NCBI GenBank assembly: GCA_003971905.1 | Contig: RSEE01000017.1 | Span: forward strand, 682,001 to 746,000 | Length of the DNA stretch: 64,000 nucleotides | From: Moniliella sp. 'wahieum' | Lineage: Eukaryota | Reading direction: 5' to 3' | Shown here: piece by piece, positions 1 through 64,000 of the stretch | How the letters are laid out: every line of letters starts with the position of its first letter | Numbering within the stretch: the stretch's first letter is position 1 | Program-made: the position numbers and the translations under genes | The notes under the pieces: generated by a model | What the model saw: only the letters and a program-made list of their open reading frames with translations | The model's database searches: none | What the model was told of the DNA's origin: nothing

Positions 1-3000
1 GAAGTGACAGTGTCACGTGGGGGAGAATGAATGTTCGGCCCTCGAAAATTCACAAAAGAGGGGGTCATCTTACTACATGGTGTAGAACAACAGACCACGG
101 TGCCACATGGTTACTAGTAGCGAAGATTGTGGAAGAGTCCATGCAGGCACATGGGCACTGAGGTCCACACAAGACACTCTAAATTGGGGCTCGCCTCCTT
201 GTAGCACAAGTAACATGCAACCGGAGTGTCCTCTTTCAGGACGGTCTTGTGCGAGTAGTTCGGGGGCACCTTTTTCCCTGTACGACCATCACGTCCCTTT
301 TGCGCCATGCGGCCATGGGTGCACCCATGAGCGACAAGTAGCGCCAAGAATCTTTTTGGGGTGCAGTAGGGTTCTGGACCCCTCAGCCGGGCAGCCGACG
401 CAGTGGACCATGTGTTAGCACATGATGATGTTACATGCTATGCATGATATGCTTCCTGTTCGGGCCACAGAGACACTCGAGCATCGGTTCGGATCAGGCA
501 CCCCAGCATGGACCGAGATCCCGATAATCCTTCGGTGTGCTGTTTAACGACCTTTTCCCCAAAAGGTCGCATGTTACAGTTCAGTCAACCGCGCAGAAGG
601 CACATGGCAAAGTCTGTGTGTGTTTCGCACAAAGGGGCATATCTGTAGGCTGTAACAAGTACAGGTATTACCTCAAGGGGCCAACGCTATACTTGTGTGA
701 AGTTATCCATTGTGGCCGGGAGAGCTGATGGGTGGCTTGTGCGCCCAGTGAGCGCAGTTGTGGCGTTCGCACTCTGCCCGATTTAGGTGTGCACATGGTT
801 TTCTGGTGTGGCACCTGTCAGCTTTAAGTTCTGAAGCCGGGGCTTGGAGAGGAGCCGAAGAGCCGAGGAGCCGTTCGCCTCTCCGCGTGGTTGTATGGCC
901 TACGACCCGCTGCGGTGATCAGGAGAATTGGGACGGGGCAACTGTGACATAGTGAGCATTACGATGAGGATTAAGCTTTGAGCTTTAAGGTTAAAGTGCC
1001 AGCAGGATAAGATTGATCATCGACCATCGATATGATAGTCCAAACCTATACACAGAAGAGGCCTGCGACAAAATAGATGATTTACTTGAGATATTGTATG
1101 GGGTCTACTTACAGTCTTGAGGGGCGTTCCTTTGGTCTAGTCCGTCCTCCGATGGTGCATGGTGGGAGACGGTGGTACCTGAGCCTGGCGGTGGCTATTA
1201 TCTCTCCCAAGATAATGTCAACTAACCTTTGTGTCAAGCTTCAAGCTTCAAGCATATGCCAAAAGTCTCCATGTGGTCAAGACGCCGATCGAATCGGAGC
1301 CTATACGTCAAAAGGCTTGGCTTTTGGAACGTGAAACGTGATGCGTGTAATCGATGATCGATGGATGGTGACCGGTGACCGGTGATGAGCGATGCATGAT
1401 CGATGTTCGGGCAGAGACAACAGAGACGCAGCCATAGCACAGCTAGCACAGCACTGCGTGCGCTCTCTTTTCAATTCGAGCTTCTCCAGACGAGGTGTCG
1501 TGCACCTCGTTGTCTCGCCTCGAGAATGGCCGAGGTGGACTGGTCTCCCTTGCCAGCAGGGGGATGGAAGTAGTTACTAGTAACAAGTAACTAGCGACCT
1601 CTATATAGTGAAGCAAGAAGCTGTAGTAATAGAAGTAACTATTACTACCTGGGAAGCCTGCATCCAGCAACATCGTAAGAGCAAGCGTCGTGTTGGGGAC
1701 CCCAGCTGTCAGCGCCAGAGGGGTGTGCTGCCCACGCAAGATGGCCTGGGATGGCCTCGGGTACTCGCTATGGCTGTGACATGCTTTACGCGACAAGCTG
1801 TCGTTCTGCCGCATGCGAGCAGGACGTGGGGATAGAGTGCGTGATATGTGGCGTATCACATGCGTCACATGATTTGGGAGATCTGAGACCGCGGGCGCGA
1901 CGCATGTGACGTGATTAATGATTAACGTTTAACGTACTTGACGATTAGCTCGACTATCGATTATCGATTTACGCGCGAGGGCATCGCGGCAAGGCAGTTG
2001 AGGCAGTCGAGGCAGTCGTCGAACAATGGCGCTTTCCTGCGCCCGACCCGACCCCGAACTGGGCGGGCCGAGCGCTGTGGCTGGGCTGGGACAAGGGGTT
2101 TGCCCAGGAGCAGCTGCCTGCCCAGTCTTCGGAACAAAAGGCGTCGCAAGCCACTGCGTGTGGGTTAAATGTTCAGGCATCAGGCATCAGGGCTGCGATT
2201 GAGGCGTGCCACATGCCATGCGTCGCGTACACGGCCTCGTTCGTCATCGGCATTATCGACACCATCCGCATCATCCGCAATCGATCGATAACCACCCCAG
2301 CCAACTCCGACCATGAGGCTGTGGTCTGAGGAGACCATGAGGATTCGGGTCAGTGCCTCGACCTCCATCTTATCGAAGCTAGCCCGAGGCGTTGTTGTTA
2401 GGCGCTGTAGTGCGAGCGCAGATGACTAGATGTTTTAGCGTCTTGGCCCGCTTCTGTTTCTCGGCAGGCCCAAACCGTATGGTTGCCCCCCTCCCACCAC
2501 CACCCCAGAGCCCAGGCAAGCCACGAATGATGCAGATGATGCGACGCCTCTCGCAGCCCTCCCCCCTACACTCTATGTAAGAGCGGAAGCACCTTCCCAT
2601 ACTTGTTGGCTGAGGCTGAGCGCTGAGAGGGGCTGAAGCTGAGCTGCTGAGCTCAATATCGGTACTCAGCGAGTACTCAGTTGAGTAATACTCATGGCGA
2701 AGGCCTACGGCCTAAAGCCTAAGAATCAAGTTCCTATTAGGGTACATGGCCAGCAGAGTGGCATTGCAGTGCACTGCCACCGTAGGACCACCCAGGACCA
2801 TCCCCCCCTCCGCAGTACCTACACTGGCCTCCTGCCACGCTTTCCCCACGCGGGTGCGCGGGCCGGATGATCGATGAAATATGATACACCACGGCCGATG
2901 GGGAAGCAGTGCCCAGTTGCCTTTGTCTCAGTTTACAGCCATCACGCATCCCATACATCATGGATCATAGGCCTTGGACCATTACACCCATCCCTTGTCT

Positions 3001-3185
3001 CCGGTTCCTCTCGTAGTCCTGCCACCACCCTCCCACCCTTGTCACTTCCACCCTCATCGATCATCCCAGTAGCGTGCCAAGTCGTATATATACCCTCCAA
3101 CCATCGGCCTCCTGTCTTCATTCCCCCACCCCCTTCCTCTGCTTCGCCCACACCTTCGCGGCTTCTTCTCCTTCCTCTCCACACC

Positions 3186-4437
3186 ATGCAGCTCTCAAGC
3201 ACATTTGTTGGCCTGGCCGTTGCCCTTGGCGCGGTACACGTCGCCGCCATCCCCTTCGGCCCGAACGGGGTCGATCACTGTGCCGCTCACCCGCCGGGCT
3301 GAGCGCAACTTCCGTCGTGCCGACGGATCGCTGGACGTGGCCAAGTTCAACCGCGAGCGCGCGCTGATTCGTGCCAAGTACGCGCGCACCCTGGCAAATT
3401 ACGAGCGCAACACCGTTCCAAGCACGCTCTTGCTACTGCCTCTGCCACTCGCCGCCGCAGTACCGGCACGGTCGACCTGACCGACATTGAGCAACAGTCC
3501 CTCTGGACCGGCGTCATTGGCTTTGGCTCGCCCGTGCAAGACATTCACATTGGTATGTTCCCCTTCCTCTCCCTCCGATTTCGATCTTGCTTTGCATCGG
3601 TCGGACACTCACCGTTCTTTTGTGGTTCTGGGGGGGGTCTAGATTTTGATACCGGCAGTTCCGACACGTTGGTGAACCAGGGCGCATACGACCCTGACTC
3701 GTCTTCCGACTCTTCCGACACGGGCACGACCTTCAGCGACTCTTACGGCGACGGTACCACGGCCTCGGGCGAAGTGTACTCGGACAAGCTCACGATCGGC
3801 GGTCTCACCGCCGACACCGCGTACATTGGCCTTGCAGACCAAACGTTCATTACGGGCGAAGGCAACAGCCAAGGCATCAGCGGTATGGCGTTCCCTAGCC
3901 TCAGCTCCTTCCAGCAACAGGAGCCTTACTTTCTCGTTGATCAATGCCGGTGTCTTGGACCACCAGGCGTTTATCTTTACCCTGGCTGAGGATGGTTCGA
4001 CCTTGACGTTGGGTGCGACTGATTCCAGTGCCGACTTTACCCCGGTCACCGACGCATCCTACTGGACTGTCGACGCTTCGGTAGAGGGTACCGATATCTC
4101 TGCCATCGTTGACACGGGCACGACCTTGATTGTGGCCCCCGTTAGTGATGCGGAGAGCTTGTACAACCAGCTCGGGCTCCAGTACTCTACCAGCGACGGC
4201 CAGGCCCAAGCGACGTTTGACTGTGACTCGCCGCCCTCGGTGAGCTTCAAATTTGGTTCCAAGACCATCACTTTGGGCGACTCGGTGTCAGCTGGTACCG
4301 ACTCGGACGGCAACTGTGTCTTCACCGTGGTAGGAGAAGACATGGGGATGGATTCGTGGATCGCTGGCGACTCCCTCATCGACTCGACTTCTAAGGTCAT
4401 CTTTGATGTGGCCAACCAGCAGGTGGGCTTTGCCTAA
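3186..4437 (+). CDS. Secreted pepsin-like aspartic protease (A1 family)
   Basis: Signal peptide MQLSSTFVGLAVALGAVHVAA, propeptide, catalytic motifs HIDFDTGSSD (formed across intron 3553-3642, GT..AG) and IVDTGTT, flap SYGDG, C-terminal WIAGD..FDVANQQVGFA. About 3 apparent frameshifts. Confidence 0.93.
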
Positions 4438-5457
4438 AAGGTATAGCTCTTGCCTTGCCCTTGCCCTCTCATCTGTTCATGGCCTCGTCCCACCGAATGA
4501 CCTTGGAGACGTTCCGGCTATGCCCCGCACAGTGCGAGGTTTTCTTCTTTCGACCTTCTTGTTTTCCCCCTTTTCGTCCTTTACTTGTTCCCGCCGCTCT
4601 CTTACCTTGATCTAGACCCCTCGTGACGGATGCTTGTCTCCTGCCATCGACTTAATATGTTCATACCTCTCACCACCTCCCATGCTCCAGTAGAACTTCC
4701 ATACTTTGCCATATCCCCCCAATAGTGAAATACAGATCAGAGAGTACTTGCGCACGGACTATTAGTACACAAACCAACTGTGTTTTAGTATTCAGGCTGG
4801 TTTTGATCACAAAATACAACTATAAGCCACCTCTGCGACTTGTTGCCACCAGTCTCTCTCCAAGTTCTATTGGCCCGTGTAGAGGTGTTGACCATAAGGG
4901 TCAGATCTTAGTAGAGAGCCCACCTCCTTGAATGTCACATTCATCTTCTTCCACATCCAATCATACAATCATGTTAATCATGGCAGTATCCCCTTCCACT
5001 GGCCAGTGCCACTCCTTTTTTCGCCCCTCTTTTACCCTAGTTCGTCATCCATTGGTTCCGGGGTTGCTGCTACGACACCAGCGCTCCCCCCCTGCCCCAG
5101 CAACCTTGGCACCTTGCCGCTTTCACCAGTTGCTCGCGCTCGCTCACCTAGTGGATCCGCATGCCTTTACCTTCTCGCCTTTCCGCCGTAATACGCGGCC
5201 GGTGGTCCTGGGCGCACTTCCAGGGCTGCATCGTGCCTCACCACATGCCACACCTCTCTCGTTTCAACCCCGGTAAAATTGTTGTGGACACGAAGACGTC
5301 ACGGCGTCCCAGGGGATATCCACTATCTACCAGGAGTGTGTGGACAGAGAGAAGGGGGACGAAGAGAGGCTTGAAAGTTGATGGCGGATTGCGCAGATAT
5401 CATGGAGGTTGCCAAGGAGATGTGTCGAGGGGAGGGGCTGGGGGGTCCGGGAAGATA

Positions 5458-5540
5458 AAGAGAAAGGATGAGATAGAGAGAGAAAGAAAGAGAGAGAGGA
5501 GAAAGAGAGAGGGGGAAGAGAGAGAGAGATAAGAAAAAAA
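5458..5540. repeat. Purine-rich (GA)n-like microsatellite
   Basis: Direct reading of GAGAGAGA/GAAA runs. Confidence 0.85.
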
Positions 5541-5773
5541 CAAGGCAAGGGTACGATAGGGTAAATAGTAAGAACAGCAGTCCAGAGAGTGAAACAAACG
5601 ATCAGGAAAGAAAGAGGCTAGCTTGGGGGGTGGGGGGGGGGGGGAACAGCCGCGCGAAGCCAGCGGAGTCAACCGAGGAGAAAAAGAGAAAGAAAAAGAA
5701 AAGAGACCATAGATAAACCAAGACATGTCATGCCACCCTGTGCACCTCCACCTGGGAATCTTAAAGGGGCGCA

Positions 5774-8700
5774 CTAGCCGGGGAAGTGATTTCCATCTCG
5801 GAAGCGGGTGAGCGCAAAGGCGCTGCGGGGGAGTACGGCGGCACGAACGCACTCGAACGCTCGTTGGGCCATCAGCAGTGCTTCCGTTGGTCCTTGCGAC
5901 GCTAAGGTCTGCAGTGCCGGAGCGATCTGGAGAGCAATCAAGTCCAAATCCCGTACCAATGGTGCCGGTGCGCGCGGGCCCGCATGCGAAAACAACTTGA
6001 TCACCAGCGCACATGCATTCGAAGCATAGTGCGGCGGCATTCGTGCGTCTCGTCGTGCCAAGACAGAGAGGAGCATGGTTAGCAAGCTGGGGTCGGTGGG
6101 TGGCTTGGTGGGAACAGAGGGTAAAGCCGCAGGACGAGTACGGGGGCTGACCTCTTCGGGGGGGAAGTACGAGCGAGCCTCGTCCCCTTCCGCCTGGCCT
6201 TGAGCCTCATCCCGTTCTGCCCCGGTAGGACTGCTGTTTGGGGCGGGGAGAAGGAACTGTCGGGGGACAAGCTGGCTCCCGTCCCAGCAGACATGGGGGA
6301 AGTATGTGCGTCAGGTGGAGCCGAGGGAGAAGGAGGATGAGCGACCAAGGCGGAGGCTACGCAGGCTGCACCAAATGGCGTGGTGGAGAGGAACCCCAAA
6401 GCGGTCAGACCTTCGTTGACCAAGACAGGGTACCGTGTAGAAGCACAGACCATGCTAGCCAGCGCATTGGTCACGGGCGCACACGCAATCGCCTCGCGGG
6501 CCGCCAACATGGTGCGGGCCAACTGGACGCCTTCGGCATTGTCTTCGCTCCGGGACGCAGATTCCAGTGCGGCTGCGTCAGGGAGGGGAATCAGGAACAA
6601 CGTTTGCACCACCACGCCCAGCACCCGTCCCGCTTCCAAACTGATCGGCGATGACGGTAAGCTGCTGGCCACTTGAGCCAGAGCATCGCGCGCCGGTCCC
6701 ATGGCAACACGCACCGAGTTGCCGGCTGCTCCTTGCGCTAGGTTCTTGAGTACCAAGACGGTGCGGAACAATAAATCGTTCGTCGTCACTGTCGTCCTCG
6801 TTCCGACGGTCGCAGGGGGGGGCATGCGCAGCACCCCGGCCGCCCTCTCCACCCAACCCAAGCTGCCCAGCATGCCCTTGTTGGCATTGGGAAGGGAAAG
6901 ATTGCGCATGGTCCCCATCAAGGTGGCGGATTGCTGAACCGATTGGCTCGCCCAGGTATGGTCAAAGATAGGCGCCAGCCGTTGGCCCAGTTGAAACTTG
7001 TGCACCAAGCTGATACAGTGCGGCTCGGTTCGAACCAAACTTCCCAAGGCCAACAACGCGACCGAGACGAGCTCACTCCGATTCTCGTCGGTGTCCGAGA
7101 GCCAAGAAAGAAGGAGATTGACGAGCCAGGTAGCAGAACCAGGACCTTCATGCGGTGCTCCCGTGCCCGATGGAGAGAAGAGCATGTCAATCGTTCGTTC
7201 CTCACTCAGCACAGCCAAGAAGCTCCGGACCAAGGCCGAGCGATACTGTTCAAACATCTCGTCTTCGCACCATGAACCGTCGCCCACCTCCTCTGACTCT
7301 CCCATCGATTCGTCCGAAACGGGGGCGGCAACAGACAAGATCCCCGTTCCCGCACTTTGGCGGAACAACTGCGGGGACGGCCGCGGGCTGGCGCGGAAAC
7401 GTGCCTCCTCTCTCCCCAAGCGCCATGCGGATGGAGGCGCACCCTGAGCCACAAAGGCGGCATACACCGCCATGGGGGTACGGTTGCGCAAGCCAGAGGG
7501 GTAGCGCACCGCATCGGCCCAGCTATCGGGAGCGACGGCAGCACGACGCCAGCGCTGCTATCGAGCGAGGAGGACTCAATGAGTTCCGCTGCGGCCGAAA
7601 GGATTTGCTCGTCGGCCGAGACGAGCATGCGCCGCTCGCTCACCCCCCACACTTCCTCCATCTTGCTTGGCTTGCTTGGCTTGCCACGTGGGTCGAGAAA
7701 TGCACGCAAGATGACGGCGGTGGAATTGATCGCCGTGTCGATGACAAGGGATTTGGCGTGCAACGGTACCCGACATGCTTCCACGCCTCCTCCTCCACCT
7801 CTTCCGCGACTAGAACGAGATCGGTGCCGGTGCGTAGGCCGGTGCCGCTCCGGCTCAGGCGAGGGTGAAGGCGGGCGGGCTGAACCGGATCGGGCAAGGG
7901 AGCAGAGGTGGATCCACGACTGCTGCCTGACAGACGGGCTCCTAGGCTAGCTGCACCGGGCGAAAGTTCGTCATCCGACAGGGGTGGGTCAGCAGGGGAA
8001 GCCAATACGTCCTGCAACACTTTCCAAGAGCGCGATGCAATGGTTGCGCCTGCCTGAACCAGCGCGCGCGCTCTCCTCGTCTGTAGTGAGCCCTCCCGCA
8101 TGAATCCGTACCCCCCCATCGTCCAAGAAAGGGGGGTATAAATCCGAGGGGACGATCCAAGGCGGAAGAGGGTACGGAGCGCCATAGGGTTCGATGCGAG
8201 GTACGCCTGGGTGGGGCTGTGGTCCAATTCGAGATTCTCAATGGCCCCCGTCGCAGCACGAAGGAGGTGCAAGGTAGTTGAATCAAACAAGACCAGCGTC
8301 GGGATGTCCGGTACTGGGTCGTTCAAAAACCCGTCCACGACGGCTAGGATAGCAGGTGCAGCATCCAGGTCCAGCAGCCGATCCCGGTTGACATCTGCAA
8401 AGTAAGGTCAGAGCTGGCTGCTTGGCCAAGGGAAGGAAAGTACGCACCGCAATCGACACATAGATTGCCCAGGACGCGCAGCTGGGTCTGGGCATCCTGG
8501 AGCGGTGCAAGATATTTAGACGAACGGGGGATGGTCGACAAGCGCAGCAGGGCTAGCACCTGCACTGGCATGTCCGACGAGCCAATGGCGATTCGCAACC
8601 GGTCTTGCCGTAGTACATCCGCCACAGGACGCAGGGTGCGAGCGACTGTATCCCACACTTCTTCTTCTTCGGACACTGCATCTGGGTCGGCACCGGGGGA

Positions 8701-9399
8701 CAACATGACCACCCTTCCTCAATGGCCATCATTGATGGAGGCACTTGATCGTCGTCCTTGGGCAGGTTCATCAGGAACGGCTGTGGTGCGCCTGGGTTGC
8801 GACGAGAACTGATACTGGAACGTGGGGTGGGCGAAGCAGGAAGGATCCTGAGGCCAGCGAGCTGACGCGGCGGACAGACAGAGACCCTGTGGGACGGGTG
8901 AGCATAATTTTGGGTCCCCAGCCTGGTCCAGGACCAGCTTGAGCAGGCACACCCAGTCCGGCTGCCGAGCCCCAGCCGAAGTCAAAGGCGGTGGGGCTAC
9001 CTGAGCGCTGGTACGAGTAGCCACGGCTGGGTTGGCGCGGGCGCGGGAGGCCGAGCATAAAGGATGGGGAGGAAGTGGTGGTGGAGGTGATGGGGGCCGG
9101 GGCGAGGTCGCCGACGGAGGCAGTGGAGGAAGCAGAGGACGAGGGCGGGAGGGAGGAGAGCAGCATTGACGGCTGTGCTGAGGAAGAGGGCGGCAAAGAG
9201 GCAGTGTGCACACTAGAAAAGGAGCCCGGGCGACGACGGTGGAGGCAGAGGCGTCGCTGAACGTGCCGGTGGATACGCCGCTGTCGGTGCTGATGGAGAA
9301 GTGGCGGCACAGCTGCTCGATGAGCAGCAACGCAGGACGTGCCTGCATCCAGACCGACTCGGGGTCGTCGTCGGCGAAGAGGTCGAAGGCCGCACTCAT
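5774..9399 (-). CDS. ARM-repeat protein, SmgDS/RAP1GDS1-like GTPase GDP-dissociation stimulator
   Basis: Stitched from several minus-strand ORFs: QLRVLGNLCVDC|DVNR (intron about 8394-8447), LLALGSLVR, MGTMRNLSLPNANK, VLVNEGLTAL. Low-complexity N-terminus from MSAAFDLF. Boundaries approximate; frameshifted. Confidence 0.65.
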
Positions 9400-12300
9400 C
9401 GGCCGGAGAGGAGGGGGGGCGGAGGTGGTGGTGGTGGTGTGTCGTCTGACCACGAGACGATCGACCAGCGACGGTCGAATGCCCCTTCCGCCGCAGCTCT
9501 CCCTGCATGCGGCGAGGGGTACAGCCAGTGCCGGTGGTGGGTGATGCATGCATGATGCATGATGGGCCGGATGTCCGCTCGTTGACCGCTGAGGTTAAGC
9601 GTTGATGCACTGATGCATGGTGTGCATGCATGATGCATGATGCCTGCTGACGCGCTGACGCTGACCTCATCGATCATCGATCCCTCTCACCGGCACTAGT
9701 TACCCAGTCGGTGAAGCCCCGAGGGGGATGTAATGCATGGCGTGTGACATGTGATGCATGATGCATGGGCGGCTCGCACCTCGCACAGCGCCAGTTTCGG
9801 CCCCAGCATCCGGCCCGGGAGCTGCACACTGCCCGTCTGCTGCGGACGGCGTTCCTGGAAGGACAGGGGCCACGTGCAACGCCGGTAAGGCGATGGCAGC
9901 GACGAGATCGGAGAGCATGCCGCGAGGTAGCCGGCGAGGCAGCCAGCGAGTATACGCTTGCGCTAGTATATGCGGGTAGGCGCGGGCAATACGCCGGCCT
10001 GTCGCATTCCTTCGCAGCGCATGCAGCATTATGCACCGCTTCCCTGTGTGAGAATGGGAGTGGCCGTCCAAGCCAGGCCAGCACAAGCCAGGCCAGCACT
10101 GCCAGGGCCCATGCGCCTTTGCTCGGAGCACCCCAGCTGTCAGCAAGAAGAGCACGGGGCCAGTGCAGGGCCCGGCGTCCGTCGGGCTGGGCGGCGCGGT
10201 GGCCAGCACAGGCCAGCACACCAACCGCTCGACTCCGATCTTTGTTTGCGGTGCACCAGCCCTGCACCGCAGCACCCCAGCACACCGCAGCACCCGCCCA
10301 GTGTACACAGCCGGCGCCTGTTTCAGCACACGCGGCCCACAACCTCCCGCCGCTGGCCACTAGCCGCCACTAGCCACTGCCGGCGCCTGGGATCTGAGAC
10401 CAAGCAGGGACAAAGGCTGGACGGTTGTGGCCTCAGGCCTCAGGCCTCAGGCTGAGGTAAGCAGAAACATGTTATGCATTACATAGGAAGCGCCGAGTAA
10501 GCGCAGCGCGCTGAGCTCAGCCGTTGGCATTGTTTGCTAACGTGTTCCTCAGCACCTCGCATGCATCATGCACCGTGCCATTACTTGCATGGCTTCCTGC
10601 CCTGCCGCATTCTGAGAAATCGCGTGGGAACGCTGGCTGTCTCAGGCGAGCGTTGCACTGCGATTAGAAGCGCTATAATTTGAGCGCATGCGAAATAGCG
10701 CAGCAGGGTGGAGGTGCTGTGCTGTTTTGCATTCGCCTATTCACAAAAAATATTCACGTGCCACACCCGACATTAGTATTACACCACTTCGGCCCATCCA
10801 CTCAGTACGTCAGTACCGTCAGTACTCCTCTTCAGGGCCTCAGGACAGGGCCGCAGTACTGTGCGACTCAGTACTCAGTACCCATTACCCGGCCGTAGTG
10901 CGCAGGGTCCAGCTGACCTTTTGCATACTGCATGCCGCCACCAACAGCAACAACAGCAACTAGCAACCGCTAGAACCCCAGGCCAGCCCCCCTAGCATTC
11001 ACCACAGCATTATAACCCTCAGCCTCCAGCCACAGGTCATATATCGATCGTAGCTCATCGATTATCCATTATCGAACGAGATTACTCTATGACAGACGTC
11101 TGAGATTCTGAGATCAAAGATCGACGAGCGCTCAGGCCTCAGGCTGAGTCTCTTCTTGGCTGACATATTTTTGACCTTTCGTGTGTCTCTGTGTCGAGGG
11201 TGCGAGGGTCCTCGATTCTCGCCAGCCACTCGCTGTTTTATACGCGGCACGAAGATCATCCGCACTCTACAGTCAGTCCATCCCTATTCTCAAGTCACAA
11301 AACACGTTTTCAATTCGCTCGTACATCTCAGAGATCTTGATCTCTGGCCTGAGCCTCAGGTCTCATCGACATGAATCACATCAAGATCGTCCAACAGTGC
11401 AATCTTAATTGCATGTGGTGATGATTGAAACACGAAGGCTTTTGTGGGGAAAGAGACGCAAAGGTTGTTACTAACTGCAACGGCAAAACGGCGATGAGCG
11501 TTACCTCCGTATTTCTTCATCGACGGATCGTTTCCTTCCTCTTCCTATACCCAGCGCGATAGTACATGTTACCGAATGACTAAGCTCGCTCCAATTTCCA
11601 ATTCTGCATCCTGTGTGTCTCGCACTTCCCTTTCCTTTTGCTTCTGTTCTCTGACGGATGTCTTCTGTTTCCTCCCACGAACGATTTTGCATTTCCCCCC
11701 GCCTCTGACAGGGCCTTAGTCTCCCTCATCGTTTAGTCCCGACTGTTACACTATAATAGTCCGACCGTGCGGCGCCTTCGAGGACCATCAGGCCAAGACA
11801 CCTGGTCTCATCTGTTAGAGGGTACTGCTAGGGTTCTCCTGCACGGCCCTCAATGGATCGGTGACGTTCGCCTAGCCGCGAGCGGAAGCGTTCCGCTCGC
11901 AGGCCGCGCACGCCCTGCTCGCTCCATCTCCCTTCTCTCTCTCCTTTCTCCTTCCCTTCAGACGTTGCTTGAAGACTTTTGTGCTCACCACTTTGCCTTC
12001 ACGCCTTGTCTGAAGGCTGCTTTGCAGCTGATCCATAGGATCGCGAGTGCTCCCAAGTCGCACTCTAGCATCATCGACATCAATAATCGCATTTTGGACA
12101 AGAAAATAGCCTCTAGCTTTAGAAGACCATGCCTCGGCCGCTCAAAAATGTTTTGATGGTGGAGCAGCAAGCAAAAGCAATTACGATGGTGACCCTACGG
12201 AATCTCCGCTTCAAGCTTGAAGCTTCACATGACCCGTGACGCGTGACCGGTGACCGGTGACCGCCACACGTCATGATTGTGCGCGGAATGGCAACTAAAG

Positions 12301-12426
12301 TTCCGTTCCGCCCCGCTCTTTGTCGGGGTTAAGTGTTTCTCGCAAGCATTGATGCCATTGATGCAATTAATGCTTGACGTGCTTCTTTCCACCACCACCA
12401 GGCGCTGCAGTACGGATACGAGGGCC

Positions 12427-12836
12427 ATGGCGGCAAAGCAAGTGGAGCAGCTGATTGCCCAGAACCGGGTATTTGTGTTTTCCAAGTCATTCTGTCCCTA
12501 CTGTACCGCCAGCAAACGTACGTCCTCCCCTCCGCGTTCCACTCGCTCCAACAGTCGGCACACAAAACGCGCGTATATATTGATTGGCCGTGACCGAGCT
12601 AACCCCGTATTAGCTTGCTCAACAAGTTCAACGTGGCGCCCTCCCCGCTCGGTGTGTTGGAGCTGGACCAACTGGGATCGAAGGGGGCTGAGATCCAGAC
12701 CTATTTGGCTTCCAAGACGGGCCAGCGCACCGTGCCCAATATCTTTATCAATGGCAAGCATGTGGGCGGCAACTCCGACTTGCAAGTGCTCGCTTCTGAT
12801 GGGCGACTGAAGGAGTTGCTCTCCCTTGAACGTTGA
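12427..12836 (+). CDS. Dithiol glutaredoxin
   Basis: [12 protein letters not shown] active site, [22 protein letters not shown]; intron about 12518-12613. Confidence 0.95.
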
Positions 12837-13452
12837 ACGTACTGAACCGTGTCCCACTATTTTCGTAGCTCCGTGTTACATGTGGGTCACAATATCCTCC
12901 GCGGCTGGGAAGATACACTTTGCCTGCTGACGGTTTTGTTGGTCTAACGGGACTATAGTCTGTGTTTGGAATGAGCCACTTGACTTCGGCCTCCGCTGGG
13001 GGGTGAGCTGTGTTTGCCGCTATGGATGCGGGTTACGGAAGGGCTTCGGCAAGCATGGAAATGAGAGTGACCACTGCAATGCTCACATGGCCTGGATCGC
13101 ATGACCCTGGGCGCTGGCGATGGTATCACATTCATGAACAGGGGAAGTTCGGACGAACGTTGCTGGTGCTGGGGCATCTTGAAGCTTCAAGAACTACATA
13201 CCACTGCCACGGTGATGGATGTCACATTGTCACATGTCACAAGCCGGAACAATGAAAGGAAGACATCCGTTAGGGCCAAGAAAAGGAAAGAGGGACACGA
13301 GCTGAAGAGCTCCACTTAAATTACATTGCCCAGTGGCATGGCTGTACATTCAACAGGGGGTTGGAAGGAGTCTGGGAGTCATTCGACGGCAGCGAGACGG
13401 ACGGTCATACCCGCTCACGTAGGATGCGGCGTTTCCGGGTACACCGTGATAT

Positions 13453-14239
13453 TCACCTTGGGAGCACGTCGACGTATAATAAGAGTTCAGGGCAGTCCTC
13501 GTCAATGATACCCTTGTAAGGCAGAATCACCTTAACCAAACATTGCTTATTAGCGTAGCATGGTGATAATGCGGACCTTACAATCGGTGACCAAGGCCAC
13601 GTCTCTGATAAACGCCGTCCAGTCGTGGATACTGTTCCACCTGTTCGCCACTTCATTCGAGTACCCATTCTGGCTCAAGTATCGGCAGAAGTTCTCTCTG
13701 ATCACGTCGTACTTGGTCGGGCCCAATGTTCGGGCGTCCATTATGACAAATCTCATGACTTGGAAGATATTCTCGGACTGATAAGCGTCCCGACCCCATT
13801 CTAAGGATTTCAGACGGGAGTCGATCTCACTTTCAGGATTGTAAGCAAGCAGGAGCCCACGTTTCATGTTGTCCCAACAGAGCGCACAGGGATAGACGCA
13901 GGTACTGTGGGCAATGTCAGTGGGCTCCCCGGAAAGGGCCCTACAACCGAAGTAATAACTTGTCACCGACCGAGGGGAGACTTGTTCGATATCTAGGAAT
14001 CTCTCGATTTTCTCGAAGAGAACAGGTAGCGTCAAAGGATCGTGGTCCCATTTTTGAATGTGGGCGTACTTGAGACGTTGAAGTGCGTCATAGTCCGGCT
14101 TGGAAAGGTTTTCTGCCTCTTGGACAGCTTGGGAGACCTCCTGTGGGAAATGGATAGAGTCGTAGGGAGACCAAGCCACGGCTTGCGTTGGTTCCGGCAG
14201 CGCGGAGTTGGGGGCCGTGGGGGCGTTCGAGGCGTCCAT
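13453..14239 (-). CDS. Hypothetical protein with a retrotransposon Gag capsid-like pattern; putative 46-nt intron at 13531-13576
   Basis: Uninterrupted ORF from MDASNAPT. Residue spacing resembles Ty3/gypsy Gag CA (IQKWDHDP..KIERFL..ALSGEP..WDNMKRGLLLAYNP..LKSL..FCRYL). A GT..GCTAAT..AG intron joins in frame to VILPYKG..LPR*. Confidence 0.55.
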
Positions 14240-14859
14240 CTCAAAGACAAGTGGAGCGAGGTAGGGCACGAAGCGAGGCAAAAAGGGGTAGCGAAATATA
14301 TGCTCGAGGACTTGACGGATTGGAGGGTGTGTAACCCACGAAGCAATCACCTTGGCTAACAGGAGAGGGAGATGGGGGACAGGATGAGGATGATATTCAT
14401 CGAATGGAAAGAGGGCGAGGTATATATACCTCAGAGAAGAGAGACATGTGAGCTCAATCACACGGAGGAAGAGGAAGAGGAGCATAGTCAAAGAGGGAAA
14501 ACAGGGTCTAGAGCAAATCACAGAGACCAGTCAACTTGGGTGATCAAACGGTGATCAAGTGGGTCTGATCCCGACATTGGCGGGTATTGGCTCAAGAATC
14601 AGGTCGAGCGAGAGAAAACGGGAGGGAAGCGGTGATGGCGAGATAAAGGAAACGAACGTGAGAGAGAATGAAGGATTAGATCTTAGCGGGGCCCGTGCCC
14701 ATAACAGAGCTGAAAATGAAAATGGCGATGTCACATGTCACATGTCACATGCCGGCAGCGTGAAACATTTCAGGAGGGCTGCTCCACCACGTCACTACCC
14801 ACTTCAACGTTGAAGGTTGTCTTGGCCACTGCGTGTCTGCTTCTTCTTGCGCGACGACG

Positions 14860-16414
14860 ATGAGCACGTACCGCGAAGCCAAGGAGGGTCCGTCACTAAC
14901 CTGACTGGCGGGTCGCTCCTCCAGATCGCATCCAGTCTCGTCCCCTGGGCTGGTGCGGTCCTTCTCAAAGCGGGCCAGGTTCAGCACGGTTCTGTCCCTT
15001 GGCCACTGCGGCTCGCCGCGCAATGGGCGGTGCTGGTCCTGCCGCCCTTGGCGGCGTGCACAGTGTGGTCGCAACCAAAGGAAGCCGGGGTGTTGACAGC
15101 CGTCTTGCTTTTTGGTGCGCTTTTGCTCTTCTACCGTGCACGCACCTTGGGCTCGTCTTCGTCTTCGTCTTCGCTTCCTCCTCCTGTCCGAGCCCGACCC
15201 ACCCGGTTCCTCACCATCTACCGCGCCCATATGATGCTCATGACCGTCCTCTGCATCCTGGCGGTTGACTTTCCCATCTTCCCTCGCTCCTTGGCCAAAA
15301 CAGAGAACTTTGGGATGAGCATGATGGACCTGGGCGTGGGTTCGTTCGTATTTAGCTGGGGCTTGGTCTCGGCGCGCCCTTTGCTTTCACCGCTTTACAT
15401 CCACAACCAAACCACTGGCCTCACCTCCCTTTCGCCGCGTACACTAACCTGTGGCGCAAGACGCTCTCCAAAACGTGGCCGCTTGTTGTGCTTGCACTGG
15501 TTCGCGTGGCGGCAGTCAAGGGCGTGGCCTACCCGGAGCATATGGGCGAGTACGGGGTACACTGGAACTTCTTTGCGACACTGGCGCTGGTGCCGTTGTT
15601 GGCTACGGTGACTGCGTATCTACGCCCCTCGGGCGCAGCATCGTCTTGCTCTCCCTCGCCCTCTTGGGTGCACACGAGGCCATTCTGTCCTCGTGGGTGG
15701 GGAATGGGCACTTGCCGCCTTGCCCAACAGGGTGGCCGACGGCCTGCCTTTGCTCACCCAGAACAAAGAAGGCCTTGTATCGTTGGTAGGCTACGTCTCC
15801 ATCTTCCTTTTGGGTGTGCATGCTGGTTTGGCCGCGTTCTCCCGGGCCCACGACGTGGATTGAGTCTACTGGCGTTCGGATACGCTTTGGCCTTCTGGGT
15901 TGTCACACAGCGGAGCCATCGCCGTATGCGGCAAACCACATCCCCCTACAGCAGGATGGGGCGTCAGTCGTCGTCTGGCCAACGCAGGCTACGTCAGCTT
16001 GGTCGCTGCATACAACACGATGGTTTTGGCACTGTATGCGACGACGCAGGCTTCTATGGAGGCGGGCGTGGTGGGTACGCAGACCAGGAAACCAGTTTGC
16101 CCACCGCCCCGCCGGCTGTTTCAGCCGACCTGCTCGACGCTCTCAACCGACACGCATGCCAGCCTTCTTACTGGTACGTTATTCCTCCTCGAGACCTCAA
16201 TGGTGCAACACGGTGAACAGCTCCTGCTGTATGCTTGCTAACCTTGTTTTTTTGTTTCTAGGCCAACCTGCTCACCGGCGCAATCAACTTGCTCATGCAA
16301 ACGTGGTACCAGCCCCCCCATATCGCTTTCGGTGTCCTGGCCCTGTACTCACTTGTTGTCACTGGGGCGCCGTACGTGTGGGAGATGGTTTCGCCCAAAA
16401 CGCACGCCAACTAA
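14860..16414 (+). CDS. GWT1: GPI inositol acyltransferase (Gwt1/PIG-W)
   Basis: [96 protein letters not shown]; intron about 16174-16261; frameshifts. Confidence 0.95.
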
Positions 16415-16834
16415 AAACAAATGTGTATACTAGATCCCGGCAGGATGTGCCGTGGGCAATGCAATTGCATGTTCCCTCATGGAGAGGGGAGTGGACTCGA
16501 GGGAAGGATGCGAATAGAGATGGAAACAGGTCATGAGTCGGAGGGAGTGGTGGGATCCGTATGTCTATTACTTAGACAAGAGTTCAGTTGGACGAATTCT
16601 GGCGGGCTTTTGAATCTGCCCAACACACAGGGTGGAACGACCTAGGTATGATAAGAACTTAATGCACGAAGGTTTGCTTCGAGACACTTGTTTGGGAGTA
16701 AAGACTGGTTGATTGGCGAGGGGAGGAGGGGAATGCAAAAAGATAGTAGTGGAAAAAATAGATAGAAAACAAATTGAAGGGGTGCGTGGTGGAGAAAAGG
16801 AATGAAATGGAATGGAATCGAATGGGTGGGATTC

Positions 16835-17995
16835 TCAGAGTAGCTGAGGAGCAACAGACCAGCTGCCGTTCATAGCCATCTGTTCTCTCCCTCGTGATCC
16901 AATTGGAACATTACGAGTTGTTGACCCAAAGTCAAACAGAGGTGTGGGCGCGCCAGCACTAGTAGCCAAGCGCGAGTTTTCGTTAATGTGATTTGCAACA
17001 GTGGGGCATAAAAGGCCACGCCTTTGACCCACTCGGTCTTTTGCGCCCATTGGTTAACCTCTTGCACAAAGTGGAACGCGGTGCCCAAGTCTGGCGCGGC
17101 CTGACCACCGTAGTTCATGCACCCAATCTCAGTGATCACCACGTCCTTTTCAGGGAACGTGCTGTGCCACTGCTCGAGATACGCAATTGCATTTTCCGGC
17201 TCCGTGCCATAGTAGTGTAACGAATGCGCATCAATCGCCTCGTAAGCGTCGGGGCACTGGACTTGAACTCTTGCACACGAGATGGAATCTGGCGCGCCGT
17301 TAGTCGATGGACCAATGATCGTCCACCCGTCCTCCTTGAGAGGGAGGAGGTACTGGCGGAAAGCACCACAGGCATCTGCTTGCTTCATGTCTGCTTGGCC
17401 TACTTGATTCACCTCATTGAACGCCATTGCCACCTTGGCCTTATTCTGCTGGGCATCGCGGTCGTTGAGCACGTACTGCTCCCACGCGGCCACGCGGTCA
17501 GGCTGGTTGCTCCACAACATGGGCCAGAATTGGATGTTGTCAGGAACAAAGTTAGGCGCCGTCGGCTGGCCCTGGGTGGGACTGACGTCCCACGAGTAGA
17601 GCCATCCCATGGACTGGGTAAAAAGATCAACATTGAGCCACTTGCCAACTGCCCAGCTGAGCCCATTCTTGGCCATGGTCAATTTACTCCCGCGGCCGGC
17701 ACCAGCAAGGTGATTCTGGTCCGTGCTGTTGTGCGCATGTGTTGCGGCCGGGGAGGAATGGGAGACTGAAGCAGTTGGGTGGCTGGTGGATTGGTGCCGG
17801 TGATGGCGGTGGTGGGTGTGGTGGTGGGTGTGGTGGGTGTGGTGATGGGGACGGTGCGAGTGGTGCCGACGCACCATCCGTGCGATCTGGGAGGGGTGTG
17901 GATCGAGGGAAGCTCCGTCACGCCCGGCAGAGTGTGGCCCACACGGCGGCTGAACCAGCAGCGGCGGTGGCCAGGAGGAAGCGGAGGAGGTGCAT
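16835..17995 (-). CDS. Secreted GH128 (Asl1-like) beta-1,3-glucanase with His-rich linker
   Basis: Signal-like MHLLRFLLATAAAGSAA; motifs WLYSW, FWPMLW, AFNEVNQ, LHYY, ITEIG, WVKGVAFY are typical of GH128. Confidence 0.8.
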
Positions 17996-20482
17996 GGGGC
18001 TGGAGAGCTGGGGGAGGGATGTGGGGCGTGGGGATGGGGGCTTGCCAGAAGCGTTGGATGAAAGGGGAGACGGCCGGCGTCGTGGAGGGGAGAGAGAGAA
18101 GTGGAGGTGGGGGAACGAAGCGGGAATGGGTGGCAGGCGAGGCGGTATTTATCCCCCCGCCGGTTCGGCCGCGTGGCGAGGAGGAGGCCGGAGAGGAGAA
18201 GCAGAGCCTGCAGTGGTATAGGACACATAGGACACATAGGACGACGTATAGGACGCATGGCCAGCGTGGTGCGGCCGCAGAGACACAGCAGCGGTGTGTG
18301 GCGCCCTGCTGCCGGCACTGCCCCACTGCTGGGGGCGACGGCATGTGCGGCAGCAGCTCGCAGGCACGGGGCAGTGCAGCGGCAGCGCAGAGCAGACATG
18401 CGTGCTGCGCCAGGCCTCCACGCGGCTGGACTGGGTGATGCATGTGACAGGTGTGACGAAGCCGTGATGGCCTGCACCTCGTTACAGTACGTGTCACGTG
18501 CTACGAGTTGCTCGATGCGGGCTGCTCGTTCCTAGGAAACGCACAATGCCGCTCGAGCAACAGGTGCCTGCCGGTGCTCGCTCACGCACTGCACCCCCCA
18601 TGCAGCCCTTTTCTCCACATGCGCACCACAGGCAGCCTTGTGTGGGTACACCGGCTCTGCGTCATGGGTAGAAAGCACACGCACTCACTCGTGGCGCTTC
18701 AGCTCTCGTCTTGTGCGCACGCATCTTCTGGACGGGACTAGGCCCTCTAGCGCCCATAGCCCGTCCTCCCTCTTCGGCTGGAACAACCACCTGTTGCCAA
18801 TAGCGGTGGACGGCACTACCTCGTGTTCCAGTCCAATCAACAGGGTGGTCGCCGGCACATTATACCCACTCGCCCCCGACTTTTTCTCTTTCAAAAGGGA
18901 GAGAGACAAAAATATATGGGCTGGTCGATTGAACGTGCACACACGTTTATCAACCGCATTGCTGTTCTCATCATTCATCAGCAAGCCAACACCCAGCCGG
19001 ACCAAGTGCCACACTCCACCTCGCCCAACGTTGGTCGGAACGGATAGGAGAAGTGTTGATGTGCCCCTCTGCAGGTCTGGGTGGGACATGTCTGCTTCAT
19101 TGCGAAATTTGCACCACACCTGTTCTTTCTATACTAACTGTGCCCCTATTGGCCGCTGCGGTACTACTTGCACATAATCGCTTTTCCCTTCCAACCCTCA
19201 GCCAAACGTGGTACGCGCCCTCTGTACTACGCATACAAAAGGCGATCAATTCCCCAACCGATAGACAAGGGGGGGGGGGGGGGTAGGCTTACTACTAATA
19301 GCAATCAGTAGTGTAACGCCGTGGGAGTTTGGATATAGGAGCGAGAATATATAGGTAGGAGGGGGGCGCACTGAGGCAGGCAGGGCGTTCAAGCTTGCTT
19401 TCACGCCCTGGGCAATCTAAAAGAGGTCATCACTCAAGTCCTCAAGCACATAACAGCTCAAGATCAAATGCGACACTGAATGTTTGACGTCTCCTTCGTC
19501 CAAAGCTACCGAGAGTAGTTCGAAGTGGTACTCTAGAATGAGAAGAGAGGCCGATAGTGGTGAGCACGGCAGTCTATTGGGAAGACATGGGGAAATGTGC
19601 AGCTCGACCAGTGCAACGATCATCAAACGGTGTAATTGACCACCACAGTAGCGGCAGAAGCAGCAGGGGATTGGCAATCCTCCGTCACTGCCAAGCCCGA
19701 GAGGCTGCTTTTGATGGTTATTGCCCTTCTTTTTTGAACGCGCTCCTGTCCTCACCTTACTTTTCTCGTGTTCATTTCTGTCTTGCGCTCCTTGGACGAG
19801 AGGACAACAATGATCTGCCATCACCTGTGCAAAGCATTACCGCGGTATCACTCACCGCCGGTGCGAGGGAGGCAACTGATAGGTCCAAGTCGGACGGTGG
19901 TTCACGGTTGTGCGCCGGCAGCATCTGCCGGCAGGCCGTGGTGCGGTCATGCCAACGTTTCCAGAAGAAACTGAGGAAGAGAGAGGGCATGATGGACACC
20001 GAGACAAAGTGCAAGCCCAAGCGCTAGTGTAGAATGGGGTGGACCGGAGCTTGGTGGTTGGGCTTCGACAGAGACCAGACGGATGGACGCGGAACAGGCT
20101 AAGACGCAGCGGTAATCCGCCGGCCGCTGTCGGTGGTGAAGCCATACTAGCCAGTATTCAGTCTTTACTACTACAACTACTATTACTACTGCTACTACTA
20201 GTATAGGTCCAGCCCATGCCAGCCTACAGCAGTTCGAGACGGTTTGAGGCCGAGAACACATGGAATTCGCACATGCCAAGGGACTCGACAGCAGGTGAGC
20301 GTCTAGCACTTGACGCTAGCCGACACCCACACAGAGTAGATCAGGCAACAAAGCACTGTCTAAGGTTTTGACCAACAGGAGCTCCGAGGCGTGTCACATG
20401 CCACCCCAGTACGCCCCAAGCAACCGTTGGAGGCAAGAACGGATTGAAACAAGCCAGCTGCTCCTGCCCCTGGACGACGTAC

Positions 20483-21001
20483 TTAGTAGAACGTCTTGGG
20501 CCGGTTGGCAGCAAACACGCCCTTGGACGAGGACTTGCGGTGAGGCAGCGGGAACTTGAGGTTGGGCTGGATGAGCTGCTTGATGTAGGGGCGGCGCACG
20601 TCGGCCGCCTTCTCAATCTCGGCAATCTTGAGAATGTGGATCGAGGCAAAGCGAGCACGGTGGCGAGCGGCCATGTCCTGGTACATGTTCTCCACAGCCT
20701 CGGCGCGCGAGAGGGAACGGTACTCCTTGTACATGTTGTGGGTGCCCGAGCGCGAGTTGTAACGCAGCCACACACCAAAGTTCTTCACCTTCAGCGGCTT
20801 GGCCTCAGCAATCGCGTGCACCGCCACAATCTCACCCGTCGACTTCTTCATCTTCCGCAGCTGACGGACGAAGTACCAGAAGCGCGACTTGGCCACCACC
20901 GAGTTAGGCGCAAAGATGCGCATGCGGTACAGCTTGGGCGTCGGCTCCTTCTCCGTCGGCAGGTGACGGCCCACAACGAGGTACTCGGTGAAACGGGACA
21001 T
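20483..21001 (-). CDS. RPL20: 60S ribosomal protein L20 (eL20/L18a)
   Basis: Intact 172-aa [36 protein letters not shown]; 5'UTR intron 21010-21095 (GTGAGT..GCTAAC..CAG on the minus strand). Confidence 0.98.
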
Positions 21002-21191
21002 GGCGAGCTCTGCGAGGAGGAGAACCAGTTAGCACACTTGCTTCCTTGGTCCGTGGACAGCACACAAAGGAGCAGCCAGGAGCAGGCCGACTCACAGGAT
21101 ACACCGGCCTTGGTAACGGTAGATGGACAACGGAGCTGGACCGACCACCTTGGCCCAACGACCTTCGAAACCCAGCCAGGGAGCGGAAGGT

Positions 21192-21199
21192 TAACCCTA
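21192..21199. promoter_or_regulatory. TAACCCTA telo-box-like motif upstream of RPL20
   Basis: The same octamer occurs twice upstream of RPS25 (33912, 33987). Confidence 0.5.
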
Positions 21200-21710
21200 G
21201 GCCAGAGAACAGAGCCCTTGTGCCCGCCTAAAATTTATTACGCCGCAGCATTTCCCAAGCGCGTAATATCATTTGAGGGCGGCCCGTTCGGATGTCGCGG
21301 CGGCTAGCGGCCTGCAGGAGGGGGGGGCGGGTATACCCCTACCCGTGGGTTAGTACCCTTGACATACCCTCCCCAGCCGTCTCAACATGGAGATGTTGGC
21401 AGTTCAGAGTGCAGAATTCAGACAGTGGCTCTCCTTTCTATTCTTACTTGCTTCCCCCCTGTAGACAGGGCTTTCTTGCGTAACCCAATCCACACCTGGG
21501 CCTCCTCACCGGCTCATCGCCAACGTTGACCCTCGCGCCCGTCGGTCCTTGTACCGAGGACATCCCCCCAGGCCATACATACTAGTATCCCTTTCAACGC
21601 CACCGCTCCTACCTCTGCCACAGGCCCTTTCGCATGTACTACCCTGACTTCCCCTCTTGCTATCTCATTTAATGAGCGATTCCTAGCACCCCACCCGACC
21701 CACAGGCATC

Positions 21711-23397
21711 TCAATCGATCTTTTGCTGGTCTGCAACTAACCACACGTATCGGTCTGGGCTGACAAAGCTCTGCAGAGCAAAGGGCGCTGGTGCGCCCGA
21801 TTCGGTCGCCGTTACCGACACAGCCTCGACGCCTGCCAAGGTGGTAGCCGACCAGAACTCGGCGGTGGTGCGGAACGCTGTTGGGTCCTCGGCATCCGCC
21901 CCTGGTACAGTTAGCTCGAGTGAGCCCGTTGCGCCCTCAGACAGGTCACCAATGTGCCAGACAACTTCCCCAGGCGCAGGCAGCGCCTCGCCATGCGAGG
22001 CCCCCGTTACCTGCCTCTGCCGGGACCGAGACGCGGATAGCCACATCGTGTAGCTCGGCAGCGGCGGTAAACTCGACAATGGCCTCGGCTCCGCCCGGGC
22101 TGGACCAGGCCAACAAGAAATCACCAGTGGCACCACGTCGCTGGCCGCCGCGGCTGATCCCGAGGCCAACGCAGCACGCCAACGCAACACACCGAGCGGG
22201 TGGTTGAGCGGGAAAGCGCGGTTGGCATCGCGCAGGGCCAACTCGGTCTGCGCCGTCCAACGAGCAGCGTCAATGTGCGGATGGGTTTTCCAGGTCAAGG
22301 CACTGGCCAGAGGACTCGCGTTGGCCGCCAAGGTCACACGCACCTTGGCCCAGTCCGCATCCCGAACGGTCAACTCCAAATCCCCGCGCACCTCAAACGA
22401 TCGCACTGACCCGTCCCGCTCGCCACCGCGTAATCCGTTCGCGCGCCAGCAGGGCCACTGGCGCACCGGATCGCCCAAGAGCATGTGGGGGTCAAATGTT
22501 GCCGTGGACGTCCTGGGCGCAGCGGGGGCAGTGGCAGCCGCAGCAGCCGGACCGGGGATCGGGACGGCGGGAGGAGGGACAGGGGACTCGGTAGGGGTAG
22601 AAGCCGAGGTTCCCAAAAAGCTGTGGCAGAGACAGATTTTTTACCCAGCTGCATCCCCTTGCCTTTGAAAGGTTTGGCCTGAGGCGCCGCCGCCGGCGCA
22701 CGCAGATCGTCGCGATGTACCGTGGGCATAGGCAAAGATCCCGTCGAGTTGCCAGCAAAGCCGCCCGGTGCAGAGGCGCCAATGGACGCAGCAAAGTTAC
22801 TGGAAGGAATGCCACGCCTTGCTGCATCGCGGCGTTGGCTCTCGAGCATCTTGGCTCGTCGCTTCAGTTCCTCCTTGGCCTCGGCTTCTTGTTGCGTTCA
22901 ATCATCTCTTGAATCTTCTCTTCGTGCGACTCCATGGCGAGGATGGTCTGGATCTGGGGCAGGGTGACAGACTCGCGGTAACCAAGGGCAATGATCTCGT
23001 CAAACGCACCCAGCAGTTCAAAGGACAGACGAAGAACCGATGCCTCGTCCACCCTGCCCGCTGCGGGACGGACGGGATAGGGTAGTCGCCGACGACGCAG
23101 GTACCGTGACAGCGTTGGCGCACATGTCTTGGACCACGCGGGCAAACAGGTGGAGCGTGTCGATGTCTTGAAGAATGTTGCTGGTGGGCGGTTGAGTGTA
23201 TGAGGAGAGTAGAGATCCTCGAGCGGCGTGTAGACATACCGCACCGTGTCGGCATCAATGGTGTGTGCTGGGAATGGGCACTGACCATGGGCGGGAACTG
23301 CAAGCAGCACTCGACCGGGAGCGGCTCATGTCGCGGAATGGCGGGCAAGGATGGGCTTGCCGGCGCGCGTACAGATGGACGCGGAGAGCACCACCAT
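21711..23397 (-). CDS. RET2: Coatomer subunit delta
   Basis: MVVLSASICTRAGKPILAR, VRYVYTPLE, FELLGAFDEIIALGYRE, ILAMESHEEKIQEMIERNK, KGKGMQLGK, mu-homology segments KTHPHID and FPLNHPLGVLRWR; frameshifts. Confidence 0.93.
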
Positions 23398-23577
23398 GGC
23401 AAGGGGGACGCAGCAGCGCACGCAGGGGGAAGAAGCGAAGGAGGTGGAGAAGGTGGCTGCCGGTCCAGCGCGGCCTGGCCGTCCCAGCGTGCTGGCGACG
23501 CTCCACCCGCCAGGCTCCACGTTGCCTCGGGGCGACGGGCGGGCTTATGTCATGTGATGTCACGCCCGGTGCTGAAG

Positions 23578-23660
23578 TAAGGCCTAAGGCCTAAGGCCTA
23601 AGGCCCGTTCGCGAAGCAGTCAGATGCCCAGCCTCGTGATGCGTGACGCGTGACTAGTGA
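23578..23660. repeat. Palindromic-core heptamer arrays (TAA-GGCC)x4 and TGA-CGCG-TGA-CTAG-TGA in the RET2/asparaginase divergent intergenic region
   Basis: Direct reading; an example of the window-wide pattern described in findings. Confidence 0.9.
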
Positions 23661-23893
23661 CTGGGCTTGTTCATCAGTGCGAGGTCGGTGCAACGTCGTT
23701 TCGGAGCAGCGGCTGCTGAGTTTCACATTCATGGATGATGCAGATGATCGATCGATGGTCGATACTCGATACCCGGTGAATTCAAGCAGTTTGCAGATGC
23801 CAAGTGGATTCAGCCCGCCTCATTTTTCCGGCCCTGGGCAGAAAAAAAAAGCACGCCGACTCGATTGCTCCATTGTTTCCCCGCCATCCCACC

Positions 23894-25999
23894 ATGTCGG
23901 AAACACTCGTACTGGCCATCTGGATTGGGGGCACGCTGGGCATGCTCCGCCACCCATCCAGGGGTACCAGCCGCATGCCTCGTTCCTCACCGAGGCGCTG
24001 CGCACCCAGCCCCGCTTCCACGATCCGTTTGGCAACTCGATCTTTAGCTGGTCCGACTCCCCGGACCGGTACCAAAAGTGGAGTACGGTTCACCGAGCCA
24101 GTGGCGCTTCCCCCAGTCGGGCCCTCCACCCGCGCCAGCGACCGCAGTTCCCACCCTTGAGCCAGTCCACGACCGACTTGGACGACGCGGCCAGCGTTAC
24201 CAGCACCCAGTGACGGGACCAATTACCCCATGCACGCCCACCCACAAGATTGGCGCCCAGGAGATCGATGCGGCGCTACTGCATTCGACCCCAACAAGAG
24301 CAGGAGGCAAGGCGTCTCCTCCCAGCCGGGGGGCAAGGGGAGGGGGGTATGGCCACCGTACGGCCGCCCCATCCAGGTCCGCTCCTCCACCCTCGATGGC
24401 ATCTCTTGTCGATGCCTCCGACTGGAGGAACGAGAAGTGGACGGCCCAGAAGGGCCTGTGCGCGTGTTGGAGTTCTCCCTGCCATCGCTCGTCTTGCCCG
24501 CTGGACACGGAGGAAAGCGGATTCGGTACTGTGTTTTGGAGTACGATCCTCTCCTCGACTCTTCCGAGATGGGATTTGACGATTACAAGCGTATGGCGGG
24601 ACATTGGACTAAACTATGCCAACTTTGACTCTTTCATCGTTCTCCACGGCACAGACACGATGGCCTACACAGCAAGTGCGTTGTCTATGCTGTTGGAAAA
24701 TCTGGGCAGTCGGTGATTGTGACAGGGGCCCAAGTCCCTCTAAGCGAATTGCGCAACGATGCGATCGAGAATGTGCTCGGCGCCTTGACGCTTGCGGGCA
24801 AATACATCATTCCAGAAGTGACGCTGTACTTTGCATCCAAGCTGTTCCGAGGCAATCGGTCCACCAAGGTATCCAACGATGCCTTGGCGCGTTTGACTCG
24901 CCCAACATGCCTCCTTTGGCGGTCGTAGGGATCGACATTAGCGTCAACTGGCAGCTGGTGCAGAGGCCACGTGACTTGCGTCGTTTCGTCCTGCCACCCG
25001 GCTCAGTCCCGACGTGGGTGATCTTACGCTTGGTCCGGGCTTGTCGCGGACCGCAGTGCGAGCGCTACTTGCGCCGCCTGTCCAGGGCGCTGTGATCGAG
25101 ACGTTTGGAGCGGGCCATGCCGGCGCCAGCCTGCTAGACTTGTTGCCGAGGCGTCCCAACGAGGCGTGGTTCTGGTCAACGTAACCCAGTGCCTGCAAGG
25201 CACAGTAAGTGGGATTTATGCCGCTGGCAAACAGTTGGCCGAGGCAGGAGTTGTGTCGGGAGCCGATATGACTCCCGAGTGTGCCCTGATGAAGTTGGCC
25301 TATCTGTTGGGCAACACCGAGTTGAGTCGAGACCAGGTACGCACCTTGGTCGGTGCTTCGCTTCGGGGCGAGTTGACCGCCGACCCACCTGGCTTGGAGG
25401 CGGATGAGGAAGGCAATATGCCATTGAAGCTTCCTGGGGTGCAGCAACTCGTGGGTGACATTCTGTTCAATCCTGCACGCCACTTGTTCCCCGCCTCATT
25501 GGCCCCGGCAACGAACAAGAAGGAGCCCAGCCACGCCGCTGCCCCTTGGTCCATCACGGCGCACGATGTGCAATCGGCGGCGGAACGGGTGATGTTGCCT
25601 TTGCTGCTGCTGCGAGCAGTGCAGAGCGAAGACGAGGTGGCGGTACGGCACTACTTGAGCAAAATCGAAGAGCAACAACAAGTCTCCCGTTTGCCCGGGG
25701 GGAGGCGATTGGGGGACCCGTATCGATGTTGGACCAACAATGTGCGCTTCACGTGGCCGCGATGGCAGGCACGACGAACCTGGTGGGACTGCTGTTGGAG
25801 GCGGGGCCAGCGTACACCTGCGCGACATGTACGGCTTCTCCCCGCTCTTCTGGCCATTCGAGGTGGGCACACCAGTGTCGCTCAACTGCTGGTCGCGACC
25901 GGTGCGTCGTTGAAGGGCGACGAACAGGCCATCCTGACCTCGCTGGCGGCTGCCCGGCCGGAAGTGGGGCGTGCGTTGGCCTGCGCGACAGAGATGTAA
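23894..25999 (+). CDS. L-asparaginase / 60-kDa lysophospholipase type with C-terminal ankyrin repeats
   Basis: IGGTLGM, LEYDPLLDSS, HGTDTMAY, TGAQVPL, FRGNRSTK, GADMTPECALMKLAYLL, ankyrin segment LHVAAMAG..VGLLLEAG; frameshifts. Confidence 0.92.
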
Positions 26000-26469
26000 G
26001 TTGTGCTGGGAAGAGGGGGTGCCCGGGGAGGGAGACAGGCTTGGACGCGCTCAAGCAGCTCGGAAGGCAATCAATGAATCAACCATTCTTGACGTTCCCC
26101 GTTGATGATGACGCGATGACGGCCCAGTCGCGAGAGTGGGCGCACCTCGGGTGTAGCAGGATGGGCAGTTAACCCGAGGGCCAGCAGGGGCCAGGAGAGC
26201 GACCGCCAGGACTGCAGCGCGGGGGAGACTGGCGCCGTGGGGCAGGGAGTGTGGCGGGGACGCACGGGGGCGTGTGTGGGGCAGCAGCCGATCGGGGGGT
26301 GGCGATGAGTGGCGCTGTGCGGCAGGGGCAGCTGCGCTGCATGCTTGCCCAAGCGCCATGTGTGGGACGTCGGGCAGAAGAGAGACGCACCGCCGACAGG
26401 GCTATCGATCGCACACCATTGCCGTTTCCCTGCCCCCCATCGCTTACGGGCACCTGTTCTACGCCAGCC

Positions 26470-27958
26470 ATGGCAGGAGGCAACTCTGACCTCGCCATCG
26501 GCCACATCGCCCAGCGACTGCCCCCCATCCCCCGCGCCCTCGTCCTCCCCTCCCCGCGACCACAGCCGTCGTATCTGGCCCCACATGCCTCATCCGGCAC
26601 CCCAAGCGACCAGGAAGCCGAGGCCGAGGGCAGCTCATCCTCCACCAGCCTCAGCCCGGACCAAGATATGCTCCCCACCCCAACTTGACGAGCTCCGCCG
26701 ACGCCCAGCCCACATCGCGTACTGCCTACTGCTTCCATTCACCTCGGACACTGGGCTGCCCGGTCGAAGTGCTCGCAGCGCTCGGCCAGGGGCCGCCGAG
26801 CGCCCCACCAGGCCAGACGGGGAAGTCTTTCGTACGTTTCCCATACGCAACCACCTTCCCGCGCCCCTCTCTCCGCCTCGTCACAGAAGGCCTCCAGGCC
26901 GAACAAGGTCTTCCAGCGCCGCGTCCGACCACCCTTTCTACCTGCAAAGCACCACGCGCCTCTCACGCAGTACCTCTGTCTCGTCTGTAGCGAGCACGCC
27001 GAGCCGTATTGGTCGCTCTCCTTCGTTGCGCTACCAACGTTCCGGGCGGGAGGAAGGACAGCCCTCTGGTCGCATCCCGCCTGGTGCGGGACAAGGAGCG
27101 TCCACCCCACGGCAGGGGACTCGATTCTGCTGTCCCCATCGCACAAGGACGCCCTGCAGGGGGAAACACTGGTGTCACGTAGCCACGATCTGTTGAGCGA
27201 AATTGCAGCCCGCGAACGGCGCCTGCTGGACTTGAAAGAAGGTACGTGCGTTGCTGTCACCGAGTTCCTAATTCGGCTTCACCTCCCTTAATTGCCCTTC
27301 CCCTAAGGGCTGAGCCTCAGCTGACACGTGGTTCTCTCCTTTATTGTAGAAGTCACGAGACAGGAACAGGAGTTGAGAATGTTGCGTAACCAATGGCAAA
27401 AGTCGGCCACGTCAACGTTGGCCCTGGCCCACGATTTCAACACTCTTCATCAGTCTCGACACCTGCCGTTGGATCTCCCAATCCTGCCAACCCCACTGCA
27501 CTTTCCCAGCCGGCGCGCCAAGCGTCCGACACGCTCAAGGCTTGGAGTGGTCGGATCGGAAGTTCTTCACCCCCGTATCTACCGTTGGCGCTTCCCCCCT
27601 CTCTTCGGTCAATGCCGTTGGGTTGGCTGGAGAGAAGGGAGAGAATGGAGAGAAAGAAGAGAGCGGTCAAATTGTGATGCAAGAGCCCCGTACCCAGAAG
27701 AGGGTGAGACCATCAAAGGACCAACTGCACCCGTCTCCACCCCACCTCCTTCAACTGAAGAAGATGCGAGAAAAAGCAATGATCCAAGTGAATGGCTCCG
27801 CCTCGATCCAACCTGACCCAGTGCTGGTCGATCCAGAAAAGCCGAATGGGACCAACTGGTGGACGAAGAACTGGATGAGCAGAGCGACCTATTTCCCCAG
27901 TACACCCTCCGGCTCTTACTCCCACCCCTCGCAATCCGCATCAAGGCCCAAGGATTGA
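26470..27958 (+). CDS. Ser/Pro-rich hypothetical protein with coiled coil (DUF4048-like)
   Basis: Spliced segment EIAARERRLLDLKE|EVTRQEQELRMLRNQW (intron 27242-27349) resembles a fungal coiled-coil family; both ends uncertain. Confidence 0.45.
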
Positions 27959-29004
27959 GAATGGCATCGTGATGGATGACGTGAAGATGGACAACCGACT
28001 CGGATCTTTTGGAAGAACTGGTGGAGAGAGGATGAACGGGATTCTGCCGGGCAGAAGAAGAGCCCTACGGCCTCCACCCTTACTCGTCCCGTCGTTTCTG
28101 CCTAACTAAAAAGAGCTCCGATAACGGGGGACGGGGTCAAACTCTTGACGCGTTTCGAAATAGTTTTGTCGTAACCAGCTGAGACGCGGGGGATCCCCTC
28201 TCCCCGCCGTCTGGACGGACGAACATCGGCGGTTACAGTCTTTATCCAGCTCGATGCGAAAACAGATCTTTGGCCGTTCCCTATGAAAACAGGGTGCACT
28301 GGTCATGACCTTTGTGACAACAGGTGTGACCATCGTTTGTCTAGTACCCCCCCTCTTTCGTGTCTTCCTCTTGCACTTGTGTTGGCTCCGATACGGATGG
28401 CGTCCTAATGACCCGTACTAGGCTTTGTTTCCCCACCTCTTTCTCTCTTTTACGCACCTTGCACGCACGCTGGCCAATTTTAGTGTACCAACAGTAGGAT
28501 ACTCTCCTATATAGACCAGACACTCTCTGTTCTCCTTGATTACTCTGTTTTTTCTGCCATCGATCTCGTAGCAACCACCTTTTTACTTTGTCCATATTTG
28601 AATGCCCAGTTGGCCCTGCCTACTCTCTCAAACATACAGCAACATCGATGTAGCGCTCGCAGCTAGTTGGCTTCTTCTCCACTGTAAATTGTGAGAGGTG
28701 TGTTCGTACTGAGTTTTTGAGACATGTGAGTACTGTGTATAAGGCTCTGATTACCATCGCGCAAAAGTGAACGTTTGAACCCATTCTGATGGGCAATTCA
28801 CCGGTACTAACGGACACTTGCATGGGCCATGAGTAATGACGTTAATGACGTACGCAGCAGTCATCCGGTAACCAGGCCAGTAACCGTGTCCAACTCACTA
28901 CCGCACACGCACCACTCCTGCCCCGGTATCCGCCTTACTGTTTCCCGTCGCGGCCCTTGCGCTTTGCATTGTCTCCGTTCCCGCCCACTTCATCGGCTGG
29001 TAAA

Positions 29005-30441
29005 ATGGTTCAGGGCGCCCAACTGGTGCTTGCGCTCGGCACGCTCACTGTGCTTGCCCGCGCCTCGGACATTGTCTGGGCCACGAAAGTGCACGCTGAA
29101 CATGTGGAGGATGCAGTGCTTCCTTTCCCCTTGATCCTCGTCCCTGGGGCCACCCGTTTGTTCCTTCCCATCCTACCTCGGCTGAAAAGGGACAAGAGGC
29201 AAGTACGCAGCACCCTCACTTTCAGATCCAGGCCCCGTTTTGCAGGACTTGCTCGCTCCCGACGCCAAGATCATTGAGCTGGTGCGCGAACCGACCGGGT
29301 GGGCATTTGCTCACGAGGCCCCCGTATACGATCCCGAGAAGGTGTACGTGTGCTGTCTTGAGACTGGCGATCTGGGAAACTTACCATGCTCATCTGCCTA
29401 CTTGATTCCTCTACGCCAGACCCTCTTTTCTTCCAATGCCGGTGCGCCCGCTGGGCGCAACGGCTCGACAAGAATAACGCCTTGTTCCAACTGCCCAACG
29501 TGACGCGCGTGGCCCAGCAGGCCGAGGCAGGGCAGCAAGCATCGTTCGACGACGGGCAGTAGTGCAAATGCGCTGGATTCCCCGCGCTGCAGATGATCAA
29601 CGGCGGCACTCCCTATGGTCAAAACCACGTGCTTCTCGTTAGTGAAGGACGCGGCTCGCTCCCGGGCACCCTCTCGCTCGTACACAAAGATCATCCTCAC
29701 CATCCTCCCACTGTATTACTCAACAATGCGTTTGGACGTCCCTTTGCCTCGCCCAACGATGCTTCGATTCATCCCATCTCGGGCCACATCTTCTTTACCG
29801 ATGGTATGGCTATGTGCAACATTTTCGTCCCGAGCCCTCGATGCCGCTGATGACATGGAGCTTTGACCCGGTGACGGGCGCGCTGCGCGTGCTGGACGAT
29901 ACAGTGCATGTGCCCAATGGGGTGGTGGTCAGCCCCGATGGCAAACGCGCCTTGGTGTGCGACACGGCCCCCGTAGGCTTTGGACTGAACCCACGGCAGA
30001 ACGCAGCCATCTACTCGTTTGATATCCACACCCACCTCTTGCCCGATGGCAACCTGACCCACTCCTTGGGCCCACGCAGCGTCTTCGCCTGGCCCCACTC
30101 GGGCATCTGCGATGGCATCAAGATGGACGCGAAGGACGTGTGTATGCCGGCACGCCGACGGCGTGCAAGTGTACGATGGCGCATCGGGCGCGGCGCTGTT
30201 CAAAATGTTCGTTCCCACCGGCGCGGCTAACATGGCATTTGCCGGAGCTGGACGCATGGCGCTGTTAGGAGAGGACCGGGTGTACTTGGTTACGGGGTTG
30301 CGAGTGACCGCGCCAGACCTCACGGCGCTCCCGCCCGCCGGTCGCCACATCCTCGAGCCTCGGGGGCTCGGGCCGACGGCTCGGGGCAGCGCTGGTGGCA
30401 GCGTGTGCGCTCGGTGCTCCGCGGGAGCAGGGGATCTCTAG
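29005..30441 (+). CDS. Secreted SMP-30/gluconolactonase-like (lactonohydrolase) beta-propeller
   Basis: Signal peptide MVQGAQLVLALGTLTVLARA; FAHEAPVYDP, INGGTPY, LLNNAFGRPFASPND, FFTD, PNGVVVSPDG, DGIKMD; intron(s) and frameshifts. Confidence 0.85.
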
Positions 30442-31804
30442 CATGATGCATGCGTGCCTAGCAACCGGTGGGATGGCGATGCCGGCGCTCTCGGTCCATC
30501 ACATCACTGCGAGCATCACTTGCGGTATCTGGATTCTGCTATCTGGAACTCTGTGTGGCGGAGGCTCGTGCGCTCAGTATGGAAATTGAACCGCACTTGA
30601 TTAATGATTGCACCGGCGCTATCCGTCTACGCGCTACGCCGATTCCGAGCGCCGAATGTGCTGAGGTAACATAATACTGCCGGTGGCGAGGGGGGCATAA
30701 GGGAGCATTGAAATGTAAAAGGAGCGGTTGCGAGCTCGTAGCTCCACTGGCTCCACTAGGTACTAGATACTAGCCACCAGTCCACCTGCCCCCACCGCTG
30801 AGCCGGTCAAATGGGAGGATTGATACTGAGGCGGAGGCGCTGAGGCGCTGAGGATGAATGATTAATGATCGATGAGATGGTGTCGATCCTCGGCCGCTCG
30901 TGGGATTTCTGTGTGACGTGTCACGCGCATCACATGGCCACATGGCCAGCGCCGACCGCAGGAGAGCGCTCCCGCGCGCAAGTGCTCAATCGCAATCACC
31001 CGCATCGCATGTGAGTGAGTATGTTCAAAGTAGAGGACACTTCCCCTGTGGCCGACACCGCCCGGATCCACATCGCCAACTGCCCTGGTGCCTTGCGAGC
31101 GGTGCGCCGACTCGCCGAGGACAAGGGTGGCCCGTGGCCGGAGGAGCGCCGAACCCTCCCGATCGCCACCGTGGCCGAGGGTGCCCCAGGCGGCCCCACA
31201 GGCGCTGCAGCACTCTCACATCTCACATGCTCACACGCTCCCACCGGCTCAACGCCCTCTGCCGCAGCGCCGCTTGCGCCGCTGTGCTGTGCTGTTTGGT
31301 CCACCGCGCACGGCGCCACTAACACATGGAATAGGGAAGCTACTGAAACGCAACGCGTAATGTAACGCACCTTGAAGCTTAGCGCTTAAAGCTCTTGAAG
31401 CTTAAAGCTTCAAGGCAGCACAGCACACCTGGGGGCAAAGACAGGCACCAGCGTGACGCATGAGCATGAGCGCTGTGCATGCAGCTTGAAGCTTGATGCA
31501 TGATGTGGCGAGTCTTGCTGCGCCCCACTGCCCTTTTGCGGCGAGCCACCGCGGAGCCACCGCGCCAGTAGCAGCACCCCACAGCACACCACACACAGCT
31601 CCAAGGGCCAGCACCATCATGCATCATGCATCATGCATCATGCACCGGCGCATCAGCGCATCAGCCCAGCCAACCCACCCTCCCCACCCTCGTCTGCCCA
31701 GAAAACAGCGAGAGAGCCTGCTCTCCCATCTCCTCTCCCCACCACACTCTCTCGTCCGCCCTCTGCTAGCCAGACCGTCCCCCCCCCCCATTCTCTTTGC
31801 CACG

Positions 31805-32518
31805 ATGAAGTTTGCCAGCCTCCTTGTTCTCGCCGCCGCCTCGTTCGCTGCTGCCTCGGACCTCCTCAACTCGGGCGAGGCGCGCGCTCTGGAGCGCAAG
31901 GCCCGCCACTCGGAGACGGCGCTCGAGAAGCGCTACCGTGTCTACTCGGGCGGCCAGGGCACCTACTACTATGGTGGCCAGGTGCGCACTCTCTCTCCAT
32001 TCCAAGTCTCTCACGCTCGCTAACTTGTGCTTCTTGCTCGCAGCTCGACAACCCGCCTGCGGCCCTACCCCCTCTGACACGACATGGTTGTTGCCGTTCC
32101 CGCTGGCGGCCCCCATGCGGCAGCTGGCTCCATCTTCGTATGTCCCACCCCTCCCAACTGACTCCTTGCCTTGCCTCTCTCATCGACCTTGCACTAACCC
32201 GTTTTCCTCTCCCCAGACTAGTTCGTATTTGGCTTCACCATAAGTAACCTTGCGCGTGCATTTTATACTGACCTGTTTCTTCTTACCTCTAGCAATGGCA
32301 AGATGGTTGCCGCCAAGGTTGTTGACCAATGTGCTGGCTGTGGTCGCCACAGGTACGTTTACTTTCCCTGTTTTGAGATGATCTCCATATTGACCGTCGC
32401 ATCATTGTTCTCGTCTAGTGTCGACATGACCAAGGGCGTCTTCCGGGAGCTTGCCGACCTCGACGTGGGCGTGCTCAAGCCGTTGCGTTACCGTGTTCTG
32501 TCGGCCGACGATTTCTAA
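31805..32518 (+). CDS. Small secreted RlpA-like double-psi beta-barrel (expansin/loosenin-like) protein
   Basis: Signal MKFASLLVLAAASFAAA, KR propeptide sites, GQGTYY, CG, YNGKMVAAKVVDQCAGC, VDMTKGVFRELADLDVG; introns 31982-32043, 32138-32216, 32221-32292, 32353-32418. Confidence 0.88.
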
Positions 32519-33911
32519 GCGCTTCCCCTCTTCCCCCCCGTCCCCGTCCCCGTCCCCGGTTCTCTTGCTATGTATCCGTGGCGTTTTTTGTCATGGTGCT
32601 TTCTCTCTGGCTTCAACGCTCTCTGTCCATCTCCAGCCTGGGGAGCGTACTGCACCGGGACGCAAATGTCCCCCTTCCTCCCGGTAGTTGAACACCCAGA
32701 TCAGATCTGTCCACACCTTCCCATCTCGTCTCGTCCTGGTGACGAGATGCCACATGCTACTTGCTGCACTGCTATCTTTTGTTTGTCATTTCTGGCTTTG
32801 CCCCCGTTACTCACGAGGTGTCCTAGGACCAGTGTCTTGCTCTACGTCCTCAGTCACCGTCAAAGTGGACGGGGCTGTCCCCTTTCTCTTTATTGCCATC
32901 TGTGGGCTCTGGTCCAGTATTTGTGTTTTTTCTTAGCTGGACTTGGTCCACCTCCCTGCCCCTAACTTTCGTCACCACCCTCACTCATTTTGCATTTTTC
33001 TTTTCCTCTTGCCCCCTCTAGTATGGTATTAGCATGTGGTCTTTCTCCACTCTTAACGGTCGGTCTGCCTCTGCTTGCACATTGGCCCGCACCAGAAAGC
33101 CAGCCCCCTCGTGACAGATATTGGCGGTCGCGCATAAAGGGAACCGCGTACCGCGTAACGCCCCAGGTATGGTGTTCCATGACTGGCAGACTGCAGCGCT
33201 GCCTGTGCGTGTTGAACGTGTTCAACGTTCACTGGACGTTCACTAGCACTAGCACTCTTCTCATGATCTCTTGTCTTAAGTTCTCATAGCTCATGCACCG
33301 CGCGCCATGGGCCCATGCTTCATGCCTGATCCTCAGGTTTCATGCATGCCGCCTGTCCCTCGAGGCTGAAAGATGCTTTCAAGCCCAAGATGCATGACGG
33401 ATCCCTTTAGTGACACAACTATGCGGTTTAGTAAGGCCTCGGGCGAGAACGGTTTGAACGGCCTGAACCTCAAGGCTGAGTCTCAGCTGAGAACACCTCC
33501 ACTTATAGGCTAGGAGTCCACAGCTCTTTGTTCTGCCACCGCTACCGCGCATTGAATATTGATCGATCGCCGTCAAAACAATTACCGTTGTGAGCCGCCA
33601 ACGAGATGTAGAGGGCTGCGGATGAATGGGGGTCCGCCGCTTCTGTGTTCAAAACGTTCGAATGAAGGCATGCTTGCACCATTGAATAATGATGGTATAT
33701 TGATGTTTGGTCCTCACAGCCCGAGCGAATGCGCTTCCAGTGCCTATCCCAAAATGAAGAAATGCAAGTCATCCTGACAATTGTAGGGACGAGCATCCTA
33801 GCCGTGGCAGCAGGGGCACAGAACCAGGAGCCTGGTATGGTAAACCAACCCCGCGCCAGCGGAAAACAAGGAGAAGCAGTCACTAGTCACTAGTCATCGG
33901 CTGCTCATGTA

Positions 33912-33994
33912 TAACCCTAACACACATATGGTGCTGCGGAAGAGGCGCAATAACAAGGGGTTCAGCATGGAGCCTGTCACTCTCGGTAACCCTA
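33912..33994. promoter_or_regulatory. Two TAACCCTA telo-box-like motifs upstream of RPS25
   Basis: TAACCCTA at 33912-33919 and 33987-33994. Confidence 0.5.
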
Positions 33995-34099
33995 GTTTTC
34001 ACCCGCCCCCGCCACCCGCCCAAGAGAAACGTTAGCGGGTCGTGGGCAGCCCAGTCCGCTGCTTCTTCCCCACCAGGCCTATTTCCCGGAGTGGTCACA

Positions 34100-34624
34100 A
34101 GTGAGTTTTCCTCCTTATCCAAAGCGGTGTCGGCGATGAACGAGAGGCACAACCCATTCTGCGCATAGCGCAGCGCGGGGCATACGCCGTGCCCCTCTTT
34201 ACCCTACACCCCGGCCGCCTTGCCGCCTTGGTCGTCGCTTGTCCCCAGTCCAAGTGGGGGGACGACGGTGGACGATCGCTGGGCCGACACGGTAGCTGAC
34301 CCGAGTCTTGTTTTCGCAGTGCCTCCTAAGAAGTCTGCAATCCTGGCTTCGGCCACCAAGTCGGCGAAGAAAAAGAAGTGGTCCAAGGGCAAGGTCAAGG
34401 ACAAGGCACAGAACAATGTTGTGCTTGACAAGGCCACGTACGACCGGATCATCAAGGAGGTGCCCACCTTCAAGTTCATCTCCCAGTCCACCCTGATTGA
34501 CCGGTTGAAGATCAATGGCTCCCTCGCCCGTCGTGCCATTAAGCACCTCGAGCAAGAAGGCCAGATTAAGCGTGTGGTTCACCACCATGCTCAATTGGTC
34601 TACACTCGCGCCACCTCGGACTAA
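34100..34624 (+). CDS. RPS25: 40S ribosomal protein S25 (start codon split by intron 34101-34319)
   Basis: MPPKK..KKKKWSKGKVKDKAQNNVVLDK..DRLKINGSLARRAI..VYTRAT. Confidence 0.97.
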
Positions 34625-35729
34625 GGTTGGGAACGGTGAGCCGCGTCGAGCGCAGTGGCTCCTTTGCTCAGATCGTCGTTGTTCTGTAGCCTCTACTCAG
34701 CGCTCTGTGCTCAGTGACAGGCTTGTTCCACTACCGCCCTTTCCAAAAATTATGCTGCATTAAGCAACTTATTCGTCTGTGTCTGTAGCCTTTTTGAGCG
34801 GGTTAGGGTCAAGACGCTTCCATAAGCCTGGCCAATTGACTTGCGTTTGGATTCCGTGGCCGAGTGATTCATTAAAACAGGAGTGTCGGCTCGGAACGCT
34901 GCTGGAATTGTGCAAGCTTTCTTCATGCGTTTCCCGTCGGGCTTGCTGGCAGACGGACGTTGCACAGAGCCGGATCGAACACAAGGTCGACGCCATAAGT
35001 CCGAAAACCCAGTGGTCATGTGTCGGTACGTGGTCACAGGTCATTTCTCGGGGAAGAGTATCAAAAGTCACCATATGACAGGCATAAAGCCTAAGGGACG
35101 ACATAGGTCTCCTTGAAAACCCCACGGACAACAGATATTATAGCACTTGCGATCTGGCGATTCCATTTGGGTCGCGCTGGCTTCGATAGCCACAGGAGAG
35201 TAAGGGGGTCACAGACGATGGGAAAAGGTGGACTGTAGATGATCTCCTTAGTATACCTCCCAAGCCGGAGACCGTAGGCTACTGTTGCGATATCATTACT
35301 CCCCGTCGTACAGAAAACTGGCCTAGACCCAATCCCCTGTTGACCGTGCCGAGTTCACCCCTATGACTTGTAAGGGCAATATCCCCGTAAAGAATCCCAT
35401 TCCCATATCGGTGCCATACAGGGGCGGTCGATTCGAATCCCACAGCCTGGAGAGTTGTGACTGCCACGGACAGAATCAGTATATGACGCACGTTTCCACC
35501 CAAACGTGAATTTTGCCTAGAAGTGTTGTTACATTGTGTTATGGAAATGCGGTCACATGATCGAAGGGAGAGGCAAAGCCATCGCCAGTACTAGGACATC
35601 AAACAACGCCACAACTCTATCATATGCAATTATTCATGTGCGCATCGCACGCTTTACATAGAGAAGGGACCTTCATGGAAACGAGCATATAGTTCACAAG
35701 TAATACAGAGACATACAACCAGCACGCAT

Positions 35730-37483
35730 TTAGAGATAGACAGCAGCCATTCCTCCGAACACTGCGAGAAGAATGACGATGGGAGGGGAGTAGGCAGAGG
35801 CAGTCACCGACCCAGCGCTCGTAGTTGAACTCATCGCGCTCGCACTGGCCGAGGCGTAGGCTGCTGAAGCAGAAGCTGCGGCGGAAGGATCGAACGGGGC
35901 CGAGGTAGCTGTAGCCACACCGCCCGTTCCTGAGGCGATGGGGGCAGAGAAGTCCGTGGCCCAGTAGATACCGGTACCTACGGCTGATTCAGTGGTTTGA
36001 CTGTAGTCCGTCGTGACGTAATTGTATCGCGACGCCGTCACATCCGTTGCAGTCGCAATAGGTACAGTCGTCTGCGCCGTCTGCGCCGCTGTTCCCGACT
36101 TGAGCGCGGCCAGACCTACTTGTGCTTGGCCCTGGTCGTTGGTCCGGAAAGCAGTAAAGTACGACTTGAGGAAAGTATCGCCCATGACTACAGTGGGCAT
36201 ACCGCTGCCGGTCAAGCCAACGTCGAATGCCGCCCCGAGGCAGTTGGTCCCTGCGTCGTCCGCAGGGCCATAGTTGAAGTCGACAGGATCGACAGCGTAC
36301 TCCTTCCCGGCCAGAGTGAACGACAGCTTAACTTCAGTATCGCATGGGAACGTGTACAGACCACTCGAGGCGTCGTCCTTGTAGTGCCCCGAACCAGGAA
36401 TGGCACCGTAAAGATCACTGATCATGCTACCCGACATGCTGATCAGTGTGGTCCCTACAATGGCAAACCGCGTCAGTTTGCTGGAGGCTCAATCACATAT
36501 GGTCGCACTTATTAGACACACATACCTGTGTCAAGGACGGTCGTGCTGGAGCTGTATTGCCGTTTGTCTCCCATCGTTGTGACTTCGTCCAATTCCACGG
36601 CCCAGTACTTGGAGTGTTGATCAACATCCATCCAAGTGATCTCGCCCGAGTACTGCTCCGAGTCTAGCTGACCCAGAGTGAAAATACCTCCCGGGGCCTC
36701 GACAGTAAGGTTGCGTGGATCGGGGTTGCGCGCAAGCTGGAACGAGAACACAGGATCGATGGCATGGAGCTTACTCAGTACCTGCCAGAACGGCGTGACG
36801 CCCATCCCGCTCAGTTCCTGTCGACCCATACCGACGAGGCCCGCTGCGGGCGCGTACACCGGGTTGTCGTACAAATAGGTCGCCAAGCCAAACGACATAC
36901 GGTCAACCGTTGCGCCGCCCATCGAGACAGTGTCCAAGACCAGTGTGCCCTCAGCCTTGCCAATGCCGTAAACCGACTTGAACGGCTGGTCGGAAATCCT
37001 AAATGTCGTCGAAGCGTCGGAAGAGAACTTGGGCACTTCGTCACATACTTTACCCCAGCACTTGTCGCTTACCACCCACGCGTCCGAGCTGCCCGTGTCG
37101 AGCACAACAGCCAGTGTCTGCCCGGGGTTGCCGAACGTAACTGGCGCATAGTAGAAGCGATCGCGCCCAACCGTCGTCAAGACCTCTTTTTGACGCTTAT
37201 TGTTGCTGGCCCGACCCGCGGTGACAACGGTCGAGTCATTGGATTGACCCACGGAGTACTTGGCGCGCAGGTGGGCAACTTCAGCTTTGGCTCGGGCCAC
37301 CGTTTCTTCGTGGGATGCCTGCAAGCCGCGCTTATTCGTACTTGCGGTTTCACGACGATACAGCGGCACAGTCAAACGCTTGATGGGAGATTGACCCGAC
37401 TCGCCTGCCATGGGCAAGGCGTTCACCACCGGTTCGGCCGCCAGGCAAATCGCCAGAAGAACAAAGGGGGAAAGGGCGCGCAT
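35730..37483 (-). CDS. Aspartic protease (A1), probably GPI-anchored (yapsin-like architecture)
   Basis: Signal peptide, VVLDTGSSD and VLDTG|TT (intron 36455-36525), VMGDTFLKSYFTAF, Ser/Thr/Ala-rich tail and hydrophobic C-terminus. Confidence 0.94.
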
Positions 37484-40400
37484 ACTGGGACGGGATTGGA
37501 GTGCGTTCGAGAGGTGAAGGAGCAGAAAGGCCAGAAGAAGGGTGGTGATCTTGTCTAAGCCAGTTTATCCATGCAGCGATCCCTGATTTATATATGTTTG
37601 GTTCCGTCGTCTTTCCGGTCTTCGGTCCTATCCTCTGCCGGTAGGCGTGCCCTACTATGGTGAACGTTGGATACTCTCTACTGTCCAAGGCACGGGCGCA
37701 ATGGGCGGGGCGGATCAGGCCTCAAGCTTCAAGCGTCAAGAAAGAACCACTGGTGCGTCAAACGGTGGGAGAGCAGGTCCGGCAACAGTCGTTGCGGCTG
37801 CGGAGATGGGCGTCGCATCCTCCCCTCTTGATGAATCATTAATCCATTAATCATGAGCCAATGAACCAGTATAATCGATCATCATTAATCATTAATCAGA
37901 CCTCTCGGACCCTGAAGGAGGACTTGGCACTTTACGATGCTCGCACCGGGTGTGACGACCGACGACCAAGAACCTCGGTGGCAACTGTCTTTCGTGGCAT
38001 CCAAGAAGTAAAGATCTGCGACTGGGTGCTGCAGGATGCCGCCCGGCATCGCATCTTCAAGCTTCAAGCAGCATCAGATGTCACAGCTTCAAGCTTCCCA
38101 CCCTCTGCGCCACCACCCATGTGTTCCCTCGGGTCTCAGCCATCGTCGATCGGTGAGCGCCAAGCCAAATACCCCACAAATACTGTCTTAGCGGGCTCTA
38201 CCCGATCTTACGCTCCCCCAAAGCCCAGTGATGCAAGTCTTGGCGTTTTGCCCGCCCCGGCTGCGGAAGAATGGCCAGCAGACACGGGTGACCTGTGAGT
38301 ACTCAGACTGAGTACCGAGTACCGAGTGGTGACCCCACAGCGACGAATACAGTCGTGGCAAGTGACAAGTGACTAGTGACATGCGGTAGGGGACCAATAG
38401 TCAAGCTGACTTCGGAGGGCGTCCGTGTCCGAGGCCTCCTCGGACCTCCCCAGGCCGCCCCAGGCCCCAGGCCTTTTCCTCGCCGGCTTCAAGCTTTCCT
38501 GCGCGGCGTAACTAGGTTAACTAGGTCCCGCGCGCGTATTTCCATCTTCCCTGATTAACGGTTAATGTGATTAATGATTTCACGGGCACGTGCAAGTCTA
38601 CTTAGTAGAGTAGGACGTTGGGCAGCTTGTAGTGTGTGTGAGTATACACTGTATGGAGTCTACCGAGGTAGCTGCACCTGACGCGTTCCTGGGGCTGTCA
38701 CATATCAGGCATCATGTATCACAGACGGGCACACTCCCTTCTGAGATCTGAGTGCGCCTTGCGCCCAGTCTGGGGGGTATAGTTATCACGTAACATGTAA
38801 CATCGATAATGCCTAAGGCGACTTGTGTGTGGGGCTCGATGCGAAGCTGCGTAGACCTGTGTAGAGTCTGATCCGCGGCGTTTGCGCAGAGCTGAGACGT
38901 GTGACGTCGTTGTGCCTGAAAAGGCGTTCGGCATCTCGCGGACGGAAGAAGAGGTAGCGCGGTAGCGAGGAACACACATAGCCCCTGAGTCTGAGGCCTG
39001 ACTGCGATTGGAGCAGCAACCGGGACGGAAGCTGCGCTGTGACATGCATGACATGTATTAACATGTGACATGTGGCGTGTGACCAGGGACTGTTGCCAGA
39101 AGCTTTGAGGCTGATGCACTGATGAATGATGAAGCTTTTGAAGTATCGGAGAGGGAGTACTCAGTCTCAGTACTGATGGTACTGATGCATGGCGGTACGC
39201 AAGAGCTCCCCAGTGACTGGGGGGTCGGAAAGCCGGGACCCGATATCGGATATCGGCGGAGAGCTATCAGCTGATATCTTTGCCAGCTGATCAATGGTCC
39301 TGCTTTTGTGGATTGAATATCGACTATCGACTGAAGAGGTGGAGACCTGTTACATGTTACGTTGCCACTGATGCCCCGACTGGTCGCCGACCGCGACCGC
39401 TCTCGTTAGACGGAGATGACGCATGACATAACGTACTAGAGGGACAAGGTCCGACACAACACAAGGTCAGTCCGTCTTTGCTGTGAGGGTTAATAGGGCG
39501 TTATATAATAGGTTCGCCCTGTGTGGTGAGAGCCTGGTGGATATAGTGCACGTGTCCTAGTATAGAGTTTTGGTGTTTTACCAGTCCCCCGGGGTTCTTG
39601 AGAGGTACCTGTGTTCTTCTACATTCCACTCACTCCTGCTCCGGCCTCACCCGTCCATCTATCACCCAGAGCTAGCAGCCGATTGCACTGCCCACGCCGT
39701 GTTTTTACGGGCAAACAGCAAACAATGAGACTAGTTACTAGTTCTTCTGTGCGCCGGCCCAAACCCAAACTGGTGGTTGCAGTTAAGAAGTCTTCGGTAC
39801 GGTCCCATCGTGACCAACTGGTGGCCGCAATCTGATCGCACCTACGGCCTCCTGGTTTTGAGTACTGAGTCCGGATGAAATGCTAGTCAACTGAGCACTA
39901 GGACTGAGGCCAGAGGGAGAGTGGACGATGGTCGAAGTATATCGAGTGCAAGGTGCGTCATTGGTTATGCATGAGGGAGACGCTATACTACTACGGACCC
40001 CATTCTCCCCCGTCTGACACCTTATGGCATTTTCATTCGTCATTCGTCATTCCTCATTGTTACGGGCTGCGGCGGACCCGAGATGGTCCGACCCAAGCTA
40101 AGGCCCGCCTGCTCCGCACATGCCCAGTAGAGCGTGCTCCGCAGGCCAACCAAGTGCGATGATGGTTGGCTAAATTATAGGTACCGTGGTCCGAACAAGG
40201 GTCATGCATCCGCACGACAATAGTCGCCCCCTGCCCAAATCCAAGTCGGCTGGCCTAAATATACGGCCACCGAGCTTCCAGTGTCGTTGCGACGGCTGTC
40301 GCCCCGTCCCCGTTTCCTTTTTCTTTCTCTCGGTCGCGCCTGCGGCGACCAACCCCGCTTTTGAAGTGTCTTCCTTTCTACATCCCCTCTTGTATCCGTT

Positions 40401-42147
40401 TCGCTTTTGATCTTTCCTGTATCCTTGGTTGATGGGGACCCTTTCCCCCACCTTCCATTCTCGTCCTCTCTCGTCCACCCTCCATTCTCGTCCTCTCTCG
40501 TTTCCATTCTTGTCCCTTCCCACTTATCCTGTCCGACTCCCCCCGTTTTCCAGCCAATTAATCCAGTACAGGCAGCCTCATCTCTTGTTAGCGTCCGATT
40601 TCTCCTCCGACCTTATTGTCCTCCAGCAATCCGTCAGTGCAGTCGCGGGAGCCCTCCTCTGGGCACGTCGATTTCCAGTGTATATCCAGTCTCAATTGAG
40701 GTAGTGTTTGTCTGCTGCTGCCTCTCCTCCCGTCCCTAAGTCCCGGAGGCTTCAGACACGTTACTACAGCCCAAGCCGGTGCAGACGCAGCCTTGCCACA
40801 CGTGTGCATCCGTCCCACCAAAGGCCTATCCTCGTCCCTAGCTCCGCTCGGATCAACCAACCATAGCCCAAGCTCGAAACTACCGTGAGTCGAAGCCGCT
40901 CACAGGCTCAGTTGGCGGGGCCAATCAGATGATTGGCCGCACGCGCGCCCCTCGCACTTCTGGGGCAGGGCGAGGGAATCCGGGTCATGCGAGAAAATGA
41001 AGGCGGCTGAGTAGTACTGCCTCCGCCCACGTCAATGGAACTGGCGCCGGGACTCTCACGAGCTCTCACACCACCCCTCCTGCACCTTCTTCTGCTTCAG
41101 GGGTCAGCCTGGGAACCTCTACGTCCATGATTCCCCTGCTCCCAGTGCAATGTCAGGCGAATTCCTCACTCATCTCCATGTTGGAGAAGGTGGAGGGCAG
41201 ACGAGCCCAGGAACGCTGTACAGACGCGTGATGGAGTTTGGCAAGTACATATCATCCACCCCACAGAGTGATGAGGTGTTGGCCTCCACCATTATAGCGT
41301 CCGTTCTACCATCGTTATTTTGCCGTGCACGGACTCCGGATGGGACTGGGACTGGAACGGGAACAGTGAGACTGGGTAATCGGGGGACCCTGCGGGATGC
41401 ATTAAAGAGGAGACTTATAATGGATGACGACTTGTCTACAATCGCGACTTTGTTGGGTTGAGAGCGAGCTGTCGTCCCAGCTCGGTGTGGTTAATAGACC
41501 CACCAGGACGGGCGTGTGTAGTTCCTGAAGGGGACAAGGCCGGTGCAATGAAGGCGAACTGCCGCTGCGGGGGGCATCATATGTAGACACACACAGCTCG
41601 GATCTGCGGCCTACTGCATCTTGGTTGCGATGGCACTACTGAGGGAGAAAAGAGCTTTGGGCTCGGCCAAGCTCGGTCCCGAAAAAAGAGCTCGCCTGCC
41701 CTCGTCTTAGCCCGAGGCATCGTGCTCCATCCCTCACAGGCGTGTTCGCACGCCTACAAAATAGACGACCTCGCCCCGCCCACATATAAACAAGGCAGGT
41801 TCAACACACATGTTCAACGTTTGCCACGGACAGTATAATAGTTAACGATACATAGGCCTTCGATTATTTCGCTGCCAAATAACGTGATGCTTAAATTGCG
41901 GTGCTGGCCTCTCCCCATGACTTTTGGGCTGTACAGAGAGATCCATGCGCCTATTCGAAATCGTCTCAGTTGCCCAAGGCGTCGCTTGAAGCTTGAGGCT
42001 TGATATCTGAGAGCTTGAGGCCCAGAGGCCAGAGGCCTCAGGGACTGAAGTAATGCCTGTGTTTCGGCGAACGCCGGGAAGAGCCCGGCGAATGCGTGAA
42101 CGACAGTCTACATCGCTCGCTCTAGGGCTCAGTATAGGGAGTTCCGC

Positions 42148-42325
42148 CCATGTCCGCCCATGTCCGTCCATATCCGTTTAACGTTTAACGTTCATGTCCG
42201 CCCATGTCCGATGCCGTCCGAATATGGCCGACATCTGAAACTGATCGCTTCACTGCCCCCCTGCCACGACCATGCCCGAGCACGGCCGACATCCGAAACT
42301 GATATCCTACTGCCCCCCTGCCAAC
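42148..42325. repeat. Imperfect direct repeats upstream of the SNG1-like gene
   Basis: CATGTCCGCCCATGTCCG occurs twice; GGCCGACATCYGAAACTGAT...ACTGCCCCCTGCCA occurs twice about 58 bp apart. Confidence 0.75.
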
Positions 42326-42509
42326 TCTGCCCCCACCCCGGCTGATCGCGCGCAACGCGCAACGGGAGGGTGGTTGTTGGGCCGGATATCACCCGTGCCG
42401 AACCATCTGGATTTAAGTGGCTGTGGCGAACGTCTGGCACTCCCACCACCCCCCCACCCCCCCTTCCATCCCATCACCTCTCCGCTTCTTCCACATTACT
42501 TTGGCCCCG

Positions 42510-44096
42510 ATGGTGGTGGATACGCCTTCTGATCCTGTCTTCCAGCTTGAGCGGAACGACACGCTCAGAGAGAATGGTTCTCAACAACTCTCCCCCGACG
42601 ACGAGAAAATTGATACTCCATCCCAACAGGAGGATACTGAAGGCGCCAAGACCGGCGGTGAGCTGCAGTTCAAGTCACACACGCTCTCCGATCCGCGTAT
42701 CCGACCTATGCTCACGGGTATTTTTAAGAAGGGCGTGATCCCCATGGTCATGATCTTGTGTGGGCCTCTCATCTGGGGGCTCTTCCCCATCTACGTGAGT
42801 GCTTATCCTGCCGGTTTTGCCAACGCATACGCTGACCTTTTGTCCAGTGGGGGTCATTGTACAACCTCACTCCTCGGCGCTTGCCGGCGTGGGTGGTTAA
42901 CGGGGACCCCAATGGTGCAGTAGGACAGGCGTTGGAACATGGCATCCTTGCCACTGACAACCCTTCCAACCCGATGCGGTTGCACTGGTACTCTAAACCC
43001 GCTAGCGAGTATCCTATTCCAGCGATTGAGCATACTGTGGTCCGCAGTTTTGCTGCCTGGGTGATTGTTCGCATCGCACCCAAACGCCACGGCCCTGCTG
43101 GAACAGGCACGCACAACCGGGGATGCGTCTTGGGACCCATCTAGCCTTGTAACGGTCTACCAAGCCTCGTCCCGTAACTTCAACGCTGCCACCACCTACA
43201 TCCTCGAACCAACAACGGGCATCATTGAGAGCATTCTCAAGCAACTCAATCCGTCGTTGACCCACTCGTGGCTGAGCCAAGTTGCCAGTACGCCCAATGC
43301 GACTACGCTCCTCGCCGCGGCCCAGGCCGCTCCTCAAACCGTCACCCAACCCATCTGGTACACCGTCCAAGACCTCCGCCCCTTTAACCAAAGCGTTACT
43401 GTCGCCACCACCTTTGTTGGGCTCATCTACTCTGCCATCTTGACATTTAACTTGACCATGGGCGCTATACCAGATGCGACAACGGCTGCAAGTCTATCTC
43501 ACGCCGCGTGCGCTTCTCCTCCTGCGCTTTGGGGTGCCGATTATTGCCTATGCGCCGATTTCGCTCATGTTCTCCATGATCAACCTTCCCTTCCATGTCA
43601 AGTTTAACAAGATGGGGCCCAACAATGCCGCTGGGTTCTTTGCCTTTTTCTCTGCGACCTACGTCGGTTTCCTCGTGTTGGGCTTTTGGATTGAATGCCT
43701 CATCTCGATCATGACGCCGCGGTTCATTGCGTTTGGGCTGGTATTTGTTATCTGTACCGGTGTGGCGGGAGCCAACTATCCTGTGGAGATGCTCAACTCG
43801 TTTTGTACGTCTTTTATCTCGCCGCCTCTTGGGGTGCGTACTAACCTTGCTTTCTTCTTCTTTCTTCTTCTTCGGCAGACAAATGGGAGTACGCCATGCC
43901 CTTCTACAATATGAAGGCCATCTACACCACAATCATCTTTGATGTGGGACAGAGGATCCACATCCTGAAGCACTTTGGTATTCTCTGGGCATTTTTGGCC
44001 ATTCTGTTCCTCACGTTCCCCATCTGGATTTTGCACGAACAACGGGCTGCCATCAAGGCGGCTGGTGGTCCCGTTGGAAAACGCTGGCCTCTGTAA
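42510..44096 (+). CDS. SNG1-like / DUF3533 multi-pass membrane protein
   Basis: PIY|WGSLY, VVNGD, YQASSRN, DLRPF..TFVGLIYSAILTF, several hydrophobic segments; introns near 42795-42848 and 43806-43878. Confidence 0.8.
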
Positions 44097-44353
44097 TAAT
44101 CTTCTTTTTTTTATCGACGTGTTATGTATTCCCCCCACCGGCGCACTGGCATCTCCGTTGCTTCCAATGTTGGGGGCCCGCAGGTTTACCCTCCCAAAAC
44201 CAGCAATCCTTGCTTGCAATCTCAATGGCCCGGATTGGACATGAAATCGTCTGACCCTTATAGCAGTGCTGTGTGAGCGTTTGGAACTCTATACAAGTAG
44301 CATTCTGCGCTCGGTGAAACAATATGTTGTGCAGATCAAATCACCATCATTAC

Positions 44354-45890
44354 TCATTGTTGCAGTCCAACCACGATGTTGGTCCCTCTCACTTCAGCCA
44401 ACCAGAGAGGTAAACCCTGTCGTACAGTGGGAGGGGGCTCTTCATCGTCCAATCCAAGGTAGGAGGTGGGTTCATCCACATCCAGCCCGGCCAGGACAAT
44501 TTTTCGCAAGCCCGACGCAACATGGGTCCCGTCGAACCGGAGCTGAATCGGGTTGGCAACCAGCAACTCGTGGGGGGGCAGGCGGTATTCCTCCCCCAAC
44601 AAACCGGGGGGGAACGGGAGGCGCATCTCGTACTCTATCCTCCGTACCCGTGGCAGGCCGTCGTCGGTTTCTGCTTGTTCCGGACCTTGCGTTCGTCCCG
44701 TGCCAAACAAGTCTGCCGCCTCGCGTTCTCGCACGGCTCGGACACGCTCTGCTTCCCCTGCCATCGCACTCGGCACACCGTAGGCACGTACTGGGTCCCT
44801 CTCTCGCCGTCGAAGCGAAGCGTCCGTCAACGGTCCATCCTCTGCAGTGCCAGCTAACATTTGCGTCCCATGCCCTCCGGAAGGAGCTTGAGACTGCAAG
44901 ATGGCAAGACGCAGGCCCAGTGCATCCCTTCCCTTGAGTTCCGACGCAGGAGGGGACGACGCAGTGGCTTGCGACGGGAGAGAGACCCTTTGAGCACCAA
45001 CGGCTTGAGCAAACGCATGCAGCGCCAGCTTTCTTGCTTCCGAGGGGGACTCTTGCCGTCCCATGGCGCCCGAGTAGAGCACCCACGGGGTGTGGGGGAT
45101 GAAGAGCAACCACAGTGCCCCCCCACCACCTCGTCCACACACATCATTAGGCAAGGGAGCAGCACAGACGCGAATGGCGGTAAACACGCCAAACCAGGCG
45201 GGTCCTACCCCATTGGCTTGCGGGGTGGCAAAGGCCTTGTCGGCCGCGGCGGCGGGAGGGAAAAGGTACGCGTAGTGCCCAAAGTAGAGTTGAAGTTCAC
45301 GTGATAAGTTGGTCTGTAGCTTGGATGGGTCCAGATCGGGCGGGGGGGCTGAGGTACCGGGTCAGTGAGGAGCGACGATGGAATAAAAGAAAGGAAAAAC
45401 ACACACCATTGTCCTGGTCAAACACAAGCTTGGCGGCAGCCCATTGGCGTGACTCGGGGTGGGAAGCGAGATAGACGGCGTCAATGTCGGCAATCATGGT
45501 GAAGGAGAGACCATGGGGCCAGTCGACGGTGAGGATGCGATCCAGCGCGCGGACCTTGGGGACGCGATCGTCGCGCATCGGCCCGTCCCAAAGAGCAAGG
45601 GCGGCAGCAAAGGAGCCGACGCGGCGCTCCTTGCTGATGGCATCGGCCAGCTCGGGGAAGGAGGCTGGATCGTCCTGGTCGGCAGCGCCGGGACGGGAGG
45701 CGCGGGACAGGTGGGGGGGATGGCGGTCGGGGTCCAGGCCGCGCATCCAGTGGAGGACGAGCTCGATGAGTTGGGGCTTGTCGAGACGCGCGAGCATGCG
45801 GCGGGCGGCTGCGCTGGGGACGGAGAGCGTGCTGCCGCGGTAGGCCGGCTGGCGCGGGCCGAGATCGACGACGGGCTCGGCGGCAACCAT
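44354..45890 (-). CDS. CHL4: Inner kinetochore protein CENP-N / Chl4 / Mis15
   Basis: LARLDKPQLIELVLHW, LDRILTVDWPHGLSFTMIADID..YL..HP..W, C-terminal LRFDGTHVASGLRKIV. Confidence 0.8.
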
Positions 45891-46192
45891 GGAGGGAGGC
45901 GATGGTGGTGGTGCGTGGCCGCTGGCACGCGACGCGTCTCGCAGGCTGGGCCAGCTGGGGGATTGACGGTGGGCATTGCAGATCTGAAATGTGCAATCCC
46001 AGTCGGACAGCTGAAAGCTGAAATCTGGAATCGGTGGTTCTGGGTGCAGCCGGGCGGAACGCGATTCTTTGGGTCTGCGCCGCCGATTCCGCCAGCCTTT
46101 TTTTTTTGGGCCAGACAAGTCCAGTCCAGGCAGGGCTCCTGGGTGCCCTGGGCGGCCGGCTGCTCCCACCGCCCGACCCCACTAACACCATC

Positions 46193-48476
46193 ATGGCCAT
46201 CAGTGCCATCGAGGCCCGCCGGCTGCGTGCCGCCCAGGCCAAGAAGGACAGCCCATCCAACGGTGTCGATGCACCGCTCGTGTCGATTGCGGCGCGCCCT
46301 GCGCCCCTGGCCTCCTCGTCGGACCCCGCTGCCACGTCCAAGAGGCCCCGCACCTCGCAGTCCAGCACAGCCGACTCCCCCAGCCCTGCCGCCCCATCCA
46401 CCCAATCTCTTCCCACCGAGCAGGACGAGGAACGCAGTATCAAAAAGCGGCGTGTTTTGGCTCGGTCCGACAGCCATCGGGCCAGCGTAGACTCGGACTC
46501 GGACTCCGACTCGGAGGAGGAGGATGCGGCGGCCGAGTCGGCCTCCTCTTCCGACGAAGACGAGGCTGTGCAGCAGGAAGATGACGAACCACTCAGCACG
46601 TTCTCTGTTCACTTTGGTGGTGCCAAGCGAACTGCATTGACGAGGGCGCTCCTTTGTTCTGGGGTTGGCGCCGGGGGATCGGTTTGCGTTCGTTGGCATG
46701 GCCCGCATTCAACTCCTGGCAGGCCACGCCTTCTTGGATGGTCCCGCTCTCTGCGCCGCAGGCGATCAATCTCGTCTGTCCCCGCTCCGCTCCTGTTCCT
46801 GTTCTGGTTCCAGCACAGAAAAGAAGCATTCCAAGATTCCCTCGGCCGCGTTGCCGGAAAACTGGAACAAAAGCATGTTTGCCTGCACCATCCGGGTCAC
46901 TCCTTTCCAGCCAGGAACGGTGGGGTTGGAACAAATTGGTCTTGTCTGTCCAATTGCATTGGGAGTGGCTCCCCAGACGGCGGACGGTGCCCCTTGCTCG
47001 CCTTCGCCGTTTGACTGGCCCATTCCTGCGGGTTCAGATGCGAAGCAATTGGTCAAGCCCCTGTTTATGCCGGTGCACGAGCGATTCACAGCGCCGTTAC
47101 GCACTGGAGGGAAGAACTCTGTGTACGGAAAATTGCGCTCGGTGAAGGAGGATGTCGAATGGGATGTGGTCCAAAACAAAGTGGTCTCCCACCCCGATCC
47201 TCCATCGTCCTTCTCCACGGCCCCAAGGGGGCAGGGAAATCGACTATGGCGCGAAGGCTACTCACTGCGCTTCGTACCAGCTCCTCCGACCCCATTGCTT
47301 TCTTGATCTCGATCCGGGCCAACCCGAGTTTGGTCCTCCTGGTCAAGTGGCTTTGCACGTGTTTGATGCCGAGGAGGAAGTTTTGTCGGTCCTCGGTGGG
47401 CGACGCTGCACATGCCACGCCGTGCCCATTGGCTTGGCACGTCCAGTGGACAAGATGATCCCCGGTCCTACCTCGACGCGGCCAAGGACTTGGTGCAGTT
47501 GTACCAGTCCCTTTGCCTCGGGCGTCCGGCCCCTGTTTCCAGGGAAGGAAAACGGAGGAAATGGAAGTCGGACGTCGCTCCTCAACTGGGAGGACAAACG
47601 CGGATGCCCTTGGTGGTCAACACCATGGGGTGGACCAAGGGTCTAGGTGCCGACTTGGAGCGGGAGTTGGCCCAGCTTACCCGACCCACTCACCTGATCT
47701 GTGTCTCGGATGGAAAGGGAGACGTTAACCAGCTCACCCCTGCCGAGCTTGGGGTCAACAAACAGGCTCTGCTCACTGTTCCGGCCCACGGAAGAAAAGA
47801 AGGTGTCCACGTTGCAGCCTACTCTCGGGCTTTGGGAATCATGTCGTATCTCTTCCTTACCCACTATGCTGGTCCTACCCGCCCCCTTCCATCTTGGGAC
47901 TTTTCCATCCCGCTCTTGCCCGTCCCCCCCTGGTCGCTCGTCTTCCCGACGCCCTCCCTCGAGGAATTCACCTTCCTCTTCATGCGGGTCGCACCATGGC
48001 ACCGCGACCGAGATCAATGCTCGCTTGGTTGGCGTGATCAGGTCAGCGGGCGATCCGCGGTATGCATCGCACTCTGAATGTTTGGGTCTGGGCCTGATCC
48101 GGGCAGTCGAGGTAGGTCCAGCCGGAATCGAGGCGGTACAGCTCCTGACCCCGATTCCACCGGATCTCCTCGTGGCTGCTGGGAACGACCTCGGCCTCGT
48201 CACGGCCGGCCCTTCGCTTTCGACGCCTGTATGGGCCTTTCTTGATGCGCCCGAGTGCCGCGCATCCTTCTGGTTGGCTCGGGGACGACAATGGTCGGCC
48301 TACGACCGCGCCCAAGGGTGCCAGAACTTTCCTTGGCTGGTACCCCAATTTCGTTGGCCCCCTTTCTCGATTGGCCCGACGAGTTCTTGCCCCAGGGAAG
48401 AGAGGCGCCCAAGGCGCTCGGGCACAAGAAACGGACCACGCGAGGCAACGTGCAGCGGGGCGTACATCGTCGCTGA
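46193..48476 (+). CDS. GRC3: Polynucleotide 5'-hydroxyl kinase Grc3/Nol9
   Basis: Walker A GPKGAGKST, FLDLDPGQPEF, PLVVNTMGWTKGLG, CLGLGLIRAV, terminal RGNVQR; frameshifts. Confidence 0.9.
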
Positions 48477-49422
48477 CCTGCGCTGGGCTTATCTTGGCCA
48501 CTGGAAAGCCATTGGGGACGTGGGTCCTGATCCTGTATTCTTGCCTAGTGACTTGGTCATCATTTTGTTCAGCCTGGGCCCACAACTGCATCAACTCTTA
48601 TTGGAAGCATTGTCTAGTACCAAGATACATTTTTGTAGTAGCTAGCGGGAAGCGAGTAAGATGCGTCCAGGGATGCTGGTCAACGCATCGAGACTCGGAG
48701 GGCTTTTTTGGCAGTCGCACCCCTTGACTTCCTTGATTCGGGCCCATTGTGGTTCTCTGTCCTGGACGAGACCTGGCCAAGCCCGGCCCCAGGGACAATA
48801 TCGGGGAAATGCCGAGGGAGGCGAACGAGTACCCCTCTCTGCTGTGTGAAGGGCGATTGAGCTCTCTGTGGCTCGGCCTAGAACATCAGATTTGGGTCGG
48901 GTCTATGGATCCATGCAGTGGCCTTGCTTGGGTCGGTTCGTCTGGCAGATGCCCGATACGAGTGCCGTCCACGATAGAAATCGAGCTTTCGTATTAGGAC
49001 GCGGCGCTGGTGGGGAAAACATGGGGGTACTAAGTACAGCCGAGAAGGGGAAATGACGTGCCAACGTCCCAGATGGCTGGTGCTTGCGCTCACTAGAACG
49101 TGTCTATGCGTTAGTTGCGTCTACGTTCCCAGTACTTTCTGAGAATGGGGGTACGGGTAGACGCCCTGTGACCTTCGTCCGAGCTCGCGGGGGAACTCTT
49201 CTCTCTACAGACGGAAGATCAAAGGAGCGGCTGATCAGGTCTTTAGGCCCTGCTATCTGTCCCTTTTTGCCCCCCATCGATACATATGAACGATACCATG
49301 TCGGGTACAAGTGTCGATTCCATTGAAGCATGAACAGATATGAGAGCGGTGTAGACGTGGACGCAGACGTGGACGCAGATGTGGACGTGGATTGTCATCC
49401 TTCTTGGGGCGAGCGGTACCGC

Positions 49423-50796
49423 CTACGCTTCTTTCGTGGGAGTAACATCGGGGATGGGCAAGGCAGCGGCCTGAGCTCTGCTCAAGGTAGATTCAGCCTG
49501 CTTCAGCATCGGAGCATCGATCATCACCATCGATTCACCCTGCTGCAACCCCACTGCCCCGCGATTGTTCCGTACCGATTCGAGAGGTAAGCATGCTTGA
49601 TGCGCGCGGCCCAGAGAATGTCGCTTTCTGAAGGGGAAAAGGCTTGGTGGATGGTGGCCACTTGAGACGGGTGAATGGCCTGCTTACCATCGTACCCCAA
49701 CTCACGGCCATCACGACACTCTTCCACTAAGTACGCTTCGTCTTTGTAGTCGACGCAGACCATGTCGATCGCTTCTAGCTGGTGAGCCTTGGCGATCGTG
49801 GCCATCTGTGCGCGCGGGAAGAGCAGTTCGCGACGAGACTTGGTCCGCACGATGCCCGTCGACGCACAGTAGTCTTCACTTGCGAACAACAGCGCCGATA
49901 CGTAGGCAACATGCGACTTGCCCCAGGACCGAACTTCTTGCAGGATGCTTTGCATGTTCAGCAGCGAGGCGGCCGACTCAATGGAAAGCACGAGCGATAA
50001 AGGAGGATGCACACTGCTCATACAAGGTTCGTTGTTAGGCACCATCAACATGAGAGGGAGAGAACGCACTCCAAGTTGGGACGCAGGCTCTCTGCCCGCT
50101 CGATAACCATACGAATATCATTGGCGCTTTCGACTTTGGGCAGAAGCAGGCCCTGCAGCTGGGTCGAGGGCAGCACCACCTCCAAATCATCTTGCGCTAG
50201 CGAAGCGTCCCCCGAAGGCGGGTTGATCCGCACCAAGAGTTCCGGTCCAGGACGGGGCGCAGCCTGTGGATCCAAAAAGGGAGATCAGCTGAATTACTAC
50301 GTACGACAATGCAAGGCCCAACGTACCCCCAGAGCATACATGACCGTCTCTCGGGCCACGTTCTTTCGGTGCATTGCGACGCTGTCCTCGAGATCAAAGA
50401 TCAGGGCATCGACCTGCAACCCAAGAGCCTGATGGGAAGGGGCGAGGGAGTGAGCGGAGGCGCACCAAAAGGAGATAGGGACGTACCCGCTTAATCATCT
50501 TTTCCGAGCTGCCCGGCACATAGAGCATCGCGCGTCTCGGCGGCGCAGACGGGATCGGAACAGGAGATTCGGAGGGGGACGAGGGTGTTGTAGGGACCTC
50601 TGGTGGCACGGCGGTCTTGGGATCGGCCGGAGGCGGCGGGGCGGAGGCGAGGTGGCAGTGGAGGAGCTGAGGGAGCGCCATTGGGACGACGGGACAGCCG
50701 GGCGGGCGAGCAAGGAGGTGGGATGGGGCGAAGGATGGGCTTGCTGGCCAGGGCGGAGGGTGTGCGTGGCAGACGGGAGGCGAGGGCCAGGCGCAT
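49423..50796 (-). CDS. Citrate lyase beta-like (CitE/CLYBL, HpcH/HpaI fold), probably mitochondrial
   Basis: RRAMLYVPGSSEKMI, FDLEDSV, LLPKVES, FASEDYCA, AIDMVC, GKQAIHPSQV, MIDAPM; Arg/Ser/Leu-rich N-terminus. Confidence 0.92.
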
Positions 50797-51765
50797 GGTG
50801 GGGGTGGGGGGCATGGAGATGGGGGTGGATGGTTGCGGATGGGATGGGATGGGATTTGATGCATTTGATGAGCGACTGAGCCTGGGCTGCCTGTGATCGA
50901 GCGGATCGTCTCACTAATAAGCGGATGACCGATGATGGATATGGCGATGGATGACATGGATGGCGCCGCAGGCTGCTTGACGTAATTGCTGTCTCATGGC
51001 CGTGCTCGATGCACGGTGGGTAACAGAAGCGGCCATATCGCTGGACCAGCGGGGCCTTTGAGCCTTTCCAGACTAGACGCGTTATAAGGCGTGTTGGGGG
51101 ATGCTGCTGCAGATGGCAGATCAGGCCCATGGGCCATCCATGTATTGCTCACTCGGGACTCTTGACCATCCTCGATTGGGAACCATTCATCCTCAGGCCC
51201 TCAGGCCCTCAGGCCTCATTGACTTGATCAGGTCCATGAGCGCATGAGCGCATGAGCATTCGACGGACTGCTGGCATCACTTCCTGATCACATTGGGACG
51301 TCATGCATCATGATCATGCTCATGCTCCGGCTGGTCGGCAAGCTCTCTGACATTGCAACGGTGGCAAGGCGGAGGCTCCATCGTTCCAGCAGCTATGGTG
51401 CCTCCAAGGTGAGATCGGAAAGGGTGAAGGTTTTCGGTGGCTACGTAACGCGTAACAGCCATGTGGACGATGCGTGACATGTGACATGTGATGCATGATG
51501 CAGATCAAGCGCCTGCGCCCCCTGCAGGATGAACGTTTGACACTTGCCAGGCACAGGTACAGGGCGAGTGAAGACGCGTGCTGAAGTAATCCGCGCTCCG
51601 CTTGTGCTCGCGTTCTGGCGGGGGAGGGAGCAAGTCGGGTAGCCGCACCAGGGCGGGTGGTGCCATCGCCAGGGCCAGAGTCACTAGTCACTAGTCTGGC
51701 AAGTGCCATCGCCACCCCACCCCCTCCCATCCCCCCCTTGCGCCGTTTCCAACACAGCGGCCACC

Positions 51766-52129
51766 ATGTCGGCGCTTCCACGCAATCAGAATGTGGCCGA
51801 GATGAAGCTCCGCCGTCTGACCGAAAACAATGCGCGGCTCCAAGACGAGCTGAGCCGGCGCCGGATCAAGGTATCCGAGGCCAGCGCATCGTACGTCCCC
51901 CCTGCCCCCCTGCCCCCCTGCCCCCCACCTACCCCACCTACCCCGCCTACCCGTGTTTGTGTTGGTGCGCCACGGGCACACGTTAACTAACTACCGCTTG
52001 TCCAGGCTGATCGAATACTGCCAAAAAACCCACGACCCGCTTGTTCCGTCGGTCTGGGGCCTACCCGATAAGAAGGACGATCCGTACGCGCCACAGCAGG
52101 CCGCAATGTGCGAGTGCACCATCATGTAA
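51766..52129 (+). CDS. Heterotrimeric G-protein gamma subunit
   Basis: [58 protein letters not shown] ending in a CAAX box; intron 51891-52005. Confidence 0.96.
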
Positions 52130-53191
52130 CCCTCTTCTTGGCGCACGGGAGGATCGGCCCAACAAAAGTACTCCCCCCTCCTCCCCTTTGCGTCCTGGTG
52201 CAAGATCTACCATCGATACCACCTTGCACCTCCCTGCGTCCATCAAGCCGCTGCTCTGCTTTGCACCTTGCCCTCTATACCTCCCCGCGCCCATGCTCAG
52301 GAATGGATTGCCCACTGGACTAGTTGACACCATCCCTTGTTGGTCCTGTTCCCTATCCTCCTTGAGGAGCACTATGCCCTGCTTTAGTTGCTCGTGACAA
52401 AGACTAGGGCGCAGCCTGAGCGCTCACCCTTTTCTACCTAGGCATAGTTGCCTGCCATTTCGCCCGTAGACCCCCCGGCCTGCCCGGTTGGGCCGGCTGA
52501 GAACCAGCAAGAGGAAGAGGAAAAGGCGAGTCGGAGCGAGTCGGTCATTGGTCCTTAGCGTGCATCATGATGTCCATTTTCAGCCATCACAGCTGACTGT
52601 TCTTGCAACCGCTGGTGGCCACGTCCGCTTTGCGGTGGAAGCTCCCACCACATATATACGAGAGACAGGATTGACGCAAGTATACTGGGCAGTGAGCGAG
52701 CAGCACAGTAACTATCCCCGTGTCGCTACTCTCTCAGACCCTGGCAGCGATACGTTCAGGGCAAGAGACGCGTCCACGCGTCTGCGGTGGCTTACGTTCA
52801 ATTGGGACTTGTTGGCTGTGGATCTGCACAAGGCCGGGGCCAGGCGTACTGGTTGGGAGGGCGAAGAAGCAGGGCCCGTGGAGCCATCTAGAGCCATATA
52901 ATTGGTGGTCTTGGAAACACTTTCGTTTGAGCCTTTGACCAGGTATCTCTCCGATTGCACCACGACCAGTAGCGGAGGAACCGCCGATAGGACTGCCGTT
53001 GGATACGAAGGGGTGCTGTGCCTTGGTGCGCGAGGATGCGATTCAGTTGGCCTTGGGCATGGCTCTATGGGGTTGGTAACGTGTACCTGGTATCGATTGG
53101 TCGGGGGAACAAGATAGGTGGGGGACCGACAGCAACAAGGGTGTACAAGAATGACCAAGGGAGAAGTTAGGAGAAAGGGCGAAGCGGGGGG

Positions 53192-53795
53192 CTAGTTCGA
53201 TCCCAATTGGGCTGCCAGCCAATCGAGGCCGTCCAAAACGCCTGACCCTGTAGTTGCGGACGAAGGTTGGATGTGACAGGAAACAGACAGGGTAGGCAGT
53301 GCGAGGGCGGAAGAGATCTCTGCTGGCGTCAGGGCCGCCGGCACATCCTGTTTGTTGGCAAACACCAGCACCGGTACCCCGGCCCCGACATCTTCCGCCA
53401 CAAGGTGATGCAGTTCTTCCCGTGCCAGCCCCATCCGAGCTTGGTCGGTCGCATCAACCACAAAGATCACGGCGCTCGCACCGGCCAGGTAGGCACCCCA
53501 CGAGGCGCGCAGGGACGTCTGGCCACCCACGTCAAACAGCGTGAAGCGAATGCCCTTGTACTCAAAGTCCTCCCTGCGATCCGATCGTAGGGGCAGTGGC
53601 TACGACCTGGCCCAAGGTCATGCGGTACATGAGCGTCGTCTTGCCGCATTGTCCAGACCGAGAATGCAGACTAAGAAGGGCTGGTCAGTCGGGGTGGCAA
53701 CGCAAGCCGAGGCGGGGGAGGGCGGGGACGGACTCACCCTTGAGATCTTTGGTGCCAAAGAGGGAGCTCCAGAGGGTGGAGAGCGCAATGCCCAT
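53192..53795 (-). CDS. ARL5: ARF-like small GTPase, ARL5-like
   Basis: MG myristoylation start, ILGLDNA(G)KTT, PTIGS, DVGGQTSLRASW, FANKQD, SSATTG; intron 53671-53737. Confidence 0.85.
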
Positions 53796-54154
53796 CGCGA
53801 GGAGAAGACGCAGCGCAGCTCCCACGATCGGTCGGAGTCAGCAGCGTTGGGCTGCCCAGGCGCGGCGCTGGCGCAGAGACAGACAGCCGAGGCGAGCCCG
53901 ACGCCAGATCTACCAGCCTGTGTCGGGTGCTTGCGCCGCGCAGCGTCCCAGGGCGCATGCGGCGGTGCGGGGCGATTAGGTAACGCTGCCAGGCCGCGGA
54001 TCGCGCGACCCAACTTGAAGCTTGAAGCTTGATCGTTGAACATCGGCTGGAGTTCAGGACAGGTTGCTATGGTTGCTGCTGTGGTGTGGATATAGGCGCA
54101 TGGGCTTGGCTTGCCTGTGCCATTCGCATTCTTCTGCGTTCTTTGCCCCCACGC

Positions 54155-55172
54155 TCAGCGCAGAACAAAGCCTGGGAAAAGCGGCGCGTGCGGGTCCAAG
54201 TAGAACCGCATCTGTCCCACCAGGTGCGCCGTTCCTTTGACACACGGTACCACCCCCCGTTTCCCCCGCGTCCCCCTTTCCCCCGCTTCCACCCACGCCT
54301 CAAACGTCGAGCCCACCACCGAGGTATGCACCAACCTCCCCCCCGTCCGGAGCCGGCCTTGCGCCACCAGCTGCGCCACGCGCGCCGACGTGCCCGACCC
54401 ACACGGCGACCGGTCCACCTGGCCATCAGCAAAGATGACCACATTCGTCTGCCGTACTACGCCCGTTGCCTCGGCCGGGTCCGAGTGGTCGTCGACAAAG
54501 ATCGTGCCGTACACCTCTTCCTCTCGTAAGGTCCGTAGGGCCGCCTTGATCTCCCGTCCTCGCTCGATGGCAGTCCACGCCGGCCGGGGTAAGCTGCACA
54601 CCTGCCTCGCCTGCCGCACACACCGCATACACCCCCCCCCGTAGGCCAGGTCGACGGTGAGCTGGTGCGGGGCCGAAGGGAGGTCGAGGGGCAGATGCCA
54701 TGCGATGGGTACGAAGAAGGCACATTGACAAACTCGGCCTCTGTTGCTTGGCCCGCCTCTACACGTACCCGTGCCACCACCCGACCTGACGGCACATCAA
54801 TCGTCACGTCCGTCCTGCCTTCCTCGACGGCCACTTTACCGTGCCGCACCGCCCACAACCCAGTGCGATCGTCCCGTGGCCACAGGCGGTGAGAGAACCC
54901 ATCTTTGTGGAAGAAGAGCACGCCAGATCCGCCCCTGCCGCGGGGGGTACCAGGAACCCACCGTACATGTCAGCATGGCCACAGGGTTCGTGGGCCAACG
55001 CTTGCCGCAGCGTATCCAGCGGATGGTGGTCCGCCATTGGTTTTTCGTCGTTCGGCTACCGTCGTCCCAGCCGGCACTGCCCAGGACGGCAAGTCGGCCA
55101 CCACACGGAACGGCTCTCCCCCGTATGCCAGTCTTCCGTTTCGATCCAAAAGGGCTGAGTGGGGAACGACAT
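54155..55172 (-). CDS. Proline racemase / hydroxyproline epimerase family protein
   Basis: WIETEDWHTG(G)EPFR, EPCGHADMYGG, HKDGFS(T)ACGHGTIALG, DVPSG, NVPS, DLAYGG, DRSPCGSGTSAR; no intron seen. Confidence 0.92.
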
Positions 55173-55815
55173 GGTGGTGCCAAAGCAAGGATGGTCGATG
55201 GAGCTTGAAGAGCTTGAAGGCAATGCCCCACCCCATTACCTCATTCTACGCCCTGGCCCGCTTTATACCGGTTCCTGTCTCGCTCCCTCCTTCGCGGCAA
55301 TTTACCCGCCTTGCAAACCAGAGTGCCCGTAAGTGGGCCGTGCTAGGCTGTGCTGCTCAGCCGCCTAAGGCCGAAGGCCTAATCAATTCTCTCTAATCGA
55401 CTAATCCCCACTCAATTTTTAATGCAGAAAGTCTACCGCAGGCGGGCCGTGCTCAATATTGATAGCGAACCAATGAACTCAACAACACCGCGTTAAACGT
55501 TGAACGTCCTTCGGAACTGACATCTGGCGCGTCTGACGTCTGCCGCTTTCTGTCCAACAGCCGGGGGCATTGCTATTGGCTCATTTCATCGATGAATTCC
55601 AGTTCATCCGACGCTCCCTAGCCCACGACCAAACCAGCTGGATTCGCTCCAGCCCAGCCAGACGCAACGGCAGCCAGACGGGTAGAATACATTGAGCCAT
55701 ACACTGCCAAGTGTCAACGCGGGGGAGGAAAGAGAAGGGAAATGAGAAGACGCGAGGGGGGGGGGGAGGAGGATACAGGGAGAGCACACGGCTCCGGCTC
55801 GACTGGCCTACTAAA

Positions 55816-55900
55816 AGCTGAGAGCAGAGAGCAGAGAGCAGAGAGCTAGAGTTGAGCGCTGAGAGTTAAGAGTTAAGAGTTCAGAGTTGAGAGCTGAGAT
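55816..55900. repeat. Degenerate 7-bp tandem repeat (GAGAGCA / GAGTTAA)
   Basis: GAGAGCA x3-4, then GAGTTAA/GAGTTCA/GAGTTGA units just 3' of the LAMMER kinase. Confidence 0.8.
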
Positions 55901-55954
55901 TGCAGATGATACAAACGGCCAGGGGAGACGTATCCCTCTTTGCGGGTCGCCCGG

Positions 55955-57881
55955 TCAGGGGGGGAACTCGTTGGCGCTTAGGTCAAAGTAAGGGTGCCGA
56001 AGCGCATCGTGCACCGTGATCCGCTTGGCGGGTCGTACTCGAGCAGACGACGGGAAGATGAAGGAAGCGGATGTTGTGTTTATGGTACGCGCCTGGGTAA
56101 GTGAGCGCGGTCACGATTTTCTTCATCGCGCACGTAGCGTTGAGAGTTACGGGACGTTTGGTTGGGGAAGTGAAGGCGACCGTGGCGGAACCACTCGGGC
56201 TTGGACCGTTCGGCGCGCAGACGAAAAGGTTCGGGCATAGGACCTAGCACAGCTTCCATCATAGCCAAGTGTTCGAGGTTGTCGTGCGTCTGGAACAGCG
56301 CATCGCCCGTGTGGAACTCGATGAGAATGCACCCAATGCTCCATGCGTCGCAGGGGAACGACCAGCCCATGCCCAGCATGATCTCTGGAGCGCGGTAGTG
56401 CCGCGTTGAGACCACGGCCGAATGGTACTCGTCGTTAAACGTTGCCGAACCAAAATCAATCAGGCGAAGAGCAGTGTTCTTGAGGATCTTCCACCGCTTC
56501 GAGTTGGCAGTGCGGGAAGAATACGGCTTGGTGACAAAATCCGCATCCTCAAGAAGAATGTTTTCAGGCTTAAGGTCCGTGTGGACAAGTTGAAGCGAAT
56601 GAAGGAAAGCGACACTCTTGAGCAGTTGTTTGGCAAAACTCCAAATGTGGGTCGAAGGGAACGGATGAAACTCGTTCTCCTTTAAAAAGTCAAACACGGA
56701 TTTGGACAGCAACTCGGAAACGATGCAAACATGATTCTTGTAGTGAACGTCGAGACGAGGTGGATGCATCGATTTTCGTTGCGTGGATCGTGCTCGCGCA
56801 ACGTCCGCAACACACGGATCTCAATCTGCGACGCATCGCGGTACTTTTGAACGGCGCGGATCACCTTGATTGCCACCCGGGTCCGTTGCGTTCGGTCAAA
56901 ACACTCCACCACCTTGCCAAACGTACCCTGCCCCAGCTGAGATAAAATCTTGAACCGAGGCGTGATACTGTCGCCCAGACGAACAATAAAGTGGCCCTCT
57001 TCATCGTCTACCGGCAGACCCGTCTTGGGAGGCGAAGGGACATCCGGGGAGAGAACATTCTACCTTGCAAGTCAGTTTCAGCAGCCCAGAGGGAGGGGGG
57101 AGTGCAACGTACCGAAGAAGAAGCAATGGCTTGATCCGGCCGCGGGCGGGTATGATGGGCCGACACAGCACCGCGGGTGGAAGTGGTAGCCGGGACGGGA
57201 GGGATAGGGTAGGAAGAGGTGACGGAGGGTAAGGAAGAGATGGAGTTGGGCGCATTGGCATGGACGTGTGCACGGGTGGTACGAGCAATCTTGTTTTGCG
57301 TATCGACATCGCCCGCGCTTGCGCTTGGCACTGGTACTCACACTCACACTCGCTTGCGAGAAGGAGGGATCGTCCATTCGCGCCGCACCTACTCCCGTGC
57401 GCAGCGTTCCCGGGCGACGAGAGGGAGCAGAGGGGGCAGAGGGAACAGAGGGAACAGAGGGGGGAGGAGGATGTTGAGCAGCCACACGAGACCGCTTGGT
57501 CGCGGGCGGAGCGTCGTCCTCCGCTGCGCGTTTGCGCGCACGCGTCCGTGGCTCCCGAGGAGATGTGAAAGTGGCGGGGTCATACCGCGTTACCCGTGTC
57601 CGCGTCGAGCGCCGTGGTCCGACCGGCACAGCGGGGTCCGCAACCGCAGCTGGCGGAGGTTGAAACCCAGCGTCCTCAGTGCCCAGGAGGCGGGAAGGGG
57701 GCGCATCGGAATCGGCCCCATGGGGACCAGGACCGGCCTGGGAAAGCGCAGAAGAAGCATGGGCATCCTCGTCGCTGTCGAGGCAAATGACCGACTGGTC
57801 TCGGCCGTTGATGTTTTCCCGAACACTGCGTGTCGGGTGCGCAGCGGGTGCGTGGGCGCGTTGCGTAGAGGGGGTAGCCAT
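55955..57881 (-). CDS. LAMMER dual-specificity kinase (Lkh1/Kns1/CLK family)
   Basis: GQGTFGKV, VAIKVIRAVQKYRDAS, HTDLKPENIL, IDFGSA, STRHYRAPE, EHLAMMEAVLG. Confidence 0.97.
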
Positions 57882-58019
57882 GAGTGGCAAAGGGAAGGGA
57901 AGGTGAGGGCGACGGCAGGGGGGTTGCAGCGAGATGGGAGGTGAGGGGTGGCACAGCGCAAGGGCAAATGCCACACGTACCCGAGCGGGAGAGCGAGGGT
58001 GAGGGAGAAGACGAGGAGA

Positions 58020-58131
58020 AGGGCGGGGATGAAGCCGAGGGCGGGGACGGGGGCGAGGACGGGGGCGAGGGCGAGGACGAGGGCCAAGACGAGGGCGAAG
58101 GCAAAGGCAAAGGCAAAGGCAACGGCAAAGC
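58020..58131. repeat. Hexamer repeats (GGCGAG / GGCAAA) in the LAMMER kinase 5' region
   Basis: Direct reading. Confidence 0.75.
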
Positions 58132-59204
58132 TCAGCCTACCCAAGCCAATGTGCCCCAGCGAAGCCAAAGGGGCAGCAGGCGGAGTAGCAGCAGGCTTCT
58201 GGCCCTCGTGCTCGGCCGACGGAGGATATAGGACGGCGGCAGACTGCTGCTGTGCCCCCGCCTGCTCTGCTGCTTACCTCATCCGTCTCGTCATTGGCAG
58301 CGGCCCAATGAAATCGGAGCTGCGAACATTGAACATTGCACATTGCACATTGCACATTGAACCTTTGGTGCCTGAATTGAATTCACTTCTTTCCTAGATC
58401 GACTCTGGCTGGCTCTTCCACAGTAGAACACCGCCAAGGTTACGATTGTGGCTCTAGTCGCAGTGTGCCCATTTGTTGTTCAGGTGGGTATTATACCGAC
58501 GTCTATAGGCGCATCAGCCAAAGCGACAATGAAAAGGAATCATAGAATTGTCATGTCAAGAAGCAAACACAGGTGCCCTCTCGAGACCTGGAACGCTTCT
58601 CTTCATTGACTTGAACATGGAAACTGATGGTGAGAATGGGGAATGGTGTTGAAAAGCAGGTATTGAAACAATGACTACAAAACGTAAGTTGCGACACAGG
58701 ACGATCTCCCTGTCCTTTATTCACCGGAATGAATAGACAGGGAGGGAATACACGGTGGGCTGAGAACGAAAAAAGGAAAAACGAGAGCGAATGTGGATGG
58801 ATGCTTAAACGGGAGTGAATGAGTGGATGCTTGAGTGGAATGTGAGTGAAAAAGGGAACCGGAAAAGGATAAAAAGACTGGCACATAGGCCAACAATCAC
58901 CCTGGGAGTGCAGGGTGTATGTATATACGTGTTCGAGATATCAACAGGACATTGAATCCGTCAAGCTCTTGCCGAGAAGAGAAAGAAAGCGACACAACGG
59001 TCATGATTCTTCTTTTTGATTTTTCTTTTAGGCGATGGCTCAGGGGAAGAGAGAACAGGTGATTGACAACACGATCACGGATGTTGGGAATGCAAACTGC
59101 TGGCCGAAAAAGAAGCCTCGCAGACGTGCACTTCTTCCAACATTGTACCGTGGCTCCGACAACGCTTCTACGCCTGCTCCCCAATCTCCACTCCAGTCTC
59201 TTCT

Positions 59205-62200
59205 TCAAGCCCCTCTGCTCCTCTTGCTCCACTTGAGCAGTCGTTTGACACCCTTCTTGGGCCCCTTCATCCCCCTCCTCTTCAGCCGTCCGGTCGATCG
59301 ACAGATTTTCAAACCCTCCACACCCTCATCCGCACCTTGACCACCGCCCTCTTCCGGCGCCTGTTCACCCTCTTGCTCATCCGCTTGCTCTCTTCTGGCA
59401 CGGGCTTCCTGATCCGAAGGGGTATCGGGCGACCAACGCGACGCGTTTCTGTCGGGGAGTAACGCGCATTCTTCCGTGGTGGGAATCCTGCGACGCATTG
59501 CTAGTGAAAGCCACTCCACCATGTTCCTGCGTTGGATCTCCTGGGTGCGCAGCTGAGCGGTAGCCACGGGGTCTCCGGACACCTGCAGCTGCCCCGGGGC
59601 AAGGGTGGATCGAAAGGGTGGGGGAAACGATCGGAGGAGGGTGCTGAAATACTTGTTGAGCTGGATTGGGGTTCAGCGTCGGGAGACCACGCGGATCAGG
59701 ACGAGATGTCGGTGCCATGGTCGTCGGGGCGAGGGAGGGGAGGCACGTAGAAGTAGAGCCAGTTGGATTCGGATTCCGATTCCGAGTCGGGTTAGGATTA
59801 GACGACGTGGGAGTGGGAGTGTTGCGAGGGATGGACGGAATGCGCTCTCGGCCTTGCGGCGGGGAAGAAGAAGAGGTGGCCAAGATGGGCCCGGGTGGGT
59901 TTTGGGTGGTAACAGGGCGAGCCCGATTGGCAAGGTGTGGACTGATAGGCGGTACACCTGCTCTAAGTTCGTCGGGGGCATCAGGGCCGTACATCCTGAC
60001 AAGCGAAGCCCATACATTGCGCATCCAAACCACACGGCGCCTCTCGGCTAGATTGGTAATCATGAGTTGATACAACTCTTCCCACGCTTGCGACGGAGAG
60101 GGTGCTCTTTCCACTCCCCCGGGGGGGACCATGCTAGACGTCGGTCTCGCACCAAACGAGTCCAGGAATCCAGGATCGGGGTTGAATGAGGGACTGGAAC
60201 GAGTGCCGGAGTCTGACATGGTAGATTGGTGGGCGGTTGGAAAGGGGTGCGGGCCCGGATCAGCTTCGGTACTCCCACCTGGTGGAAGAACAAATGCCTC
60301 ATTAGGGTTTGCGGTAATTTCTTCATCGCCACCGAACTCTCTGGGACGCTGAGGAGTTTCGCGCAAGGGTTCAAGGGGTTGCCCACTCGGGCTCGACCGT
60401 TCTTCCTGCCCCTCTTGGATGGGTTCAATCATAAAAGTACGTTGTGCGGACGCTGGAGCTGTGAAGGGCCCCGTCTCGCCACTCCCGGACGGTGGGCTTT
60501 GAACGTTTGTCTCGTATGATAATCGATCTGATCCAGGCCTACTACTGGGCCTTGGCAGTGTTCCTTCCTGGCGCAAGGGCGCAAGAGGGGGTGACTCGTC
60601 ATCACCGAACTCATCGGGTCCCCTTCGACAGGAGGGAAACCGGAAAGTGACGAAGACGGACCTTGCACACGTGGTAATGGTTCTGGGGGTAATACCGGCA
60701 CGAGACTTGGCTCCAGGAACTCTGGAGATACTCCCGGAGTTGGACTTGGATCGAGTACGTCCGTAGGCACTGGGGGCGGGACGTATTGGCTCGAGCAGAC
60801 CTGGGGATGGTGTCGGTTCGGGACGTGTTGGCCGGAGTACGCCAGTGGGCACTGGCGGGGCAGGCCGTGATGGCTCGAGTACACCAGGGGATACTATTGA
60901 GGCGAGAATTATTGGTTCGAGTTGCAGACTTGGCTCCAGTACTGGGGGGGATGCGCCGACCGTCTGGCCAGCCATGGGGAACAAAATATGCCCCTCTTGG
61001 TCGTGGTTTGGGTTTGGGGCTGTGTCCGCGGGGCATGTTCCCATCTAAAGGAGAGGGGCGGTGCTTCTTGCTGCAACCCGGGTACGAAGTCCCGCAGGCC
61101 TTCCATACCCTCTGGTATATGGGGTGCCGATCCCATCGGCTCGTTCGGGTTGTGGATCGGAGAAGAGACCCGGGGCGGTAAAGTGCCAAGCACTCGACGC
61201 TCACGCGAAGCGTATCGGATTCTGTCCCTAACACGGTGGAGCATGCCGGTGGTCCACGTACCGAGCGACCCAAAGTGACGATGTCGGTTGGGATGGTCCA
61301 CTTGGGTCTCGGGTGCGGGTTGGTCACTGCCCTGTTGGGGCAGGGTGGAATCTCTTTCTGGGTTTTTGTCTCCACGATGAAAAGGACTGGTGTGATGTCC
61401 GAGTCGCGGCCATGGGAAAAAGGGTGCCCGCCCCGTTCCCGGTGACGAGGGGGGGAGTCAGAGCACTTGATGAACCCGAACGCGGGTGAAGAGTAACTCT
61501 CACTTGCGGGCGCGGGTGAGGGACGGGCACGGGGCCGGCACTAATGGTTTGCCCCGCTTCTCCAGGGTGGGGAGCAGCCTGCGTGACCGAACCAGTATCG
61601 TCGCTTGGTGGCTCCTCCTCCTCATCACTTGGTGGTCCTCCTCCTCATCACTTTCTTCCCCATCGTCCGCCGCCGCCGCCGCCACCACCTCTAACCCGTG
61701 ACCGAGGACTTCGTGGTCACCGTCGCCGCCGCCTTCTGCTCCTTCGTGATCACTTTCCTCCCCCTCTTCCACCTCGGCCTCTTGAAGGGAGGGAAGCACA
61801 TCGGCTCCAAGCCTTGAACGCGCCCGCATGCGTGTTGCGGCTATTTGCCGCCGAATCTGATGCGCACGTTGTCTGAGTATTTCTTCTGGATCCGTCAAGA
61901 TGGTTCGAGGAGGAACGTGCCTTCGATCCGGACGCCGCGACGATAATGGGAAAGGGTTGGGCGCGTGAAGCACCGGTGGGTTGCCTTGGCTCAAAGCGAC
62001 AAAGGTGGGTTCAGGGCGATTGGCTCTTGCAGGTCGCTGGGGGTTGGGGGGGGTTTGTCTTGTTGTGACCATTCCTACCCTTAAGGCTACGTTCCGAGCG
62101 GTGCTACGCAATGCGTGTCTATCACCTGCAGAGTCAAACGCAGTGTGCAAGCTGAGCCACGGAATGATGGAGAGGGGTGGTAGGAGGGGTGAGGCCGGCA

Positions 62201-63261
62201 TTGGGAAGGCGAGAATAGAGGAGAAGGTCTCGCCCACCAGATCGACCGGTATATTGTACCAGCTGGGTGGGGAGGGATCCACCCCCCTCAGTAGAGGGAC
62301 TGTACGGGTCCTAAATAACCCGCGTCATCGAAATAGAGCCGGTTCGCCGATGAGCCGGGTACGGGGAAGACTGAAAGGAGCCGGGGGGGGAGAAAATATC
62401 TGTCCAAAGTATACGAAAGAGACACAGGATGGTCTGGACCAGCCAACAGAAGCAGGATTGGAATTGTGTCGGTCTGGCGACGGTTGGTACGTCACCAACA
62501 TTTGTGGCACGGCTGTTCCTCGCCAAGACAAGTACTGTACATTCCACTCCGTCAGGATCGGGACCTCTGTTACCTCAGTCAGGCGAAGCAAGAGGGTCAC
62601 TGTGGCGGGAACAGCAACATGAACGAATGGGATGCCTGGTAGGTGGATAATGTAGACCACTTTTTGGTGCACTCGCACAGTTATTCTACCAACCACAAAA
62701 CAGAGCAACATCCATAACAAAACAGTCAGGCACGTGCGCTGAAGAACTGGGGATGCGAAGAGCTTCATACCTGCGGTTTCCCTGACGAAGTTCATGAACC
62801 ATGGAGAGGCGTATGTCTTCCACGTTGGAGGGTTGGGAATAAACAATAAAGGTGCGAACCGTGAGAAAGAAGCCGAGCAGGGAGCTGATTCCTGGGAAGC
62901 GGTGCATCGGGGTATGAAAGACAACCCGCCCAGTATTTCTGACAACGGTAGCAGGACGGTCCCGCCCCATCGGATCGTCAGGGATGCCACCAGGAGTTGC
63001 AGCAGCAGCAGCAGCTTGGGCACCAACATTACCATTGTTATCATCAGGAAGGGATGCCGAAAGGATATATTCGCCTTGGGGGTTGACGGGGATATAGACG
63101 AAAAAACGATGGTTCGTGTCAAGGGCTATCCGCCAAAGGTGGGCTGGGATTCGGCGGCGCCGGTGGATGAGACCCTGTTGAGCTGGTAGTGGTTGCGGTG
63201 GGAATGCGTCTGGCAGTGTGCGCGAATCGATAGTGTGCGGGTGAGAAGGAGTGTGGCTCAT
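59205..63261 (-). CDS. Large orphan coding region (frameshifted chain of ORFs), function unknown
   Basis: Consecutive, overlapping long minus-strand ORFs (333, 265, 260, 254, 555 and 125 aa) with a pyrimidine-rich leader before MSHTPSHP; no recognised domain. Confidence 0.45.
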
Positions 63262-64000
63262 GGCGCAGGGAGGGGAGGGGGGGTAGCTGATGTGGGACGT
63301 AGGAATGGAGAGGGCGTGAGGGGGGGGGGCGAAGTACAGATGAGATGGTGGCGGCTGCGTAGAGAGCAGGTCGAGAGAGCGGACGCAAGTAGCGCATGCT
63401 GTGTATAGCTCAACGGGGCTGCGCACACGATACCGATAGAAGCGTACGCGCGGCACAAAGGGCGGTGCTTCTTCGGCTGTCAGAGAGAGCACACGGGCTG
63501 CATCCCACTGAGTTGGAGTGCATCGATTCGAATGTGCCTCGCTTAGCCCCAACCAGACCCAGGATGCCTCCCGACAGCCTCGCTTGCAGGTGACAACGGA
63601 TGGCATCAATGCTATCATAATGTTCTCTCCGTAGGCGGCACTGTGGTCTGAGGGGCCCGACAAAAAGCTGTGATTCTCCAGTGGCACTATATATGACGGC
63701 TATAAGCGCAGTACTCTTGCAGATACCGCGTGCCTTATATTATTTCTGCAAGTTCTCTTGCAGCGCGCTTACCTTTGCTTCCGTCTTGCAGCCATCACCA
63801 GGTATGGGGAAGATGGAGGCCAACACAAAATGCTGAAGAATGCGTGCTAGTAGCGCAGCGTAGTAGATATGGCCAGGGCGAGATGGCTGGACAGCATGAG
63901 ACGCCATCACAGACGGAGGCCTATGACGTACCCATGGCTAAGCGCTAATGGGATCCACCAGGCCAGAGGGGAGGACTGGCTACGTAACGCGGCAGTGGGG

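Follow-up and report, generated by a model that had tools for sequence, protein, structure and literature searches.

What process could keep the symmetry and phase of a short repeat while letting its sequence change? The 64-kb stretch of DNA analyzed here (the window) raises this question, with arrays of 7-bp period in which a TNA triplet (T, any base, A) alternates with a self-complementary tetramer that differs from array to array. The window derives from a Ustilaginomycotina-like basidiomycete.

Period-7 arrays with palindromic cores

The presence of a 7-bp grammar in the window is confirmed. There are 58 perfect period-7 tandem arrays of at least 2 copies, against 3.5 to 4.4 expected (simulated maximum, 10) under order-1, -3, and -5 Markov models with 100 simulations each. 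A palindromic hexamer is present in 33 of these 58 arrays (0.4 to 0.6 expected under the Markov backgrounds), and 32 of the 33 have the form A-NNNN-T, as had been claimed. All 17 arrays listed in the original prediction were recovered, either exactly or within a few bases (Table 1).

The comparison of palindromic with nonpalindromic cores that the prediction had proposed, set against a Markov background, came out in its favor. TNA followed by a palindromic tetramer and a further TNA occurs 90 times in the window (6 to 14 expected), as against 134 occurrences with a nonpalindromic 4-nt core (79 to 116 expected). The excess is specific to 4-nt palindromic spacers, those of 2 or 6 nt showing nothing comparable. 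Cores are drawn with fairly flat usage from 14 of the 16 palindromic tetramers (CATG provides 9 of the 90; AATT and TATA are absent from the window), in agreement with the view that cores vary and symmetry is conserved. Cores with 0, 1, and 2 mismatched pairs number 67, 39, and 25, forming a decay series. In a survey of all 64 triplets, TGA (33 versus 0.9 expected), TCA (25 versus 0.6), TTA (6 versus 0.05), and TAA (6 versus 0.15) are enriched, and further enrichment is limited to the rotational echoes ATG and CAT. Arrays of periods 8, 9, and 10 are also enriched (15, 17, and 4 versus 1, 0.2, and 0.05 expected). A whole array is nearly self-complementary.

Table 1. Arrays and related variants in the window (window coordinates), with the core and position given in the original prediction
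Position	Organization	Context	Predicted array
1234..1253	TCA.AGCT, 2.9 units; flank-matching AG(C) at end		AGCT 1234
1348..1385	TAA/TGA.TCGA pair, then TGA.CCGG x2 + TGA	Single promoter-like region	TCGA 1350; CCGG 1369
1912..1935	TGA.TTAA x2, overlapped by TTA.ACGT x2		TTAA 1912
9542..9564	TGA.TGCA.TGCA.TGA.TGCA.TGA; sole TNA-pal4-pal4-TNA case		TGCA 9541
9626..9682	TGA.TGCA units, then CTGACGCG/CTGACG variants, then TCA.TCGA x2		
9745..9767	Mixed chain TGA.CATG TGA.TGCA TGA.TGCA; rule followed at both flanks		
10429..10452	TCA.GGCC, 3.4 units		GGCC 10429
10802..10825	Period-9 variant CGTCAGT + AC + CGTCAGT: 7-bp duplication, central TCA, 2 P-like bases		
10866..10881	TCA.GTAC x2		GTAC 10868
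12211..12263	Composite TCA.AGCT TGA.AGCT TCA.CATG, then TGA.CGCG TGA.CCGG TGA.CCGG TGA		AGCT 12211
12826..12840	TGA.ACGT x2		
13178..13241	14-nt perfect palindrome CTTGAAGCTTCAAG (central base inverted), then TCA.CATG units + period-8 variant TGTCACA+T		
14728..14751	TCA.CATG, 3.4 units	~60-100 bp upstream of GWT1 ORF	CATG 14728
23578..23605	TAA.GGCC, 4.0 units	Upstream of asparaginase gene	GGCC 23578
23637..23662	Mixed chain CG TGA.CGCG TGA.CTAG TGA CT; left core = rc(CG)+CG, right core = CT+rc(CT)		CGCG 23644
28834..28851	Period-9 variant: 7-bp duplication, central TGA, 2 P-like bases (minus strand: CGTCATT + AA)		
30857..30875	Mixed chain TGA.TTAA TGA.TCGA TGA; flank match left only		
31371..31414	AGCT/GCGC units; centers TGA, TTA, TAA, TCA		
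31483..31505	Mixed chain TGA.AGCT TGA.TGCA TGA; flanks match on both sides		
31615..31644	TCA.TGCA, 4.3 units, longest of window		TGCA 31615
33878..33896	TCA.CTAG x2 + TCA	Upstream of ribosomal protein S25 gene	CTAG 33880
37715..37898	TCA.GGCC TCA.AGCT TCA.AGCG TCA, then TAA.TCGA TCA, TCA.TTAA x2 + TCA	Upstream of minus-strand aspartyl protease gene	TTAA 37882
38055..39870	~10 further events, among them 38055 TCA.AGCT; 38368 TGA.CTAG/CATG; 38790 TAA.CATG; 39059 TAA/TGA.CATG; 39170 period-9 variant; 39859 TGA.GTAC	Long promoter-like region	
41984..42194	TGA.AGCT TGA.GGCT units + TTA.ACGT x2	Upstream of DUF3533 gene	ACGT 42178
51191..51327	Period-8 variants CCTCAGG+C x3, CATGAGC+G x3 (7-bp duplication, central TNA, 1 P-like base), then TCA.TGCA + shorter variants		
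51474..51502	Mixed chain TGA.CATG x2 TGA.TGCA x2		
51679..51696	TCA.CTAG x2; match at both flanks		CTAG 51680
54014..54032	TGA.AGCT x2 + TGA	Arf gene 5' side / proline racemase gene 3' side	AGCT 54016
55491..55507	TAA.ACGT TGA.ACGT	Upstream of proline racemase gene	

Location relative to genes

Events are depleted in coding-like DNA. None of the 61 events of at least 12 nt lies within an ORF with a Pfam hit (~16.9 kb in total), and ORFs of at least 200 amino acids (aa), amounting to 49% of the window, contain 6 of the 61, in line with the claim that few arrays occur in coding regions. The 61 events fall into 13 clusters, 9 of them located 5' of a gene anchored by Pfam, and the Pfam-anchored 3'-3' gaps at 16533-16873 and 48642-49527 contain zero events. 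That arrays recur in most intergenic regions is roughly right, given the 13 clusters, but several intergenic regions have no event at all. Event density is about one per 400 bp of non-ORF DNA, and the strand orientation of arrays relative to neighboring genes is mixed. The event-bearing regions are presumptive promoters.

A direct duplication with a flank-templated joint

The elementary unit is the 12-mer TNAwx + x'w' + TNAwx, as such or mirrored, in which a short target is directly duplicated and the two joint bases are reverse-complementary to the flank beside them. A repeated 5-mer beginning with TNA and separated by the reverse complement of its last 2 bases is found at 42 positions (0.13 expected). 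Of the general form XYZwx+x'w'+XYZwx, there are 148 12-mers on both strands (expected total, 10), and XYZ is TNA in 85 of them, comprising 39 TCA, 33 TGA, 7 TAA, and 6 TTA. What the sequence itself shows is a direct duplication, a palindromic junction templated by the flank, and a restriction to TNA, along with the depletion in coding-like DNA and the presence in other basidiomycete-like genomes (see below).

The elementary product is one-sided, the flank match typically occurring on one side. At isolated TNA-pal4-TNA sites (n = 34), the matching 2 nt are present only after the site in 11, only before it in 12, on both sides in 7, and on neither in 4. A flank match is seen in 54 of the 67 chains, lying only after the chain in 19, only before it in 19, and at both ends in 16, with none in the other 13; the chance level is 1/16 per side. 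When the window was scanned against the ideal 14-mer, two-mismatch cases clustered at the outer position pairs (0,1) and (12,13), with 10 and 12 cases and at most 6 for any other pair, and 21 of the 38 mismatches in one-mismatch cases fell in the four outer positions. Full 14-mer duplications decaying at random would not concentrate mismatches in this way. Each of the seven mixed-core chains matches on at least one flank, with the left core fitting the left flank in five and the right core the right flank in six, as in CG TGA CGCG TGA CTAG TGA CT.

The central base is repeated directly in 58 cases (TGA..TGA in 33, TCA..TCA in 25) and inverted in 9 (TGA/TCA mixtures), and the base just before the first unit is T in 34 of 38 cases, both of which are what target-site duplication gives. 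In the period-8 and period-9 variants, TNA stands at the center of a 7-bp duplication. Duplicated 7-mers separated by one P-like base occur at 43 positions (2.9 expected), 16 of them with a central TNA (0.0 expected), and those separated by two at 16 positions (0.1 expected), with TNA exactly central in 6 (0.0 expected). These variants directly support a 7-bp duplication centered on TNA; the 12-mer by itself fits a 5-bp duplication plus two P bases equally well. The duplicated stretch is at least 5 nt long, and clearly 7 nt in 6 loci, with mostly G or C as its central base. P-like lengths in the window are short (1 or 2, rarely more), and the junction palindromes are even-centered.

Excision scars as a proposed source of the arrays

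This anatomy, a duplication with a flank-complementary joint, matches a target-site duplication combined with P nucleotides that derive from the opening of a flank hairpin, since such nucleotides are by definition joint bases reverse-complementary to the flank. The arrays had been said to belong to no named feature class, but one does exist, the P-nucleotide-bearing footprints of transposon excision (PMC3499496, PMC5873905). We consider it moderately probable that the arrays are excision scars accumulated in promoters and left by a cut-and-paste DNA transposon, or a few related families, whose 7-bp target is nnTNAnn.

An element of this kind would target nnTNAnn where promoter DNA is poor in nucleosomes, its insertion generating a 7-bp target-site duplication. 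At excision, the transposase would close each flank as a perfect hairpin, which host nucleases would open mostly 2 nt from the tip, so that the opened end would carry a self-complementary 4-nt 3' overhang of two flank bases and their reverse complement (the P nucleotides). End joining that retained only one of the two overhangs would yield TNA + wxx'w' + TNA + wx, or its mirror, with a net gain of 7 bp, and other opening positions would lead to +8 (one P base), to +9 (two P bases, with the two duplications left whole), or to a simple +7 duplication. Each scar would restore a TNA within a perfectly palindromic 7-mer with two cohesive overhangs, and re-insertion and excision, or later slippage, would add identical units, with left-flank and right-flank events producing mixed cores. 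The 3- to 4-unit arrays could stem from slippage instead of re-insertion. The hairpin, the transposase, the 7-bp stagger, and the re-targeting ratchet are what we infer, as is the promoter assignment.

Two products that the scar model allows are not enriched: TNATNA (35 versus 39.5 expected) and TNA-pal4-pal4-TNA, the single case of which is what retention of both overhangs of the opened hairpins would give. At the observed event density, the model needs long sustained activity. Within the 64 kb there is no transposon, TNA-flanked terminal inverted repeat pair, or transposase domain, making the proposed transposon a putative agent. A literature search found no published description of a TNA-centered, array-forming, genome-wide form of scar.

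Alternative origins

The same break-and-repair chemistry might operate without a mobile element if open promoters were cut with a stagger at TNA by a host nuclease, e.g., a domesticated transposase, the breaks being sealed as hairpins and then joined to leave the scars. Duplications and P nucleotides are silent on whether the enzyme is mobile, and the window, which lacks an element, has dense scars limited to promoter-like DNA. We nevertheless judge this origin unlikely: a fixed-length duplication at a symmetric target is a hallmark of integration that a nuclease alone would not yield, and no transposase-like domain occurs among the 239 scanned ORFs of at least 110 aa. We know of no host-encoded nuclease system of this kind in fungi.

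Replication slippage or template switching without a double-strand break is likewise improbable. Odd-palindromic 7-mers would form small TNA-loop hairpins on nascent or template strands, and these would promote unit gain and palindrome-restoring copying, in keeping with the near self-complementarity of whole arrays, the enrichment of periods 8 to 10, the frequent symmetric double differences between neighboring cores, and the differing unit numbers of orthologous contigs (see below). Slippage, however, needs a pre-existing repeat, and the commonest product is the 12-mer, in which only 5 bases are duplicated and a 2-nt inversion is templated by the flank. Moreover, fold-back copying would invert the central base, which is direct in 58 cases versus 9, and hairpin stability leaves both the A....T restriction (32 of 33) and the TNA-only triplets unexplained. 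The original prediction had offered a symmetry-generating repair process in open promoter DNA as its first option: its hairpin-opening form comes close to the anatomy, in which the palindromic half of the tetramer is the reverse complement of the joint flank, but template switching or quasi-palindrome correction alone fails on the central base and on the confinement to TNA.

Selection for cis-regulatory elements, either tandem palindromic hexamers for dimeric factors or TGA-N4-TGA as the code of a single factor, is more doubtful. The arrays lie in promoter-like DNA, and several of their hexamers, e.g., ACGCGT and ATGCAT, appear to resemble known palindromic factor sites. Yet 14 of 16 cores are in fairly flat use, cores decay by point mutation (67, 39, and 25), and strand orientation relative to the neighboring gene is mixed, three features that also leave unsupported the second option of the prediction, a TNA-N4-TNA binding or structural code. 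In addition, a core that copies its flank is meaningless for a binding code, and in an orthologous array both the number of units and their sequence differ. An artifact of sequencing, basecalling, or assembly has a negligible probability, as the same structures recur across many independently assembled metagenome contigs, coding-like DNA is avoided, and the sequence-specific rule is unlike the product of any artifact known to us.

Comparison with known transposon footprints

The excision scars proposed here have close counterparts. In hAT footprints, inserted bases are complementary to the flank and arise via hairpins (PMC3499496, PMC5873905), and flanking-DNA hairpins are formed by MULE, hAT, Transib, and RAG alike (PMC5499845). 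Flank-hairpin transposon footprints (hAT, e.g., Ac/Ds and TcBuster; MULE; Transib) and the P nucleotides of V(D)J coding joints were compared with the scars as one class. Both target-site duplication copies are kept, as in the window, a few joint bases are the reverse complement of the flank, and the footprints arise by end joining after hairpin opening (PMC3499496, PMC5873905, PMC5499845). The short P lengths of the window resemble the Candida albicans values in PMC5873905. Unlike such footprints at one assayed donor site, the scars would form a genome-wide fossil record, are TNA-centered with a probable 7-bp duplication, and chain into arrays of up to 4 units with mixed cores, their element being postulated. 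Canonical hAT chemistry is a misfit as their source: Ac/Ds footprints have at their center the complement of the base adjoining the element (PMC5873905), unlike the even-centered palindromes of the window.

Basidiomycete transposons with 7-bp duplications include hAT7 in Pucciniales and Kyakuja of the KDZ group in Agaricomycotina (PMC12730594). Compared by duplication length, these share with the scars the (here putative) 7 bp, as well as the phylum, and one grammar-bearing metagenome contig is Agaricales-like, from the group in which Kyakuja is reported (PMC12730594). We found no record of either in Ustilaginomycotina, a word absent from the main text of PMC12730594. Kyakuja termini are CA..TG (PMC12730594). 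CATG makes up only 9 of the 90 cores, so that the cores are not remnants of element ends.

PIF/Harbinger elements make 3-bp duplications, usually TAA or TTA, and resemble the scars in their T-N-A-like trinucleotide target. Their duplications are given as "3 bp TSDs" in PMC12730594, in contrast to the longer duplications of the window (at least 5 nt, clearly 7 nt in 6 loci), whose central base is mostly G or C.

Occurrence in metagenome contigs

With the AGCT array stretch at 54014..54032 as the query of a metagenome scan, a flank match was found in 96 of 115 evaluable matches. Non-AGCT cores also occur in the metagenome contigs (22 loci-events versus 3.6 expected in 381 kb), and finding the same grammar in independently assembled contigs counts against a basecalling or assembly artifact. 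Grammar-bearing contigs are mainly eukaryote-like; 2 non-AGCT events occurred in the 14 prokaryote-like loci versus nearly all in the 29 eukaryote-like loci. Several prokaryote-like loci (L013, L048, L051, L059, L098, and L108) are apparently STRR-like. Bacterial heptamer tandem repeats of this type share with the window the 7-bp period, the intergenic location, and some GCTTGAA-type units, but they form long one-unit arrays in prokaryote-like contigs and are devoid of the multicore TNA-pal4 grammar. Between two orthologous contigs that are 88% identical, the array differs by one unit, and in sequence.

Seven-base arrays and their cores

Perfect tandem arrays with a period of 7 nucleotides (nt) and at least two copies number 58 in the window, against 3.5 to 4.4 expected under order-1, order-3 and order-5 Markov backgrounds (100 simulations each, with a maximum of 10 such arrays). 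Every array cited in the original prediction, which held that TNA triplets (TGA, TCA, TAA or TTA) alternate with self-complementary tetramers (the cores), was recovered, and the enrichment that it proposed is borne out. A palindromic hexamer lies inside 33 of the 58 arrays (0.4 to 0.6 expected), and 32 of these hexamers have the form A-NNNN-T. When each of the 64 triplets was placed on both sides of a palindromic tetramer, enrichment was confined to TGA (33 observed versus 0.9 expected), TCA (25 versus 0.6), TTA (6 versus 0.05), TAA (6 versus 0.15) and their echoes, the excess of ATG and CAT being a rotational echo of TNA units. Palindromic spacers of 2 or 6 nt showed no comparable excess in the window. 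As cores, 14 of the 16 palindromic tetramers are in use. The central base of TNA is repeated directly in 58 cases (33 TGA..TGA and 25 TCA..TCA), with TGA and TCA mixed in 9, and no target preference was detected outside TNA beyond a weak C/G bias at positions -3 and +3.

The elementary unit and the flank rule

The elementary unit is a 12-mer rather than a 7-mer: TNAwx + x'w' + TNAwx (w' and x' being the complements of w and x) or its mirror image, counted at 42 positions where 0.13 would be expected. On both strands together, 85 of the 148 12-mers that consist of a duplication and a 2-base inversion start with TNA, the expected total being 10. The core copies its surroundings. Among isolated TNA-core-TNA sites, 30 of 34 have a flank match, with the first two core bases repeated beyond the second TNA in 11 ("after"), the last two core bases present ahead of the first TNA in 12 ("before"), and both in 7, where chance is 1/16 per side. 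Chains, which are runs of TNA-core units, match a flank in 54 of 67 cases (19 after only, 19 before only, 16 both) and match neither in 13.

Departures from an ideal two-unit 14-mer fall at its ends. The four outer positions hold 21 of the 38 mismatches in one-mismatch windows, and two-mismatch windows peak at the outer pairs (0,1) and (12,13), with 10 and 12 windows, as against at most 6 for other pairs. If complete tandem duplications had decayed at random, mismatches would be scattered evenly, so the one-sided 12-mer is a primary product. In 34 of 38 cases, the base just ahead of the first unit is a T, indicating that the whole TNA is part of the duplicated target.

A direct duplication whose joint bases are reverse complementary to the adjacent flank is the textbook combination of a target-site duplication with P nucleotides. 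Two features of an excision footprint are present: the target is duplicated directly around the joint, as seen in the 12-mers, in the directly repeated central base and in variants of period 8 and 9, and the joint insert is the reverse complement of the adjacent flank, as seen in the matching chains and the mismatches at outer positions.

Length of the duplication and proposed mechanism

The 12-mer fits either a 5-bp duplication with 2 P bases or a 7-bp target, nnTNAnn, of which one opened 4-nt overhang was retained and the other lost. Seven bp is favored because the period-8 and period-9 variants duplicate 7 bp around a central TNA. With one P base between the copies (period 8), 7-nt duplications occur at 43 positions (2.9 expected) and TNA is central in 16 (0.0 expected); with two P bases (period 9), they occur at 16 positions (0.1 expected) and TNA is exactly central in 6 (0.0 expected). 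A 7-bp stagger would make the target symmetric about N, as would be expected for a dimeric transposase. The before and after types are equally represented, with 12 and 11 of the isolated sites and 19 chains each, consistent with this symmetry.

Under the proposed mechanism, departure of the element would leave its flanks sealed as hairpins, and an off-center nick followed by joining of the ends would produce a duplication with P nucleotides. Opening of both hairpins 2 nt from the tip, with retention of one overhang, would yield the +7 palindromic scar (54 chains), and the same single mechanism would also yield +8, +9 and plain +7 duplications with TNA, the last of which were found at about 5 loci. 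Two other products that the model allows are not enriched: TNATNA (35 versus 39.5 expected) and TNA-core-core-TNA (1 case). Assuming about 17,000 scars per genome, scars that stay intact at about 5% divergence and a mutation rate of about 2e-10 per site per generation, we estimate the necessary rate of scar-leaving excision at about 7e-5 per genome per generation, which a low-copy element could supply.

Two other schemes were rejected. A 5-bp duplication with P bases from the TNA end has 7 apparent cases, all of which coincide with the usual type, leaving none that is independent. A 4-bp palindromic duplication with a 3-nt filler of TGA or TCA is ruled out by chains with differing cores, because TNA stays constant across them. 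Tandem duplications of period 9 or 10 without TNA also occur in the window, several with a 1- to 2-nt junction complementary to the unit end; these may have been left by other families of elements, or may simply be duplications.

Growth and ageing of arrays

Each of the 7 chains with differing cores matches a flank on at least one side; the left core is drawn from the left flank in 5 of them, and the right core is drawn from the right flank in 6. A first scar would create a new TNA within a perfectly palindromic 7-mer; the two overhangs opened there would be identical and cohesive, so that a further visit by the transposase would append an exact unit. We infer that such a re-targeting ratchet is the source of the arrays; slippage could give the same outcome. 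Cores flanked by TGA or TCA comprise 67 perfect palindromes, 39 with one mismatched pair and 25 with two, against rough background values, derived from triplet-spacer counts, of about 1.5, 9 and 13.5. This series suggests that the cores age neutrally rather than being maintained.

Location and gene content

Scar-like sites of at least 12 nt (events) number 61 and form 13 clusters, with a scar density of about 1 per 400 bp of non-ORF DNA in the window. None of the events lies inside an ORF with a Pfam hit (about 16.9 kb in total), and 6 lie inside ORFs of at least 200 amino acids, which make up 49% of the window. With gene direction taken solely from Pfam-anchored ORFs, 9 of the 13 clusters lie 5' of an anchored gene, the remaining 4 have no anchored neighbor, and the two anchored 3'-3' gaps contain no events. 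The orientation of TGA versus TCA relative to the gene is mixed. Several cut-and-paste elements are known to prefer promoters or nucleosome-free DNA. Simple repeats of other kinds are present (see table), of which the C-rich repeats and the 27-bp repeat bear no relation to the TNA units.

The window has a G+C content of 58% and short, interrupted ORFs, with eukaryotic domains that include aspartyl proteases, GWT1, CENP-N/CHL4, ribosomal proteins S25 and L18A/L20, Arf and a protein kinase. In a protein search, the closest named relatives of one aspartyl protease belong to Tilletiaria anomala (46%), Ustilago, Violaceomyces and Malassezia; identity rises to 57% for the top unnamed match. This query found no close relative of the source in the protein collection, and a glycosyl hydrolase ORF used as query returned no protein matches. 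From the aspartyl protease relatives and the eukaryotic domains, the source is assigned, on its predicted proteins, to the basidiomycetes, in or near Ustilaginomycotina. The two aspartyl protease genes lie 32 kb apart, and upstream of each is an array-rich region.

Features of the window and of matching metagenome loci (L numbers)
Feature	Location	Sequence or detail
Clearest chain with differing cores	23637-23662	CG TGA CGCG TGA CTAG TGA CT
Period-9 duplication, example		CGTCAGT AC CGTCAGT
Period-8 duplications, examples		CCTCAGG C; CATGAGC G; TCTGAGA T
TNA-core-core-TNA	9542	
Period-9 and -10 duplications without TNA	1435-1452, 2000-2018, 10201-10220, 10356-10375, 36069-36088, 42143-42176	
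Aspartyl protease gene	3303-4434 (+)	PF00026
Aspartyl protease gene	35733-37564 (-)	PF00026
Genes with a cluster on the 5' side		aspartyl protease, GWT1, asparaginase, S25, second aspartyl protease, DUF3533, HpcH aldolase, Arf, proline racemase
Purine-rich microsatellite	5449-5536	(GA)n/(AGAGAAAG)n
Poly-G run	5625-5644	20 nt
Poly-G run	19269-19283	15 nt
C-rich tandem repeats and 27-bp repeat, promoter-like DNA	51897-51952, 42438-42463, 40448-40501	CCCCCCTG x3.8, CCCCACCTA x3.3, CCACCCCC; 27-bp repeat x2
Metagenome event, other core	L004	TCAGGCCTCAGCGCTCAgc
Metagenome event, other core	L110	TGACCGGTGACCGGTGAcc; AGCT array 100 bp away
Metagenome event, other core	L117	TGAGGCC x2 + TGAAGCT x2
Orthologous metagenome contigs	L002:640-1040 and L067:800-1210	88% identical

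Candidate agents and known systems

The transposon proposed to make the scars was not seen in the window, and the agent is a candidate suggested by scar anatomy. The window has no long repeats, its repeat families being the arrays alone; a scan of 239 ORFs detected no transposase domain; and of the 10 inverted-repeat pairs of at least 10 nt that lie within 5 kb and have equal flanking triplets, none is flanked by TNA. We give a small chance to a host or domesticated enzyme that would act by the same chemistry without mobility.

The scars are filed under no single transposon family. Descent of the cores from transposon termini, as in Tc3-type footprints, is ruled out by the variety of cores, each of which copies its local flank. 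PIF/Harbinger elements duplicate 3 bp; here, at least 5 nt are duplicated, the flank bases wx being repeated along with TNA. Transib and RAG combine a 5-bp duplication with a perfect flank hairpin, and the 12-mer is compatible with 5 bp and 2 P bases, but the 6 period-9 loci with a central TNA duplicate 7 bp, and a TNAnn target would be asymmetric about a 5-bp stagger.

Canonical hAT elements duplicate 8 bp, and the period and P-base variants observed here indicate 7 bp. This length excludes only canonical hAT, because a 7-bp subgroup, hAT7, exists (PMC12730594). Ac/Ds in Candida albicans is described as leaving short palindromic P insertions, with a footprint center that is the complement of the base adjoining the element and palindromes that are odd-centered (PMC5873905); the junctions here, wx-x'w', are even-centered. 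Worked by hand, canonical hAT chemistry with an 8- or 7-bp duplication predicts odd-centered palindromes or an inverted central base, neither of which was observed. TcBuster footprints contain inserts complementary to the flank, with an 8-bp duplication, nnnTAnnn (PMC3499496). Hairpins in flanking DNA are common to MULE, hAT, Transib and RAG, with a Muta1 flank hairpin of 43+43 nt (PMC5499845); the even-centered palindromes therefore indicate a chemistry closer to the perfect hairpins of MULE (PMC5499845) or of Transib/RAG than to canonical hAT. Basidiomycete DNA transposons reported to make 7-bp duplications are hAT7 in Pucciniales and Kyakuja in five Agaricomycotina orders, with no mention of Ustilaginomycotina in the main text of that source (PMC12730594). 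Kyakuja belongs to the KDZ group and has CA..TG termini without inverted repeats (PMC12730594); its duplication has the length inferred for that of the scars, 7 bp.

Implications

Excision footprints with P nucleotides are already known. The literature searched contained no account of a genome-wide, TNA-centered, array-forming footprint record in fungal promoters, and no footprint attributed to families with 7-bp duplications. If the arrays are excision scars, one transposon activity, rather than ordinary errors of replication, would account for a large share of the short indels that these promoters carry, and the scars, as a datable fossil record, would preserve past transposition in genomes seemingly almost free of transposons. 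That origin predicts an element with a 7-bp nnTNAnn target and perfect flank hairpins that open 2 nt from the tip, to which no footprint has yet been tied, and it suggests that perfect palindromes are continually supplied at the very places where transcription factors bind. In genome annotation, 7-bp "microsatellites" in this DNA should not be taken as regulatory motifs absent further evidence.

A bolder proposal, which we regard as unlikely, is that the scars are active rather than passive: a hairpin-forming transposase, mobile or domesticated, would re-target the regenerated TNA in nucleosome-free promoters, and excision repair across Basidiomycota would write perfect A-NNNN-T palindromes of any sequence (such as ACGCGT, ATGCAT and AACGTT) that would later come to serve as sites for dimeric transcription factors. 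If true, this would be a mutational engine producing new promoter elements.

The same units in metagenome contigs

One scan of metagenome contigs with a 17-nt AGCT array as query returned at least 121 loci. Among the matches listed, CT precedes or AG follows the array in 96 of 115 evaluable cases, and the 101 with flanks that are not 7-periodic divide into 20 with a flank match before only, 33 after only, 31 on both sides and 17 on neither. Across the listed loci no shorter than 1.5 kb, which together span 381 kb, 12-mers with cores other than AGCT amount to 22 loci-events (3.6 expected). Among the matches listed, these events are concentrated in contigs of low ORF coverage (L001, L009, L004, L062 and L047), with 2 in the 14 prokaryote-like loci. 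Domains of eukaryotic type (Peroxidase_2, Maf1, choline kinase, NPHP3_N, ankyrin and GH31) occur in contigs of low coverage, and one locus, L075, is an Agaricales-like contig (Hebeloma 67%, Galerina 68%). The presence of arrays in other contigs indicates that the TNA units are not peculiar to this genome or assembly.

In one pair of orthologous contigs, the array differs by one unit, indicating that the TNA units turn over between relatives. Slippage or template switching would explain such a gain of units, but the 12-mer partial product, the flank rule, the direct central base and the restriction to TNA are unexpected under it, and we consider its chances slim. That the arrays are a selected binding code is markedly improbable, being at odds with the use of 14 cores, with their graded decay and with the copying of flanks; an array of transcription factor sites would conserve one motif across orthologous promoters, and the single orthologous pair, which comes from the metagenome contigs, differs in its array. 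A sequencing or assembly artefact is extremely unlikely given independent assemblies with the same units.

The orthologous pair has further small indels, of 4, 9, 10 and 15 nt; a near-tandem duplication of ATTATGTT accounts for one. In four AT-rich loci (L010, L023, L046 and L096), the AGCT array is flanked on either side by the same conserved sequence, ..gtactgcagtg (array) gcggtgg.gatcaccgctggttcaag.., suggesting that the motif lies within a dispersed repeat or conserved element. Loci L020 and L021 are one contig, within which a segment of 1.2 kb or more is present in two or three diverged copies (77 to 83% identical), at least 2 of them with an AGCT array. Long single-unit heptamer arrays (GCTTGAA, GGCTTGA and GCTTGCA types) occur in L013, L048, L051, L059, L098 and L108. 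The four of these loci that are long enough for classing by ORF coverage are L048 (0.98), L051 (0.89) and L059 (0.75), which are prokaryote-like, and L013 (0.55), which is below the class cut-off. The long single-unit arrays of prokaryote-like contigs are a phenomenon separate from the multi-core TNA arrays.

What the first reader, a model, noticed from the sequence alone, without database searches (positions are those of the whole stretch)
13453..14239. Stand-alone, intron-bearing Gag capsid-like gene: candidate domesticated retrotransposon capsid
Seen: a clean ORF of about 230-245 aa between glutaredoxin and GWT1, divergent from GWT1, with a plausible 46-nt intron. No protease, RT, integrase, CCHC knuckle or obvious LTR pair is visible nearby. 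Established: Ty3/gypsy Gag CA domains show a pattern like P.F.GD...W...E.F...L.G.A....W...K..L...F.P....L..L.....F..GL, and domesticated gags such as Arc, PEG10 and PNMA can form capsids. Inference: HIQKWDHDP-LFEKIERFL-ALSGEP-WDNMKRGLLLAYNP-RLKSL-FCRYL fits this spacing, so the gene may be a co-opted fungal capsid acting in retroelement restriction or RNA packaging. The match is by eye only.
Basis: partly seen in the sequence, partly recalled or inferred. Interest (0 to 1): 0.75.

Follow-up and report, generated by a model that had tools for sequence, protein, structure and literature searches.

The report
Orphan fungal gene, possibly Gag-derived
A real but relative-less fungal gene between glutaredoxin and GWT1 encodes a small helical protein whose only detectable resemblance, seen by a protein language model alone, is to retrotransposon capsid (Gag) proteins, so the capsid idea is plausible but unproven.

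Summary
A minus-strand ORF (ATG 14239, stop 13453) lies between glutaredoxin and GWT1, divergent from GWT1. Its stop-free frame is longer than chance gives, and its codon usage is host-like. It has no LTRs, pol domains or zinc knuckle nearby.

The 46-nt intron has proper signals but is unverified. Neighbouring conserved genes show homopolymer-type frameshifts, so an assembly indel could mimic the intron.

The Gag reading has one soft line of support. The ESM Atlas places the whole protein (top score 0.95; 22 of 30 nearest clusters carry Retrotrans_gag) and its C-terminal 132 residues (20 of 30) among Gag clusters.

Nothing else confirms it:
- no Pfam or PDB sequence match;
- no homologue among 1.84 billion proteins;
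- no profile similarity to a genuine fungal chromovirus Gag family;
- AlphaFold models too poor to compare.

A control weakens those negatives. That genuine Gag family is itself nearly invisible to Pfam and PDB outside its zinc knuckle.

No relatives, whole genome or RNA data were available, so copy number, synteny, selection and expression are untested.

Verdict: a real orphan gene, about 45% likely Gag-derived. Co-option and any capsid or restriction function remain inference.

The parts
13577..14239 (-). Exon 1 (or the whole conserved core): ATG at 14239, 221 codons. The product is predicted all-helical (about 10 helices) and acidic.
   Evidence: Translation. Codon usage is the best of six frames. 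ORF length exceeded all 2000 simulations. Helices. ESM Atlas Gag-type neighbours.
13531..13576 (-). Putative 46-nt intron (GTCCGC ... GCTAAT ... AAG). It is unverified. It could instead hide a one-base assembly error, or be read through to a stop at 13550.
   Evidence: Signals found.
13453..13530 (-). Putative exon 2: 25 codons plus TGA, giving an acidic C-terminal tail.
   Evidence: Translation. Codon log-odds are +0.361 over 25 codons. pI 4.1.
14240..14859 (.). Divergent promoter region of about 620 bp shared with GWT1. It holds TATATATA at 14421-14428 (182-189 nt upstream of the ATG) and one upstream ATG at 14400.
   Evidence: The promoter role is inferred, not tested.
13219..13257 (+). Left copy of a 30-nt direct repeat built of GTCACAT heptamers, lying 3' of the gene.
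14727..14765 (+). Right copy of the same repeat (83% identical, spacing 1508 nt), lying in the promoter region. Together the two copies bracket the whole transcription unit.

Best explanation
This is a real protein-coding gene of a poorly sampled fungus. Its product, about 229-262 aa depending on how the 3' end is read, is an acidic, all-helical protein. It is most likely a very divergent descendant of an LTR-retrotransposon Gag capsid (CA) domain.

The gene stands alone, without nucleocapsid zinc knuckle, protease, RT, integrase or LTRs. It has host-like codon usage and sits in a compact housekeeping neighbourhood. That picture fits an old, host-fixed (co-opted) copy better than a recent element.

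What is shown: the gene is real, it stands alone, and it resembles Gag in learned sequence features.

What is inferred: descent from Gag and a CA-like fold. A further inference is that the protein self-associates. Lacking any RNA-binding module, it would then more probably interfere with assembly of retrotransposon particles, as Ty1 p22 or Fv1 do, than package RNA.
For: The gene is real.
- Its 326-codon stop-free frame was reached by none of 2000 simulations.
- Its frame has the only positive codon log-odds of six, within the range of Pfam-backed genes.
- Its Atlas recognition score is 2829. The tool states that 91 in 100 known-family proteins reach 2300, against 9 in 100 shuffled ones.

It resembles Gag in learned features.
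- The first Atlas hit is a Retrotrans_gag cluster at 0.95. The tool states that shuffled or reversed proteins reach 0.95 once in 100.
- Of the 30 nearest clusters, 22 list PF03732. The rest are 4 unannotated clusters, 3 DUF7041 clusters and Fv1 at 0.89.
- Residues 90-221 alone give 20 of 30 PF03732 clusters, plus a caulimovirus coat cluster and 8 unannotated, mostly basidiomycete, clusters.
- The helix-loop spacing predicted for 112-216 fits the recalled Retrotrans_gag pattern.

It stands alone. There are no pol, CCHC or gag domains in 9500-19000 or in the window's other long ORFs. There is no LTR-size repeat. It has a single copy in the window.

The negative searches carry little weight. A genuine fungal chromovirus Gag family sits upstream of a PR-less RT-RNaseH-IN-chromodomain pol in L052. 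Only 1 of its 18 members touches Retrotrans_gag, at E=0.02. Its profile hits PDB only through the zinc knuckle.
Against: - No Pfam family matches at E<=10, and none matches the full stop-to-stop ORF.
- No PDB sequence matches at E<=10.
- No homologue was found among 1,835,955,588 representative proteins.
- hhalign against the 18-member fungal Gag alignment gave probability 0.24%.
- Unfiltered hmmsearch with that profile gave -2.5 bits. Of the 720 shuffles that got a score (out of 1000 made), 173 scored at least as high.
- BLASTP against two element Gags found nothing.
- The Atlas hit shares only 139 of 256 features. The tool says 9 in 10 true family members share 170 or more, while low counts are typical of chance hits or distant relatives. 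It also says a third of shuffled proteins get ten same-family neighbours.
- The two Atlas calls are one method, not two.
- The AlphaFold models are unreliable (pLDDT 43.9 and 39.7).
- There is no evidence of conservation, selection or expression.
- Gene GC (about 0.51) is nearer to intergenic DNA than to neighbouring genes (0.55-0.62).
Confidence: 0.45

Rival explanations
1. The gene encodes a lineage-restricted, fast-evolving helical host protein with no relation to Gag. On this view the language-model neighbours are a false lead, because diverse Gag clusters act as an attractor for orphan helical proteins.
For: - Every alignment-based test is silent.
- The shared-feature counts are low: 139 for the whole protein, and 117-144 for the C-terminal part.
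- The organism has no close relative in the databases. The neighbouring glycosyl hydrolase finds one hit, at 54% identity. GWT1 finds only distant metagenome loci. Orphan status is therefore expected for any fast-evolving gene.
Against: - By the tool's own calibration, a first Atlas hit of 0.95 is rare for non-proteins.
- No non-Gag named family appears among the 30 nearest clusters down to 0.89.
- The result survives removal of the first 89 residues.
- The control shows that true fungal Gags are equally silent in Pfam and PDB.
Confidence: 0.4
2. The gene is a Gag-only relic, or one copy of a non-autonomous, multi-copy element, with no host function. On this view the 30-nt direct repeats that bracket the 1.5-kb unit are traces of its insertion.
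For: - Direct repeats at 13228-13257 and 14736-14765 (83% identical) enclose the gene and its promoter.
- These two copies share GATG and GCCGG flanks that the motif's other sites lack.
- GC inside the unit is lower than in the flanking genes.
Against: - The repeat is only 30 nt long and is built of a heptamer that recurs elsewhere in the window: 9 matches against 0.37 expected (sites shown).
- Similarity ends at the motif.
- There is no second copy in 64 kb.
- No related DNA was found in the metagenome or viral collections.
- The ORF is intact and its codon usage is host-like.
Confidence: 0.1
3. This is not a gene but a chance open frame in a 2-kb intergenic region.
For: - There is no homologue and no expression evidence.
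- GC is close to intergenic values.
- This GC-rich window has many long spurious frames overlapping real genes.
Against: - None of 2000 simulations reached the frame length.
- The codon log-odds are positive in this frame only.
- The Atlas recognition score is in the range of real proteins.
- No gene on the opposite strand could explain the frame.
Confidence: 0.03

Closest known systems
Co-opted fungal gag genes Crtg12, Crtg13 and Crtg14 (Wang and Han 2021, PMC8321522; read here: abstract, passages found by term, sections 9 and 13)
   Same: These are stand-alone, single-copy gag-derived genes in fungal genomes without pol or LTRs. Crtg14 has a putative GT-AG intron in its gag-derived region.
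   Different: Those genes were found because they match Pfam Gag-clan HMMs at E<=0.1, and they were validated by synteny across families, selection and RNA-seq. This gene matches no Pfam HMM, so that screen would miss it. None of the validating criteria could be tested here.
Gag-derived restriction factors: Ty1 p22 in budding yeast and Fv1 in mouse. For the Ty1 review PMC13709905 I saw only the search listing and the start of the abstract; the mechanisms are recalled.
   Same: These are Gag or CA fragments without enzymatic domains that act by interfering with capsid assembly or function. An Fv1 cluster is among the 30 nearest Atlas clusters, at 0.89.
   Different: p22 is encoded inside the Ty1 element itself, and Fv1 derives from an ERV-L gag of mammals. 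No element related to this gene was found, and no interaction was tested.
Capsid-forming domesticated Gags of animals: Arc, PEG10, PNMA (recalled)
   Same: The proposed CA-like helical core and the stand-alone host-gene status.
   Different: Those proteins have confirmed CA folds and assemblies. PEG10 keeps a zinc knuckle that binds RNA. This protein is acidic (pI 5.0) and has no zinc knuckle or basic tail. Its fold is unknown.
Fungal chromovirus (Ty3/gypsy) Gag, represented by L052 ORF1 and its 18-member family A1
   Same: A helical CA region that Pfam does not recognise. The local pattern W-x2-[LM]-K-x2-[LM]-L ... P/S-E looks similar by eye.
   Different: No measurable profile similarity. 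In A1, 17 of 18 members have a CCHC knuckle, and the L052 copy sits upstream of pol.

Membership tests
Pfam Retrotrans_gag (PF03732) and other Gag-clan families | Significant match to the family HMM | tested here: not met
   No families at E<=10 for the 221-aa product. None at E<=0.01 for the 326-aa stop-to-stop frame. HMMER's filters hide matches weaker than about E 0.1-0.25. In the control, only 1 of 18 genuine fungal Gags touches PF03732, at E=0.02.
Retroelement capsid (CA) fold | Two-lobed all-alpha CA fold that superposes on solved capsids | tested here: inconclusive
Retroelement Gag (any superfamily) | Resemblance in learned sequence features (supporting, not defining) | tested here: met
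   Whole protein: first Atlas hit at 0.95, with 22 of 30 nearest clusters listing PF03732. Residues 90-221: 20 of 30. Shared-feature counts are low (139; 117-144).
LTR retrotransposon (autonomous or non-autonomous copy) | Flanking LTR pair with target-site duplication; pol domains or many copies | tested here: not met
   The only repeat pair in 8000-20000 is 30 nt long. No pol domains were found. There is a single copy in the window. Genome-wide copy number is not testable, because no genome is held.
Gag with nucleocapsid | CCHC zinc knuckle or basic RNA-binding tail | tested here: not met
   No zf-CCHC match. No C-x2-C-x4-H-x4-C pattern, and pI 5.0.
Co-opted gag gene in the sense of Wang and Han 2021 | Shared synteny or host-congruent phylogeny across at least two families, plus evidence of selection | not testable with these tools
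   No relatives were found. The 32 distant GWT1 loci from metagenomes show no homologue and no shared neighbours.
Fungal chromovirus Gag family A1 | Profile similarity | tested here: not met
   hhalign probability 0.24%. hmmsearch --max gave -2.5 bits, and 173 of the 720 scored shuffles did as well or better.
Capsid-forming domesticated Gag (Arc, PEG10, PNMA type) | Self-assembly into particles | not testable with these tools
   This needs recombinant protein and electron microscopy.

The most novel reading that the evidence does not exclude
An ancient Gag capsid domain, diverged beyond the reach of HMMs, has been fixed as a single-copy host gene between glutaredoxin and GWT1 in an under-sampled fungal lineage. 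Stripped of its RNA-binding part, it works as a capsid-assembly poison that restrains LTR retrotransposons, as a chromosomal counterpart of Ty1 p22 or Fv1. This would imply that HMM-based surveys substantially undercount fungal Gag co-options.
Probability: 0.15. Interest if true: 0.7.

Novelty: new member of a known kind. Interest (0 to 1): 0.4.

Why it matters
Only three Gag co-options are on record for fungi (PMC8321522), and all were found with Pfam HMMs. This gene, if Gag-derived, would be a case those screens cannot see. The control here shows that even genuine fungal Gag proteins are nearly invisible to Pfam outside the zinc knuckle. Domesticated capsid genes in fungi may therefore be under-counted, and language-model or structure-based screens may be needed.

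If the resemblance is false, the finding is an ordinary orphan gene. It then serves as a caution against trusting a single embedding-based hit.

Tried and rejected
- RNA evidence. The look-up of sequencing runs on 12200-16500 listed no RNA holder, so the splice junction and expression could not be examined and read laying was not used.
- Whole genome. None is held, so copy number is untested.
- Relatives of the protein. Four searches found nothing: the word-index search (96 candidates, none at E<=0.001, lengths 121-387 only), exhaustive phmmer, a metagenome scan (226 pattern matches, none confirmed) and a viral-contig scan (3 pattern matches, none confirmed).
- Synteny route. I fetched 32 metagenome loci encoding GWT1 relatives. 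tblastn with the protein found nothing (best E 0.48). Neither glutaredoxin nor the glycosyl hydrolase is present in them. They are too distant to inform.
- Structure. Single-sequence AlphaFold was run on the whole protein and on residues 90-221. Both models were low-confidence. The VIA-align wide search on the first gave only generic helical repeats, which I regard as meaningless.
- Self-association. Complex prediction with two copies of residues 30-221 returned 'no answer'. That is neither support nor evidence against.
- A Retrotrans_gag profile of my own.
  - An RT-motif scan of IMG/VR gave 81 stretches. By record length most look like complete genomes of about 7-8 kb; I take them to be plant pararetroviruses, but only L036 was checked by Pfam.
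  - Of 7 metagenome-derived loci inspected for ORFs, I scanned 8 ORFs from 4 of them.
  - L052 and L017 are chromoviruses, L034 is another LTR element and L036 is caulimovirus-like.
  - L052's Gag gave the 18-member family A1, which itself lacks PF03732.
  - A search for more elements with L052's RT found only L052 itself.
  - The genome search with PF03732 could reach only 1 of the 5 records asked for, and found nothing there.
  - So no PF03732-positive alignment could be built, and the Pfam HMM could not be run without its filters.
- The flanking 30-nt repeats as LTR or target-site remnants. I rejected this because the similarity stops at the heptamer motif and the motif recurs elsewhere.
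- tRNA and Rfam scans around the gene found nothing.
- Earlier findings of this scan held nothing relevant.
- A second literature search gave nothing useful. I read no supplement of PMC8321522, so I could not compare this protein with the Crtg sequences.

Full report
What is there. On the minus strand an ATG at 14237-14239 opens a frame that runs 221 codons to 13577. A 46-nt stretch follows (13576-13531) that begins GTCCGC, contains GCTAAT and ends AAG. The frame then continues for 25 codons to TGA at 13455-13453. Spliced, the product is 246 aa. Unspliced, it stops at 13550 after 229 aa. The left neighbour is a glutaredoxin gene on the + strand (Pfam PF00462, 12603-12833). The right neighbour is GWT1 on the + strand (PF06423, from about 14860), so the gene is divergent from GWT1 across about 620 bp.

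Is it a gene? The stop-free frame (13553-14530, 326 codons) is longer than any frame in 2000 first-order Markov simulations of the 2,023-bp gap between the neighbours (maximum 287, 95th percentile 196). I trained a codon table on 17 Pfam-backed segments of the window (6,066 nt). It gives +0.161 bits per codon in the proposed frame and negative values in the other five. Left-out real segments score -0.014 to +0.474. GC1/2/3 are .53/.42/.65 against .60/.46/.71. The ESM Atlas 'recognition' value is 2829, in the range of real proteins. TATATATA sits 182-189 nt upstream of the ATG, with one upstream ATG between them. I conclude that the gene is real. Its GC (about 0.51) is lower than that of the neighbouring genes (0.55-0.62).

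The intron. The signals are acceptable when compared with the one intron I could place with confidence. That is the glutaredoxin intron (GTACGT ... GCTAAC ... TAG, 96 nt). Exon 2 has good codon usage (+0.361 over only 25 codons). Three things keep the intron unproven:
- A 51-nt alternative with a better donor (GTAAGG at 13581) exists and would give a different short tail.
- No RNA run was listed.
- The assembly shows one-base frame breaks at homopolymers in conserved genes. The only ATG near the start of GWT1 (14860) is out of frame by one base with the Pfam-matched frame that begins at 14889, across a GGG run. An aspartic protease changes frame within about 4 nt at a TTT run near 3930, with no room for an intron.

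Because 46 = 3n+1, a single-base error would mimic the intron. The first 219 or so residues are unaffected by this uncertainty.

Stand-alone status. None of 88 stop-to-stop segments of 60 aa or more in 9500-19000 matches a protease, RT, RNase H, integrase, zinc-knuckle or gag family. They match only glutaredoxin, GWT1 and a glycosyl hydrolase. None of 82 further ORFs of 150 aa or more elsewhere in the window matches such a family either. The protein has no CCHC pattern and is acidic (pI 5.0). tblastn finds no second copy in the 64 kb. In 8000-20000 the only repeat is a 30-nt direct pair (13228-13257 and 14736-14765, 83% identical) that brackets the transcription unit. That pair is built of GTCACAT heptamers. 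The motif GTCACATGTCAC, allowing one mismatch, occurs 9 times in the window against 0.37 expected. Similarity between the copies ends at the motif. It is not an LTR, and I leave it unexplained.

Is it Gag? Alignment-based methods see nothing:
- Pfam gives no family at E<=10.
- PDB sequences give none at E<=10.
- The word-index search gives none of 96 candidates.
- Exhaustive phmmer over 1,835,955,588 representatives gives none at E<=0.001.
- The metagenome and viral DNA scans give nothing.

AlphaFold without an alignment gives all-helical but unreliable models (pLDDT 43.9 and 39.7). A fold search with the first returns only generic helical repeats.

The one positive result is the ESM Atlas feature search. 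For the whole protein the first hit is a cluster with 71% Retrotrans_gag members, at 0.95. Of the 30 nearest clusters, 22 list PF03732, some together with Ty3_capsid, DUF4939 or DUF1759. The others are 4 unannotated clusters, 3 DUF7041 clusters and Fv1 at 0.89. For residues 90-221 alone, 20 of 30 list PF03732. The two best hits are unannotated, mostly basidiomycete, clusters at 0.94, and a caulimovirus coat cluster appears at 0.90.

The tool's own calibration cuts both ways. Shuffled proteins reach 0.95 once in 100. But only 139 of 256 features are shared, which is typical of chance hits or distant relatives rather than ordinary family members. A third of shuffled proteins also get ten same-family neighbours.

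A control for the negatives. I fished LTR elements out of IMG/VR with a reverse-transcriptase motif. L052 is a chromovirus. Its ORF2 has RT, RNase H, integrase and a chromodomain, and its ORF1 is a 425-aa Gag with a zinc knuckle. ORF1 has 18 fungal relatives, aligned as A1. In this genuine Gag family, 17 of 18 members match zf-CCHC but only 1 of 18 touches Retrotrans_gag, at E=0.02. The family profile hits PDB entries only through the knuckle region. The silence of Pfam and PDB on our protein is therefore weak evidence against a Gag origin.

Our protein also shows no similarity to that family. hhalign gives probability 0.24%. Unfiltered hmmsearch gives -2.5 bits, and 173 of the 720 shuffles that got a score (out of 1000 made) scored at least as high. 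BLASTP finds nothing. Gag families of different element lineages generally do not align with each other (recalled), so this excludes only that lineage.

Why there are no relatives. The neighbouring glycosyl hydrolase finds a single database protein, at 54% identity. The best GWT1 relatives in metagenomes are 35-77% identical over short segments and share no neighbours. The organism is a fungus by gene content and short CTAAC-type introns (inference). It has no close sequenced relative within reach of these tools. Orphan status therefore says little, and synteny, copy number and selection cannot be tested.

Weighing the evidence. I put about 45% on a divergent Gag/CA-derived gene and about 40% on an unrelated lineage-specific helical protein. 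A functionless Gag relic or non-autonomous element copy gets about 10%, and a chance ORF a few per cent. If the gene is Gag-derived, several features favour a host-fixed copy: host-like codon usage, an intact frame, the absence of LTRs and the compact housekeeping setting. The lack of any nucleic-acid-binding module then favours interference with capsid assembly over RNA packaging. All of this is inference.

Comparison with what is known. Three fungal Gag co-options (Crtg12-14) were described by Wang and Han 2021 (PMC8321522; abstract, passages found by term, and sections 9 and 13 read). They were found with Pfam Gag-clan HMMs at E<=0.1 and validated by synteny, selection and RNA-seq. Crtg14 has a putative intron in its gag part. 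The present gene would be a further member of that kind, one that their screen could not detect. I cannot file it as a member of PF03732, because the HMM test was run and not met. I cannot file it as a co-opted gag by their criteria, because those criteria are untestable here.

Noticed in passing
window 13219-13250, 14727-14760, 9744-9770, 38362-38385, 39040-39085, 51474-51500: There are clusters of a GTCACAT / ATGTGAC heptamer, often in tandem and sometimes followed by TGCATG. GTCACATGTCAC with up to one mismatch occurs 9 times against 0.37 expected. Two of the clusters bracket the gene studied here. They could be a transcription-factor site or a short genome-specific repeat; the function is unknown.
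   Followed up: partly
window 14860-14892: The only ATG near the start of GWT1 (14860) is one base out of frame with the Pfam-matched GWT1 frame that begins at 14889. The break lies at a GGG run (14886-14888). This is probably a homopolymer error in the assembly rather than a broken essential gene.
   Followed up: partly
window 3920-3940: An aspartic protease (PF00026) changes reading frame between profile positions 126 and 128 within about 4 nt, at a TTT run, with no room for an intron. This is a second likely assembly indel, or a pseudogene.
   Followed up: partly
window 17794-17871 (minus strand): The glycosyl hydrolase (PF11790) next to GWT1 carries a histidine-rich run (26 residues, mostly H with T, R and S) in a long low-complexity N-terminal region.
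   Followed up: no
L052:1185-6187: An IMG/VR contig of 7.1 kb is an apparently complete fungal-type chromovirus (Gag with CCHC; RT, RNase H, integrase, chromodomain). The capsid part of its Gag family (18 members, from Didymella, Alternaria and unnamed sources) is essentially invisible to Pfam Retrotrans_gag, with 1 of 18 members matching at E=0.02.
   Followed up: yes
window 13400-14400: The gene has about 51% GC, close to intergenic DNA. Its neighbours have 55-62%, and its GC3 is 0.65 against 0.71 in Pfam-backed genes. This is a mild compositional oddity that could reflect foreign or element origin, or low expression.
   Followed up: no
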